Both the position numbers and the translations under genes were made by a program. DNA of 63,131 bases, counting the filler, from Folioceros fuciformis (taxonomy: Eukaryota): NCBI GenBank assembly GCA_049999805.1. It is 8 parts of 8 records of this genome, joined end to end, with 100 filler letters (N's around TTAATTAATTAA, not from the genome) between each part and the next. Parts side by side here need not be neighbours in the genome. Positions count along the whole stretch, not along the records: positions 1 to 16,109 come from JBNGIO010005141.1; positions 16,210 to 30,657 come from JBNGIO010005144.1; positions 30,758 to 36,729 come from JBNGIO010005146.1; positions 36,830 to 42,455 come from JBNGIO010005149.1; positions 42,556 to 48,792 come from JBNGIO010005150.1; positions 48,893 to 55,656 come from JBNGIO010005151.1; positions 55,757 to 58,856 come from JBNGIO010005152.1; 1 more part is not named here. One strand, written 5' to 3'. Position 1 is the stretch's first letter; each line of letters starts with the position of its first letter. The notes below the pieces were generated by a model. It was not told the DNA's origin. It ran no database searches and saw only the letters and a program-made list of their open reading frames with translations. Shown in pieces: positions 1 to 63,131 of the stretch.

Positions 1-2797
1 CGACTAGCTAGGTGGATCCGGGTAGGCGACCTGGCTGACTAGTGGACGGGCTGAGGGAATTTAGGCAACGGCCTGGCCAGATCTCAGGCAGCAGCAGGTA
101 GGCGGCCTGGCTGGAGGTGGCAGCTGAGAAGCCTAGACTGGCAGGCGGCCAGCCAGAGCGAGATCCAGGCCAGGCTCGGCTGCTGGAGATCAGGTAGGTT
201 GGCTGGCGATGGCAACTGCAGGTAGGCATCAGACAGCCGGTAGTGGCTAGCAGGGCTGGTGGCTGGGGGATTCAACGGGCTAACGGGCCGGATTCGGAGG
301 CCAACAGCGGCCCAGCTGCTTGTGGCTGGTCTGGGTGGATCCGGGTAGCCAGGTCGACTGGTTGAACCCTGGCCAGACAGCGACTTGGCTGAATCAAGGC
401 ATGGCAGGCCAAGAAGGCTGGCGGCTGGTAGGCAGGGGGGTGGCCGACATGCGGGCAAGAGAATGGAAGGTAGGCAGGCCAGGGTGGATACAAGCAGCCG
501 GGAGGGATCTGAGGTAGGCGGGCGGGCGCCAGCGTCAAGACCGGGGCGAATCAGGTGGCCCAGATCCAAGCAGGTTGGTTGGATCGTCATGGCAAGGTTG
601 GATCTCGAAGTCGGGCAGCCGCCTAGCGGCTGGCTGGGGAGAGTCCGCATTGGGGGGAAGGACAGATGGTTAGCAGGGGGTAATCATGGATGGCCGACCC
701 GAGCAGGTAGTTCGGCTGACGGCTTGGCGGACTGGCAGGCCGGATCGAAACCGTTGCAAGGGATGCGCAACCTGGTAGCGGGCTGGATCACGGCCAGGCC
801 AACCCGGCAGGGAGCACGGCACTACCTCGCGACACGGATAGGCTGATGAAATCCAACAGGTAGGAGGTCGGCTAGCAGGCGGGTTGCCCGCAAAATCCAG
901 GCAACTAGGTGGAGCCAAGACGTGCAGAATCGTGCTTAACGGAATTGAGGCAGGCAGGGGGCAAGCTGGGGCGGTCGAGTCCTCCAAGCGGATCAGAGGT
1001 GGGCGCTAGCGTCCAGGCGCCCGACGCTCCAAGTGAGTCTGTGGTGGATCAAGGAAGGTGGATTGGCCAAATGAGAAAGGGCCAGGCACAAGATCCAAGC
1101 AGGTGGCCCTTTCTCAAGGGGCTGAGCCAAGAGGGGCAATTGGGAGGAGGTTCGTGGCTCTAGGGAAGGAGGCATCAATGTTGCTATGGGCCTTTGGAGC
1201 AGTCAACCTGGGTAGCACCGAATGCCTCGTGAACCATGTATGGCTACTTCTGCAACTAGATTGGGACCAGAGCAACGCACCTCCCCTACGGGTAGCCAAA
1301 GGACATAACTAACATTTGGCTGTCCGCCGACGAGCAGCGTTGCTCGCAGGTGGAAGATCTGAATACAGACGTACTACTCACAGGTGGAGAGCCAGATGGT
1401 GGGAACAAGGCTGCTCCTCAAGGGCATCAGACGGGTAACTGGGCTGGGCCATGGGGCCTCCTTGGCCAGCAGGATGGGGAGTAGACGATAAGAGGAAGGT
1501 GGAGGCTTGAAGGGTTGCAGGATGATTCGAGGGAAAGGGAGGATCTGAGGGAGGAGAGGAGAGTGTTGAGGAGCACTCCGGATTCTTGCTAGTTGTGAGA
1601 GGCTGACAATGTTGGATAGAGGGCAACCAGCGGTGTCCAAGGGGGTAACGGGCAATTAGGTGCAGGTTAGAGTTAGGCTTGGGTTAAGTTGCGATCAGAA
1701 CTAGGCCTGACTATATTTAGGTCTGGTTAGTTTTAGGTCAGGCCTAGATTAGGTTTAGGTCATGCCTGGATTATGTCTAGGTCAGGTCTAGATTAGGTCT
1801 AGGTCAGGTCTAGATTAGGTCTAGGTCAGGTCTAGATTAGGTCTAGGTCAGGCCTAGATTAGGTCTAGGTCAGGCCTAGATTAGGTCTAGGTCAGGCCTG
1901 GATTAGGTCTAGGTCAGGCCTAGATTAGGTCTAGGTCAGGCCTAGATTAGGTTTAGGTCAGAACTGGATGTAGGATGGTTGAAGTCAGAGAGAGAGATGG
2001 TTAGGTAGTTGACTCAAGTTAACCCTAGTAGACAGAGATGAGGGCTAGGCAGTACAAGAGGGGAGGCCTGCCATTGAGAAGGGGGCGGTCTATGGTGTGA
2101 GGTCCCCGGATTTTGTGGGTAGAACTCCTGGCTTAGGGCGCTGAGCCGGTTGAGGTCGACCCAAAGTCCTGACTCCCCTTGCAACTAGGGGAACGTGGGG
2201 ACCCCGGGGCTGTCAAGATCCGTGTGGCCGGATCCGCAAGGGCTACATGAATCGCAGGTTGGCTGAAGTGAAGGAACAAGACCGCGAGCTGAAGGGCTAT
2301 CCAGTCCTAGATCCACACTATGCTTGAGGGCTGCAAGAAGTGAAGCCATTGTGCCCTAATTTCCAGGGGGGAAGAGCTGAAGAAAAGAGAGGAAGAGTTG
2401 GAGTGGCATGCATAGAAGTGAAAAGTGAGCTCCTGAAGAGTAGGAGTGTGTGTTGAAGTGGAGGGTGAAGGACTGAAGTGAAAAGGAAGGGGCTGAAGTG
2501 GGAATCTTGGAGGACTGAAGTAAGGAGGAAGTGACTGAAGTGGGGATCAAGAAGAGCTGGAGGACTGAAGAACAGGAGTGTGAGTTGGGTGAGCTGTCTT
2601 AGGGGGTAGGCTAGGCTTCTAGCCCTTTTGTTGTGAGTGTATGGACAGACCTATAGACCGGCTGATAGGTAGAAGTGTGATAGGTAGTGTTCCTTGGCAC
2701 TAGTTCACTCCCTTGGGAGCGAACCATAGGACTGCAACGACAATAGGGGAATGTGTGGCCCCTTGGGTGGTTCTCGGGTGCAAGAAATCACTCCACA
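1..2797. mobile_element. Partial very long LTR-like unit (same family as 17721-22049), inserted into copia element A
   Basis: About 1980-2797 aligns by eye with about 21270-22049, and both end at ...CAAGAAA[T/C]CACTCCACA. The end at 2797 cuts the minus-strand copia GAG-pre-integrase motif at HFKLWH. Confidence 0.75.
1741..1960. repeat. Tandem array, 10 x 22 bp (GGYCTAGATTAGGTCTAGGTCA; two 11-bp half units)
   Basis: Read directly; degenerate copies extend left to about 1697. Confidence 0.95.
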
Positions 2798-4170
2798 AAT
2801 GCCAAAGCTTGAAGTGAGCAGAATGCTCAGCTTGTGTAAGGTGAGCAGCTCTATATATTCTGGACGGTGTGCACTCCAACTTGTACAAGTCATTGGAGGG
2901 GTAAGCTTTGGCCAGGACTACCCCATCTTGCTCGATGTGGCATTCGTCAGGCTCAGACTCAAACAGCACACGAACCCTTGGTAAGGCAACCTTCATCTTT
3001 GTGATTGATACCAAGTTCTTTACCATTCTAGGGACATGAAGAACATGTAACAGTATGATCTCATGTAGCCAGAATGGTGCCTGATTTCTTGAAGGAGGCA
3101 ATGTGAGTTTCAGCACTGGAGGCTCCTTCCCGTTTGGGCTCTCCAGCAGCCTTTTTGCGACAATCCTTCTCGAAGTGCCCCTGGATCTTGCACCAATTGC
3201 AAGCTCCCTTTTTCTTGGAGCTGTATGATTTGGATTCAGAGGTGCGTCTTCCCCCTTGCCTACCGTTTGACGAGCGGGGTCCCTTCCCTTTAGATGAGTA
3301 CAATACTCTGCTTGAGCTGCCTGCACTCTCATGTCTGCCATCATGGCGACTTCCATGTCTAGTTGCCTCTTCTTCTAGCAAGGCACCAATTACTTCTGTA
3401 AGGTTACCTCCTCTAGCTGCCCGCATGTTGTTGTTCTATGAAGAGACGAACGTCTGATAGCTAGAGGGCAGTGACATGAGAAGGGATGTTGCAGCCTGTG
3501 TCTCATCCAGCTTGGTGCCACATGCAGCAAGGCGTGCTTGAAGTGCTCAGAACTTGTTGAGGTGAGCCTCAATTGGTTCACTTTCCTTAATTTTAAGATG
3601 CCAGAAAGCCCTTGCAGAATTTACCATGGATGCAAAGTTCTTTGTCTGAAACATTTGATCGAAGGTGGACCACATCTCGGCAGCAGTGTCCAAGCCTTGC
3701 ACATGGTGCAGCATGTTTTTGTCAAGGCCTGCAACAAGGATACTCCGAGCTCGGCAGTCACCCTTAATCCAGGCCTCAATATTTGCAAGTGGGGAACCTA
3801 CTGGTGGTTTCACGTTCGTTCCCAAGACTATGTCAAGCAGATCTTGCTCCTCCAAGATGGTACATAGAAGTATTGTCCAGATTTCATATTCGCTTCCATT
3901 AAAGCGATCTCGGTCCTTGAAATCGACTTTAAAATGTGTAACAGTTGTGTGTACAGGTGCTTGTGGTGGCTGACCACCACCACCACCTCCTCCTCCTCCA
4001 CCCCCTCCACCTCCACCGCCTCCACCTCTAACGCCAGACATCCTTGGTATTGCCCGAGTCTTAGGGGTTGTCCTCTGGGGAATCTTTAGGAGCTTTGGTC
4101 TCTGTGGAGGTGTTTGTGGTGCAGACGAGGATGTAGACCCTCCTTTAGATGAGGGTGGACAAGAGATCAT
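2798..4170 (-). pseudogene. Copia A gag-pol remnant (poly-Gly N-terminus, gag, CCHC knuckle; protease active site deleted)
   Basis: FKDRDRFNGSEYEIW, CNWCKIQGHFEKDC, VLHVPRMVKNLVS and LWH in ORFs 3547-4170, 3061-3426 and 2700-3356; frameshifts; no LDSG motif. Confidence 0.9.
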
Positions 4171-4190
4171 AACCCAGGTGCATCTAAAGG

Positions 4191-4592
4191 TCAGAATGTG
4201 ATCCCATTCTCAGATGCAGGTTCAGTTTTTCTTGGGAGCAGATCTAGGGAAGTGAGTGCATCAGCAAGATCATGTACTTTTCTATCCAGCAGATCTATCT
4301 TGCGAGAGATTATGACAAGAAGGTTAGTCTTATCTCTCCCTCTGTCTGCAGAGATGCTCTCGGATCTATGCTGTAGCCTCGTGTGGATCCTACCCTACCA
4401 ATTGAGCGATTGTAAGGTTGCTAACAGTTGAGAATGCAGGTGCCTACTGGAGTTACGTTTTCTGTATGAACGTCGAGAGCAGCCTGCAGTGGAGAGGTTT
4501 GGGAAATGCGAACTATTTTGGTTGTATCCGGGCCCTTGGTGGCCATGATTGGGCGCACGGTACAGGTGATTGCAGACGCCACCCGTATGCAC
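4191..4592 (-). pseudogene. Putative ORF0 of element A with internal stop at 4395-4397
   Basis: Reading through the TAG gives ...IISRKIDLLDRKVHDLADALTSLDLL...TGA (heptad-like), ending about 20 nt before the gag ORF. Confidence 0.5.
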
Positions 4593-4905
4593 AGCGCACC
4601 GCCTAGACTTGGCGCACCAATCAGCAGGTCTTTCCCCGATCCGCCTCTGGTAAGGATTCCAGTTTTCCTCTGCAAGTCGTAGTGCCAGAATTTGGGCTGA
4701 CTGGAAATTCGATTGTTCCCAGGCACTCTAATTTTGGCATTGGTATCTACCACCACGTCGAGGCATGATGGAAGACACTAGAGGCGCTGCGATTTCTCCT
4801 AGGCGCCAGTTTCCTTACCTACTCCTTTCAAATGAATGCGAGGGAGATGATGCATTCTCCAAGACACGATTCTCGGGTGAGGTGCAGATCAAGAAAATGC
4901 GATTT

Positions 4906-4917
4906 GCTCTGATACCA
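4906..4917 (-). promoter_or_regulatory. Primer-binding site, tRNA-iMet (element A)
   Basis: TGGTATCAGAGC on the minus strand. Confidence 0.95.
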
Positions 4918-5156
4918 TAACACAATATGGCACGTAGGGAATAGATAAATCTAGAGAGCGCGCATGCTAGCAGAATAGACAATTGAATTATGCTAACGCG
5001 AGCGGTGTACAAGGTTCGGCAGGCACGTCCAAGTGACAAGACGTGTCCCTTGACTCAACCGACATGCCCGATGTCGGTTGGGTGGTGGCGGTTTGGTTAG
5101 GCTAAACTTGCGACTATATTAATACCTAAGGGGCCGCTAAACCTAGGCCCTCGACA

Positions 5157-6892
5157 CCCTGCTCCAGAACCGACCCTAAGACGTTCCACATGCCATAGGT
5201 TGCCCCCATACCAATGGTTAGAACCTTATTACTAGTCACTCAGACTTTCGCACGTCTTCAGCAGTCTTTGGTGCTACTCAAAACATCCTTCCTGCTAAGG
5301 AACCCCTATCCTACAAGGAAGCCCTTCGAGGCCCGGAGTTGCTCCAAGTGGCAGGCAGCAATGGAGGAAGAATACCAGTCTCTGCTCAAGAACAAGACCT
5401 GGCAAATCGTTGACCTCCCACTTGGACGCAAAGCCATATCCTGTAAGTGGGTTTTTAAACTTAAACTCAATGCTCAAGGGGAGATTGCTAGATACAAAGC
5501 TAGGTTGGTGGCAAGAGGCTTCACCCAGGTTGAGGGCCTGGACTACCAGGAAACATCCTCAACCTGGACTACCAGGAAACATTCTCACCTATCATTTGAG
5601 CACAGTCCATTCGCACACTGCTGGCACTTGCAGCAAAGTTGGACCTCGACCTACAGCAAATGGACGTATGCACTGCTTACCTCTATGGAGACCTGGATGA
5701 AGACCTGTATATGGCACAGCCTGAAGGATATGAAGATCGTGAACAACCCACTTAAGTACTTAAACTACTTAAGTGCATATATGGACTAAAACAAAGCGGC
5801 AGAATATGGTATATCACCATGCATATTTACCTACTGAATATCTCCTTCGTTCAAAGCACAGCAGACTCCAATGTCTACCGGCTCAGCCGAGGAAGCAGCT
5901 TCGTTATATTGGCTTTATACGTTGACGATGTTATCCTCGTCACAAATAGTAACACGTTGTTAGTTGAGGTTAAGCAAAAACTCAGCACTAAGTTCGAGAT
6001 GAAAGACATCGGAGAACTTAAATACTGTTTGGGAGTACAGATTTTAAGAGTACGAGAGGAAGGTTTGCTGATAGTTCACCAGCACAAATACATCAGTGAT
6101 ATTCTGCACAAGTTTAAACTTGACAAAGCCAGACCCTCAACTACCCCCTATGCTATGGGTGTGAAGCTTACCAGTCTCCAGTGCCCATAGTCTCAGGAAG
6201 AAGTCGAGGACATGAAAGGTGTCCCCTACAGGCATGCAGTCTACAGCTTGATCTTCTTAGCCAACTGGACAAGGCCAGATATCCAATACTCTGTAAGTAC
6301 AGTATCTCAGTTCCTGGAAAATCTAGGAAGAGCCCTCTAGGCCGCTATCAAGCGTATTTTCTGCTATCTCAAAGGAACCCACAAGTATGGCCTCTTCTAT
6401 CGAAGGATTGGACAACCAAAACTTACCCTTAGGGGATTCATAGATGCTGGCTGGGCGTCGGACAACGACTCCAAGAAAAGCCTCTCCACATACTGCTTCG
6501 TGAACTGGTCGTGTAAGAAGCAATCTTCTATAGCCCTGTCATCCACAGAAGCAGAATACAAATCATTGACAGATGCTTCAAAGGAGGCTGAATGGGAAAG
6601 GACTTTCCTCCATGATCTCGACCAGACCCAGCAGACACCTACCCCTATCATGTGTGATAACATATCAGCCTTAGCCCTTGTTGCCAACCCACGTTTCCAT
6701 GCCCGCACTAAACACATAGAAATACAGCATCACTATATTAGAGACGTGGTGGAGCGCGGAGTTGTGAAAGTAGGTTATGTGCATACACATTCTAATGTCG
6801 CAGATGTGCTAACAAAAGGACTAGCAAAGCATAAACACTACCAGCACCTTTCAGGGCTAGGCCTGGATGATTATACAAAGTACTTCAGATGA
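5157..6892 (+). pseudogene. Copia element D: RT and RNase H remnant
   Basis: CKWVFKLK, RYKARLVARGF, LYVDD, SSTEAEY, RTKHIE; several stops and frameshifts; related to G and H. Confidence 0.95.
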
Positions 6893-6991
6893 CTTATCTA
6901 GGGTTGTGGGGGTGGGGCGGGAACCCGAAGGTTCCCTAGGAAATGGTGTTGTGCCTGCAATCTTCCTTGAAGGCGCACAGGAGCTGCAAAC

Positions 6992-7255
6992 TGCTGAGAA
7001 TAGGTGTTGATTTATTAGGGTTCAGTAATGTTAGCATTTATATTATGTTTGTATAGGGTTATTATGATTATCATTTTATTACCCCTTCATTAAGAGTCAT
7101 GTCCCTTGGTGTAAGGTTATGTCTCTTCACAACAACTTAAGTTGAGTGAGCCACTTTAACAAAGTTCTCTTATTATAATATTCTCTTTATCTCTTTATCT
7201 TTGTAATTGTTTATTATAGTAGTTGGTCTACACCAATCTGATCCAATATTTGTCA
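6992..7255 (+). repeat. 5' LTR of copia element B (start at 6992 or 7005)
   Basis: Ends TTTGTCA immediately before the PBS; resembles the LTR at 34088-34337 in reverse complement. Confidence 0.75.
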
Positions 7256-7267
7256 TGGTATCAGAGC
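7256..7267 (+). promoter_or_regulatory. Primer-binding site, tRNA-iMet (element B)
   Basis: TGGTATCAGAGC. Confidence 0.95.
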
Positions 7268-7615
7268 CATGCTTTGGTATAGGCTGCATTAATAAGAATG
7301 CACATTAAATTCTGCACATTTTGATGTGCAGATGGATGAATTTGGTTATTGTATTTTGTTGTTGTTTTCTTTTAAAAAAATGTTTTAAAAACATATCAAG
7401 AAAATATTTTATAGTTTTTCTTTGGATTTTATTTTAAAAATTTGCATTTCTAGGAGTTTGTTCTAGAGCATCTATTGACATATTGCATCTTTGCATTCTG
7501 TCTATAGGCGCGCTAGAAAAACTGCCAGAATTGGCAAAAATTCTATTATAGAATCATATACAAAAATTTTAAAATGTTTCTTGATACACAATAAAATACA
7601 AGATTGGTCAAATGA

Positions 7616-8323
7616 ATGGCCAATTTGATGGACGGGCAGCAATGGCGGCCATGCCCTATTGAGCGCAATCGTCAGAGGGATGTCTACAGAAGACAATTTG
7701 CACAAGAGGACAGGCCAACAGTTGCTAAATCACTCTACCAGCAAACCCTGGAGTGGATTCTTCAAACTCAAGATCAGCCTGAGCGCACTTGCATTATAAG
7801 GGAGTCGTATAATAATCTTCTTGATGCTATCTTCCCTCAACAAAGTCACCTGTCGCTTGCTCAACCACCCAAAAATCCTACTAATCTTCCATTTGTCGGA
7901 AATGGTAACCCTAGAGGTTTTCTGACCACACACATTTTACCACATGTTAGTGTGTCACAATTAAATGCTAGAATAGAAACACATCAACAACATGTTGATG
8001 AGCGTTTTCAGAGCATTTGTCACAAACTTGCTTCAGTCATTGTTGACTTACAAGAATTGAAGGAACAAATAGGACATTTGGATTTTAAGTTACTAACCTT
8101 ATTAGAACCTACCTTGCTTGCAAATCCTGCTCTTAGAGGGGTTGCATGCAAGCGTGCAAATAAGAAATATAACTTACACTTCTTCGATGCTCCAAATTCC
8201 TGTCCTTCTTGCTCTACCTATGCATTTAACAGATGGGAGATTAGAAATCAAAGGATTTCACATCTAGCTGCAAACCAATCTGCCATCTTGCCTATGGTAG
8301 ATTACTTTGCAAACCCTTTGTAG
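7616..8323 (+). CDS. ORF0 of element B, 235 aa, unknown function (coiled-coil-like segment, CPSC motif)
   Basis: Open ATG-TAG frame between PBS and gag; colinear protein similarity to 14965-15698. Confidence 0.8.
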   Translation: MANLMDGQQWRPCPIERNRQRDVYRRQFAQEDRPTVAKSLYQQTLEWILQTQDQPERTCIIRESYNNLLDAIFPQQSHLSLAQPPKNPTNLPFVGNGNPRGFLTTHILPHVSVSQLNARIETHQQHVDERFQSICHKLASVIVDLQELKEQIGHLDFKLLTLLEPTLLANPALRGVACKRANKKYNLHFFDAPNSCPSCSTYAFNRWEIRNQRISHLAANQSAILPMVDYFANPL

Positions 8324-8482
8324 ATAGGGCTGTTGCTGGAGCCTATTTAAGATGCAACAGTAGCATCTTACTGCTCCCCTCTTTTCTCTATTACCAGGAT
8401 TGTGTACCTTGTCAGGATAGGTCATAGATCTGCACACAGCCAACATCCTAACAGTTAGGACAGGATTTTCAGAATCCTAAAA

Positions 8483-9257
8483 ATGGCTAACACCACTAAT
8501 CTAAGTGGTGACGGGTTTAAAGAGAAAGACCGGTTTGGGGGGACAGATTATGACATTTGGGTCATGCGTATGCGTGGAGCCTTGCAAAATAAAAGACTAT
8601 GGAAGATAACTACTGGAGAGGAATTACTCCCTGGCTCTTCTTCTCCTAAAGTTACCCCTTCCTCTGCTGAGTCTAGATACCAAGAGGCTTGGTACATTAA
8701 GGATGAAGCTGCAATGTATTTAATAAGAAGTGGACTAACCTCTAATATGCTTAGACAGACTTCTGGATGCAAAACATATGTTGAGATTTGGTCCAGACTA
8801 CAAGATTTGTATGCAGGAGTTAATACCACTAGTCAGATGACTACTCTTAAAAATATACAAAATTGTAGAATGAGAGAGGGGGATACAGTTGAAAAACATA
8901 TTGCGCACTTCAGAACACTTGTTTCTAAATTAGAAAGTGCTTCTCAGGAAATTCTCAATGACGAAATACTTACCTTGTATTTTATGATGTCTCTTCCTGA
9001 CTCTTGGTCACATTTTGTAACCTCATATAATGCTTCTTAGCTTCAGGCTGCTAAGATTGCTAAAGCTGCAAATGTCACTATTCCATAGAAAACATTTTCA
9101 GAGTTAGTGGGAGCTCTTCTTCAAGAAGAAGCAACAAGAGCTCAGAATAAGCGTGTTAGCAAGTAGCAGGCTCTTTACACCACAAACAGAAACAAAGGCG
9201 CAAGTCCTAACTTTAAAGGTAGACAAAATACCTTTCAAGGTGCTGGTAGCTCACGGC
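8483..9257 (+). pseudogene. Copia B gag, with in-frame TAG stops, truncated by insertion of element C
   Basis: FKEKDRFGGTDYDIWVMRM, SLPDSWSHFV, LVGALLQEE. Confidence 0.9.
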
Positions 9258-9472
9258 TGACAATTTTATAAGGATAATGCAGATTTTATTATTATTTTTT
9301 TAAAAGAAGTTAAAATAAAATTGGGATGTGTCTTTTCGCTAAGAGTCGTAACCCTAATGAAGAGGTATTTAACTTAAACCATGTATAGACCTAAGATATA
9401 TATGTTATCTAAATAGCTAACCCTAGGTTACTTAACATGTCGATAACATAACATCGCTTTTATACTTCATCA
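9258..9472 (-). repeat. 3' LTR of element C
   Basis: TG...CA on the minus strand, following PPT AAGTGGGAG. Confidence 0.85.
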
Positions 9473-9719
9473 CTCCCACTTGTTGAGAGCGTGTTAAGTA
9501 CAGTCTTCTGGTATTCCTTGTGCTTGGTTCCTCGTGGGCGTAAAGCCTCTCGAGCTTCAGTCCTTCCCAGCTGCCAACTCTGATTGCTAGTGGCTGGTGC
9601 AATGGAGTGTGAGAATGAGATGCCCCTTACAACCAGGTACGCCTGGTACATAATGACAGCTTACGCTGTCATTGTGCTTCATTTCAAGATTCTAGCTGTG
9701 GAGAAGAGCACTCGCAGCT

Positions 9720-10310
9720 ATGTCTTCTGCTACGACCCCCTCTGATGACGCCCCTCGGAGGCCTCGGGCTTACCATCGTGATGCCCTTGGACGTTTCTCA
9801 GCTAGAACACCTGCTACAGGAGGACGCCACGAACTTGCTGATACTGCTGCCAGGGGTTCCTGCTCATCTCGGCGTCCAAGAGGAAGGCCGCCAGGGCGGC
9901 GTGGCAGAGGAAGGGGCAGGGGCTCGAACGCCGCTGCTGCACCGGACATGGGCGCACCCTCGCGAGGCGCTCCACATGCTAACAGTCCCCGAATTGCAGC
10001 TACAGAGCGCCGGTTTGGTAACGGCGAGTACGCCTACTCTAATTGTGGGGCTTTGCCTCCTATGTCGTTCCACTTTCAACCAATCAGAGACTACAACGAG
10101 GAGACGAAGGTGGTCTGTCCAGGGAATATGAAGCATCCTGGATCGCCACTATGGTATCGCTGCAGTGTGACAGGCTATATCCTGAGACGCGTTAAAGTCA
10201 CCATGTGCAGGGAGTATCCCGCACACGCGGTCAGCTTTTACAGTGAGTGTCTTCAGACACCATGTTTTTCCATAGCCCTGATTACGTTTCTTGTGCTCCC
10301 ACTCGCTTGA
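9720..10310 (+). CDS. Antisense ORF of element C, 196 aa (AT-hook-like RRPRGRPP, RG-rich, Cys-containing domain)
   Basis: ATG-initiated ORF between PPT and the pol stop, on the opposite strand to pol. Confidence 0.6.
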   Translation: MSSATTPSDDAPRRPRAYHRDALGRFSARTPATGGRHELADTAARGSCSSRRPRGRPPGRRGRGRGRGSNAAAAPDMGAPSRGAPHANSPRIAATERRFGNGEYAYSNCGALPPMSFHFQPIRDYNEETKVVCPGNMKHPGSPLWYRCSVTGYILRRVKVTMCREYPAHAVSFYSECLQTPCFSIALITFLVLPLA

Positions 10311-10546
10311 GAATTCCTGACAATCACATGTTGTTGCCTCTTGTAGGGACTGACACCCGGCTGAGGGAGGAGGAGCGTCTCGAATCTGAAGAGCGTATCT
10401 CTTATCAGGAGAGGAGGAGACGTAACAGTCCTCTTGAGGGCGAGAGCTTCACCACATCTGAAGAGCTGAACTCTGAAGATTCTGAAGAAAGAGAGAACAA
10501 CACCGATGACTCTGAAGATGAAGCGAGCTTCAACTGGGATCCTTAG
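10247..10546 (+). CDS. Acidic ORF segment, probably the frameshifted C-terminus of the antisense ORF
   Basis: E/D/S-rich (SEELNSEDSEERENNTDDSEDE); overlaps the previous ORF in another frame; stops 23 nt from the pol stop. Confidence 0.5.
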   Translation: MSSDTMFFHSPDYVSCAPTRLRIPDNHMLLPLVGTDTRLREEERLESEERISYQERRRRNSPLEGESFTTSEELNSEDSEERENNTDDSEDEASFNWDP

Positions 10547-10569
10547 GGCTAGGATTTCCTTTTTGCTGT

Positions 10570-13500
10570 TCAGACTTTGCTGCTAAGGAAGTCTTGCGAC
10601 CTCCCAAGTCCCATACTTTGCATATGTCTGTTGTGGAGTTCACGGCCTAGGGCCTTTTTTAAAATATCTGCTGGGTTGTCTGTGGTTGGCACGTAGTCCA
10701 GAGATATTTTTCCTGCTGTGACTTGTTCTCTAATGTAGTGGTACTCAACTTCCACGTGTTTTGTTCGTGAGTGGAAGATTGGATTCTTTGCTAGAGCCAT
10801 GGAACCCTGATTGTTTGTGTAGACTGTGGTACAGGTAGGTAGATCAATTCCCATTTCCTGGAAGAGTAACTTGCACCATACTATCTCCTTTGCTGCTGCT
10901 GTCAAGACCCTGTACTCTGCTTCTGTGCTTGATAGGGCCACAGTAGGTTGTTTCTTAGATGACCAGCATATGGGGCTGCCAGTATAAGAGATCACATATC
11001 CTGATACTGACTTCCTGGTGTCAATGTCTCCTGCATAGTCAGAATCTGTGAAGGTCTCTAGGTCTAGAGTCTTTCCTTCATGGTGCTCATATTTTAAACC
11101 TACGTCAAAGGTTCCTTTCAGATAACGAAACACTCGTTTCAGGCTCTGCCAATGTTCCTGTCCAGGTTGTTCCAGGAACTGTGATAAAACGCTTGTAGCA
11201 TAGGCTACATCGGGCCTTGTCGTGTTTGAGGCATAGATTAGTTTTCCTACGCCTTTCCTGTATGGCACCTTGGCCATTGCATCCTTTTCTGATTCTGTTT
11301 GTGGACACATTGACTTACTCAATTTAATTCCACTAGGTAAAGGTGTCGATGCTGGTTTTGCATCCTTGAGGCCCATTTGCTCTGCGCAATTCATGAGGTA
11401 TCTCGGCTGTGTCAAAGTAATCATTCTCCTTTTTCTGTCTCTTTGAATGTGTATTCCAAGACAACTTCTTAGAGGTCCGAGATTTGTCATCTCAAATTTT
11501 TGAGCTAACAGCTGGTTGAGCTTAGTAATGTAAGCTTCATTGTTGCAGGTGACAATCAAGTCGTCCACATAGACAGCAAGATAGCAGACTACGTCATCTG
11601 ATCTGTAAACGTACAAACTGCCATCTGCTTGACATTTTACAAAACCTAGAACACGCAGCTCCTCATCTAGGACTGCGTTCCATTCCTTAGCTGATTGCTT
11701 GAGCCCATACAGAGTTTTGATTAGCTTGAGGACATGGTCCTCCTTGCCTTTCACTTCATATCCTGGAGGCTGCTGCATATATATCTCTGTGTCTAATTTC
11801 CCATGTAGGAATGCTGTTTTAACATCAAACATTTCTAACTCATAGTCTTTGTGGGCTGCAACAGCACAGAGGATACGAAAAGTTGCCATCTTCACAACTG
11901 GAGCGAAGGTTTCCAGGTAATCTAGTCCTGGTACTTGTGAAAATCCTCGGGCTACGAGTCTAGCTTTATACCTGTCAAAGGTACCATCAGCTTTCACTTT
12001 GAGTTTGAAAATCCATTTACATGAGACCATTTTACGGCCTGGAGGTAACTTGGCTAGCTCCCAAGTTCCATTTTTAATCAAAGAGTCATATTCTGACTGT
12101 ATGGCCTTTTTCCATTCAGCAGCATCAGGTCGACTAAGTGCCTCCTCATATGACTGTGGCTCTATAGGATCCAGCAATAAAGAGGTGACATGTGCTGTCC
12201 GAAAATCATGTGACTGATAAAAATCTGGAGGATGTCTTTCACGCTGTGGGTAGCGTCGTTCAGGTTGAGCAGCAGGGAGTGCTGGCTGCAGAGGTGCCGA
12301 GTTGTCATGAGCTACCTGGTCAGCATCACCAGCTTCAACTTCAGCTACTGCGTCCTCCACATCTGAGTCCACATCAAGAGGTAAAGGATCGAGAGGATGT
12401 GGCTGCAGTACTGGATCAACAGCATCCCCAAAAACTGGTATAACGCGTGCCATGTCAGGTTCAAAATCAGGTGCTGGTGGATCCTCTTGTTCCCCACCTG
12501 CAGGAGCAACATCCTCAGGAAGATCCTCAAAGTATGATACATCCTGTTCAAGATGTTCCCAACTGTCATCCTCGAGAGCATAATTGTCTGAAGCTCCCAC
12601 TGGCCAGAAACGATTTTCATCAAAGGTAACGCTCCTGGAGTAGATGACATGATTGGCTGGCACATCATATAGCTTATATGCCTTGATGCCTTCAGTGTAA
12701 CCTAACATCAGCAATTTCTGGGCTTTGTTAAACAGCTTCTTGCGCTTCTCCCTGGGGACGAAGGCATACGCAACACAACCAAAAGTCCTCAAATGCAGGA
12801 TCTTGGGCTTGTGTCCATAGAAGGCTTCATAGGGAGTCATCCCTTCAACAGCACTAGTAGGCAACCTGTTCCTTAGGTAGACAGAGGTTGTAAGGGCTTC
12901 TGCCCAGTAGGACAGGGGGAGGTGAGCATGATTCAGCAAGGAAGATGTCATCTCCTGCAGAGTAAGATTCATATGCTCAGCCACCCCGTTCTGTTGAGGT
13001 GTGTAAACAACTGTAAGCTGCCTGGCAATTCCTTCATCTGTACAGAAGGTCTGAAAGTCATGTGAGGTAAATTCCCCACCGTTATCTGAACGCAGGGTTT
13101 TCAGCTGCTTCCCTGTCCAGCGTTCTGCAAACTTCAAGTAAGCTTTGAAATGTGAAAAGCATTCACTCTTGGCCTTGAGGATATAGGCACTAACAAAACG
13201 GGTTTTGTCGTCTGTAAAGGTAAGGAAGTATCTCCCACCACCGAGAGAAGGCTTTGACAAGGGGCCACATAAGTCTGTGTGCACCAACTCCAAGACTTCA
13301 GATGCCCTATGAGGAGCTTTATTTCTGAAAGCTGCTTGATGGCGCTTAGCAAGAACACAAGGTTCACAAAGAGGTAAAGGCACTAATTTGCCTATAGGGC
13401 CATCTGTATAGAGATCACTTACGGCTATCTTCTGTAACTTGCTGCTGTGTGGGTGACCTAATCTAGCATGCCACAACTTAGATTTGGCTATCTGTTGTGT

Positions 13501-14912
13501 AGAGGCTTGGGAGTCCTCATGTGTCAGATGGGACTGAACTGCACCTCTGGAGCTGTGAAGACGAAACAGGTCATGTTCTGAAGACCCATAAGCTAAAACC
13601 TTGCTAGGATTAAAAGCATCTATCACCTTACACTCTGTATGTGTGAAAAGTATGTGACTGTTATTGTCTATGTTCAGTCGCCTAACGGAGATGAGATTTC
13701 GTGTCATCTCAGGTACATAATACACGTCTAAGAGTGACAAAATAACTCCAGATGGCACAGGCAGCTGTACTGTTCCTATGCCTGGAGAGACAAGTGATCT
13801 ATTATCACCAAGATAGACGAATTGGTCCTTTACTGACCTGTAAGTCTGAAATGCGTTTCTATCAAAACACATGTGAGCAGTGGCACCTGTGTCTAAGTAC
13901 CACTCTGTCAATTGTTTAGCACTTGTTTTTGCTGACAGACATGTGGGTGCAGGGACAGAGTTTAGATACTGCCCTGTCTCAACCATAAGGGCTGATGGCG
14001 ATGGCTGCTTCTTGACCACAATGTTGGTCTCAGCGTTTCCCTCCTTGCGAGGTAAGCCAGCTTGCTTTTTTCTGCATTCTCGTTCCCAGTGTCCAGGGAT
14101 TTTGCACCAATTGCACACCCCTGGTTTCTTACTCTTCTTCTGCGCAGACTGTGTTGAGTGGCCTCCTTGCGAGCCACCACCTCGGGACGAACTAGATCCA
14201 CGGCCTCTGGAGTATGGCCTTGCGCCACCTCGCCCACGGTTGGATGTAAACAGCGCTTGCTGCTTGCCAGCACGCCTGCCTAGTCCTCCTCTGGTCGCCT
14301 CCTCTTCTAGGAGGGACCCAACAAGCTCTGCGAATGTTAATTCTGGTACCTTAAGACCAGCTGACTTAGCTAGCTTGGCTACCTGCAACTGGGATGCATG
14401 AATGGATGTCACAAAGTGTGACCAGGATGGGGGTAAGGAGAGCAACAAATAGAGTGTTAGCATCTCGTCCTTAATTGTCTCGCAAGTAGCATTTTCTAGC
14501 TTTGAGACTAATGTTCTGAATGTCATGACATGTTTTTCTACAGATTCTCCTTCACGCATCTTGCATTGCTGAAGGTTGCTAAGGGCTGACAGCTGATTTG
14601 CGGAGTTCTTTCCAGCATACAATTCTTCAAGACGACCCCAGATCTCTTCTGCTGTCTTACAGCCAGCAGTTTGTCGCATCATATCTGCTGTGAGGCCGCT
14701 CCTGATGAGGTACATGGTCGTGCCTCCCTTTGCTGTGAAGTTTCTCCTTCTTCTGGCAAGTCTGACCCTGTTGTGGTGTTCCAGAGTTTTCTGCTCTGGA
14801 GTGCGCCTTTCATGCGCATTACCCATATGTCATACTGACGACCGTCGAATCTGTCTTTTTCTTTAAAGCTTTCTCCTCCTCCAACAACTGATGAGGAAGC
14901 TGTGTCTCCCAT
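10570..14912 (-). CDS. Copia C Gag-Pol (gag, PR, IN, RT, RNase H) with one frameshift near 14720
   Basis: True start MGDTASS (14912). Motifs CNWCKIPGHWEREC, YLDTGAT, LVHTDLCGP, LRSDNGGEF, YVDD, STEAEY. Small deletion relative to B gag (AWYIKDEAAM). Confidence 0.95.
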
Positions 14913-14964
14913 TGCGGGAGGTATACAGAGGTGATGAGGCTACTGGCTACTACCAAGGACAGAT

Positions 14965-15698
14965 CTACAGGAGGGCAGCTAGCATGTTGACAGGTCTGAT
15001 AACCTCATGTAAGCTAGCTGATTGTTGTGCCTCCTTTTCTGCTATCTGTTCCTTCCTAATTGTGAACCTACTGTATGTGTAGGTTGCACATGATGGACAG
15101 GAGTTAGGATCATCAAAACGCTGATTTCCACTAGTGCACTTAATTGATCTTGTTGTAAAAGTGCGAGATTCAGGGTTTTGAGCAACTCAGGTTTCAGCAA
15201 AACATGGATTTTGTAATCCAAGTGGTAAAGTTGCTCCCTCAGATCCTGTAAGTCCACACTCACGCCTGCAATGCTTTTGTTCAGATTTACGTAGCGCCTG
15301 TCAACAAACAGGGCATGTAATTCTATTCTGGAAATGATCTGTGAAACTGTGGCTGGTGGTGCAGGCTGAGTTGTTAGGAAACCATTAGGGTTTCCATGCA
15401 CGTCCAGGGCGGGTCTGAGGCGCGGCTCCAGATGATTGGCTTCTGCTGCCTGCTCACGGGGATCAACAAACAGTTGCTGGTAGTCAGGATAGAGGGTAGA
15501 AACCAAGAAATTGTAAGCCTCCCGCAGTCGAGTGCAGTGGGCAGGCCGGTCCTGATTTCTCAACGTCCACTCTTGTGTCTGCCGGTGCAGGCGATCAGCA
15601 ACATTTCTGTCATTTAAGGGTCCCCTGAGAGATCGACTGCGCAGGTTGATGCGCTCAGCAGGTCGAGGCTGCCACATCTGGCCCTCGTTCTGTGCCAT
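14965..15698 (-). CDS. ORF0 of element C, about 244 aa after correcting a 1-nt frameshift in an A-run near 15178
   Basis: The shifted frame continues NPESR...FDDPNSCPSCATYTYSRFTIRKEQIA, matching B ORF0 FDAPNSCPSCSTYAFNRWEIRNQRIS. Confidence 0.8.
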
Positions 15699-16061
15699 CT
15701 GTGATGGCTTGTAATTTGGTTGTAAGAATGCTAATTTTATGCATTCTGTTCATTATTATTTCTCTATTTACATAGTAATTTGCACTATCTAGCAGGTGTT
15801 CTAGTGTAGTTCTATGAGAATTGTTATTGAAAAACAATCTGAATAGAATTGCACTAGAATACAGCTACTAGATCTGCAAATTAACAAATTGTAAATAAGC
15901 AAATAAAGAAACAACCAGAAAACTTAAGTTCTTGATTTTGTTTTTGGTTTCATTTCAAGAAAACATTCTTAAACATAAAACAACCAAAAACGCATGTTTG
16001 TGCGCATCCTAAGGTGCACAATTTTATGTGCATTCTCTAGAATGCAACCTGCATCATCACA

Positions 16062-16073
16062 GCTCTGATACCA
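16062..16073 (-). promoter_or_regulatory. Primer-binding site, tRNA-iMet (element C)
   Basis: TGGTATCAGAGC abutting the LTR CA. Confidence 0.95.
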
Positions 16074-16109
16074 TGACAATTTTATAAGGATAATGCAGAT
16101 TTTATTATT

Positions 16110-16209
16110 NNNNNNNNNNNNNNNNNNNNNNNNNNNNNNNNNNNNNNNNNNNNTTAATTAATTAANNNNNNNNNNNNNNNNNNNNNNNNNNNNNNNNNNN
16201 NNNNNNNNN
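16110..16209. other. Artificial contig spacer (also 30658-30757, 36730-36829, 42456-42555, 48793-48892, 55657-55756, 58857-58956)
   Basis: Identical 100-bp N44-TTAATTAATTAA-N44 six-frame-stop linker, seven times. Confidence 0.99.
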
Positions 16210-17044
16210 GAGCAATAGGGACCCTACCTTCGAAGGGGACATTCTCACCCTACGTAGGGAAGGAACCTCAAGTTGAAGAACAAGTGGATCCCTTCCCTAC
16301 CAAACCTGTAGGTGGTGGTGAAGGGATATCCCAAGAAATCCACGCAGAGGAAGGTACAGTGGAAGTTCGTGGATCCAAAAGAAGACGAATCCCAATTATG
16401 GAGGAGGGCCCAGTAGCTCAACCTTCAGACTCTGCCTCCCTTCAGGAGCCATCCTAGCCACACCTGTTTGAAAAGGGGGTCAATGAATCTTCTATGGCGG
16501 CACCGACAGTCATAATCTTCATCGGTGCGCACTGCCCTAGCAATTATTGGTAGGACTTAGCCTCTTGGTAGGTGTGCGCAGTCAAAGTTGGTGGTGCCTA
16601 GTGTGAGAGAAGGGTAGTCCACCACCTACATGTAGGAGAGGGTTTATGTGTCGATCTCTCCTACAAGGAGGGGCTACACAAAGAAATGAACCACCACATT
16701 CTGCACTCTTCTCATGGCGAGTTCTCATGCTCAGCAGAGCGTAGGAATCTCGTTGCCGGCTATATGCCATCACAACGCCTGGTTGTGGCTAGAGTTGCAG
16801 TGGTCGTAGTGCTTGGCGGAGGGCTCATATTCTTCCATGGGCACCCCTGCAAGTTGCTTCCCTTGTGAATGGTTGTCTTGTTGCTGTAGGTGTGTGGCAA
16901 TACCTGTGTGGCTGTTGGCTTGAGGGTAGACTCCAGGGAAAGACTTCTTGGAAGTTCTTGCTAACAAGCGCAAGCACGCAACAACCAGCCCAAGGAAAAA
17001 CTTGTTGGTCGTTGGACGTAGGGAGATGAGCAGCTGGATCATTG

Positions 17045-17545
17045 TGGAAGGTGTTGTGAGGAGACTTGTGATGAAGGGGTGTTGGGTGTAGGTAGTTAGA
17101 AATTGGTAGGGGAAGGTACTGGGGCCCTTCCAAGTGAAGGAATGGTGCCTTCCTATTGACTAGACGTGTTGAAGGTATGAGCTAGGGAAGGTTGAATGTC
17201 GAAGGTGAGCGATAAACACAGTTGGAGGGAGAGGAGTAGGCTCGGAGGAAAACTTGGTCGTTGGGTGTAGGGAGACGAGTAGCTAGATTGTGGGTTGAGG
17301 AAGGTGTTGTAGGGAGCCTTGTGAGGAAAAGGCATTGAGTGTAGGGAGGTAGAAATCAGTAGGGGAGGTATTGGGGCCCTTCCAAATGAAGGAATGGTGC
17401 CTACCTACTAACTGGACGTGAGGAAGGTGTTGTAGGGCGCCTTGTGAGGAAAAGGTATTGAGGGTAGGGAGGTAGAAATTGATAGGGGAGGTACTTGGGC
17501 CCTTCCAAGTGAAGGAATGGTGCCTACCTACTGATTGGACGTGTT
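17045..17545. repeat. Three diverged direct repeats of about 120 bp
   Basis: GAAGGTGTTGT...GGGCCCTTCCAA[G/A]TGAAGGAATGGTGCCT recurs near 17045, 17300 and 17421. Confidence 0.85.
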
Positions 17546-17720
17546 GCAGGATTGGTAGGTATGTGATTGGGAGGGTTGACTATTGTAGGGGAACGATATA
17601 CGTAGTTGACTAGGCTTAGAGGGAGCGATTGCGGGGAAGCCTACAACGACCATGGGATTGATGTGGCCACAATACATGTGAGCTGGTGCCTGGTAAGGGT
17701 ACCATACCCGCTTGCCCACA

Positions 17721-20700
17721 TGTGGACTCCACATGCTGAACAGGTCCCGGGAAAATGGTAGGATTTCTTTTTTTGGAATCTCTGAGTGAATTCTGTAGCG
17801 AAATGGGTAGAAGATTAGGTTAGATTAGTAGCTAGATTAATGGTGAGTCAATAGGGTCTAGGAGGGTGTGTGGTAGATAGACATGGGCTCCAGTTCCTCA
17901 GGATAAGGTAACAGAGTAACAAGAACCCTAGAACGGGTCATGGGAGGTGAGCCGAGGCTCTCTCTGGCTTATGCTGGTGGAGACGGGGATGAAGGTGCCT
18001 AGGGCCGAGGGTCTGAGAGCAAGCGGTCACGCAGGGAGGGCCTAAGGTTGTGGGAGCATCATATTCAGGAAAAGCTAGCCAGCCAGATGGCCAGGCTAGG
18101 GGGGAGCGTCGACTCAGGGTAAGTAGGCTGGAGGGTAGCCGGATCAGGAATGGGCCGGCTATTCGGCTAGCCACACTGATCGGCTAACTTGACCTGGGCT
18201 GAGCACGAGCTTGGCCGGCGGGATGCAGTCGGAGTCAGGGCGGCGTGAGGTTGGTCGGCTGTGCATGCAGAGCCAGCCAGCTGGGAATGGTTGGGAGCAA
18301 TAGCTGGGTGCAGACGGGTTGGTCGGGTAGTTTGTTGGTGGGCTGGTATCTAGGCGTGGTTGCAGAAGACAGACCTGGCCCGTCAGCAAGCAGTCAGGCA
18401 GCTGCTTGGCGGTTGGCTGGGACGGATCTGGATGGATGGCAGGTTAGAGGCGGGTCAGCTGGTGCTAGGCAGACGGCTTGGCTAATCGGCTAGACAGCAG
18501 CAAGCTTGCAAAGGCCGGCTGTGTGCAGCAGCCAAGCGATTGAGGAGCCGGCGGGCGACCAATAGATCAGGTAGGGTCGGTGGCTGGAGGACCCAGCAGG
18601 CTGGCTAGGGTTGGAATCGAAGGCCGGGCAGTCGGCTGGGGCTGGCGGCTAGCCGGATTCGGACTGGTAGGGTAGGCGGCCAGGCTGATCGGCGGGTAGG
18701 CCGGTTGCAGGTGGATCCAGGTACGCAGGCGCCTGGTCGGATCACCAAGGCAGACGATGCGGGGAAGCAGGTCAGATTGGCAAGATCCGGCCTGCGATTG
18801 GATCAGCCAGGTGGTCGGCAGGCTGGATGGATCGTGGCCAAGCGGATGGCAAGCCGGGCAGACGGGTCCGGCCAGGTAGTCAAGCAGCTACCGGGTGGCT
18901 AGCGGCTGGCTGAGGGGAGTAATGGCCGGGAGGGATCCTGGCGGGTGGCGAGTAGCTGAAATGTTTAGGCAGCAGCCCAGACCGGCCCGGCTGCTAAGAA
19001 GCAGGCAGGCAGCTGGCAGTTGGCCCATCAGAGCAAGGCGGCTGGCGGGCTGCGGGTTGATCCAGACTTGGTAGGCTGGTAGGCCGGAACCCAGCCGCTG
19101 CAGGAGACGCACATCCTAGCAGCTGGCTGGATCGCGGCCGGGCCAACTAGGCAGGCAGACCCAGGCACTAGCCGACCAGGTGGGCAGCCAGAGGCCGATG
19201 GGATCCAGGTCAGGTTGGCGGATCCCGGAAGGCAGGAGGTCGGCTAGCAGGCGGGTTGTGTGGCTGGATCAGCCGACTAGCAACCAAGTCTAGGCGGCTT
19301 GGCACGCGGGCTGATCAGGCTGCACGGGCCAGGGGGACGGGCCGGTCGGATGTGGAGGAGTTGTAGGGCACGGTGCACATGGCTCGTTGGTCGAGGCTAG
19401 GCCAAACAGGGGCTGGTTGTAGGTGGCTTGATCTGGGGAACGCCCACTGGCTGGTAGGCGAATCCAGCAGGCTAGCCAGGACCGGATCCCGAAGCCAGGC
19501 GGGCTGCGGAAGAGCCTAGCCAGCAGCCATCCCAACTCGGCACCAGGTAGGCAGCCCAGCCGGGGCAGCGGGGCCAAATTGGCTTGCAGGCGGTCTGGCG
19601 GGTGGCTGGGCCAATAGCGGCCCGGCTGCTAAGGAGCAGCCCGGTGACCCGGCAGCAAGCAGGCCACCAGTGGCAGCCAGATCCGGGACGTGGCCAGGCA
19701 GGAGGCCGGGGAGGGCAGCCAGGCCAGGCGGGTTGGGGTCTAGCGGGGCAAGGAACCGCCGGGCTACAGCAAGAGTCGGCCAGGCAGGCAGCCAGAGGAG
19801 GCGTGGATTCCGCCAGACGGCTGCAAACAGGCAGCCATGTCTGGCTACAGGCAGGCAGCACTGCAAGCGAGCAGACCCGACCAGCAGCAGGCAGCTTAGC
19901 AGGCGGGCTGCCTGACCAGGCTCGGGAGGAGCAGGCCGCCCTGTGGGCTGGCTGCCTGGCTAGATCCAAGTCGGGCTGGCTAGCAAGCGAGCCCAGGCAT
20001 GTGGGCAGGGTGGTAGGGGGGGCTTGCCATATCCGGCTGGCTTCCCGGCCGGATCTAGCCGGCCAGTAAGCTGGCCCGGCGGCTGGCACGTCCGCCGAGA
20101 AAGGCAGGCGGCCAGAAGCGTAGGCAACGGCCTGGCCGGATCGCCAGGCAAGCTGCGTTGGCGGCAGGATGGCCGGAACCGCAGGTGCAGCAGCCTGGGA
20201 GCCGGATTCGGGCTGAGGTCGACGGGATTTAGCGGGGTGGCCGGGCAGGCGGATCGAAGTAGGAGCCATCTAGGCTGGGGCCGGATTCAGTTGGCCAGGC
20301 AGATCAGAGGGGAGCGCGGGCACCCAAGTGGTCGACGCTCCAAACAGGCAAGTGCTAGGATCAGTTTAGCAAGCTGGCTAGTTGGTGGCGAATCTAAGCC
20401 TGGCCGGATTAATGGGAGTGAGCGGGGCCGGGCTAGCAGGCGAATCAAGGCGGGGGTGGATCGGACCCAGGCGGATTGGATCGTGGCAGGTGAGTAGGCG
20501 GAGTTGATGGCCAGCAGTGAGGCGCTTGATTCGGTGGTTGGACCGGTTTGGCGGCTAGGTGATTGAGGCTCAGAGACTCTTGATAGGTGTGACTGTAGGG
20601 AGGATCGGGGGTGCTAAGGGGCAGGGAGGAGGGATGGAGGCTCGTCGGCCTGTTCTCTCCTGAACGAAACCATTCACATCCTCGTGCCCGAGCCAGAATT

Positions 20701-22049
20701 GGAACCCGGTTGTGCTAAGCACTGGCAAGTGAAGGTGGCTCCAATAGAGGAACTAGCCAAGGGAAGTCGAGGAGGCTGCGGGAAGCTTGATGGTGGTGGA
20801 GCGGGTTGCTAGGATAGTAGCTTGTTGTTAGGGGGAAGCCAATAGGGGTGTTCTGAGTGACACTCCATGGATGACAGGCCTTCTTAACAATGAGGGAATG
20901 GAACATTCCATCTTGTGATCCTACGGCTTGGGGAGAAACAATGGTCAATTTTGAAGAGGTGACCACTATACTGGAAGAAGGGGAGGTCCGAGGGGCTTAA
21001 GGGAGTTAAGGGCAGTTTTGAGAGGCACCGGTGATTGTTTTGAGAGGCACTGGTGATTGTTGGTAGGGGCAACTAAGTGTCCAAGAGGTAGCGGGCAATT
21101 ATGGTTAGGATGAGGTTAGAGTTAGTCTTGGTTTAGGTCGGGGTTGGGATTAGGTTGGATTGATGTTAGGTTAGAGTTAGGGTTAGGATTAGGATAGAGC
21201 TGGTTTAAGTCAGAGTTAGGTTAGGTCAAAGTTAGGGGTGGCTTAGGTCAGAATTAGGGATGGGCTAGGTCGGAGAGAGACTGTCGGTAGTGGACTGAGG
21301 CTAACCTAGTATATAGAGATGGGGTCTTGGGCCGGGGTAGTATAAGAGGCCAGACCAGCCATTGAGGAGGGGGGGGTCTACGGTGCGATTTCCCTTGACC
21401 TTGTGTGCAGAACTCCCGGCCTAGGGTGATGAGCCGGTTTGAGACTAAACCAAGGTCCTGATTCCCCTTGCCACTAGGGGAACGTGGAGGATCTCAAGAC
21501 TGCCAAGATCCGTGTGGCCAAATCTGCAAGGGCTGAATGTTTTGCAGGCTAGCTGAAGTGAAGTGACATGACCGTGAGCCAGGAAGGCTATCTAGCCCTA
21601 GTATCCACACCAGGCTTGAAGACTGCAAGGGGTGAGGCCGTTGTGTCCCAATCTCTGGGGGATAGCTGAAGCAAAGAGAGGGAGACCTGGAGTGAAGTGC
21701 AGTGAAGTGAAGGGTGACTTGCTGAGGTGCAGGAGTGGGTGCTGAAGTGAAGGGTGAGTGACTGAAGTGGAGAAGGGAGGGCTGAAGTGGGAATCATGAA
21801 GAACTAAAGGATTGAAGAGCTAGAGCGTGAGTTTTGGGGGTTGATCTGAAGATAGGCTAGGGTTCTGGCCTTTTTGCTGGTATGTGTGGTCAGGCCTAGA
21901 GGCTGGCGGGTAGGTAGAAGTGTGAGTAGATAGTCGTAGGTGTTCCTTGGCGCTAGTTCACTCCCTTAGGAGCGAATCATAAGGCCGCAACGACAATAAA
22001 GGAAAGTGTGGCTCTTTGGTGGTTCTTGGGTGCAAGAAACCACTCCACA
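17721..22049. mobile_element. Putative 4.3-kb solo LTR (Gypsy-like size), GC-rich
   Basis: Termini TGTGGA...TCCACA flanked by CCACA on both sides (17716-17720, 22050-22054); second copy at 1-2797. Confidence 0.6.
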
Positions 22050-22217
22050 CCACACGTGCGCTGTTGGGGACAGATCTTGGACAAGATGATGGCTCCTGGG
22101 GGTGAGTCACAGCAGGTGGACTTGCCAAGCTTGACTGCAGTGATGGTGTAGGCTCAAGCGGACATGTTGGACCAGGCTGCGAAGGCACTAACCTGGTTGA
22201 GTATGCAGGGGCAGAAA

Positions 22218-25200
22218 TGTAGGGTTATTAAAGCCTAATGTGCTTAGACTAATGTGTTTAGTCTAAGATTAGTGTCTAGTTAAGTACCATTAGTTTATAT
22301 TAGCTTAAGCTAATTTGTAGGAAGCTTCTTGCGCAGCTTCCTATGCGCTTCTTGCGCAGCTTCCTATGCGCTTCTTGTGAAGCTTCCTCGTGATCTCTTC
22401 TAGAGGGTATATAAAAACCCTTGAGCTCCCTTGCATATTGAGACTCATTGTGAGAGTGTGACCTCTTTCTCCTCTCCTCCTTGCCTCCTTCTCTCCTCTC
22501 CTTCACCATGCAGCTCCTTTAGCGTTCCTTCAACTGGTATCAAAGCGTGGTTGTGGAGCTTGGATTGTGGAGCAAGGGTGATGGCTCGGGTTGCTGCAGA
22601 CAAGGTGCACAAGGCGGCTTCGGAGTGAGCACGTTGCTGGGTGCAAGGGTCTCTAACCCCCATCCAGTGTGGAGCAAGAGCAGGAGCCGGAGACCCGGCC
22701 GCAGCCACAGGAGGGCACAGCGGGCACAAGAGGGGTGGAGTGCGCCCAGGTGCCTGCCATCCCGTAGGGTGTGCCCCAGGCCGCGGGCGCAAAGGGTGCC
22801 CCGGGCGCAAGGCCAGGGTGTTAGGGCGCGGCTAGGACCCAGCCAGCCCGCGGGGGGGCGGGCAGACCCTGGCAGCGAGCGGCACCAAGCCGCAAGACCC
22901 CGGGGCTCCTAGGGCACGGGTAGGCAGCGTAGACCCCCCCGGGTTGGGGGTGGCAGGCTGTCAGGCCCCCCCCCCGGGCGGGGGGGTGGTAGCCCGCTAG
23001 ACCCTCGACCGCCAGCCCGTGGCCCTGGCCAGGGGTGCCGCCTGACGCGGGCGCCGGCCTGACAGCGCCAGACGCGGACGGCTGGGCGCGAGACGTCTGA
23101 TTGTATCAGGCTAGCCGGCAAAGCAGACAAGGCCAGCGGGCCAGTCGAGCCAAGGCATCGCGGACGCCGGGGCGCCAGAGCACGGACGTCGCGGAAGTCA
23201 AGGTGCAAGTAATACAAGCGACGCGGGTGCGAACGACGTAAGCACGGGCTAGTTGGGATCTTGGCCGCGAGGCAGCGAGATCTCAATCGAAGGATTTAGG
23301 CCCGTCGAGTCGGCTTATGGACAAACAACGTAAATCTCGTAGTCATAACAATGTTGAGTGTTACCATGGTCACAAGAAGGGTCACATCAGAAGGGATTGC
23401 AAAAAGTTCAAGAAGGACAAAGGAAAGGAGAAGAAGCAGAGCGGCAATAAGGCAAGTCCAAGTGTCAAGCATGACGAGGTGAACTCTGTTGATGATGGAG
23501 ATGTTCTTACCTCTTCTTCCTTTGATTTTGCACAACTGACAGCCGTGGAAAGTCACTTATTCTCTAATTGGATAATTGACTCTGGAGCATCTTTCCATGT
23601 TACTCCGCATAGGGAGTGGTTTAGCACTTATGATGCTACAAGGAAAGGATATGTTCGGCTTGGAAATAACTACGCATGCAAGATTGCAGGCGTTGGTGAT
23701 GTGCAGTTGAAGTTCGACAATGGATCTTCATTCGTATTGAAGGAAGTTAGGCATGTTCCGAAGTTGACCAAAAGCATGATTAGCGCAGGGCAGTTGGATG
23801 ACTCTGGCTACCACTGTTGGTTTGGAGATTGTTCTTGGAAGATCTCCAAAGGTTCTCTTGTGTTAGCTCGTGGATCGAAGTGTAGCACTTTGTACTCACT
23901 TCAGGTAACCATTGTCAAGGATCATGTGATTTGTGTAACGGAACAGCGAAGTGTTTCCTTGTGGCATAGTCGGTTAGGACATATGTCTCAAAAAGGAATG
24001 AAGATCTTATCTCGTTTGGTTACGTCCCTGTTTTTTACTTCTCCGATTTCTCCGTGTGTGAGCACTGTTTGTATGGCAAACAAACAAAGTCACCACATGG
24101 AGCAAGAGGTAAACACAAAAGTAAACCTCTTAAATTGGTTCAAATTGACTGACAAGAACAAGTGGGAGAAGGCGATGCAGTTGCAGATGGATTCGCTTCA
24201 TCAGAACCAAACTTGGGAGTTGGTCCGGTTGCCTAGGAGCAAGAAGGCGTTGCCATGCAAATGGGTGTATAAGATGAAGGACATACCCCATTATGGCAAA
24301 CCCAAGTACAAGGCACGATTGGTTGCTAAGGGTTTTAAGCAACAGCAAGGGTTTGACTTTGATGAGATTTTCTCACCAGTTGTCAAAATGAGCACCTTGC
24401 GATGTGTTCTTGGTCTAGTTGCGAGAAACGACATGGAACTTGTCCAGATGGATGTGAAGGCGGCATTTCTGCATGGTGATCTCTAGGAAGAGGTATACAT
24501 GCAACGACCAGAGGGTTTCATTGAGAAGGGCAAAGAGTATCTGGTGTGCAGGTTAAAGAAGAGCCTTTATGGTTTGAAACAGGCACCCAAGGAGTGGTAT
24601 TACAAGTTCCACTCATTTATGCTTTCTTAAGGCTACAAACGTAGCGAGGAGAATCATTGACTCTATACGAAGCACGCTAAGGATGGAAGCTTGTTCATTT
24701 TGGTCCTCTATGTGGATGATATGCTAATTGCAAGGAATAGCAGTAATGAGATTTCAGCGTTGAAGTCAAAGTTGAATGCTCGCTTTGATATGATAGACTT
24801 GGGAGAGGCAAGCCATATTCTTGGCATGCGTCTTCGTCAAGATAGACAGAAGCGTTTTCTTTACTTGTCTCAGACTGAATACATTAACAAGGTGCTTCAA
24901 CGTATCAACATGGAGAAGGGGAAGGTATTGAGTACTCCGTTGCCTCCATATGTGAAACTTTCGAGCAAGGATTGCCCAAGTTCTGCGGAGGACAAAGCTG
25001 AAATGGAGAAGGTTCCATACTCATCAACTGTAGGGAGTTTGATGTATGCAATGATTGCTACACCTCTTGACATTGCCTTTGTAGTGGGAGTGGTTAGCAG
25101 GTTTATGTCCAACCCTGGCAGAAAGCATTGGGAGGCAATGAAAGGAGTTATGAGGTACTTGAATGGTATGAAAGCTTTGTGCTTATGTTTTGGTAGTGAA

Positions 25201-26007
25201 GATGCATATGTCGTGGGATATACGGATGCTGATTATGCAGGGGATATGGACAAAAGGAGGTCCACATCAGGTTATGTCTTCATGTGCACTGGAGGGGCAG
25301 TCTCATGGCGATCTCGTTTGCAATCGTGCATAACGCTATCTACCATAGAGGCCGAGTATGTTGCAGCGACTGAGGCGTGCAAGGAAGCCATGTGCACATG
25401 CTTGCTCGTTTAGTGGGATATTTGGGGATCAAGGTTGAGCTGCGAGTGTTGCATTGTGATAGCCAGAGTGCTATCCAATTGGCGAAGAATCCAGTGTTTC
25501 ATGAGAAGACCAAACATGTGGAAGTGAAGTACCACTTCATTCAAGATGTGTTGGAAGACAAGAGGGTACAACTTGTCAAAGTTCACACCAGTCATAACCC
25601 TGCAGATGTTCTTACTAAGGGGCTCTCTTCGGACCAATTCGCACAAGCTCGGACACTCATGGGCATGAGGTAGACTGCTCTCCTATAAAGGTAAATTGGC
25701 CTTCAAGTGGAAAGTTGTAGGGTTATTAAAGCCCCATGTGCTTTGACTAATGTGTTTAGTCTAAGATTAGTGTCTAGTTAAGTACCATTAGTTTAAATTA
25801 GCTTAAGCTAATCTGTAGGAAGCTTCTTGCACAGCTTCCTATGCACTTCTTGTGAAGCTTCCTAGGTAGCTCTTCTAGAGGGTATATAAACCTCCTTGAG
25901 CTCCCTTGCATAAAGACTCGTTGTGAGAGTGTGACCTCTCTTTCTCCTCTCCTGCTTGCCTCCTTCTCTCCTCTCCTTCACCATGCAGCTCCTTTAGTGT
26001 TCCTTCA
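22218..26007 (+). mobile_element. Tnt1/Tork-like copia deletion derivative with two LTRs (22218-22532, 25716-26007)
   Basis: TG...CA LTR pair, PBS TGGTATCAAAGC 22535-22546, purine tract before the 3' LTR; no matching target-site duplication (TSD). Confidence 0.9.
23317..25673 (+). pseudogene. gag-pol remnant: knuckle, PR, RT, RNase H; integrase core and gag N-terminus missing
   Basis: WIIDSGASFH, LWHSRLGH, jump near 24143 to DKNKWEKAM, LYVDDM, KTKHVEV; stops and frameshifts. Confidence 0.92.
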
Positions 26008-26640
26008 AAGAGGCCGAGGCACAAGAAAAGCTAATCGAGGCCAAAGCGAGTTGGCAGCACCTGGAAGAAATTCGGCAGACCCTGAGCGCGGCCAAGGAGC
26101 AAGTAGAGAAGGAAGCCCGCCAAGCTCGAGAGGAAGTGCACACGCTGAAGGAGCAACATGAATCGCTCCTAGCTCAGGTGAGAGGCCCATGGGACTAACT
26201 AGGAAATGCAACAGGAATTACTGAAGGCTCAAGAACAGGAAGTGTCTGCAGAGGAGAAAGTGCAGAAGCTGGCGGTTAGGTACAAGCAGGAATAGAACGA
26301 AGCTCGAAGCAGAGTGAAAGAGAAGGGCAGAGCCAGACAAAGTAGCTGAGTTGCAACAGAGGTAGCTGAAGAGGCTACCGGTCGGAGAGAGACCACACCG
26401 GTAGAGGAGAGCCCGACCAAGGTAGTAGAAGAAGCAGCCGTCAAGGAACCTGCAACCGGCAGAGCTGGAATGGCAACTCACACCAGGAGGACGGAGCAGG
26501 GAGGAGCAATAGCTGGGGGAATGGAAGATCTTCCAGCGCCATTGGAAAGTAGAGGGCAGGCAATCCGGAATAGCCCACGGGAGGAGGGAGTAAGCACTTC
26601 ATCTGCAATAGAGGATCAGATTGTATTGCAATATCAGGAT
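26008..26640 (+). pseudogene. Decayed E/K/Q-rich coiled-coil ORF, probably a retroelement accessory ORF; likely continues from 22050-22217
   Basis: AEAQEKLIEAKASWQHLEEIRQTLSAAKEQVEKEARQAREEVHTLKEQHE, with stops. Confidence 0.45.
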
Positions 26641-27000
26641 GAGGCCACTTATTTTCCTAGCCTTTATGTGGATGGAGCCCGTGTGCTAAAATTGACTGTA
26701 TATGTGCGTGTGGGATTAGGAGGAACAAGGGGCTACTGCCTGCAGCTGAGTACTCGCAGGGGGTGTAGAGCAAAAAATATTTGCGAACCCCCTTCTTGAG
26801 TGACAGATTTGGTGGACTTTAGTTTTTTGTGTGAAGTGAAGGAGAAAGCGGCTTAGGTTGAGAATAAAATAGGGGTATCTATACACAAGACCTCCTTGGA
26901 CCATGGGGTTTTGGAGTGGACCAATAATCAGGCCAGATGTCCGGGGGGCTGATTGGTCCTTGGGTCTTGGTAGTGGAATGAGCACTGGGGAGTCTAAATA

Positions 27001-29712
27001 TGTAGACCCCCCCCCCCCCCCGTATATTAGAAATAAGAAATGACCCCTAGGGGAGGCAGGTTGTGGACTTAGACTAGGAAATAAGAGAGTTGTGACTCAG
27101 CAACGGTCGGGGAAGATGAACCACTGTCATGGAAGGGACAACTGGTGGTGGAACTCCGGAGGGTAGTAGAATCGAAGTGGCCAGCAGCGGAAACCATAAT
27201 TAGGACTAGGGGAGGAGGTTGATTGTTCCTTGACCTTCGGCCTTTGAACAATTCACAAAAGCCTATACAAGGAGGAACCCCATAGCTATAGAGTCAGGTT
27301 GTGATTGGGGTCAGCTTGGGCATAGGACGTTGTTGTCTGTGGACTTCGGCTGAGAAGGGAGGTAGCCGAAGCTCAGTGACGGTCGCAGAAGGTGGAAGGT
27401 GGTCACAGAAGGGGCAACCGGTAGTGGAAGCCAGTGGCAGTCGTGGAAACGAGGCGGCCATCAGCGGATGGAAACCCTAAGAGGAAGGGCAAGGTCAAAC
27501 GGAGAGCTCTACGACTGAGGTAGTGAGAGCCACTACCGGTAGATTAGAGACGACTCCGGTAGTGGGAAGCTCTATCGCCGTTGGGAAAGAAGCGAGTTGC
27601 GGAATCCCCTACTTACACCAGGAGGACTGGAATGGAAACAGCTGCAGCTAGAATGACAGGAGGCACTCCAGCATCCTTGGAGGGCCAGAAGAACGGGTAA
27701 GGGGAGAGCGTGGCGCTAAGGTAAGCCAAGAGTGGTTGCATCTTAAAATAGAATTTAGATAAGATTTGGCAAGATGCGATCTTGACTTGATGCTGCCTGC
27801 CATTAAGGGCACTTTTTCAAGTTGACTGTTTTTAGAACTAGACTTTATGAAGGGCTGTGGCTCCCGCTCTGGAAACTCTGTATAAAGGGGCCTGTTGGTG
27901 CCTCTCTAATCAACAAATGTTGGAGACACTTCCCGGTTGAGATCCCTGCGCTGTCCATGGCTGGATTGGAGATGTCTGGGTGGGCAGTGTGTGCGAGATG
28001 CTCCTAGGGGTGGTCGAGAGCTTTTGCTCCACAGCTGGTAGTGAGGGGGACAAATCTGCCAATTGCACAGAGAGGAAGGAGAGCCTCTCCTTCCCTTATT
28101 CCCTGAACGGCTAGTTGTGTTCTATAGTGGAAACTGAGGGGGACAAATCTGCCAATTGTGTAGAGTGGAAGGAGAGCTTCTCCTTCCCTTATTCCCTCAA
28201 CGGCCGACTATGGTCCATGGTGAGTGGTGAGGGGGACGAATCCGTCAGCTGCGTGGAGTGGAAGAGGAGTGCCTCCTTCCCTTATTCCCTGAAGTGTTGG
28301 CTATGTTTCAAATCAAGGGTTGAAGCGAGTGTGAGAGAAGAGCGTGTGTGGGAAGGAGAAGAAGGCTGAGGGAGTGAGTGAGTTGAGAAGGAGAAGAAGG
28401 CTCAGGGAGCGAGTGAGTTGAGAAGGAGAAGAAGGCTGAGGGAGCGAGTGAGTTGAGAAGGAGAACAAGGCTGAGGGAGCGAGTGAGTTGAGAAGGAGAA
28501 GAAGGCTGAGGGAGCGAGTGAGTTGAGAAGGAGAATAAGGCTGAGGGAGTGAGTGAGTTGAGAAGGAGAAGAAGGCTGAAGGAGTGAGTGAAGAGAAGGA
28601 GTGAGTGAGGATTGATTGTGGTCCGTAGTTGAGGAGAGGGGGACGAATCTACCCGCTGCGTGGAGTGGAGGGAGAGTTTCTCCTTCCCTTATTCCCTGAA
28701 CCATCGGCTGCGTTCTGAATCTGGTGAGGAAGAGGGACCTGAGAGACTAAGGAGAAGGAAGATTGCTGGAGAACTGAAGAGAATCGCTGAGAAATTGTTG
28801 GGAGGTTGAGAAAGACTGCTGAGGCTTGGACGAGATGGCTGGGGAATTTCTGAGGAATTCCTGGACGTTTGTGGGGGACTGTGGAAGGTTGCTAAAGAAC
28901 TAAAGAAAACAGTTGAGAAATTGTTGTATGATTGAGGAAGAGTGCTGAAGATTGGATGCGAATCCTGGAGATTTTCTAAGAGATTTTGAAGTGTTTGTGA
29001 GCAGCTATTGGAGATTGTTGAAGCTTGTGAGGGATTGTGAGGGGTTGCGAAGGATTGTGAAGGATTTGCTGGAGATTTGGAAACATTGCTGAGGATTGGA
29101 GACATTTGGAGACAGGCATGTGAGGAATAACTATTAACCAGAGCTCTTGTGTGTGTTTTGCATGTGTGTATGAGTGTGTATGGGAGTGTGGCTAATCCAT
29201 GGGGTCTTGTTCCCTAAGGATTAGCACTTGCATGTGTGAGGAGCATTCAATAAGCCAGATTTGTGAGTCTAGGAGCCCCTGGGTAGAAACTCGTGGGTGG
29301 AAACCTACGGCGGTGCATGCGCCAGAATTTAATTAGTTAGGGTTTTGGGTGGGACCCACTTCCAGTCGTGGAACCCACTACCGGTCGTGGAGTAGGGAGT
29401 AGAGTCGTAGAGTGGGGCCCGCGATGGCTCGAATAACTCAGGGGTAGTGGAATCCGCTACCGGTTGTGGAGACCCCTACCGGTCATTGAGAAGCTGGTAG
29501 TTGTAGATACCCCTACCTCAATGGCGGAATGAGGCTTGGAGTCGCAGAGTCGAGTTGTGGTTGCTAGGCCATCTAAGAGGTAGTGGTAGTAGAACCTGTA
29601 GGTAGTAGAACTATGGGTCGGTAAAGCCTGACCTAGGTTAGAGCCGACTTGTAGAAAAAACCTGTGTTATTTGGCACAAATCATTCCCTTGGGATTGAAT
29701 CCCACGGCTACA
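27001..29712. mobile_element. Candidate 2.7-kb LTR
   Basis: Termini TGTAG...CTACA and internal tandem repeats; no TSD or PBS seen. Confidence 0.4.
28352..28597. repeat. 7 x 35-bp purine-rich tandem repeat; a separate unit of about 70 bp recurs near 28043, 28137, 28229 and 28635
   Basis: GAAGGAGAAGAAGGCTGAGGGAGYGAGTGAGTTGA read directly. Confidence 0.95.
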
Positions 29713-30273
29713 ACGACATAGAGGGTTTGTGTGGACCTTGCGGTACCCCCAGGTACAATATTTTCCTCCACATTTTGCCATTGTTGCCAAGGAATGTATT
29801 GATGTCAAGAACATAGGTAGGAGTAACTAATACCTGAACTGAGAGTCTAGATAGAGTGGCTTGAATCGAGAGTCTAGGTAGTGATAGGTTGATGGATGCC
29901 TCGAGTGAAGACCAGTGACTCTGAGCCTGATTGTGCAGAACCACCGTTGGTAAAGTGGCAATGCCAGGCAGCGGAGAGGTTGCAGAGGGTCGCCAAAAGG
30001 TCGAAGTGGGAGAGCACACTTGCTGGACGAGGAAGAGGGACAAGGAGCTAGCATGGAACTGAAGGTCATATTTCATTTGAGTTAGATATGCAACTCTTGG
30101 GGCTTGGAGGAGGTATCTAGGCCCAGGTCCCCCAATCCGAGCCTGCCGGTTGATCTCTAGTCTAGATTGCCTCGCTCAACTTCAGTCCAGGCAAACTTCG
30201 TGGGTGTAGAAGTCAGTTCAGGCACGGTAGGTGCATGTGCTACTCCAGTCGCTGTAAGCACTACCACGATAGC

Positions 30274-30522
30274 TATGACTACTATTGGGCAAACCCTAAT
30301 ACCCCACAAAGGGGTAAATAGGTTAGATTATTTTACGACTTCGAACTTTAGTTAGACCGCAAGTTAGGTGTTAGGTTAGGAACGGTTGTGGCGGTTACAC
30401 GCCATCAGACCGGTGCTTATCTAGCACCTTAGACCTTGAACGCCGCTGCTATCTTGCAATGTACTAAGCTCTACGCTATGAATCTATGCGCACTCTCCAT
30501 TTTAGTCACATGGTATCAGAGC
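30274..30522 (+). mobile_element. 5' LTR plus tRNA-iMet PBS (30511-30522) of an element cut by the contig end
   Basis: AGTCACA|TGGTATCAGAGC; start inferred from the near-inverted terminus TATGACT. Confidence 0.7.
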
Positions 30523-31544
30523 CATCTTCCAATTCACGTGCGCATCGATGCGGCGACACCTTGAGCATACAATTTGGTGGATGAACTACCTCTCCCAGTT
30601 CATGGACCAGGAGCTCGCATTTCTGATTCAGCGGGCAATCCAGGCCATGCTTGCGAGNNNNNNNNNNNNNNNNNNNNNNNNNNNNNNNNNNNNNNNNNNN
30701 NTTAATTAATTAANNNNNNNNNNNNNNNNNNNNNNNNNNNNNNNNNNNNNNNNNNNNGGAGTATGAGTCAGGTGAGATTTGAGAGTCCTGTACTCCATGG
30801 AATTCTTCGTGAGTGTGGTTCACGTTTTGTGAACTAACGAACGGCATGTGGTACGGAGATTTCAGATTGTAGAGACTTTAATCGATTCCCAGTTTCAGAT
30901 TGTAGAGACTTTAATCGATTCCCAGTCCGGAGGCAGAGCTCTTGTGTTTGCAGAAAATCATGCCCAGGTAATTTTGCCGACTTAACACCTGAAGCCTAGG
31001 GATTCTGGAGTGATACGGGGCACGTATGCACCCTCCGTGGTCGCTCATTGGGGTCCACGTCACGGTCTATTCCGTCGTAGGGTCCTGATAGGATCTACGG
31101 GTACTTAAAATTTTATTTTGAAAGATCCTCAACTCTTCAGAAGGAAAAAAAACCTCATGCTAAGGTGTTTCCTAAGCTCAAGAATGTTTCCTAAGCTCAA
31201 GAATGTTTCCTAAGCTCAAGAATGTTTCCTAAGCTCAAGAACCTCATAGCCAAGTTGTTTCCTATGCTTAAGAACCTCGTGCACATTTTCGATGCATCAA
31301 GCTACCCCTGACCCTAATGGCTATTGATAGTAGCTAAACCATGAATGTCCAAGCTAGTAAGGAAAAAGAGTTTCACTACCATGTCCAAGCTAGTAAGGAA
31401 AAAGAGTTTCACTACCACTAGAGTCCTAGGTCCTCCAAGCTACTAAGGAGAAAGAGTCTTCACTACCACTAGAGTCCTAGGTCCTGGCATCGAGCAAGGG
31501 TCTAATTACTACTAGAGTCATAGGAAGCTTCCAATCTTGGGACC

Positions 31545-31830
31545 TAGGAAGCTGCGCAAAAAGCGCATGGGAAGCTGCGCAAGAAGCGCAAGGGAAGTTG
31601 CGCAATAAGTGCATGGGAAGCTGAGTAATAAGCACATCATAAGCTGCGCAAGAAGCGCAAGGGAAGTTGCGCAATAAGTGCATGGGAAGCTGCGTAATAA
31701 GCGCATCATAAGCTGCGCAAGAAGCTTCCAACTGATTAGCTTAAGCTAATATAAACTAATGGTACTTAACTAGATGCTAATCTTACACTAAACACATTAG
31801 TATAAGCACATTGGACTTTATTAACCCTAT
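31545..31830 (-). repeat. Partial LTR of the 22218 family with expanded 20-bp unit (about 9-10 copies)
   Basis: Reverse complement of the LTR 5' half; GAAGCTGCGCAAGAAGCGCA-type array. Confidence 0.85.
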
Positions 31831-32928
31831 TAAAAGTCCAAAACATGAGACACTATGCTTGACCATGGAGAAAATTCTAAAACATGGGACACAATGCTTG
31901 ACCATGGAGAAAAATCTAAAACGTCATGTTGGAGTGACTTCGTTTATGTAGAACCAACCAACCGGGCAAGTGGATGGATGGGTGCATGAGTTACAATGCT
32001 TGAGCATGGAGAAAAGTTTAAAATGTTAGGCTAGAGTGATTTCTTCTATGAAGAACTAGCCAACCTGTGTACAGACAAGAAGAGGGAGGGGCTGGTGGGA
32101 GGAGGAAGAAGCAAAAGAAGGAGAAAAAATAAGTGTCCTCCTTATGCTTGTTGTTGCCTTAGTTGTCAATCTGACATAACTTCTCTAGTCATGCACACCC
32201 TAGTCAAAGTCCTCTCTAGAGTTTTCTTCGATAATGATCCTTCCCTTTTAGACCTATAAGTAGTTTAGCTTCTTTCACAAGCTCTAAGACTTGGTTAATG
32301 GCTACCGCAATAGACTTTGGCCTTACCACTTCTACAATCTAAAATCAAAGAGCAAATCAAACATTAAAAATTAATAATAACAATAATTGTAACAACTTCG
32401 GCTGACTGTACACAGAGAGAGACTTCAAATAGTCCTAATTTATTAATTCCAAGACTTAGTTAATGGCTACCGCAATAGACTTTGGCCTTACCACTTCTAC
32501 AATCTAAAATCAAAGAAAAAATCAAACATTAAAAATTAATAATAACAATAATTATAACACCTTTGGCGGATTGTACACAGAGAGATTTTTAATAGTCCCA
32601 ATTTATTAATTCCATAGTGTACGACCAACCTTACTAGGGCAGTGGAGGTTTGCTTCGTCCTAATAATTGATGTTAATCCCAGTAGGATGTTGTTTTAATA
32701 GCAACATGCCAAGGCACTAAGCCTCCAACTGCCCTGAGCCAAAAAGGTAGATAACGTATGTTACCTTTTGTTAAGTGTGTACGAAGTTCAGCCACCACGT
32801 TCCCTTTTGCTAGGTGTGTAAGGAGTTTGACCACAAGGTTTCCTTATGCCATGTTTGGAAGAAGTTAAACCACACTATTAGTGATCCAATAGTCCATGGT
32901 GCTCCAATGTCATGTGCATTGTTCCACT

Positions 32929-33221
32929 TGAAGGATAGCTCCAGGAGCTACATGGTGAAGGAGGAGAGGAGGAGGCAAGGAGGAGAGGAGAAAGAGAGGT
33001 CACACTCTCACAATGAGTCTTAATATGCAAGGGAGCTCAAGGGGGTATTTATACCCTCTAGAAGAGCTCCCTAGGAAGCTTCACAAGAAGCGCACAGGAA
33101 GCTGCGCAAGAAGCTTCCTACAGATTAGCTTAAGCTAATCTAAACTAATGAATACTTATCTAGACACTAATCTTAGACTAAACACATTAGTCTAAACAAA
33201 TTGGGCTTTAATAACCCTACA
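32929..33221 (-). mobile_element. Solo LTR of the 22218 family
   Basis: Full-length reverse-complement match; flanks CCACT / CCACC (4 of 5 TSD positions). Confidence 0.9.
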
Positions 33222-33379
33222 CCACCATGGTCATGAGTGAATGTTTTGAAACCTACAACAAATAATACATACATGAATGCCAAGATGCTCATTATTGTTA
33301 CATCTACACCTATTTTGTAATTAGAGGCAAAGTTTCGAAAGTGTCCGTCTGTAAGAAGGATTTATTTGTGAAACGACGA

Positions 33380-33620
33380 GTACATTGATCTCGGTGTCCA
33401 TTTGAGGTGCGAGTGGAATATTCCATTTGGAATGCTATGAGACTAGGTATTCCAAGCACGGGCTTGCTTGAACAGGAAGCAATAGTTGTGTGTGGACGAC
33501 TAGAGCCGGAGGGCCTCATTTTTGCTGACCATGTTACTTTGCTGTGCTTGAAAAAGGCTGGTGCACAGCACTGGTGCCTTTCAGAAGAGCATGGAGGTGC
33601 ACATGCTGATTGCCCAAACA
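33380..33620 (+). pseudogene. PLS-class PPR gene fragment
   Basis: IWNAM...EAI...EGL..DHVTLLCL, then frameshifted STGAFQKSMEVHMLI, resembling PPR P/L motifs. Confidence 0.6.
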
Positions 33621-33625
33621 CTGAC

Positions 33626-33820
33626 TGTAGGGTATCAAAGGTGGGCCTATTATTAATGCATATCTACTGCCTAGGTTAGGGCACGTTTCGGTCTACACAC
33701 TAGATACCAAAAGTCGAACTTAAGTGAACGGTTACGAGTATGCTCGCAGCATTTCACCTATGTACTTATCGATCACGTGTCAATGCAAATCTAATCCTGA
33801 TAATTACATGGTATCAGAGC
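33626..33820 (+). mobile_element. 5' LTR plus tRNA-iMet PBS (33809-33820); element interrupted at 34088 by element E
   Basis: TAATTACA|TGGTATCAGAGC; LTR start approximate. Confidence 0.7.
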
Positions 33821-34487
33821 AGGATCCCTTCCCTCTGGTCCATTGATCCCATCCATACCAGCCACACCATAATGCCCTGCCAATTGCGACCTAGTGCCTG
33901 GTGATCAGAGGCTAAGGCGCCTTGCAAAGAAGGCAGAAAAAAAAAGCCAAATACCATCAATGGCAAAGGTCCAACAGAGAGATTCGATACCTCAAAGAGG
34001 CACAGGAAAACCTTTGTCATTATGGCTGGTTCAGGACCTGTGGTGTCCTACTTTTTAATTGGCGAAGAACTACTCCTCATAGGTCACTGACAAAATTAAT
34101 AAGAAGGTGTAAATCAATTACATTTAAGTAATTACATCATTATTTATTATCAAGAAGAAGTAAGTTAATTAAGAAACCAACTAGACTTAAACTAGCTATT
34201 GAAAGGACATGACCTTTAGCTAGAGACACAACCCTAGCGAAGCGACAAGTAGCTAAAATGAAAACCATATTCCTATTCACACTAGCTACATATGAAACGA
34301 AACCCTAAGCAATGATTCAATACACTATCTTCCATTACTCCCACTTATTGATCATTGCGAAAAAGGACTGTCTTAAGTTCGCCGAGGGGAACGTGTTCTA
34401 GCTGCCTCAGCCATGGACTCGAGGTCTGCTGCGTTACTCCCCATCGCCTTTGTACAGACATGAGTAGCTGGAGCACAACGGGGCGTA

Positions 34488-35081
34488 ATGGAATCAGGCG
34501 CTTCGAGTTCCCTCTTTAAAGCGCGCGTACAAGAACCAGTGGAGTGCGCCCTCTTCACAGTTTCCGATCTAAACAGACTGTTGGCCTTTGCCATCCTGTG
34601 CACTGCTGCGACTTCAGGTGCGCTGGTCTTTGGCATCATGTCTTCAAGAAGCAGCGGTGTCGGTGGCAGAGATAACAAGAGACTGCGGGAGTCACCGCGG
34701 GAGGAACGACCTGCGATGATTGACCCATCGCCCCTCTGTGCTGTAGAGAGGGCGAAGAAACCAAAGGGCTGGCCTACGCAGGCAGATCGCAATCTCCTGG
34801 TTCACCTGGCTAACACGAAGAGGAAGTGTGAGGAAGTCGAAGAACTACTGAAGATGACGCGCAACAAAGTCCTGGAGCTGCGAGATATGATGGCAAACGT
34901 GCCCCCAAGGAGTCCTCGAATGTTTCCTTTAGAAGTCGATGAGGTCAGGCAGCTGGTGAGGGAGCTCGTCAAATTTGGATTTGTGGGATCTGACAGTGAT
35001 GATCTGGGAATCGGCACCACCTACGATCCCTTCCCTCCCGAGAGAACTCGTAAGTCCCTCGAAATTGCTGCTGTTTGCTAA
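34488..35081 (+). CDS. Antisense ORF of element E (197 aa; alternative start MSSRSS at 34638)
   Basis: Open frame between PPT and pol stop; basic region and helical segment LANTKRKCEEVEELLKMTRNKVLELRDMM. Confidence 0.6.
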   Translation: MESGASSSLFKARVQEPVECALFTVSDLNRLLAFAILCTAATSGALVFGIMSSRSSGVGGRDNKRLRESPREERPAMIDPSPLCAVERAKKPKGWPTQADRNLLVHLANTKRKCEEVEELLKMTRNKVLELRDMMANVPPRSPRMFPLEVDEVRQLVRELVKFGFVGSDSDDLGIGTTYDPFPPERTRKSLEIAAVC

Positions 35082-35268
35082 TTTCGGTAACCTGTAGGAG
35101 CTGCTCACGATTACATATAGCTGTAAGCTTCATCCACTGAACAGTTCCTTCATGTCTGATTTTTACGGCTAGCCCTGTGATTTCTGATGGGCACAACCCG
35201 AGCTCCAGCAGTAGATGAATTCTGTAAGGGTCTGGAGACTCTTGTGCTCCCACTCATTAGGCATTAGG

Positions 35269-36729
35269 CTAAGCTGATGTAGATAGGGTTTCTGGACTGC
35301 TCTCGGAGCTGCCCATACCTAAACTTCTCATGTGCCTCACATGTATATCCCTAGTGAGGGATTTAGTAAAGATGTCAGTGGGGTTGTCTGCAGTTGGCAC
35401 GTACTCCAACGCTATCTGGTCAGATTTCACAAGGTCTCTGATGAAATGATATTCCACCTCCACATGCTTCGTGCGAGAGTGGAAAACAGGGTTCTGTGCT
35501 AAATTCATCGAGCCCTGGTTGTCAGTCTTTATGGTTGTGCAGGTAGGGAGTGGCAAACCAAGTTCCTTGAAGACTGATCTGCACCAAGCAATTTCCTTTG
35601 CTGCGGCGGTAAGCACTCGATACTCTGCCTCCGTGCTTGATGTAGCAACTGTTGGTTGCTTTTTACTGTACCAGCAGATAGGACCTCCTGCAATCATCAA
35701 CACGTACCTAGACACTGACCGCCTGGTATCCACATCTCCAGCGTAATCAGAGTCAGTGTACACATCAAGTTGTAGAGATGACCCAGGTACATATCTAAAA
35801 TTGATTCCCACATCTGCTGTGCCTTTGAGATACCTAACAACCCGTTTAACCCCTGTCCAGTGCAACTGTCCAGGGTTTTCCAGGTACTGTGAAAGCACGC
35901 TGGTGGCGAACGTTATGTCAGGTCTGGTAGTATTGGCTGCGTAAATAAGCTTACCAACACCCTTCCTGTAAGGGACTGCTGCCATCTGATCCTTTTCTTT
36001 CTGTGTTTCAGGACACATAGGCTTGCTGTACTTGAGTCCAGATCGTAACGGAGTGGCAGCTGGCTTAGCATCCTTTAAGCCAAGCTGTTCAGCACACTCA
36101 AGCAGATACCTAGGCTGAGTAAGTGAAATAGATTTCTGTTTCCTGTCACGTTTGATTAGCACTCCTAAACAGCTCTCAAGTGCTCCAAGATTTGTCATTT
36201 CAAACTTGGAGGCTAACAACTTGTTGATCTTTGTGATGAATGTAGGGCTGTTACAGGAGAGAATCAAGTCGTCAACATAAACTGCAAGGTAGCACACCAC
36301 ACCTCCGGATCTGTACACGTACAGGCTGTTGTCAGAGATACATTTAATGAAACCTAAAGCACGCAGTTCTTCATCAAGGACTGCGTTCCATTCCAGACCT
36401 GATTGCTTCAGCCCATACAAGGTTTTCTTGAGAAGTAAGACATGGTCTTCTTTTCCCTTTACTTCATAGCCTGTAGGTTGTTGCATATAGATTTCAGTGT
36501 CTAGTTTCCCATGTAGAAAAGCTATTTTGACGTCAAACATGTCTAACTCATGATCATGGTATGCTGCTAGGGCACAGATAATGCGGAAAGTAGCAAGCTT
36601 CATGACTGGAGCGTATGTTTCGAAATAGTCAAGTCCTGGCACTTGTGAAAACCCACGAGCAACAAGCCGTGCCTTGTATCGATCAAATGAGCCATCAGCT
36701 TTGACTTTCAGCTTGAAGACCCATTTGCA
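35269..36729 (-). CDS. Copia E RT-RNase H (5' partial at the contig edge)
   Basis: Uninterrupted frame with YGLKQS, YVDD, DSDYAGD, RTKHVEV. Confidence 0.95.
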   Translation of the reverse strand, partial: CKWVFKLKVKADGSFDRYKARLVARGFSQVPGLDYFETYAPVMKLATFRIICALAAYHDHELDMFDVKIAFLHGKLDTEIYMQQPTGYEVKGKEDHVLLLKKTLYGLKQSGLEWNAVLDEELRALGFIKCISDNSLYVYRSGGVVCYLAVYVDDLILSCNSPTFITKINKLLASKFEMTNLGALESCLGVLIKRDRKQKSISLTQPRYLLECAEQLGLKDAKPAATPLRSGLKYSKPMCPETQKEKDQMAAVPYRKGVGKLIYAANTTRPDITFATSVLSQYLENPGQLHWTGVKRVVRYLKGTADVGINFRYVPGSSLQLDVYTDSDYAGDVDTRRSVSRYVLMIAGGPICWYSKKQPTVATSSTEAEYRVLTAAAKEIAWCRSVFKELGLPLPTCTTIKTDNQGSMNLAQNPVFHSRTKHVEVEYHFIRDLVKSDQIALEYVPTADNPTDIFTKSLTRDIHVRHMRSLGMGSSESSPETLSTSA

Positions 36730-37104
36730 NNNNNNNNNNNNNNNNNNNNNNNNNNNNNNNNNNNNNNNNNNNNTTAATTAATTAANNNNNNNNNNNNNNN
36801 NNNNNNNNNNNNNNNNNNNNNNNNNNNNNTGATACTTTTGTGAAGTATGAAATGTCTTAAGGAATAAAAAAAAGAAGGCTTTAAGGCTCTAGATTAAATG
36901 TTTTTGTTGACATGTATTAAGGTAGCATGTATGAGGTATGCACACCTGCTTCTTCATCAAGACCACTTTATATTTTACTTTTACTTTTCAACTTTAAATT
37001 TTTACCTTATTTTATGTGTCATTATTACTATTGTTTTACATTACTCTTTGTATACTTAGATATAAAGACCCCTAAAAGTAAAAAAGTTGGTTTGAGTGCA
37101 ATAT

Positions 37105-37725
37105 AAGAAAGCTCCATGCCAAAGTATGTTGAATAGAGCAGCTTACTAAGAGCATGATAAGCATGCAGCCCTAGGAAGTGTGTGGTAGTAAATATTAGCT
37201 TAAAGTTTAAGTAAGTAGTTACTAAGTTTGTGACTAAAGCTTGAGTATAAGAGGGGACCAAAGAAAGCTCCATGCAAAAGCATGTTAGTAGAGCAACTTA
37301 CGAAGAGCATGATAAGAATGCAGCCCTAGGAAGTGTGTGGTGGCAAATGTTAGCTTAGAGCTTAAGTAAGTAGTTACTAAGTTTGTGACCAGAGCTTGAG
37401 TATAAAAGGAGAGCAAAGAAAGCTCTATGCAATAGCATGTTGAGTAGAACAACTTACTAAGAGCATGATAAGCATGCAGCACTAGGAAGTGTGTGGTAGT
37501 AAATGTTAGCTTAGAGATTAAGTAAGTAGTTGCTAAGTTTGTGACTAGAGCTTGAGTATAAAAGGGGATCAAAGAAAACTCCATGTAGAAGCATGTTTAG
37601 AAGAGAAGCTTACTAAGAGCATGATAAGCATCCAGCCCTAGGAAGTATATGATAGTAAATGTTAGCTTAAAGCTTAAGTAAGTAGTTACTAAGTTTGTGA
37701 CTAGAGGTTGAGTATAAAAGGAGAC
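37105..37725. repeat. 4 x 155-156-bp tandem repeat
   Basis: AGCATGATAA recurs at 37151, 37306, 37462 and 37618. Confidence 0.95.
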
Positions 37726-38238
37726 CTAGTCTACGGCTAAGGACAATTCTGTATCCCCTCAAAGCTTGGAGAGCATTGGATGCTTGGGTTGTGAGCACCT
37801 AAGGGGTGTGTTGTGAAGGAGCTTTGCGGAGGAGGTCAAGTGAAGGTGAAGGGAGAACTAAGTTCCTAGCCTGGGCAAAGATGGGGGTCCTCTCTAACTT
37901 TGATTCTATATGTTTTTGTTGACTCGTGGTCCTTACATAACAATCAACGACAAGGATGCTATCTCCAAGTCCTCTTAGGAGAGGAGGGTGGGCTGCTTAA
38001 AGGCCTAGTGCTAGGTCTAATGTTAAATTTTTACTCTTGCTTTTGATTCTAACAACGAGTTTTTCCCCACCCCACTAAAGGGGGTGTTACTCTAAAGGTC
38101 TATTGTGCCATTATGTGCAGTATCTCTATGGCTTAACTTATTAGTGTCAAGAGCTACCATCCCACCTCATCCTCCTTGTCCCGTTCGCTTGTTCTACCCT
38201 ATTCTATCCCATTACGCCACCTTTTCAAGCCTCGCTAT

Positions 38239-39812
38239 ATGAAGGTGGTGGAGAAGTTGGAGTTGGGAGCGGCCAAGGGCCAGGTCGTCTTCTCCTTTGA
38301 GTTCTTCCCGCCCAAGACCAGTGATGGAGTCTCCAATTTGTTGGAGACAGTGGAGAGGATGGTTGTCCACCAGCCAGGCTTCTGCGACATTACGTGGCGC
38401 GCATCCTCCTCGGATCTCACTCTCGAGATCTCCAACAAAATGCAGAATATGGTGCGTTCTTTTAGTTCTTTTACTCTACTAGGCTACTTAGAGTAGCTAG
38501 TTGTCTTGCGGGGCAAGATGAGAATCAAGCTCTACAAAACATAGGGCATCTGAGATCTGAAAATTTGAGATTTGCAGGTGTGCGTAGAAACCATGATGCA
38601 CCTCACTTGTAGCAACATGACTATTGACAAGATCAATGAGGCTTTAGAGACAGTGAAGGAGAACGGCATTCAGAATATCCTAGCTTTACGCGGTGACCCT
38701 CCCCACGGCCAAAGGGAGTTTGTCACATCGGAAGGCGGCTTGCCTTGTGCTTTAGATTTGGTATGTTGTGTTTTGAATCGGTTGTAATTTTTGGGGGACT
38801 AGGGTTGGCAAAGCATGAATCTTATTGGGACGGTATTGTTGTTTGGTAGGTGAAACATATTCGAAGCAAGTTCGGGGACTATTTTGGCATCACTGTTGCT
38901 GGATATCCTGGTACACCCTATTGCATATCTCCTCCTTAGTATGAGCATATGATCCTGGACATTATTGACCATGGTCGACTCTTGCTTTTTCTGTAGAAGG
39001 GCACCCTAATACTATTTTACATGAGTCTGGGGCAACAGAGGAGGCCTACATGAAGGATCTGGCATACTTGAAAGAAAAGGTGAGCACGGTTGGACCCGGC
39101 CTTGGAAACATTTCCCCGTTACTAGGAACTCGGGTGAACTGTAGTCTTGAAATAAGAATGGGAACAATTGTGTAGGTTGATGCAGGAGGGCAAGTGATCA
39201 TCACTCAGATGTTTTTCGATACAAATGTGTTTCTCAAGTTTGTCAATGACTGTAGAAAGATTGGTATCAAGGTGCCAATTGTTCCTGGCCTTATGCCCAT
39301 AAACAACTACAAGGGGTTCCAACGCTGGATTGGCTTGTGTAAGACCAAGGTGGTGAAGGCACCTATTCCTACCGTTTGCTTTGTAGTGTGCAACTTTGTG
39401 CAATGAATAACATGGTGGATCACTTCAGGTACCTACAGAAATCAATGTTGCTCTAGAGCTTATCAAGGATAATGACGAGGCAGTGCGAGCATATGGAATC
39501 CACCTTTGCACAGAGATGTGTAAGAAGATATTGGCTCACGGCGTCAACTATTTGCATTTGTACTCTTTCAATTCAGACAAGTCTGTTTTGCCTATTCTCA
39601 AGGTATTGCTCAAATCACTAGCTACTTTTACGTGCATATGATTGCCCCATGCATTGGCAGCTGATGCAAATGACATTGCTTTGTAGAACCTTGGCTTGAT
39701 TGCATTCAATCAAGTTACGAGGCCATTGTGGTGGCATCCAACAACCAATGTGGAGCCAACAAGTGAACCATATGAAGGAAGCAGCAAAAGGCCGAGTGAA
39801 ACACATCAATGA
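38239..39812 (+). CDS. MTHFR: Methylenetetrahydrofolate reductase-like, catalytic domain only, about 337 aa; exons 38239-38451, 38578-38760, 38850-38910, 38997-39079, 39176-39349, 39429-39602, 39687-39812
   Basis: [47 protein letters not shown]; six GT-AG introns keep the frame open. Confidence 0.92.
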
Positions 39813-41319
39813 GGAGGCCTTCTTTGTAGGGCTGGAAGGTATTTATACCTATTTGTTTACCAATATAGAAAATTTCAATGAAGTAAAATAGGTACCATCT
39901 CAATAGTTGAAATAAGGAGGCAAGGATGGCCTTCTTAAAAATCTGTACCTATGGATATCTACTATGATAGTAAGCATAAAATGCCCAAGCCAGATCCTCT
40001 ATGCTATTAGTATCTCATCCCCCCATGTCGGGGTCTCTTAAGGGTGAGTTTTCATGGGCAAAGTAGAGCTCGTGAATGGTCACAACTCTAGCAAGCTTCT
40101 CCAAGGGGAGAGGGTCCCGAGTATGCAAGCTCACAAGAAGGAACACGTCCAACTAGTGTTGTGTCTCGTCAATGCCTGCGGCTGGCATGAGCTTCTTCGG
40201 CACATTCTTGGCCACATAATAAAGACATCTCCGTTGCTGAAGGACAAGTGGTTGTTGCAACCAGCGGAGTTTGAATAATAAGCAACCTCCCGGAAAACAT
40301 GCATTCTCCTCCTCTGTCCATGTAATAAAAAAGTCAAGCAGTGCGGGAGGTGAAGGTATCATCCTTTTGGAAACCACCTAAAGTAGGCTAAGACATGGAG
40401 CACCATAGAGCATGCAGCATGATAGTTGCTCCAGCCCGATGGAGGTTATTGTGGCCGGAATTGGAGCCCACCATTCTAGACTCTCTGTCGCTCGTAAAGG
40501 AGGATTGGCTGTCGCTCGTAAAGGAGGATTGGATGTCGCTCGTTAAGGAGGATTGGTTCAAGCAATCCTCCTACAAGGGCTGCGGTAGTCGTGCTTCAAG
40601 GGCAACTAAAAACGGGGCTCAAGGATTAGGAACTATGGGAGCAATCATTGGGTTGGAGTAGGAACCAAAGGTGGGGGCTAGCTTGATGGTGGAATTCTTA
40701 CAAGTATTCTATAGAGGACGGTCCATCCTCAAGCTAGCTAGCCACCCTGCTGGTAATAACCCGAATGAGCTGTGGCAAAGACTATGGATTAAGGCTATCG
40801 ATCTGTCAATGTGGATGACCAACTATAGACATAAAGAGGTGCCAACATGATGGCTTGATTCTTGCAGAGCATTTGCAAATTGCTCCCTTGTGACATCTGT
40901 AAATGCTATAGAATTTATATAGCGCTTTGCCTAAAACCCTACAGAACTAAGGAAGATGTTTGTAGGTCCAGAAAATGTACACCAAGTACTTAGGTTGGAA
41001 ACTAAAGGAGAATGGGTGAGGGAAGAAGCGGAGACACGATAGAAGTAGGAGCAACCGCGGAGAAGGAGGGGGTGAGGATGAGAGAAGGAATGAAGGTAGA
41101 GGAGAGCAGACAAGGTGTGAAAGAGAACTAAGGGACCACCCAAGTACCATGTGAGGTTGTCAATCCCACGGTCACGGCTACATCACCCACTTTTGTGGTA
41201 GAAGCATTCCCGGAGTCTGTCCCCATGAATCCGGTGTCATGCTAGACGTGGCTAGCTACCTATCCTACCACACAACTCAAAATACCAATTATCAATCACA
41301 CTCAATACACACGTTTATT

Positions 41320-41520
41320 GAAGTAGGTGGTTAGAAACATCCTGATGCTGAAGGAGAGAAGTGTCTCCATGGACTACACACTCCTCTAGCTCTTAAGTTG
41401 GCCATGAATGACCAAAGGAGAAGTAGGTGGCTAGAAACCACTTGATGCTGAAGGAGAGAAGTGTCTCCATCGACTACACGCTCCTCTAGCTCTTAAGTTG
41501 GCCATGAATGACCAAAGGAC
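41320..41520. repeat. Tandem duplication of about 99 bp (also 3 x 21 bp at 40485-40555, and a duplication of about 165 bp at 32287-32615)
   Basis: Read directly. Confidence 0.85.
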
Positions 41521-42792
41521 AGGTTCTTTTCTACAGCTAGTGGTGTCATGGCCACCAGTGTTGGTTAGCAATTACCTCTACGGACTCCTTCTCGAGGCTT
41601 TACCCCTTTAGCTAACAGGCGACCACACCCACCACGACCTTAAGGTACCTATAAATAGTTCATCAAATTAGTAAATATATTATTTTATTAGATATTAATA
41701 GGTATGATTATCCAAACGTTTCCATACATATTGAAGATGAAAATGATGGTCATGCGAAGGTTGAGAGGTTGATGTTCCCCATGTTGTGGCTGCTCAAATT
41801 GAAGCACCAAGATCTTCAACTTCAGTGGAGGCTATTAACGATCAAAATGTTTAGAACATTGTTGGAGAGAGCATGAGGTTGATACATAATGTTGGGCACT
41901 ACAAGGAAATAACACTTTATTAAGAGGCAAATGCATAATTACTTGAGGAATAAGAGCAAAGTAGACCTCACTCAAAAGATATGTAGACCTCAGTCAAAAG
42001 TTTAGGGTTTAGGGTGATCAAGTAGACCTCACTCAAAAGATTCTACAGGGACACTCTTGTGATGTGATGTTTGTACTTGACAACTCCTTACTAGATAGAT
42101 CTAAGCACTTTGAACAATTGGCTAAAGGTGGGAACTGGTCTTGTAGAGTGGCTTACAAAATTTCAGCAAATAATCACACTTTCCAACAGAAATAGAGGAG
42201 CTCTTACCAAGTTTTTCTTTGCACTAAAGGTTTTTCTCACACCCAAGGAAAAGCAATGAAAGGAATGTGTGGAGAGGCAACTACCTCGGTTGATTTGTGA
42301 GTCCAATTGTTCTTTTTTTGAATTTGTTATTTTAATTACACATGGGCACATAGTTGTCCCGCTCCAATTCACGGTTTCACACTACATGGGCAATCCTCCG
42401 TGCTTGAAAAAAGTGCTCTCGTATACATATCCACATGCATATGTATGCATTTAATNNNNNNNNNNNNNNNNNNNNNNNNNNNNNNNNNNNNNNNNNNNNT
42501 TAATTAATTAANNNNNNNNNNNNNNNNNNNNNNNNNNNNNNNNNNNNNNNNNNNNAACTGATTATGAAACTACTAACCTAAACTAACATAATTTCCTTTA
42601 CTCCCTCTTAGTTGAAATAATCAGAATAAAGGATAAAATATGCAAACTAGACTAGTGAAAACATAGCACTAAATCTCAAACATACTACTAGCTCCCTCTT
42701 AAACTCCAAAAGAGGGTGATGTTCTTGCTGAAAAGCGCACGATTAACACAAAACATTGCAGCTTCATCCACTGCGCTAATCAACATGTAACT

Positions 42793-45700
42793 TTAGTGTG
42801 CAGTACCAACTTTGGTCACTACAGTAATGGACTTGAGACCTGCTGCTGCGGAGTGCTTGCCATGAGAAACTTTTGGGAGTGGCTTGGTCAAAAGATCCGC
42901 TATATTGTCACCTGTTGGAATATAGTGAACCTCAACCTCGCCTGTATCAGCAGCTTGTCTAATAAAATGATGCGTTATTTCAATATGCTTTGACCTCGCA
43001 TGAAATACCGGATTCTTAGAAAGTGCAATTGCTGATTGATTATCGCACCACATAGTTGTAGCCCCTGCTGGTAACTGTTGAATTCCTCTCAAAAAAGAGC
43101 GTATCCATATTACCTCTCTAGCAGCTTGAGACAAAGCTCCATACTCTGCTTCAGTAGATGAAAGGCAAATGGTAGACAGCTTCTTACTAGACCATGAGAT
43201 GGCTGACCCACCTAGTAGATTGCAGTATGCTGCTACACTTCTTCTACCATCTGGATCGCCAGCCCAGTCGGCATCGCAGTATGAAGTGAGCACCAAACCA
43301 TTAGGCTGCTTAGTATAGGTAAGTCCTAAACTAGAAGTTCCCTTGAGGTACCTAAAAATCCTTTTAACTGCCGTCCAATGGGCTTCCCCTGGGTTCTCTA
43401 AGAATTGGGATACACTATTAACAGCCCTAGAAATATCCAAGCGTGTCCAAGCAGCAAGATAAAGCAAACTACCCACTGCTTGTCTATAAGGACGTGTTGC
43501 CATCAAATCCTTCTCTGCTTGTGATGAAGGGCATTGCTCCTTAGAGAGTTTTTCACCCGTTGAGATAGGGGTAGAAACGGGGCGAGCATCAGCCATGTTA
43601 AACCGCTGCAAAAGCTGGCGAACAAAATGCTCCTGATGAATCTCTATGGTGTGCCTGTCTTCTGAAAAATGGAATTGCACACCAAGCGAGAAAGTAAGCT
43701 GGCCCAAATCAGTCATCTCAAAGCGGGAAAGAAGAACACCCTTAATCCTAGCCATTAATTGTGCTGATGTACAAAACAAGAAATTATCATCAACATAAAC
43801 GGTTAGGATAAGAAAGTTGTCTCCTTCCCACATAATAAATACACTATTATCTGCATCCAAACAAGTGAAACCCAACTCTACTAATAAAACATGAAAGGTT
43901 TCATTCCATGCTCTGCTAGACTGCTTGAGGCCATACAATGTCTTCAGCAACAAGCAAACTTTGTCCACATCAACTTCAAAGCCTTCGGGCTGGCACATAT
44001 AAATTTCTTCTTGCAAAGAACCATTAAGAAAAGCTGTTTTAACATCTAGCTGATGAACTAAGAGGCCATAATGAGCAGATAAAGCCAGCAAAATCCTTAT
44101 TGAAGTAGACTTTACAACTGGAGAAAAAGTCTCATTGTAATCAAGTCCTGCTACCTGGCTGTATCCTTTCGCAACTAGCCTTGCTTTATAGCGACCTATG
44201 CTGCCATCAGTATTAAGCTTTTTCTTAAATACCCATTTACAAGCAATTGGCTTACGACCTTTAGGCAAATCCACTAACTTCCAAGTTTGGTTTGCTATGA
44301 GAGAATCGTATTCTGACTTAATGGCCTTTTTCCATTGCTCAGCCTCAGGGCCTGTAATTGCTTCTTGATAAGTAGCGGGTTCAAAAGTATCAAAATTCTG
44401 ATCTGAAACGAGACCAGCTACAAAAGGTGGTTCAGACCATTCACTACGAGGTGGTCTATGGCGGGTAGATCTACGCAAAACTGATTCAGGTGTAGGCTCA
44501 ACTGGATCAGGTGTGGGCTCAGGATCAGTATCAAGAACAACAACAGGATCAGCTTCCACGGGTTCATGAAAGGAGGGAACTGCAAAAGACTCATCTATTT
44601 GAGAAGAAACAGGTGCTGGAAAAGTACTAGGAAGATGAGCTTGTGCATGTGAACTAGATGTTGTAGCCCCCCCTGAAGCCGAGGAAGGTGAATCCGAAAC
44701 ATCATCAATATCAAAAATAGAAACATCAACATCAGCATCAGTATTGTAATCAGCCAAATCATCCACGCCATTAATAGAAACAGTAGCATCAAAAGAAGTA
44801 GGATCCAAAGCAGCATCATGACGTCGGAGAAGAGCATTCTCATGAAAAACAACACTCCGAGAAATGGAAACTTGCCGAGTACTTGGATCAAAAAGCTTAT
44901 ATCCTTTTACCTCGTCCGAATAGCCAATGAAAATGCGGCGAACAGCTTTAGGATCAAGCTTACTCCGAAGTGCAGAAGGGATCAAGGCATATGCTGGTGC
45001 TCCAAAAATGCGTAGATGGGTGATCCTAGGCTTCTTCCCAGTCCAGCGCTCATAAGGGGTAACCAAACCAAGCTCCTTCGTAGGCAACCTGTTCTGCACA
45101 TAATTAGCTGCCATAAGGGCTTCAGCCCAATATCCCCTAGTGAGGCCTGCAAATGCTAAGCTGGAAAGAGTAGCCTCTTGAAGGGTCCTGTTCTTGCGTT
45201 CGGCGAATGCATTCTGAGCTGGAGTATAAGGAACTGTAAATTGATGAAGAACTCCCTCTCCAGCACAAAATTCGGTGAAGGCATTACTTGTATACTCGCC
45301 TCCATTGTCAGTCCTGAGAATCTTTAGCTGATGACCTGTCTGACGCTGAGCAGAAGCTAAATACGTTTGAAAACATGATAGGGCTTCACTCTTATGGGCA
45401 AGAACAAAAACTGTAGAATAGCGGCTCCATTCATCAATGAAAGTGATGAAATAAGATGCTCCACCAAAGGACATGGTCGACATGGGGCCACATATGTCAC
45501 TATGAACAGTGTGAAGAAGACAAGGTGCTCTTGACAAGTTTTGGTCTTTGAAAGGTTGTGAAATTGCCTTGCTCAATTGACAGGAGTCACAAAAGGCTCT
45601 ATTATCAAAAGAGAAAGACAAAGGATCTCTAAAAACGGAGTTATTGACTAAAGTGAAAAGCCTATTAAAATTCACATGCCCTAATCGGCAATGCCAAAGT

Positions 45701-47409
45701 TGAGTAGGAGAGAGACCAGAAGCTTGGGTAACGTTAGCAGTAGCATGTGGACTATACAAGGTTCTCACATTCAAAAGATACAAATCATGGAAAGGTGTCC
45801 CTGTGAAAAGGTCAGTTCCAATGTTGTTGCCAATAACTGAACAACCTGTATTGTCAAAACAAACTCTACAAGAGTGCTCCTCCGTGAGCTTCATAACTGA
45901 CATGAGATTCTTGGTCATGGATGGGACAAACAACACATCTGAGATTGTAAGAGAGGAACTACTAGGAAGCTGTATCTTTACTGATCCTATACCCTTAATG
46001 GATAAACCACTGTCATCACCCAAAAGAACAAACTGGTGATGAGCTGGGTTAGCATCAAAAGCAGTGAAAGCATTCCTATCAAAACAAATGTGGCTAGTTG
46101 CCCCAGAGTCGAGGAACCACATGTCATTCTGGATCTGGATAGAAGATAAGCAAACTGCTAAGATGGCGGGTGGTTTGGGCAGACCTTTGGACGTGGCTAC
46201 ATTAGAAGCTGGAAAGGAACTTGAACTTTCCTTCCGGGGCTCACCAGCCCTTTTCTTCCTACAGTCCTTCTCAAAATGACCTGGTATCTTGCACCAATTG
46301 CAAGTAAAAGTATGCCGTTGAAGGTTGGGCTGTCGAGAGGTTGACGCTCCTCCTCGTACTGAGCCCCCACGTCCTCTGCCACGATTGCCTCCGCGTCCTC
46401 TAGAAGCAAACAAAACTCTGCTACCTTGTTGCATAGTAGGCTTGGACTTGTGAAGGCTCCTACGGCGTTCTTCAGCAATCAAAGCTCCAAATATCTGCTC
46501 CAACGTCACATTGGCGCCAGGTCCAGCTGCTTGAAGAGTTGCATTCTGAGAACTGATAAACTGAGAATAACTATCAGGCAGGGATGCTAGAAAGGAAACA
46601 GCAGCTTGAAACTCAGTGAAGGTAGTCCCGCAATATGCAAGAGTCGCACGAGCTGTGCGAAATTTATTGATATAAGACTCAACAGTCTCATTATCCTTCA
46701 TGCGAATATTGAAAAAATCCCGATGCGCTAAAACAAGGGAAACAGAACTCTTATCTCTATAGATGAGTTTGAAGTTGTTCCAAACTGCTGCTGAAGTGTC
46801 AGCATCCATAGTGTGCGGCATCATGTTCCTGTCAAGGGATGCCAAAAGGATGGATCGGGCTCGCCTGTCCTTCCTTTGCCATGCAAGAATATCAGCAGCA
46901 TTTGCATTGTTGGCATGTGTTGCTGGTTTTGGTTCTGTCCCGTCCACAACGGACATGAGCTCATGCTCCTCCAAAATCTGGGTCAGCCTCATCGCCCAGA
47001 TGTGGTAATCATTACCATTAAAGCGATCCCTATCCTTGAATTCAATCTTCAAGGAACCTGGAGTGATCGCCATAGCTTGTGCAAAATTTGCAGCTTGACC
47101 AGTAGAAACTCCAACTCCAGCAGCAGGGTTGCCTGCTGTACCTGCAAGGGTGCTTGCGGAACCAGCAGGGTTGCCTGCTGTAGGAGAAGGAACACTACCT
47201 AAGCCTGGCCTAGGCTGTGTGGGATTGCCCCAAAAATTTCTCAAATAGTCAAAAGAGGGAGATGTGCCTTGCTGTTCATCAATACCAGTTGTGGGATTGA
47301 CAACAGGTGAAGTAGGTTCCTCTTGCAACTCCAATCTACCAAGGTCCACATCTTCGCCTTCATTAAATTCGCCAGACGCTGATGAGGGCGAACCTGGCTG
47401 CATGTCCAA
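42793..47409 (-). CDS. Intact copia Gag-Pol, 1538 aa
   Basis: CNWCKIPGHFEKDC, FLDSGAT, VHSDICGP, LRTDNGGEY, YVDD, DADWAGD in PR-IN-RT-RH order. Confidence 0.98.
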   Translation of the reverse strand: MDMQPGSPSSASGEFNEGEDVDLGRLELQEEPTSPVVNPTTGIDEQQGTSPSFDYLRNFWGNPTQPRPGLGSVPSPTAGNPAGSASTLAGTAGNPAAGVGVSTGQAANFAQAMAITPGSLKIEFKDRDRFNGNDYHIWAMRLTQILEEHELMSVVDGTEPKPATHANNANAADILAWQRKDRRARSILLASLDRNMMPHTMDADTSAAVWNNFKLIYRDKSSVSLVLAHRDFFNIRMKDNETVESYINKFRTARATLAYCGTTFTEFQAAVSFLASLPDSYSQFISSQNATLQAAGPGANVTLEQIFGALIAEERRRSLHKSKPTMQQGSRVLFASRGRGGNRGRGRGGSVRGGASTSRQPNLQRHTFTCNWCKIPGHFEKDCRKKRAGEPRKESSSSFPASNVATSKGLPKPPAILAVCLSSIQIQNDMWFLDSGATSHICFDRNAFTAFDANPAHHQFVLLGDDSGLSIKGIGSVKIQLPSSSSLTISDVLFVPSMTKNLMSVMKLTEEHSCRVCFDNTGCSVIGNNIGTDLFTGTPFHDLYLLNVRTLYSPHATANVTQASGLSPTQLWHCRLGHVNFNRLFTLVNNSVFRDPLSFSFDNRAFCDSCQLSKAISQPFKDQNLSRAPCLLHTVHSDICGPMSTMSFGGASYFITFIDEWSRYSTVFVLAHKSEALSCFQTYLASAQRQTGHQLKILRTDNGGEYTSNAFTEFCAGEGVLHQFTVPYTPAQNAFAERKNRTLQEATLSSLAFAGLTRGYWAEALMAANYVQNRLPTKELGLVTPYERWTGKKPRITHLRIFGAPAYALIPSALRSKLDPKAVRRIFIGYSDEVKGYKLFDPSTRQVSISRSVVFHENALLRRHDAALDPTSFDATVSINGVDDLADYNTDADVDVSIFDIDDVSDSPSSASGGATTSSSHAQAHLPSTFPAPVSSQIDESFAVPSFHEPVEADPVVVLDTDPEPTPDPVEPTPESVLRRSTRHRPPRSEWSEPPFVAGLVSDQNFDTFEPATYQEAITGPEAEQWKKAIKSEYDSLIANQTWKLVDLPKGRKPIACKWVFKKKLNTDGSIGRYKARLVAKGYSQVAGLDYNETFSPVVKSTSIRILLALSAHYGLLVHQLDVKTAFLNGSLQEEIYMCQPEGFEVDVDKVCLLLKTLYGLKQSSRAWNETFHVLLVELGFTCLDADNSVFIMWEGDNFLILTVYVDDNFLFCTSAQLMARIKGVLLSRFEMTDLGQLTFSLGVQFHFSEDRHTIEIHQEHFVRQLLQRFNMADARPVSTPISTGEKLSKEQCPSSQAEKDLMATRPYRQAVGSLLYLAAWTRLDISRAVNSVSQFLENPGEAHWTAVKRIFRYLKGTSSLGLTYTKQPNGLVLTSYCDADWAGDPDGRRSVAAYCNLLGGSAISWSSKKLSTICLSSTEAEYGALSQAAREVIWIRSFLRGIQQLPAGATTMWCDNQSAIALSKNPVFHARSKHIEITHHFIRQAADTGEVEVHYIPTGDNIADLLTKPLPKVSHGKHSAAAGLKSITVVTKVGTAH

Positions 47410-47419
47410 TATTCAAATA

Positions 47420-47854
47420 TTAAGAGCGGGGCGCACGTGGGCGTCCCGGTGAAAATAACCTAGCCTCATGCACACGCTTCTCCTCTTCAGTTGGAGTAGA
47501 CAGCAAAAATAATTGTTGAATTCCAGTTAGAAGAATAGAGAGAAAATCTTGTAAATTATGGATCTGATGAGATGCTTCCCTCAAATCAGCTTCAAGTTGT
47601 CGTTGTAGAAAACTACGAGAAAATAATGAAGGTGAATGATGAACAGGGCCTCGATTGGAAATACGTCTAATAAAACGTTGTGGTTGGCTGCTCATAAAAT
47701 GTTGTTGAAAGGTTCTTTCACAAGACGCCTTCAACTTGCAATCTAAACAAAAGAAGCCACGATCTGATCTGGGTGGCGGTGATGGTGGTGAGGCTTGAGG
47801 GTGAACTCTCCTCCACTGCGCACAAGAAGATGTCCTGCGCTTAGGCATCTTCAT
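47420..47854 (-). CDS. ORF0 of element F, 144 aa (zinc-finger-like motif plus coiled-coil-like segment)
   Basis: FFCLDC-x12-H; LQRQLEADLREASHQIHNLQDFL; stops 10 nt before the gag ATG. Confidence 0.55.
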   Translation of the reverse strand: MKMPKRRTSSCAQWRRVHPQASPPSPPPRSDRGFFCLDCKLKASCERTFQQHFMSSQPQRFIRRISNRGPVHHSPSLFSRSFLQRQLEADLREASHQIHNLQDFLSILLTGIQQLFLLSTPTEEEKRVHEARLFSPGRPRAPRS

Positions 47855-49198
47855 CCGCGTCTCAGCATCATCAATTATAGCAACATTGACAACTTGCTGT
47901 GTCTTTCACACGCCGCAGGCCATGGCTCCAAGCAATCGTGATGAAGCACGAAAATCGAAGGCACTCCTGCCCAGCATGTGACACCGGCCGCGAGGCGCAT
48001 CCATCCACCACCCGGCTACAAAACCTGGTTGTAAACACTCCGAAGTGGTGAAAATCAAAACTGGTCATGGCCGCAGTGGTGCCGACAGCGCCGCGATGGG
48101 GCTTGGAAGGCACAGGCGTGCAGATATCAGGCTGGCTTCTTCACCATCGTCTATCCACAGAAATCTTCACATCCAAAGAGCCTGTGGGTGCTCCAAACTA
48201 CAAACTGCGCCTCAGAGAGCGCCAACCGGATTGCATGCTAGGCGTCCCTGGTGGACGATTTGATTCAGGGCGCGTGCGACCATGGGGCTGTCATCTGCTC
48301 CCACTGCCCGGCTTCAAATTGCCATGCGAAGCCCTCCTTTTGTTGTACGCGCTTCAGGCCGCAGCATGCCGAAGGGAAATCACAAGACGAAATGCTGAGA
48401 TCGCACGCCGCGGACTGGAATTATCGTTGCAGGCTGCCTTCTCCATCCCTTGTACAGTTTCGAGTTGAGCCTTCAGGCCGAAGCAGCCATCTACCTCCTC
48501 GCGATTCTCCACACTTCATAAAATTAATAAAATAGGCATGAAAGCCACGTTTCTAATCACAATTTCAGATCGGGCAAGTGAGTCAAATCGATTGCCATGG
48601 CTCTGATACCATTTCGCATTGTGTGGATTGTGGGAGAGAGAGCACGGGAGCGAGAGCGCACGAGGCACGAAGGGCAAAGGTAGTTATCGTTGTATCAAAA
48701 AAGAATAAAAAAGAGTATATATGAGTATTTTAAAAGAGTAGTTTTAACTGATTATGAAACTACTAACCTAAACTAACATAATTTCCTTTACTNNNNNNNN
48801 NNNNNNNNNNNNNNNNNNNNNNNNNNNNNNNNNNNNTTAATTAATTAANNNNNNNNNNNNNNNNNNNNNNNNNNNNNNNNNNNNNNNNNNNNAGCCAAAC
48901 CCTAAAAACAGAAAGGTATATCTAAATATGATAAGTTAAGCATATGGCAGCTTAACCCGTAACACCCCCTCTTAAGCTCATAAGCTTAACTAACGAACAA
49001 TAAACAAGCCCGGCATCATCCTAAAGCAAACCCTTCGTAAACGAAAGCGGTACGCGATGCCACGTGAAGCTGCTCATAGCAGCTGGACGACTCAAACTCA
49101 TAACTTCACAGTCACGTTCCTGGCACTGTGCTTGAGTAGCGCCCAACAATCTCTGTACCGCGGCAGCCCGAAGAAGAATAAAACCAAGCGCTGGAGCC

Positions 49199-49636
49199 AT
49201 GGCTAGCAACCTTGCCTCTTTGATCGCCGGAGCTGAACTGCTGTGTTTCCTGTGCATACATCTTCTCCTGCGGTGCGCCATGAAGACTCGAAGTGGCAAG
49301 GCGTACAAGGGAGCTGCGCGACCGAGGAAAAACAGGAAGAACAGCATACCGACTCTGCCAGCTAATGTTTACGAGCTGCTGGACAAGAGGCAGGCTACTG
49401 CCCGCGGCTGGGACTGGGACTACAAGACGTGCTGGGGCCAGAGGATTCACTTGGGTGCCTATCACATGGAACTGAGCGTGAACCTAATCTGGGGAAAGGT
49501 GAAGCGAGGGGAAACTCCTAATCTGCCTTTGTACGCTATTGGGGAGGAAGGGAAACAGACCTTGATCAGCCAGCTGGAGGACACCATTGAAATGCTGGAC
49601 AGAATTAAGGACGTGATGCCGAGAGAGGAGGAGTGA
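49199..49636 (+). CDS. Antisense ORF of element G (145 aa, or 118 aa from MKTRSGKAY at 49280)
   Basis: Open frame between PPT and pol stop; basic N-terminus, aromatic core, helical acidic end. Confidence 0.6.
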   Translation: MASNLASLIAGAELLCFLCIHLLLRCAMKTRSGKAYKGAARPRKNRKNSIPTLPANVYELLDKRQATARGWDWDYKTCWGQRIHLGAYHMELSVNLIWGKVKRGETPNLPLYAIGEEGKQTLISQLEDTIEMLDRIKDVMPREEE

Positions 49637-49717
49637 AGGCCGAACCAAACAGCCAGGTGATTAGATGCTGAACTGGAGCTTCATCCAACCTGGTTTGTCA
49701 GGATTTTCCAGAGTTAC

Positions 49718-52700
49718 TTAGTTCTGCTCATAGGCTGTGAAATCAATAAGCCCTAGGCCTTCCATATGCTGGTAGTGTAGATGCTTGGGAAGGCCCTTTG
49801 TAAGGATGTCTGCCGTATTTTCATTTGTTGGAACATGGCAGACCTTTATAATACCACGATGAACCACATCTCTAACATAGTGATGTTGAATTTCAATGTG
49901 TTTCGTGCGTGCATGAAATTTAGGATTTGCAACAAGCGCAAGAGCGGACATGTTGTCACATAGAAGTGGGGTTGGCTCTGTTTGCTGTTGCCCCAAATCT
50001 GTCAAAAAGGTTCGTATCCACTCTGCCTCCTTAGAGGCCTCTGTCAGACTCTTGTACTCGGCCTCAGTTGACGAGAGGGCAACTGATGTTTGTTTCTTGC
50101 AGCTCCAGTTGGTGACAGCTGAGGAGAGGAGAAAACAATATGTAGAAAGGCTTCGACGTGATTCTGTGTCTGATGCCCAATCAGCATCTGTGAAGCCTTT
50201 CAGCGTAAGTTTCTGCTGTCCAGTGCTTCTGTATGCTAGTCCATAGGACTGAGTACCCTTTAGGTAGCGGAAGACACGTTTGGCTGCCTGCCAATGAACT
50301 CGACCTGGATTTTCCAGAAATTGGGATAGGGTGCTGACTGAATACTGGATGTCCGGTCTTGTCCAGTTAGCTATAAAAATTAAGCTTCCTATGGCATGCC
50401 TGTAAGGGACCTGTGCCATCTCCCTCACCTCATCTGCACCTTGTGGACATTGCAGACTAGTGAGCTTAGTCCCTATAGCATATGGTGTAGTAGATGGCCG
50501 GGCATGTTCAAGCTTAAACTTATGTAGCAGTTCTTGAACATATTGATACTGATGAATGATGATCAACTTCTCAGGTCTGACCCTTAGTAACTGAATGCCA
50601 AGGCAGAAACGTAGCTCACCGATATCCTTCATTTCAAACTTGTTGCTCAGCATTTCTTTGACCTCAGCTAACAAGGGTTGGCTATTAGTTGCCAAAATCA
50701 CGTCATCAACATACAGTGCTAGAATGACGTAGGCAGTTCCCTTCGTTAGCTTGTAAACAGTACCATCAGCTGAGCTTTGAACAAATGAGTTGTTAATCAA
50801 GTGCTCATGTATAGTGAAATACCAGACTCTGCCACTCTGTTTCAGACCATAAATGGTCTTCAGTAGCTTCAGAACTTTCTTTGGATACTTAGAGTCTTCA
50901 TACCCTTCTGGCTGTACCATGTAAAGGTCTTCATCTAACGCACCATACAAGAAAGCTGTGCATACGTCCATTTGCTGCAAGTCCAGGTCAAACTCGGCTG
51001 CTAGGGCGATTATCATCCTAATTGACTGTGCCCTAACAACAGGAGAGAATGTTTCCTGATAGTCTAGCCCTTCCACTTGCGTGAATCCCCTTGCAACCAG
51101 TCGTGCTTTATATCTGGCAATCTCTCCCTTAGCATTCAACTTTAACTTGAAAACCCACTTGCAGGAGATAGGTTTTCTGCCAGGTGGGAGGTCTACTAAC
51201 TTCCACGTGTTATTCTTGACGAGAGAATTGTATTCATCGTCTACTGCAAACTTCCACTTATCTCGTTCAGGACCTGAATATGCTTCTGTTAAAGACTTGG
51301 GCTCCAGGTGTATAGTGCTAGAAGCAGAATTGCAGATGTCGGCATATGCTGTTCTAAAGTCGATTGATTCATAACGTGGCTCTTTCCATTGTTCTGGTGG
51401 AGGACGATTTCTAGTAGAACGTCGTAGAGGAGGATCTGGCTCTTCATCTTAAACAGGAAAAGGCTGTTCATCGTCCTCAGGTACATGTTCCATGACCATT
51501 TGATAATCATCATCTCCAGCTGCTAGATCAGCATCTGGATTAGGGAAAGGTACATCCTCATACTCATATGGATCACGGTCAGGATTAACAGCAACATTTG
51601 CCGGCTGATGCTGTACAGGTGGAGGGGGTATGAGGACTGGTTGAGCAGGGGGAGGTGCAATATCAGCAGGTTGGACAGTTGTATCATCTCCCTCGTCATG
51701 AGTGTCATTATCAGGAAAATGAACAGCGTCGTCTGATAGCTGAGGTATGCCATTTTCTCCCTCTGCTGCTGGGTGGCCGATTATGAGGGGCCTGTCAATC
51801 TCAAGAAATGTGACAGAACGTGCTAACACAACGCGCTGATTTGCAGGGTCATAAAGTTTGTAAGCTTTGGACTGCTCACTATACCCGACAAAAACAAGAG
51901 CTTGGGCTCTCGGATCCAGCTTCTTCCGCTTCTCCTCTGGGATGAGAGCAAAAGCACGTGAACCAAACACGCGTAGATGTAGCAAACTGGGTTTGCATTT
52001 CCAGAAAGCCTCATATGGAGTCTGAGAGGGGACTGAACTTGTAAAAAGTCGATTGAGAATATAGGTGGCAGCAACAATGGCTTCAGCCCAATACTCTTGA
52101 GGTAAGTTAGCCCACAATAACATACTCCGTGTCATGGCCAGCAAGGTTTGATTTTTCCTTTCAGCTACGCCATTCTGTTGCGGAGTGTAGGGGATTGTAA
52201 GTTGACGTTGGATCCCCCTCTCTTGCAGGAATGTATCAAAAGCCTCATTGACGAATTCTGTTCCATTGTCAGTCCGAAGGTACTTGACAAAAGAACCAGT
52301 CTGTTTTTCAGCAGTCAATAGCCAATCACGGAAGAGCTCGAATGTATCACTCTTCAAGTGCATCGGGAACGTCCAAGTATACCGAGAATAGTTGTCAGTG
52401 ATGCAGAGGTAATATATAGAACCACCCAGAGATGGGACATGTATCTTACCTGAGATGTCTGCATGAACTAACTCAAGGACAACTGATGCTCTGTAGGTTG
52501 CTGAAACTGGAAAGGGATGGGCCTTCTGTTTAGCAACAATGCAGGCTTCACAAGAAGGTAAGTCCTTGAAAATCTGTGGAAGAGGCTCAAGGTGGCACTC
52601 TTGCAGTGACATGTCAACTAGTTTTCTCTTATTAACGTGACCAAGCCGTGCGTGCCACAGGACAGCAAGACGTTGGAACTTCTCAGAGACAAGGCTAGCC

Positions 52701-54169
52701 TGGTGTCGGAGGGTGCATAAATCAAGTCTATACAGATCATGATCTAATGTACCTTTAAATGCCAGCATTGAAGGCTCTGACCTCTTGTAGAAGAGACAAG
52801 TATCCTCACTAGCTGTCATGTCATATGCTCGAAGCTGCATCAGTTTGCTGAGAGAGACCAAGTTCTTCGCCATGGATGGCACATAGAGTACATTTTCCAG
52901 GGTAAAAATGGATCCATCGTGCAAAGTGAATTTACACATGCCACTGCCATGGATTTGGAGACTGGACTGATGTCGTTCATCTCCCAACAGCACTCTTTCA
53001 GCCATTCTGTTAGATTGCAGCACATAAAACTGATCTTTGCTTCTGTAGATGTGAGATGTGGCACCAGAATCCAAGTACCAACCATCTTCATCACATATGG
53101 AACGAGCAAGGCAGATTGTTAGGATCTTCACCACAGGTTTGGTGTCACCAGATGTCTTCTCCTTAATCGCAACAGTTGCAGAACTAGTTGAGCTTTTAGG
53201 AGCACGTTTAGGTTCCCCTGCCTTCTTTTTCTTGCATTCCCTGGCCCAATGTCCAGCTATACCACACCAATTGCAGTTGCCTAGACGTTTAGTTGGACCA
53301 GCGGAATCAGAACCTTGGCCAGGTTTACCTCCAACTTTTCCTTTGCCTTTGAATGATTTGGGAGCTGTGAATAATGCCTTCTCCGTTCTAATTTTAGAAG
53401 TGTTTGAAGAAAACATCCGGCTTTGCTCCTCCTGATACAAAGCGCCTATGACATCCTCTAATGTGATGTTTGCAGCACTTCCAGCAGCAGCAGCAACATT
53501 CGCAGCTCTCAAGGGTCCATTCTGGCTAGTAACAAAGGATTGGTACGATGAAGGGAGTCTCGCGAGGAGTTCAGCCACAGCATCTACTTCCTCCATCTTC
53601 GTACCAGATAGAGAAGCCATCTGGGCTCTAAGGTGACGGAATTTACTTGTGAAAGCCGCTACCTTATCCCCCTCTTTCATCCTCAAGGCATAAAACTCAT
53701 ACTTAACACCAACAAGGGTCAGTACATTTGTAGCCTTGTATGTCTTCTCCAGTTGTGTCCAGATTTCAGAAGCTTTGTCGAGAAACTCGACCTGGGAAAT
53801 GAGGTCAGTATGCAATCCTGCTATTAGTAGAGCAATTGCAATGTTGTTCAATTCATCCCACTCAGCGATCTGATCTGCAGATGGTGCTGGAGTTGCATTG
53901 GGGTCGGGCTGGGGGGTAGTCCCATCCACTATTTTCCAGACACGTCGGGCTAACAAGATGGACTTCATCCGGATACGCCAGACAGCGTAGTGTGAGCCGT
54001 TAAACCGATCTTTTTCTTTCAGCTCTGACGTGTATGTGGGTTTAACTACTGTAGACATGATTGCTGGAGTATTCTGGTTATGGATTGCAGCGGTTACAAA
54101 CTGTCCAAGACTAAGTGCTTGAAACAAGCTACTTAAGGTATCCACAGATAAGAGGGGTCCTGTGGACAT
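49718..54169 (-). CDS. Copia G Gag-Pol with a single in-frame TAA at 51449-51451
   Basis: The two ORFs share a frame; readthrough gives DEEPDPPLRRSTR...NTWKLV. Confidence 0.95.
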
Positions 54170-54794
54170 ATGAAGCTAACGAGGTAATGTGAGCTATGGC
54201 TCAAACTACACAGGTCAGAGTACAAAATGCCCTTAAGACTTTGCTATGAAAATTACAGCATCTACTGATGTGTACCTAACAAGATAAGATGCAGGAGCTG
54301 TTACCTGGTCAACAGCATACAGGAGAAGGGATAGAAAAGCTATCCTAGCTCAGGTGTGCTGATGTCCAAGGTCAATAACTCCTGTTACTATGCATACAGA
54401 CTGTGGACGAAAAAAAACAACAAACAGCTTATCGCTTCAGTTTTGCCCTAACTTATGCAAGAAACGACGGTTGGTGTTTCAGTTTCAAGTTAAGCAGGAG
54501 CAAAGACGTCTCTTCAGGACTCATGAGAACAACAAAAGGGGTTGCAGCAGGTGTCAATCTCTGCCTCAACAGTCGCAAGAATCCCTGCTTCTGTACATCT
54601 GGCAGCAACCATAACGCGGCTTCGGAATAGGTCGCGGCGGTTGCAGTCTGGCGCTTCACATCACGCAGGGCGCCCTTCGCCTGGAGAGAACACAGCACTT
54701 CTGACCTCAAAGCTCCAGGTGTGCCGTTCTGCCAGCTGGCGATGCTGCGCGAAGAGGCATGAAGACACACGCGACGCCTCACACCTCGTTGCTC

Positions 54795-55424
54795 TCAGGC
54801 AGCGGAAGGTGGAAGATGTGGGAACACTGCAGCCTGCTGAATGATCGGAGCAGCAATCTCCAATCTTTGCAGGTGATCAGTGATTTCCTTTATCTTCAAT
54901 GTCCATTTCTCGTTGAAAGCATCGAAATTTGCCTGAGCTTGCATGTTGTTGACGAAAATTCTTGTGTTGATTGATTCTGTTGTGTTGAGAATCTCTTTGA
55001 GGGAAGCATTCAGCAATCTAGAGGCGGCCTCGTTGTGGCAATCGCAGGAGGAGCCTCCACTAGAAGAAGGAACTGTATCCACAGATCGAACCGGTCTTGG
55101 TGGTCTGTTGGAGTTGGTAGTAGCAGCAGATGCCCGCGGTATGCGAGATTGCCTCTGCTGCCTGTCCCTCCTCTGATCTTTGTAAAAACGGTCACGGGCC
55201 TGGTAATCTCTAATTTGAAAATCCCTTTGCTGGAGTTGCCGAAGTAGTTCGGCACGCTCTCTGTCCCTTGACCAATTTTGGTTACAAAGACCAGTTCTTC
55301 CCACCAGTGAATATGCAAGGGCGTTGAGTCCGGCTGGAGCTGTCCTAGGGGCTTGTGTGTAATTGTCACATCTGCAAAAACGTGAGCCACGCCCCTGACC
55401 GACAGATCCACCGTGCCGAGGCAT
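54795..55424 (-). CDS. ORF0 of element G, 209 aa (R/Q-rich, CxC motifs, C-terminal coiled-coil-like segment)
   Basis: ATG about 38 nt after the PBS; FNEKWTLKIKEITDHLQRLE. Confidence 0.6.
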   Translation of the reverse strand: MPRHGGSVGQGRGSRFCRCDNYTQAPRTAPAGLNALAYSLVGRTGLCNQNWSRDRERAELLRQLQQRDFQIRDYQARDRFYKDQRRDRQQRQSRIPRASAATTNSNRPPRPVRSVDTVPSSSGGSSCDCHNEAASRLLNASLKEILNTTESINTRIFVNNMQAQANFDAFNEKWTLKIKEITDHLQRLEIAAPIIQQAAVFPHLPPSAA

Positions 55425-56774
55425 TATCGATAACGAGAGAAAAACATCAGATCCTTAAAAGGCTCTGATACCATGTTAAGTATCATTACATAATCATTTG
55501 CTAGATTTGACTATAGCTAAGAGGCTTAGGCAGAGCACACACAAACATGTGTATCCAGAAAATGAATTAATTGAACATATCAAAAAGGTCTCATATGTGT
55601 TCATTAAATAGCCAAACCCTAAAAACAGAAAGGTATATCTAAATATGATAAGTTAANNNNNNNNNNNNNNNNNNNNNNNNNNNNNNNNNNNNNNNNNNNN
55701 TTAATTAATTAANNNNNNNNNNNNNNNNNNNNNNNNNNNNNNNNNNNNNNNNNNNNAGCCAGCCGTTGACAATCGCTTAAATTGCTCCTGGCAGAAATCA
55801 AGCGCCTGCCTCCGTGTTTGTTCAGATGCAGTTTTACCTACCCTCTCTCACAGCTCAACTGTTTCCTGCTCACATGCTTCAGTAGGTTCACGGCATCCAG
55901 GACGGACAACCAGGCAAACATATCTCCCTGCTGGGATCGTCGTCGCCTGAAATGATTGTTCTCCCGACTTTGGGAGATGCACAAGGGGCGCTCTTCGCAC
56001 CCCACGCTCGCACCCCCCAAATTCCAGAGCGTCTTCCTCACTCTCAAAGCCCTGCTGGAATCTGTCATAAGGTGAGCCTACAAAATTGAAAATTGGTGCG
56101 GGGTTGGACGAAAGCTTGGCCAAGGTCAGGCAGATGGACAGTACCTTGTGAGGGCTTCCGAAACAGGCCGCTGTGCGAGGAGCTTGAAAATCGCTCCCAG
56201 AATCATTCCAACAGCGGCATAGCTGTAACACATCAAAACCATGTTCACGTCCTGCGCCAGAATCCGATACACTTGAAAGCCCTAGTACTGGAAGGACAGG
56301 AAACGTCCATTGCGAACCTTGTTCTTGGACAACACTTGCGCATGAGAGACTGGATCAAACTCGGCCTTCACTCCGGAAACTAGAACGTCCACATGTGCGA
56401 AGCTCGTTTTATCAGGATGCTGGGGGGACGGCGGGGGTCGCACGACATTCTTACGCTCTGCAGGGAAGGAACACAGCCATGTCATCCTTGACCTGTGCAA
56501 CGTGTTGCAAAGACAGCGTCCTGCGTCCTGGGGAACGTTCAGGGCATGCCCTCCCATCTTGCTTCGTGAATTGTAGCAGGGCTGTTCGGCGGACTGCTAA
56601 TTGTTGCGAGTGAGTCCCTACTTACGTACCTACATTGGAGCTCGAGCAAGCACTCAGTCCACTTGGCGAGTTCACGGCCATGCTTGTGGAGCGATCCAGA
56701 AATCCTCCCAGTGGGCCTCGTGTGGGGCAAGCGACACAGTGAGATGGCACTCACGTCCATGGGTACTCTTGCAC

Positions 56775-56944
56775 GCACCAAATGTCATCGGATCCATTCT
56801 CAAGCTCATCGGACAGTCCATTTTCAAGCATTTCAAGCACCGAATGTCATCGGATCCATTCTCAAGCTCATCAGGTAGTCCATTTTCAAGCACCAAATGT
56901 CATCGGATTCATTCCCAAGCTCATCAGACAGTCCATTTTCAAGC
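56775..56944. repeat. 3 x about 53-bp tandem repeat
   Basis: GCACCRAATGTCATCGGATYCATTC...CATTTTCAA. Confidence 0.9.
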
Positions 56945-58956
56945 TTGTTCGGATAGGGGCCGCGCGTACGCGAGCCCCCGCTGCCACAAATTATGACGTC
57001 TATTCTACCCGTAGGTAGATAGTGGAGCCACCCCGGCCGGAGTGCAATGGCGGAGGAGACCCCAGGTCATCGGCCTTCGTGATCACCGATAGGCCCCGCC
57101 CAGGTAAGTATGTTCCTCAGGCTCGTTCACCACTTTACATACCAAGGGCTTGGTCGCCCCTCCTGACTACGCAATATGGGTTTTAGCCCCCATACTAAAT
57201 TGTTTCATCAGAATGCTCTCTCGTTCCGCGCACGTTCTCAGGCTCGGCCTTAGTCCCGTCCGGCGGCACCTGGTTTCGGCAAGCCAGAGACCAGTGGAGC
57301 CCCATGTATTGTTTCTCTAGCCTATTTGAACCTGGAATAAACGCCTCTGCTGCCATACATGAGTCTCCGATCTTCGACTGCTGCACATTCCATGTGATGT
57401 CACACTGCTTACAAAATGGCTGCCAAGAAACAACGCAACTAATATTGAGTGCCATGTATCATTACATGTGTGCGTGCATCCATCCTCCCTGAAGCTGTCG
57501 TGCCATATTCATCAGCTCGTACTCGTGCAGAAACTGATCATACGTGCAAGCATGCATCACTTGCTTTCAAGTTGGACATCCATCCATCATGCCTGCATGT
57601 ACATGTTTCAAGCTCCACTGCTTTTGAGTTTCCCTCTCCATGTGTCCGGGACTGTCTAACTAGAATGCTTCCTTCAGGCTCACACCCTGTCCAACGTCTC
57701 ACCGTGCACTTGTTTCTCTTCCTCCTTGCTTCTGACCATGACTACGCTCTTCTTGATAACCAGGAATCAAGTAAACTAGAAGCCTTGATCGACTGAACCT
57801 CATGTATGTACAGCGTGTATCCTTGTACTCCAGATCCCGTGCTTGCCTGCTTGTGGGTGCTCAAAAGCAATTAAGCTCAAAATTGGCCTCTCATTGGGTT
57901 GTGGCAAGCCTTCTGTTTCGACGTAGACAACGATGGTCCGGGAAAAGATACGAAGAAAGCGCGAGGCCATACGGGTAAGAAACGGATACAGACTTGTTGC
58001 TAGGGTGGGGAGTATCAGATCTGTGCTTAGCGTAAGGTTGATGGAAATCTGTGGCGTGATTTGAAAACTCTTCAAAGTTGATTTGTGTGTCAGGCTCACA
58101 GATTCATCATCACCTCACTGTCGGGGGTGTTACAGTGGCCCATTTCCATGGACACCTGTTGCATTGGTTTCGGCAACTGGCAGGCACTTTTCGGAGCGAA
58201 TTGGTCCTTGCATTACGTTCTTGGATATTGGATACCCCGATTTCATCTGCAATGACAGGGCCCGGAAAGGCATTTTCCGCCTGATGAACCTGGTCCTCGA
58301 GCAGCAGCAAGCGCTGGTCCTCTTTGGTTTCGCCTTGGCAGACGCTGGATGTTTGCAGGCCATTGGCCCCCAGAGATGATACTCAGAACAGCCCGTCCGT
58401 TCAGTGCTTGCTGCTGCTTTCGATAATGCTGGCCGTGAGGAGCTTCTCTTCAACAACATCCATCCAGGTGAGCCCTCTCTCGCCATACAGGTGACCACTT
58501 GACAAAGCCTCCCTCTGCTCTGCACAGCCCGTCCTTGTCCATGTCCTTGTGGTTGATGCAGGTCTTTAGAACCAAGACATTTGCAGATCGTTGTGCACCC
58601 CTGCTGGAGACTGTAGTAGCAACCTACAAGGGGTTGCCTTGTAAACTGTTGAAGGTTTCGAGGTTCAATTCCTAGATGTAAACCCTCTCCACAAAAGCGT
58701 GCACTCCACATGTCCAAACTGTACTCCTACTCTGAAAATCGGATTTCTCTCATGACTCTAAACTTGCTCCAGTGTAAGCTCTAAATCGTTGCGCTGACCG
58801 GCTTGCTTGCTCCAGTGTAAGCTCTAAATCGTTACGCTGACCGCTTGCCTTCGACGNNNNNNNNNNNNNNNNNNNNNNNNNNNNNNNNNNNNNNNNNNNN
58901 TTAATTAATTAANNNNNNNNNNNNNNNNNNNNNNNNNNNNNNNNNNNNNNNNNNNN

Positions 58957-61412
58957 AGAGACAACTCACGGTACCTTACACTCCACAGCAGAATGGAGTA
59001 GCGGAGCGCAAGAACCAAACGCTTCTATCCATGACCAGGAGCATGCTGCTATGGTCTGGACTCCCACAAGGCTTCTGGGCTGAGGCGATTGTGGCAGCAA
59101 CCTATATCTTGAACCGAGTCATCACAAGCTCAGTTCTCGGCCGTACCCCCTACGAGGTATATTGGCAGCGCAAGCCCAGCATTCAGCATCTACGGGTATT
59201 CGGCTCGCCCGCCTTCGCCCACATCCCTGCCCAGAAGCAACGCAAGTTGGATGATAGGGCACAGAAGCTTACTTTCGTGGGCTATAGCGAGAGTTCCAAG
59301 GCCTACAAGCTCTTTGACCCAGGGACGCACAACATCACCCTGGCGCGCACAGTCACCTTCCTGGAGCCAGTCAAGCCAGCTTCAGAGGGAGATGTGTCGA
59401 TCAACAGCCCTGTGGCAGGCGACCCCGACACTGTGTGCGCGTACCCCACCGAAGACGGTGATCAAGGCTACATGGACAACCCCGACGATGGCCCTGTCCC
59501 TGAGGACAATGAGTCATCCGCCCCTGGCGTACCTCCTGAAGACCCTAATGGTACCCTTCCCGTTGTTCAGCCCCATATTGATGATGATGCTAATGACCTT
59601 GGCCAGGAATCGCCACCGGCTGCCCCACAGGTGCTCCCTCCTGTGGAGCCCGTGTTGGCTGATGACGAGACTATGCCGACTGTTCTGGCCCCCAATCCCG
59701 GCCCTCGTCGCAGCACACGGCATCAAGCGCCACCATCTCAGTGGGCAGAGCCACCCTACCAGTCCGTTGACGTCAGGACAGCCTTCAGCTCCCTATCCGC
59801 GGCCTTATCTCCAGTGGCCCTTCTAGAGGAACCAACCACTCTTTCCCAAGCCCTCGCAGGACCTGAGTCCTCGCAGTGGCGGATCGTAGTGGAGGATGAG
59901 TACCAAAGTCTGCTTCAAAACAAGACTTGGGAACTCGTCAACCCGCCCCCTGGAAGGAAGCCCATTTCCTGCAAGTGGATGTTCAAGCTTAAGCTTAACG
60001 CCCAAGGACAGGTGGCTCGTTTCAAGGCCCGGCTGGTGGCCCAAGGATTCTCCCAGGTTGAAGGCCTGGACTACCAAGAGACTTTCTCCCCGGTGGTATG
60101 TGCACAATCCATACGGATTATGCTTGCCCTCGCAGCTGAGCTAGATCTGGAGCTCCATCAAATGGACGTCAAGACTGCCTATCTCTACGGCACCTTGGAC
60201 GAGGAGCTCTACATGGATCAACCGGAGGGCTATGTCAGCAAGGAGTTCCCCCACAAGGTGCTCAGGCTAAGGAAGTGCATATATGGCCTCAAGCAGAGCG
60301 GGCGAGTGTGGTATACTACTATGCACATCTACCTACTCAGCATTTCCTTCGTCCAGAGCGCGGCCGACGGCAATGTCTACACCCTGACTCAAGGCCCCAT
60401 TTCGTCATCCTTGCCTTGTATGTGGATGACCTCATCCTTTCCGCTAACAACCTGGACTTGCTAGCAGAGGTCAAACAAATCTTGAGCTCCCGTTTTGAGA
60501 TGAAGGATATTGGGGAGCTTCAATTCTGCCTTGGAATTCAGATTTTGAGGAATAGAACTGAAAGGAAACTGGTCATCCATCAGTACAAGTACATCAACGA
60601 GATACTACGGAAGTTTAAATTGGATCAAGTCAGGCCCGTCACCACACCCTATGCTGTGGGCGTAAGACTCACTGCTGAGCAGTGTCCTCAGACTGAAGAG
60701 GAGAGCAAGGACATGCATGGGATCCCTTATCGCCATGCTGTAGGAAGCCTTCTCTTCGTCAGTGGCTGGACCAGGCCCAACATCCATTATTCCGTCTCCA
60801 CAGTATCCCAGTTCCTGGAGAACCCTGGCACATTGGGCTGCAGTCAAGAGAGTATTTCGTTACCTGAAGGGCACCTTGACTTATGGGCTGATGTACCAGA
60901 GTGGAGGGACCGGCAGGTTTCTTCTCAGTGGCTACATAGACTCAGACTAGGCATCCGATCCAGACTCAAGGAAGAGCTTGAGTGCCCATTGTTTCCTGCT
61001 ATCTTCAGCCACTGTGAATTGGAGTTGCAAGAAGCAGACCTCCATAGCCCTCTCTTCAACAGAGGCAGAATACAAGTCGCTCACCAACGCCTCTAAAGAA
61101 GCCGAGTGGGAGCGAGCCTTCCTAGCCGACATCGGCCAGAGACAAGACCAGTCGATGGCCCTCTACTGCGACAACACGTCAGCTCTGGCCCTGATATCAA
61201 ATCCCAAGTTCCACGCCAGGACGAAGCACATAGAGATCCAACATCACTACATTCGGGACATGGTTGAGCGCAAGGTGGTGGAAGCCAGCTACGTACCAAC
61301 CGGGGACAACTTGGCAGGCATTCTGACAAAGGGTCTGCCCTAGCTCCGGCACTACCAACATATGCAAAGTATAGGGATAGTCGACTTTGCTCCCTACCTC
61401 ACCAACAGCTGA
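58957..61412 (+). pseudogene. Copia element H: IN-RT-RNase H remnant
   Basis: PQQNGVAERKN, RFKARLVAQG, LYVDD, STEAEY; frameshifts and TAG stops. Confidence 0.95.
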
Positions 61413-61441
61413 AGACCGGAAGTTGCTCCCTCGGCACAACT

Positions 61442-63131
61442 ATGAGGTTAGGGTCTCAAAGTCGGGCAGACCTCTCTGAGGATTCAGATACTGGATCCAT
61501 GGAGGGAGGAGCACCTTACAAGCACGAGAGATTCTCTGGGAGACCAGGGACACAGACTTTGCGGGATTTCAGACTCCACCTCAATGCTGTCATCAGTCGG
61601 GTAAAATTCAAGCATGCTGGAGCTTACAACCATTTGTATATGTTCGAGCAGCTTTCAAGTTATCTAACAGATGAAGCTCTAGACCTTTATGAGCTGCAAT
61701 AGGTTGAGCTCACAGCCATGGTGTCCACTCCTAATCCAAAGTTCCAGGAGGCTCTTCAGCTATCTTACAACGTCAAGTTGGCTACAGCCATTCAGGGCCA
61801 TCAGCAGGCCATTGTTGCAACCACGGTGGCACCAACAGTGCCACCCCCAACGGTCGTGACTCTTACACCAGATGAAAGGATAGCAACCACTGTGGGCATA
61901 CCCGATGAGCTACAGGTTCCTAAGTATGCCAACCTCGTCGAACAATTCATGGGCATTCTAGAAAAAGTCTTCCCATTCAAGACTCTGGAGAAAATTGCAG
62001 AGAAGGGAGAAACCGTGCAGATGGCGTTCTGTAGATTGTAGAAGCTACGTGAGGGCACAGGGATGCTAATGGACTAGGAGGCAGTAGAGAAATTCCTAAC
62101 AGCCTTGGAAGGAGACCCACTCTTTCACTTTCAGCTCATCACAGCGTTGGTGGATAAATATGGTGATAGGTATACCTTGGAGCAAGTATATGAAGAAGCT
62201 GAACGCAGGGCGATCGCTTTCTCTGCATATGCTTCACGACACTCCAAGGCATTTACTCATTACCAGTCTATGTTCTCCACAAAGGGGTCTACTGCAACAA
62301 GTTCATGGGCCAAGTCACAGTAGGCCAAGCCTGTCAAGGCTGGAGCAGCTGCAGCTACAATTGCTTCTTTGTGCAACTACTGTGGCAGTTCTGAGCATAT
62401 AAGCCCAGCCTGCAAATGCCCATTGGAAGGCTTGTACTGTACACATTGTCACAAGAATGGACATGTGGTCACAGTATGTTCTCAGAAGCATCCAGAGAGA
62501 AGATCTCAGAAAAATGCAAGCAGTGGGACAGGGACTACAGCAGTCGATGCTGGAGGTACAGCTACCACAGAAGCTGGTATTAGTGTTGGGGTCTCACGGA
62601 GCGGACAGCAAAAGGACAAGGCCAAAGCTAAGGCTGCATCCAATGCAGAGAAGGTATCTCCCCTAGAAGCCACTGTTGCAACGTTATCTAGGCGCGCTTA
62701 CAGCCAGTCTCAGTAGTGGAGCAACCTCACCTAAACCAGCCAGTATTGCTGAACTGGTCAGAGACAAGGAGGAGGATTACGGCTCACCACATCAGGTTTG
62801 TGTCGCCAACTGGATGGAGGCTGAGATGACAACTGCTGAGTTGCCACAGACGTGGGTAGGGCAACATTTATACCCACTTGTGTTGGAGACAGTAGTAGGG
62901 CCAGTCACTTGGCAGCGAAGAGTGAGGGCGGTCATGCCCCAATCTTTTGCACCACTGCACTAAGAAGTGCAATCCCAGTCCGAGGGCAAGAGCATTCCAC
63001 ATTGGCAGGAGGGCCACAGACAGTAGACAAGCCTCCACCGCAACCACAAGTGTCAGCCAGTGGGCCAGTCTACTTGATGCCCAAGGCCTTCACTGTGGAA
63101 CAATTATCTGAGAAACTGACTGGCATTCCTC
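61442..63131 (+). pseudogene. Decayed Gypsy-like gag with two CCHC knuckles
   Basis: ERFSGRPG...LSSYLTDEALDLY, CNYCGSSEHISPAC, CTHCHKNGHVVTVC; multiple TAG stops. Confidence 0.7.

Follow-up and report, generated by a model that had tools for sequence, protein, structure and literature searches.

The window analysed here, 63,131 nucleotides of DNA from Folioceros fuciformis, is composed of eight contigs chained by seven linkers, each of which consists of 44 N, TTAATTAATTAA and a further 44 N, and it is a contig chain rich in nested Ty1/copia elements from a single host. The range 7005-55656, for which a sequence-only reading had proposed a copia clade with a shared three-gene layout, has exact ends, 7005 being the first LTR base of element A (TGTTG...) and 55656 the final base of the contig that holds element G; it spans N linkers between contigs, however, and is therefore not a single genomic locus. 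In a chain of repeat contigs of this kind, distances and neighbourhoods across the linkers carry no meaning. The contigs at 42556-48792 and 48893-55656 contain one element each (F and G, respectively), with a 47-nt identical overlap between contig ends and both LTRs merged by the assembly. The LTR pairs of the window are collapsed or cut in the assembly.

The placement of the integrase before the RT is the mark of copia elements, while in the gypsy order RT-RH precedes the integrase. In every full element of the window the integrase lies upstream of the RT, in the Ty1/copia and not the gypsy order, and the Pfam domains in C, F and G follow the order Retrotran_gag_2, Pol_BBD, gag_pre-integrs, rve, SH3_retrovirus, RVT_2. 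The LTRs of A, C, E and G have TGT...CA termini, the primer binding site (PBS) TGGTATCAGAGC adjoins the LTR, and a purine tract precedes the 3' LTR; the LTR ends of F are non-canonical. This tRNA-Met type PBS has eight matches in the window, compared to 0.4 expected, and together with the domain order it bears out the assignment of the elements with extra ORFs to copia. Half-tRNA-Met sites are reported, in the text of one survey, for the Osser and Bryco lineages of copia and for part of Gymco-II (PMC6317226).

A carefully built RT-RH tree, with seven rows from the window and 41 of the 117 database rows that were usable, groups C/E, F and G/Z/H in a clade with one database protein, P0016, the only one of the 41 database rows to fall within it (ultrafast bootstrap 95, SH-aLRT 94), and the same clade appears in a FastTree analysis of 124 rows (support 95) and in a quick tree (94). 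C and E are 72% identical in RT-RH, and F has no more than 51% identity to its closest database relatives. The families A/C/E, F and G/Z/H belong to one copia clade, as had been proposed; the deleted element D lies outside it. The families of the clade have in common LTRs of about 200-250 bp, the tRNA-Met primer site and leaders of unusual length, 1.2-1.3 kb (from the LTR end to the gag ATG, 1227 nt in A, 1161 in C, 1208 in F and 1304 in G), and the elements are 6.2-6.9 kb long. The layout of PBS, sense ORF, gag-pol, antisense ORF and polypurine tract (PPT) is found in C (9258-16109, minus strand) and in G (minus strand), which confirms that these two elements carry both a leader sense ORF and a 3' antisense ORF.

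Element A, on the plus strand, begins with a 5' LTR of 251 bp (TGTTG...TTTGTCA, 7005..7255), as read from the sequence, with its tRNA-Met type PBS directly after it (7256..7267). Its leader opens with an AT-rich non-coding block (7256..7476) that is kept in C (16073-15842) with 68-69% nucleotide identity; the block has a GC content of 0.27-0.31 in the two elements, and 8-11 upstream ATGs stand ahead of the sense ORF, here called ORF0, in the interval between PBS and gag. ORF0 of A encodes 235 aa (7616..8323), and the gag that follows (8483..9257) is interrupted where C has inserted, at 9257/9258. Element C, on the minus strand, has a 3' LTR of 196 bp (TGTTATG...AATTGTCA, 9258..9453), the final 36 nt of which occur again at 16074-16109, and a purine-rich PPT before it (9454..9482) with a 19-nt match to the tract of E. 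Its gag-pol (10570..14912) consists of a 1418-aa ORF and an N-terminal piece in another frame, separated by one frameshift at about 14700-14826. ORF0 of C (15010..15698) has an open frame of 218 aa at 15042-15698 and a frameshift near 15150-15180, and the PBS lies at 16062..16073.

The ORFs were evaluated by comparing their lengths with those in 500 dinucleotide shuffles of each leader and by their codon use relative to the gag-pol of the clade, for which known coding controls give z values of 1.65-4.95 and non-coding ORFs values of -2.1 to 2.0. This codon-use measure discriminates poorly between positives and negatives; two antisense ORFs located within pol have z of 1.9-2.0. No shuffle (0/500 in each case) yields an ORF as long as ORF0 of A or of C, and their codon-use z values are 3.2 and 2.5. 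The two ORF0 products are 38.6% identical over 171 aa (E 6.5e-31), with a local alignment z of 42.9 and a score reached by none of 300 shuffles. The frame of A is conserved up to its own stop, and a motif, PNSCPSC(S/A)TY, is conserved near the C-terminus. In C the similarity to A ORF0 runs on in a shifted frame over 15150-15010 (52 aa, 44% identity), and this continuation past the frameshift is the pattern expected of a genuine gene that acquired a frameshift late. The conservation of ORF0 is observed in one pair, A and C, of which the C copy is frameshifted.

The sequence-only reading had made its proposal depend on conservation of the ORFs among family copies. For A/C ORF0 this conservation is found: the proportion of nonsynonymous differences, pN 0.39, is unsaturated and compares with a saturated pS of 0.75, while the C and E antisense ORFs have no detectable similarity; among all the extra ORFs, retention with constraint among diverged copies is seen in A/C ORF0 only. 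The gag genes of A and C have a pN of 0.20-0.28, and identity between the two elements is 59-63% in gag and 39-42% in ORF0. Judged from sequence, A/C ORF0 is a genuine accessory gene with a product of about 225-235 aa, which is under amino-acid constraint and evolves faster than Gag. Its product is predicted to be mostly helical: the AlphaFold model of C ORF0, computed from a two-row alignment, has a pLDDT of 39.8, which is too low to support a fold search, and is arranged as an unstructured N-terminus, a helical block, an unstructured linker and a long C-terminal helix. A profile of A/C ORF0 has no matches in a HMMER search of 1.84 billion representatives and none below E 0.19 in a PDB sequence search, and a word-indexed search with C ORF0 that was restricted to proteins of near length likewise returned none.

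Element G (minus strand) has an LTR of about 208 bp in total, the first 72 nt of which (TGTTACGGG...) are at 48893..48964 and the rest at 55609-55474, followed by the PPT AAGAGGGGG (48965..48973), a gag-pol in a single frame (49718..54169) that is interrupted once, between integrase and RT, by an in-frame TAA (51449-51451), an ORF0 of 209 aa (54795..55424) that starts 37 nt past the PBS and is separated from gag by a gap of 625 nt, and a PBS (55462..55473) that adjoins ...CTTAACA. None of 500 shuffles yields an ORF as long as this ORF0, its codon-use z is 3.2, and its single-sequence structural model contains helices at residues 47-93 and 126-198 with pLDDT 71-92. It is likely that the G ORF0 is a second accessory gene at the same position, with a basic product of 209 aa containing two long helices. 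Element F, also on the minus strand, has a gag-pol in one open frame of 1536 aa (42793..47403) with a 3' untranslated part of about 190 nt, and a PBS at 48600..48611; the sense ORF in its leader (144 aa, 47420..47854), which ends 16 nt upstream of the gag-pol ATG, has a codon-use z of 1.5 and is marginal, since 15 of 500 shuffles are as long and a 133-aa antisense ORF from this leader is matched in length by 20 of 500. In D (22218-26008, PBS 22535) a GC-rich stretch is open in six frames and the longest sense frame lacks a Met, and the 747-nt leader of element Y, whose PBS at 4906 is just outside the range under discussion, has no sense ORF of at least 60 aa. The earlier count of five leaders with a sense ORF is accordingly upheld for A, C and G and is marginal for F, but the fifth finds no counterpart in D or Y.

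The G ORF0 and the F leader ORF have no detectable similarity to A/C ORF0 or to each other: profile comparison of A/C ORF0 with the two gives a probability below 1%, and tblastx and blastn among all leaders match A and C only. Identity in gag between families is only 28-34%, and ORF0 is less conserved than gag, so homologous ORF0 genes would be expected to be undetectable between families. The G ORF0 may therefore be either a relative of ORF0 that has diverged past recognition or an independent gain. The window contains no second leader-bearing copy of the G or F families. Searches with the G ORF0 gave no matches in a word-indexed comparison with proteins of near length only, none in a Foldseek comparison of its model with the PDB at E 0.001, and none below E 0.19 by sequence in the PDB.

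Antisense ORFs lie on the plus strand between the pol stop and the PPT in C (196 aa, 9720..10310; 1/500 shuffles as long, codon-use z 2.6), E (197 aa, 34488..35081; 0/500, z 2.5) and G (145 aa, 49199..49636; 1/500, z 0.7). Element E, on the minus strand, is represented by its 3' LTR (237 bp, TGTATTG...TTTTGTCA, 34088..34324) and by the RT-RNase H part of pol (35269..36729), which is 72% identical to C and ends at the contig edge. Sense ORFs in the same 3' regions of C, E and G are matched in length by 82, 72 and 25 of 500 shuffles. The C antisense ORF has an RG-rich low-complexity stretch, that of E a hydrophobic segment at residues 32-50 and that of G a hydrophobic N-terminus; in the G region a sense frame over the same DNA has a better codon score. 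Complete 3' ends are present in C, D, E, F and G, so that the antisense ORFs that had been noted in three of four such ends do exceed chance but represent three of five. The interval between pol and the LTR is about 50 nt in D and about 190 nt in F, which leaves no room for a 3' antisense ORF in F. The 3' part of Z ends after 128 nt at A; in H, gag-like sequence from a different element takes over about 40 nt past pol.

The antisense ORFs of C, E and G are mutually unrelated, all pairs being at chance level, as are all pairs of extra ORFs other than A/C ORF0 in local alignment. Comparison of the 3' regions of C and E by tblastx and blastn in any frame finds nothing beyond the end of pol and the 19-nt PPT match. 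Pfam assigned nothing below E 0.03 to the eight extra ORFs, the E antisense ORF has no match below E 0.19 in a PDB sequence search, and a protein atlas contained no usable match to the G ORF0 or the E antisense ORF (best score 0.79). The antisense ORFs are non-random open frames, but even closely related elements do not have them in common. The preferred interpretation is that they are family-specific ORFs with fast turnover, such as have been described before in LTR retrotransposons, and not an ancestral third gene. The proposal of a three-gene plan shared by the clade is not supported: the leader ORFs of G and F have no detectable similarity to A/C ORF0, the antisense ORFs are unrelated to one another, F has no 3' slot, Y has no leader ORF and D falls outside the clade.

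The reading that is considered probable combines these results: there is one copia clade, in which the A/C ORF0 is real and the G ORF0 likely a gene, and the antisense ORFs are of fast turnover and not ancestral. ORF0 would be translated from the element's own sense RNA, and the 8-11 upstream ATGs before it in A and C mean that its translation would probably need a leader that is shortened or spliced, or else initiation at an internal site. The protein is presumed, from its composition and predicted helices, to be a helical helper that associates with nucleic acid or with Gag when particles or RNPs are formed, and Gag-Pol would then require reinitiation or a spliced RNA. A more far-reaching version, that this is a plant copia clade with an ancestral, fast-evolving helical ORF0 expressed from the long leader and a 3' antisense slot that has been repeatedly refilled, is doubtful; if true, the clade would parallel, within copia, the gypsy lineages that have accessory genes, gag-pol being accompanied by two additional gene positions.

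Closest to the sequence-only reading is a "complex" copia lineage whose ancestor had both a 5' sense ORF0 and 3' antisense slots, all functional and fast-diverging. The extra ORFs do occur at the same place and in the same orientation in two subclades of one clade, the three antisense ORFs all beat chance where the sense strands do not, those of C and E are nearly equal in length, the C and G ORF0 are alike in length and helix order, and loss of similarity is expected of an ORF0 that evolves faster than a gag of 28-34% identity. This account nevertheless seems questionable, because C and E, so close in RT-RH, share so little of their 3' regions, F has no 3' region and only a marginal leader ORF, Y has no leader ORF, the antisense ORF of G has a weak codon score with the opposite strand scoring better, and the ORF0 sequences have no profile similarity. 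If instead every extra ORF other than A/C ORF0 were non-functional, a product of composition, of decayed sense coding or of chance among many regions, then the absence of homologues, domains and C/E antisense conservation would follow readily, as would the weak codon score of the G antisense ORF beside its better sense frame and the RG-repeat stretch of the C antisense ORF, which overlaps other open frames of 90-128 aa; antisense ORFs of 112-133 aa, for which no function is claimed, also occur in pol and in the F leader. That explanation is unlikely given that an antisense ORF reaches 0-1/500 shuffles in all three long 3' regions and that the G leader ORF combines 0/500 and a codon-use z of 3.2 with confidently predicted long helices. 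It is very improbable that ORF0 encodes an N-terminal portion of Gag and is linked to gag through recoding or through removal of the 130-630-nt gap by splicing. N-terminal Gag extensions do exist elsewhere in the clade (about 120 aa in F and 90 aa in Y), the F leader ORF ends just 16 nt before gag-pol, and translation of gag behind a 200-aa ORF otherwise demands a special mechanism, but the A frame is conserved up to its own stop, ORF0 has no similarity to any Gag extension, and the gag of A and C starts at an ATG of its own whose context is conserved.

Extra genes are common in LTR retrotransposons and poorly understood, and most described cases of extra genes conserved across a family belong to Ty3/gypsy. 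The premise that copia elements encode only Gag-Pol, with an env-like ORF added in SIRE, was too strong, because the text of the REXdb survey of Neumann et al. 2019 reports extra ORFs of at least 250 codons in 582 Ty1/copia elements, in 45 groups that are unlike one another and in four classes (5'F, 5'R, 3'F and 3'R), interprets the groups as fast-evolving or independently acquired, and names SIRE as the sole copia lineage typified by an extra ORF (PMC6317226). With that cut-off the ORFs described here, of 144-235 aa, would go unlisted. Surveys of this kind overlook such a class of short ORFs. In a search of the literature that extended to the text of PMC6317226, no description of a copia element with a 5' ORF and an antisense 3' ORF was found.

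Similar arrangements are described elsewhere. The Tekay chromoviruses (ORF0 of rice Retrosat2, 5'aORF of sunflower Tekay 13-2) likewise have, downstream of the 5' LTR/PBS and upstream of gag, a sense ORF that is conserved within the family, lacks known domains and is predicted to form a few helices with disorder, as here; these descriptions set them apart as Ty3/gypsy ORFs of about 400 aa, whereas those in the window are copia ORFs of 209-235 aa (PMC11728184, PMC3485330). Domainless antisense ORFs between pol and the PPT/3' LTR, like those here, are described for gypsy elements in Grande (gene23, maize), RIRE2 (rice), Retand (Silene) and PvRetro13 (bean), where they are reported to be kept in most copies and conserved like other element proteins (PMC7264820); the present ORFs differ in belonging to copia and in being unrelated even between C and E. 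SIRE/Sirevirus elements are also Ty1/copia with an extra ORF of highly heterogeneous sequence between pol and the 3' LTR, according to the survey text (PMC6317226), but the sense orientation of the SIRE env-like ORF, as against the antisense 3' ORFs in C, E and G, sets these elements apart from Sireviruses, and the bean SIRE examples given in one source have LTRs of about 1.7 kb in elements of about 10 kb (PMC4093653), compared to about 200-250 bp and 6.2-6.9 kb here. Since conservation is found for A/C ORF0 only, the result is a modest extension of the known copia extra ORFs and not a new kind of element. A constrained copia 5' gene without known kin would provide a tractable case for the study of function, for example in particle assembly or silencing evasion.

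Element G is CG- and CHG-methylated throughout in one bisulfite-like run, a run presumed to be RNA (X4) gave no matches, and the DNA contigs of X1 and X2 contain only one form of the leader and 3' part of G. Joints at 54811-55461 and 53080-54769 in X1/X2, with sides of 21-32 nt, were taken to be patchy matches of another family and not deletion variants.

Seven spacers (44 N + TTAATTAATTAA + 44 N; 16110-16209, 30658-30757, 36730-36829, 42456-42555, 48793-48892, 55657-55756 and 58857-58956) divide the 63,131-base window into eight contigs (1-16109, 16210-30657, 30758-36729, 36830-42455, 42556-48792, 48893-55656, 55757-58856 and 58957-63131); the window is a set of separate contigs, not a single genome stretch, and neighbourhood across the spacers is meaningless. 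Nine copia pieces, labelled A, C, D, E, F, G, H, Y and Z, were mapped in it by tblastn with two long polyproteins, and for the primer-site motif TGGTATCAGAGC 8 occurrences were found where 0.4 would be expected. The pieces are nested. A (7005-9257, plus strand), which comprises an LTR, a PBS, ORF0 (the extra sense ORF between PBS and gag) and gag, is interrupted by C (9258-16109, minus), which is inserted in A's gag and is complete but for most of its 5' LTR, lost at the contig end; A itself begins 128 nt behind the pol of Z, an RT-RH fragment (5149-6877, plus). E, a 3' half (34088-36729, minus), lies in the leader of another element, whose PBS is at 33809. Y is a gag fragment with its leader (gag 3085-4170, minus; PBS 4906), and D (22218-26008, plus) is an internally deleted element with LTRs 86% alike, in which a GC-rich stretch, open in all six frames, takes the place of gag. 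LTR copies related to those of D are found on the next contig (31545-31829 and 32924-33221, minus), one of them with short internal repeats. H is a pol fragment (58957 to about 61400, plus); about 40 nt behind its pol, 61442-62700 (plus) holds pieces of a sense ORF with a CCHC knuckle, which have no Pfam match and resemble a degraded gag from a further retroelement.

F and G, both on the minus strand, are the single elements of the contigs 42556-48792 and 48893-55656. Because each of these contigs holds one copia element and has the identical 47 nt at both ends, the part from PPT to PBS is present in single copy, and the 47 nt are not tiny LTRs, the two LTRs having been collapsed by the assembler. 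The LTRs measure 251 bp in A, 196 in C, 237 in E and about 208 in G, with the ends TGT...CA, and element length is 6.2-6.9 kb. The domain order of C, F and G is that of copia (Pfam). The gag-pol of F is a single open frame of 1536 aa, that of G contains only one in-frame TAA (51449-51451), and that of C has a frameshift close to the gag start.

The placement of these elements was evaluated using the 120 best database matches to the integrase-to-RNase H part of F (residues 620-1536), over 427-428 aligned RT-RNase H columns. C and E, F, and G, Z and H cluster with one unnamed database protein, P0016, and all the remaining database rows fall outside this clade. Its support is 95 in a FastTree analysis of 124 rows (117 of the 120 database matches being usable), 94 in a quick IQ-TREE run on 48 rows, and 95 (ultrafast bootstrap) and 94 (SH-aLRT) in a careful IQ-TREE run on the same number. 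The 48 rows comprise 7 from the window and 41 from the database chosen as subclade representatives, five long-branch rows and 71 others having been left out. Since the rows were picked by their likeness to F, without reference lineages, the clade holds relative to the sampled rows only. The database relatives nearest to F are at most 51% identical to it. D groups elsewhere, with Citrus and Paspalum rows (100/96). A has no RT, and its gag is 59-63% identical to that of C; for the gag of Y the closest is that of F, at 44%. A copia clade with long leaders is in this sense solid.

The distance from the LTR end to the gag ATG is 1227 nt in A, 1161 in C, 1208 in F and 1304 in G. For each strand, the longest ATG-started ORF was compared with those in 500 shuffled versions of its region that keep the dinucleotide composition. 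No shuffle produced a sense ORF as long as the 235 aa found in A, the 218 aa in C or the 209 aa in G, and the 144-aa sense ORF of F was equalled in 15 of 500. The antisense strand of the F leader holds a 133-aa ORF that is equalled in 20 of 500, so the F leader ORF does not stand out clearly from the background of a GC-rich leader. The “leader” of D is the GC-rich insert, whose longest sense frame has no Met, and the 747-nt leader of Y has no sense ORF of at least 60 aa. The sequence-only reading, whose boundaries of 7005-55656 are exact, had credited five elements with a leader sense ORF; this is solid in three (A, C and G) and marginal in F, but such an ORF is absent from two (D and Y). At 30511-30657 (plus), another element has a PBS and, 26 nt further on, an ATG-initiated frame without a stop up to the contig end (37 codons); this is a possible additional leader ORF like that of G.

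The comparison of A with C shows that their ORF0 is a gene. The two proteins are 38.6% identical across 171 aa (E 6.5e-31), with a local score at z 42.9 that none of 300 shuffles reached, and share the motif PNSCPSC(S/A)TY. Over 161 aligned codons pS is 0.75, which is saturated, and pN is 0.39, which is not, while pN between the gag genes is 0.20-0.28; ORF0 is therefore constrained, less so than Gag. Within the aligned part of A's ORF0, the final 52 residues correspond to the C leader in another frame at 44% identity (15150-15010), which indicates that the C copy is frameshifted near 15150-15180, and the persistence of similarity across the frameshift is a strong sign of true coding sequence. 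Since the similarity extends into the shifted frame, the ancestral ORF0 ran to about 225-235 aa.

Between families, none of the pairwise comparisons of G ORF0, the F leader ORF and A/C ORF0 rises above chance, but this is uninformative because gag is only 28-34% identical there and ORF0 evolves faster than Gag. Searches of protein databases found no sequence relative of the ORF0 proteins, none of the extra ORFs has a Pfam domain, and their proteins have no protein-atlas neighbour and no sequence relative in the PDB. The AlphaFold model of C ORF0, from a two-row alignment, is poor (pLDDT 39.8), with helices at 30-69, an unstructured stretch and a long helix at 118-167; the single-sequence prediction for G ORF0 has long helices at 47-93 and 126-198 (pLDDT 71-92) joined by an unstructured linker, with no PDB match by Foldseek. 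The G protein is basic (31 K+R against 19 D+E). In length and order of parts the predicted G and C proteins agree, which is compatible with a distant kinship but no proof of it. One copia family with a constrained 5' gene without kin is solid, and in G a second 5' gene is likely.

The antisense ORFs between the pol stop and the PPT present a different case. They measure 196 aa in C, 197 aa in E and 145 aa in G, lengths equalled in 1, 0 and 1 of 500 shuffles, against 82, 72 and 25 of 500 for the respective sense strands. F has no 3' ORF, its distance from pol to LTR being about 190 nt, and the three antisense ORFs, previously counted out of four complete 3' ends, come from five. Although the RT-RH sequences of C and E share 72% identity, the 3' regions of the two elements, compared in six frames, have nothing in common beyond the pol end and a 19-nt match at the PPT, and it is this closeness in RT-RH that makes the missing similarity informative. 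If functional, the antisense ORFs would either have a far more rapid turnover than ORF0 has or be separate gains. Conservation is shown for ORF0 of A and C but not for the antisense ORFs, those of C and E being unlike.

Codon use was scored with a table trained on the gag-pol of the clade, each ORF against shuffles of itself. The z values are 3.2, 2.5 and 3.2 for ORF0 of A, C and G, 1.5 for the F leader ORF, and 2.6, 2.5 and 0.7 for the antisense ORFs of C, E and G, compared with 1.65 to 4.95 for five known coding pieces and -2.1 to 2.0 for seven presumed non-coding ORFs. The test itself is weak; it is consistent with the ranking of the ORFs from length and conservation. In G, a sense-strand frame over the same DNA has a better codon score than the antisense ORF. 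A hydrophobic segment lies close to the N-terminus in the antisense ORF of E and likewise in that of G.

The textbook extra ORF of copia is the env-like sense ORF of SIRE. In LTR retrotransposons at large, extra ORFs are found on both sides of gag-pol and in both orientations, and most of them lack known domains (PMC7264820); family-wide 5' ORFs are known in gypsy Tekay elements (PMC11728184; PMC3485330) and antisense 3' ORFs in Grande, RIRE2, Retand and PvRetro13 (PMC7264820). Neumann et al. found extra ORFs of at least 250 codons in 582 copia elements, forming 45 dissimilar groups in all four position classes, which they read as fast-evolving or independently acquired (PMC6317226); all the window ORFs are below that limit. 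In the open literature searched, no copia group is described that has a conserved 5' ORF or that combines a 5' ORF with an antisense 3' ORF. The observation behind the sequence-only reading is largely real, but its interpretation as a three-gene clade is stronger than the evidence.

How ORF0 might be expressed is constrained by the leader. The stretch of 350 nt from the PBS to ORF0 in A and C is AT-rich (GC 0.27-0.31) and contains 8-11 ATGs, because of which plain scanning of a full-length LTR transcript would rarely reach ORF0; to be expressed, it would require splicing, internal entry or a start site within the leader. The first 220 nt past the PBS (7256-7476; 15842-16073) are non-coding, AT-rich and 68-69% conserved between the two, and might act as a signal for packaging or splicing or as a promoter. 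The ORF0 of G begins 37 nt past the PBS and is preceded by a single short upstream ORF. The gap from ORF0 to gag is 129-159 nt in A and C and 625 nt in G, and since gag is placed downstream of ORF0, translation of Gag-Pol requires either a spliced RNA or reinitiation. The ORF0 product, helical, partly basic and made in cis, would most likely assist in the handling of RNA or Gag; the main alternative would be a role against host silencing.

In the leader and 3' part of G, the DNA contigs of two sequencing runs, from which the window may derive, show no differences. Against X3, a third, bisulfite-like run of the same sample, nearly all differences are C>T or G>A; at 48976-49222 the CHH cytosines are changed in 25 of 25 cases, those in CG in 0 of 15 and those in CHG in 0 of 12, and in all eight listed contigs the difference count deviates by 0-2 from the number of CHH sites on one strand. 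If X3 is of the bisulfite type, G is read, from the listed contigs and the counts per contig, as densely methylated at CG and CHG over its full length, including ORF0 and the antisense ORF. Methylation of CG and CHG with converted CHH is typical of plant heterochromatin, and this agrees with the grouping of D beside angiosperm copia.

Outside the copia pieces, tandem repeats occur at 1683-2012, 28314-28628, 37105-37753 and 41320-41519, with units of 11, 35, 155-156 and 100 nt, respectively. The stretch 18001-20000 has a GC of 0.66 and a strong GC skew, and a 265-aa low-complexity ORF at 19472-20269 (minus) is judged compositional. A complete U1 spliceosomal RNA gene lies at 56953-57111 (minus; Rfam RF00003, 124.8 bits), on a contig without copia sequence.

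Follow-up and report, generated by a model that had tools for sequence, protein, structure and literature searches.

A conserved sense open reading frame upstream of gag in two diverged Ty1/copia elements of Folioceros fuciformis

Our analysis confirmed that two old, diverged copia copies in the genome of F. fuciformis each carry a selected, database-orphan gene upstream of gag. Both copies, here called B and C, lie in the window (the whole stretch of DNA that was analysed, 63,131 nt with filler included), and the gene, ORF0, has a mildly basic product of about 235 aa in each of them. [quoted passage not shown] That its product is, or was, a functional protein encoded by the element is very probable.

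The carrier elements

C is inserted within the gag of B. The features of the two elements are as follows.

7005..7255, plus strand: 5′ LTR of B; the end at 7255 is firm, directly before the PBS as ...TTTGTCA, and the start is uncertain because the 3′ LTR of B lies outside the window
7256..7267, plus strand: PBS of B, TGGTATCAGAGC
7268..7615, plus strand: leader of B, with hairpins 7285-7302 and 7311-7332 common with C, and 8 upstream ATGs
7616..8323, plus strand: ORF0 of B (P0001), 235 aa, intact
8483..9257, plus strand: gag of B, with its own ATG and 3 in-frame stops, truncated at 9257, where C is inserted
9258..9293, minus strand: last 36 nt of the 3′ LTR of C, identical (36/36) to the 36 nt preceding the PBS of C
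10570..14912, minus strand: gag-pol of C, in the order gag, protease, integrase, reverse transcriptase, RNase H, its frame broken near 14716 in the window
14965..15698, minus strand: ORF0 of C, its frame broken once between 15189 and 15150
15699..16061, minus strand: leader of C, with 11 upstream ATGs
16062..16073, minus strand: PBS of C
16074..16109, minus strand: 5′ LTR remnant of C, cut by the contig end; the N-TTAATTAATTAA-N linker runs from 16110

The PBS directly follows ...TGTCA in both B and C and is presumably complementary to initiator tRNA-Met. In the window, the 12-mer occurred seven times exactly and once with one mismatch, versus 0.40 occurrences expected by chance. The LTR ends and the PBS are those of Ty1/copia elements, with the LTR ends of C compared over 36 nt and neither element's full LTR present. 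The contig ends within the 5′ LTR of C, which leaves the inner LTR boundary of this element indefinite. B and C were 69% identical over 246 nt that extend from the end of the LTR into the leader.

The domain order of the carriers is likewise that of Ty1/copia. The gag-pol of C matched seven Pfam families in copia order, including Retrotran_gag_2, Pol_BBD, gag_pre-integrs, rve, SH3_retrovirus and RVT_2. The N-terminus of its gag is in a different frame from the rest of gag-pol, and at 14716 a 19-letter indel separates the window from public contigs. B showed Retrotran_gag_2 only, because the remainder of the element is cut off; its gag matched this family from profile position 1 (E=1.8e-25), with a DUF4219-like start below the cut-off. 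The Gag proteins of B and C were 57.9% identical over 183 aa. The closest gag-protease relatives were 24-36% identical (8 proteins, E<=1e-20), and the best 120 listed relatives of the reverse transcriptase-RNase H region were 31-49% identical and came from plants, oomycetes, an arachnid and metagenomes.

ORF0 occupies the interval between PBS and gag on the sense strand of both elements. In B, the PBS begins at 7256, ORF0 spans 7616-8323 and the gag ATG is at 8483; the corresponding positions in C are 16073, 15698-14965 and 14912. The start codon is the 349th base after the PBS in B and the 364th in C. A tblastx comparison that set five other PBS-bearing copia elements, by their leaders, against B, C and one another gave a match between B and C only, and the leader ORFs of these five elements had no Pfam match; the tblastx leader matches of elements D, E and H fell at the start of gag. 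The 3′ region of C (1.1 kb, with antisense ORFs) was considered as a second conserved extra gene and rejected: it was not common to the 3′ region of a 73%-identical pol fragment and had no Pfam match.

Homology and selection

The initial annotation held that ORF0 of B (7616-8323, plus strand) and of C (15698-14965, minus strand) are homologous from end to end, and both alignment and BLASTP bore this out. BLASTP of the two 235-aa stop-to-stop ORFs gave 66/171 identities (39%, E=1e-31), and tblastn extended this in a different frame, pairing residues 174-228 of B with 15150-15001 of C at 43.6% identity across 55 aa (joint E=4e-34). The motif pairs on which the annotation had drawn, GQQWRP/GQMWQP, QTLEW/QTQEW, RESYN/REAYN, GNPRGFLTT/GNPNGFLTT, VDLQELKEQIGHLDFKL/VDLQDLREQLYHLDYKI and FDAPNSCPSCSTY/FDDPNSCPSCATY, were all found in the alignment. 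Start and end of ORF0 are conserved, and the frame sits in the same place in both lineages. A profile search of the 1486 six-frame ORFs of at least 25 aa in the window returned two family members, namely B and the two pieces of C, and the next-best ORF had E=0.42. Neither copy has an overlapping ORF of at least 80 aa. ORF0 is present in both elements although their Gag proteins are only 58-60% identical, and more copies exist in the same organism, where 7-9 public contigs per run overlap the ORF0 of B with a likeness of at least 80%. These alignments support ORF0 as a conserved protein family common to the two elements rather than a one-off transduction, the full sequences being two in number (n=2) and both from one organism.

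The purifying selection that had been claimed for this family was also apparent. Third codon positions were far less conserved than the first two, with identical bases at 132, 128 and 87 of 216 sites each for positions 1, 2 and 3 (Fisher p=1.8e-6). Nonsynonymous and synonymous divergence were unequal (pN=0.384 vs pS=0.746), and the resulting pN/pS of 0.51 (bootstrap 0.43-0.62) compares with 1.31 and 1.15 in the other two frames of the same nucleotide alignment. Because synonymous sites are near saturation (pS=0.75), a corrected dN/dS is unreliable. The codon pattern indicates that the ORF0 frame is under constraint at the protein level. In the same pair of elements pN/pS of gag was 0.33, showing that ORF0 evolves faster than gag (0.51 vs 0.33).

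Conservation of this region could also come from a cis-acting RNA or DNA leader in which the ORFs are open by chance and there is no gene. The non-coding leader is itself conserved between B and C (58% identity vs 45.4 +/- 2.8%, maximum 53.4%, in 100 shuffles), as are its hairpins. However, the deficit at third codon positions is frame-specific, with pN/pS above 1 when either of the other frames is read, B keeps its 235-codon frame open beside a gag that has 3 stops, and a heptad pattern is conserved in the product. The absence of a gene is already disfavoured, and we regard it as extremely improbable.

The proximity of ORF0 to gag raises another alternative, an N-terminal Gag extension joined by splicing, readthrough or frameshifting, as in some retroviruses. 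ORF0 lies directly upstream of gag on the same strand, the two share a frame in B, and pyrimidine-rich AG sites precede the gag ATG in both copies. Against this, two stops intervene in B (at 8321-8323 and 8456-8458), the two frames differ in C, and no conserved splice donor was seen; the spacer between them shows little conservation and differs in length, with about 160 nt in B against about 50 nt in C. In addition, the match of gag to its Pfam profile begins at profile position 1 and at the ATG of gag itself, gag carries the DUF4219-like/Retrotran_gag_2 domains with its own complete N-terminus, and comparison of ORF0 with the element's own gag-pol gave an hhalign probability of 0.12%. We consider a Gag extension highly improbable.

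Neither a gag N-terminal domain nor any other known domain was recognised in ORF0 when it was compared with Pfam, the PDB and the element's own gag-pol. Pfam gave 0 families at E<=1 for both copies, and PDB sequences gave no relative, the best match being U1A at E=0.12. A word-indexed search of 5.8 billion proteins returned 107 candidates, 0 of them at E<=0.01, and a HMMER profile run against 1.84 billion representative proteins found 0 at E<=0.001. The best score in the ESM Atlas (0.81) was within the range of shuffled proteins, two degenerate motif scans of metagenome contigs yielded 0 and 0, and viral contigs yielded 0 by protein and by motif. These searches found no relative outside the organism, and ORF0 therefore has no independent phylogenetic support.

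ORF0 could also stem from a host gene or another mobile element, picked up a single time in the ancestry of B and C and carried since as a passenger with no role in transposition. Such a piece would likewise have no similarity to gag-pol or to any retroelement domain, and its evolution could be faster than that of gag, as is observed. LTR retrotransposons are known to capture host sequences (Vicient & Casacuberta 2020, PMC7264820). On the other hand, the profile search of 1.84 billion proteins found no host-like homologue, a functionless passenger should lack frame-specific constraint across nearly saturated synonymous divergence, and the place, start and end of ORF0 are the same in both lineages. 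We regard a captured passenger as very unlikely and return to a gene that belongs to the element.

Predicted protein, proposed role and known parallels

From its sequence and a structural model, the ORF0 protein is predicted to be soluble and helical. An Arg-rich helical N-terminal region is followed by a variable Pro-rich linker ending in GNPxGFLTT, by a five-heptad amphipathic helix and by a C-terminal region that contains C-x(12-17)-CPSC and then a basic helix. The earlier view that the protein lacks a transmembrane segment and is not env-like agreed with a Kyte-Doolittle scan, in which the best 19-residue mean was 1.04 for B and 0.83 and 0.74 for the two pieces of C. With this maximum of 1.04 and a position 5′ of gag, ORF0 does not have the features of an env-like ORF.

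Of the proposed oligomerising coiled coil, it was the coiled coil that found support, and this at the level of sequence only. Over the five conserved heptads (35 residues, beginning at residue 125 in B and 131 in C), 10/10 a/d positions are hydrophobic in B and in C, at homologous places, and the heptad score was reached by 0 of 500 shuffles. An AlphaFold2 model from a three-row alignment was all-helical but of low confidence (mean pLDDT 52.6), and within it residues 113-163 formed a 51-residue helix at a pLDDT of about 64-74. Homodimer prediction for residues 100-235 scored 0.06 (mark 0.32), a value that speaks on neither side of the question of binding. Given the heptads and the model, we see the case for ORF0 as a coiled-coil oligomer as evenly balanced. 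Behind the suggestion of CxxC metal binding stand three conserved cysteines, CPSC included, and no conserved fourth ligand was visible in the two sequences. Three cysteines in the arrangement C-x(12-17)-C-P-S-C, with no Pfam match, do not make a zinc finger or zinc knuckle; a fourth metal ligand may come from another chain.

In the role that we propose, ORF0 would be translated from the full-length RNA of the element as a cistron upstream of gag, its product would self-associate through the heptad helix, and the Cys cluster could bind metal within or between chains. The protein would then serve the RNA or the particle of the element as an accessory factor, not as an enzyme or an envelope. A more specific role, that of a helper associated with particles or RNA, is a tentative suggestion and rather unlikely. 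The functions named in the initial annotation, particle assembly, RNA chaperoning and anti-silencing, are likewise guesses. There are 8 ATGs in B and 11 in C upstream of ORF0 and many more inside it, so that the translation of either ORF0 or gag is hard to account for; with a 235-codon cistron ahead of it, the expression of gag-pol would be a concrete translation problem.

LINE-1 ORF1p and the caulimovirus virion-associated protein also combine a coiled coil with a basic C-terminal part, and their genes lie upstream of polymerase or capsid genes. ORF0 shares the analogous gene place, the predicted coiled coil and the basic C-terminal part, but these proteins belong to different element classes and the likeness is an analogy only. 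By a further analogy, with viral accessory genes, ORF0 might act against the host or on element dosage, as an RNA silencing suppressor or copy-number regulator and not in support of particle assembly. That it evolves faster than gag would fit such a host-interacting protein, but ORF0 has no similarity to any known suppressor in Pfam, the PDB or the profile search of 1.84 billion proteins, and we think this function decidedly unlikely.

The accessory role can be taken further, to a view in which B and C stand for a 'three-gene' Ty1/copia clade, so far undescribed, with ORF0 as its defining and essential third gene. Its product would be an orphan coiled coil that pairs through the heptad helix and a shared CPSC metal site, for which the zinc hook offers an analogy, and that bridges Gag particles and genomic RNA or shields the element from silencing. 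We consider this whole scheme unlikely. If it were true, ORF0 would be the first functional 5′ accessory gene described in the Pseudoviridae.

The usual picture of a Ty1/copia element shows gag-pol and nothing else. In Ty3/gypsy elements of the Tat/Ogre lineage, Ogre ORF1 is a sense ORF upstream of gag that is conserved within the lineage and has no known function. It resembles ORF0 in strand and position, but Ogres are giant Ty3/gypsy elements, and the two were compared by description only. The ORF0 of Retrosat2/FRetro3, Ty3/gypsy elements of rice and its relatives (Gao et al. 2012, PMC3485330; mentioned in PMC4093653), is described as an additional sense ORF that follows the 5′ LTR and precedes the gag-pol ORF, with no assignable function, no homologue outside the element family and more divergence than the polyprotein, and in all of these it is like the ORF0 of B and C. 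In this comparison, again by description only, Retrosat2/FRetro3 have LTRs over 3 kb whereas B and C are Ty1/copia elements with short LTRs.

As far as the available text of PMC7264820 and PMC4093653 goes, aORFs occur upstream or downstream of gag-pol (PMC7264820), and the Ty1/copia examples are the env-like ORFs of Sireviruses such as SIRE1 and ToRTL1 (both sources). Like ORF0, these are additional sense ORFs in Ty1/copia elements, but their place is between pol and the 3′ LTR and they carry transmembrane segments, whereas ORF0 is 5′ of gag and has none. Within the portions of the literature found, the extra ORFs of Ty1/copia elements are these 3′ env-like genes, and the 5′ ones belong to Ty3/gypsy elements. 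In the literature that we searched, no paper described an extra ORF at the 5′ side of a Ty1/copia element, nor was an orphan 5′ gene under selection reported for a copia lineage. ORF0 is best read as a lineage-specific 5′ sense additional ORF of a kind previously described for Ty3/gypsy elements. A selected 5′ gene in a copia lineage would show that the Ty1/copia superfamily also acquires accessory genes, and ORF0, known from one organism, is a small, tractable protein for asking what such genes do.

Frame break in C and further copies

A 1-nt slip had been postulated in the ORF0 of C, and tblastn recovered it as a one-base frame break after which homology resumes in another frame. Three-frame translation placed the break in an A-run between 15189 and 15150. 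Public contigs from runs X1 and X2 span 14779/14790-16100, and against the window each of them shows 0 gaps and 2 other letters; the break is therefore in the public contigs too, although these may share the window's source sample. Programmed frameshifting at this site was considered and rejected, as no canonical slippery heptamer was seen in the sequence translated in three frames and B has no break.

C otherwise looks young, with 36/36 identical LTR letters, yet its ORF0 is broken. The C-terminal part of ORF0 may therefore be dispensable, or C may be a dead copy. Neither copy in the window retains a full set of intact genes: ORF0 is frame-broken in C, and the gag of B has 3 stops and is interrupted. 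Run X4, which we guessed to be RNA, covered 8/30 bins and almost nothing of ORF0. One of its contigs matched the ORF0 of B at 8219-8253 only, and the loose ends of this contig, translated by hand, were in frame and again gave PNSCPSC.

Nested Ty1/copia carriers of ORF0

The ORF0 finding is confined to the first contig of the window (1-16109). The eight contigs are joined by N44-TTAATTAATTAA-N44 linkers (16110-16209 and six further places); these linkers, with 44 N on each side of TTAATTAATTAA, are artificial joins, and adjacency across them is not real. The first contig consists of nested Ty1/copia elements. [quoted passage not shown]

7256 (plus strand): PBS of element B, the same TGGTATCAGAGC as in C
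7616-8323 (plus strand): ORF0 of B
8483 (plus strand): gag start of B
16073-16062 (minus strand): PBS of element C, TGGTATCAGAGC
15698-14965 (minus strand): ORF0 of C
14829-10570 (minus strand): gag-pol frame of C, an ORF of 1419 codons

The gag-pol frame of C contains the Pfam domains Retrotran_gag_2, Pol_BBD, gag_pre-integrs, rve, SH3_retrovirus and RVT_2, in copia order. An exact second copy of the 36 letters preceding the PBS of C lies at 9293-9258 and forms the end of its 3′ LTR; the 5′ LTR is cut off by the contig end. The gag of B matches the Pfam gag profile from profile position 1 onward, and its start resembles DUF4219 at a score below the cut-off. It contains three in-frame stops and ends at 9257, where C inserted. 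Between the gags of B and C, identity is 58% over 183 aa in a tblastn comparison and 59% over 239 aligned codons. There is no wholly intact copy in the window: B combines an open ORF0 with the interrupted gag, and the ORF0 of C is broken.

In 5292-7255, another copia element, 40% identical to C at the pol C-terminus, has its pol end at 6892, and the 5′ LTR and PBS of B come within about 110 nt of this pol stop. It seems that B was inserted immediately downstream of the pol of that element, giving three nesting levels in one contig. At 14716 in the gag of C (minus strand), the N-terminal gag frame (ATG at 14912) differs in the window from the long gag-pol frame. Public contigs from two sequencing runs, X1 and X2, have a 19-letter indel exactly at 14716 at full depth, and those from a third run, X3, have a different indel there; this frame break may reflect a misassembly or a between-copy difference.

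ORF0 is a conserved, selected gene upstream of gag

BLASTP aligned the ORF0 products of B and C with 66/171 identities (E=1e-31). In C, an A-run between 15189 and 15150 contains a one-base break of the ORF0 frame, past which the similarity continues for 55 aa at 44% and includes FDxPNSCPSCxTY. These results confirm the homology proposed in the initial annotation, all of whose quoted motif pairs were found in the B-C alignment, and bear out the 1-nt slip that it described. Because gap-free public contigs from two runs span 14779/14790-16100, the break is not peculiar to this assembly, with the reservation that this assembly may itself derive from those two runs. When all 1486 six-frame ORFs in the window were searched with a two-copy profile, no further members were found (next best E=0.42), and five other copia elements with a PBS in the window have unrelated leaders.

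In a protein-anchored codon alignment of B and C (216 codons), matching sites at codon positions 1, 2 and 3 numbered 132, 128 and 87, respectively (Fisher p=1.8e-6). The pN and pS of ORF0 were 0.384 and 0.746 (pN/pS=0.51, bootstrap 0.43-0.62), compared with pN/pS of 1.31 and 1.15 when the same nucleotide alignment was read in the two other frames and 0.33 for gag of the same pair; all values are uncorrected; synonymous sites are near saturation, which makes a corrected ratio untrustworthy. This frame-specific pattern, with its deficit of matches at position 3, is what purifying selection on a protein leaves, as had been proposed for ORF0, and is somewhat more relaxed than in gag. It argues against there being no gene at ORF0. 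No other ORF of at least 80 codons overlaps ORF0 in either copy. That ORF0 is an extension of Gag is also disfavored: stops intervene between the two in B, their frames differ in C, and gag is complete on its own. We conclude that ORF0 is a protein gene borne by the elements, both conserved and under selection, and that a complete gag lies downstream of it.

The ORF0 protein, its relatives and its possible role

The protein is about 235 aa long and hydrophilic (GRAVY -0.5), with a pI of 8.8 in B and 9.2 in the 170-aa N-terminal piece of C. It has no membrane segment, which supports the earlier view that it is not env-like. A low-confidence AlphaFold2 model (mean pLDDT 52.6) was all-helical, with helices at 14-72 and 113-163 (long), more in the C-terminal part, and disorder at 73-112. 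At a homologous place in B and C, a 35-residue stretch has 10/10 hydrophobic residues at heptad a/d positions, a score reached by 0/500 shuffles, supporting at the sequence level the coiled coil predicted in the initial annotation. Of the cysteines, which the initial annotation proposed to bind a metal, three are conserved between B and C and form the pattern C-x(12-17)-C-P-S-C; no fourth conserved metal ligand was seen in the B-C alignment.

ORF0 showed no similarity to the gag-pol of its own element and no match in Pfam at E≤1. No relative was found in the PDB, 5.8 billion proteins (word-indexed search), 1.84 billion representatives (exhaustive HMMER profile search), the ESM Atlas, metagenome contigs (motif scans) or viral contigs. 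Sampling of the carrier lineage is poor as well. Its nearest relatives in gag-protease share 24-36% identity with it; for RT-RNase H, the best relatives among the matches listed share 31-49% and come from mixed taxa. The blanks for ORF0 may be partly due to thin representation of such genomes in the libraries. Passive carriage of a captured host fragment is disfavored by the protein-level constraint on ORF0 and by the lack of a host homologue in the searches made. Public contigs of the same organism, seven to nine per run, overlapped the ORF0 of B at a likeness of at least 80%. One contig, from a run tentatively taken to be RNA, matches 8219-8253 only; its loose ends, translated by hand, remain in frame, with PNSCPSC present again. 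We regard it as pointing to a third, diverged member, not as proof of expression.

ORF0 would be translated from the genomic RNA of the element, as a cistron upstream of gag, and its product would self-associate via the heptad helix and may serve as a non-enzymatic accessory factor on the RNA or particle of the element. A putative host-directed or dosage function could be an alternative role. ORF0 is preceded by 8 ATGs in B and 11 in C, with many more inside it. Simple scanning cannot reach either ORF0 or gag, so their translation must involve reinitiation, shunting, internal entry or else a spliced RNA. The gap from ORF0 to gag spans about 160 nt in B, compared with about 50 nt in C.

Extra ORFs of plant LTR retrotransposons were reviewed by Vicient & Casacuberta (PMC7264820); that review places most of them between pol and the 3′ LTR and cites a Ty3/gypsy survey for the upstream ones. 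In the papers cited here, the extra ORFs described for Ty1/copia are 3′ env-like genes of Sireviruses (PMC7264820; PMC4093653). The rice Ty3/gypsy element Retrosat2 is described as having an ORF0 between the 5′ LTR and gag-pol, an orphan that diverges faster than the polyprotein (PMC3485330; PMC4093653). Among the cases named in these papers, it is the nearest, being an orphan ORF upstream of gag-pol, but it belongs to Ty3/gypsy and not to copia. Ogre ORF1 is a further known case for comparison. The literature searched contained no report of a 5′ extra ORF in a copia element. Within the copia superfamily, the ORF0 described here is best regarded as a 5′ sense additional ORF that encodes an orphan predicted coiled-coil protein. 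The gene arrangement is clean, probably unreported, and known from one organism.

Leaders and other elements of the genome

The noncoding leaders from PBS to ORF0 are 58% identical between B and C, compared with 45.4 ± 2.8% in 100 shuffles, and their first 60 nt are 71% identical. Immediately 3′ of the PBS, B (7285-7302 and 7311-7332) and C (16045-15997 region) share two hairpins, the second with one compensatory pair between the copies. These hairpins are probably a cis-acting RNA element for priming, dimerization or packaging. The leader conservation has no codon periodicity, so it does not explain ORF0.

Two other copia elements on the minus strand (42793-48611 and 49748-55473), ~38% identical to the polyprotein of C, have 1.6-1.7 kb from PBS to gag homology. 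Their leader ORFs (161 and 219 aa) match neither ORF0, nor one another, nor Pfam; long coding-looking leaders may be common among the copia elements of this genome. A pol fragment at 35302-36729 (minus strand), cut by a contig end and with its 5′ part outside the window, is 73% identical to the pol of C and represents a third member of the B/C lineage. From the pol stop of C to its short 3′ LTR there is a GC-rich stretch of ~1.1 kb (9453-10569), which is not similar to the 3′ region of that fragment; it contains antisense ORFs of 170 and 204 aa (9619-10131 and 9696-10310), one with an RG-rich stretch and both without a Pfam match. A full-length U1 spliceosomal RNA gene lies at 56953-57111 (minus strand; 124.8 bits, E=4e-31). 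Over 7000-16100, the X3 contigs depart from the window almost exclusively through C>T (457) and G>A (668) substitutions, which is the signature of a bisulfite-converted library.
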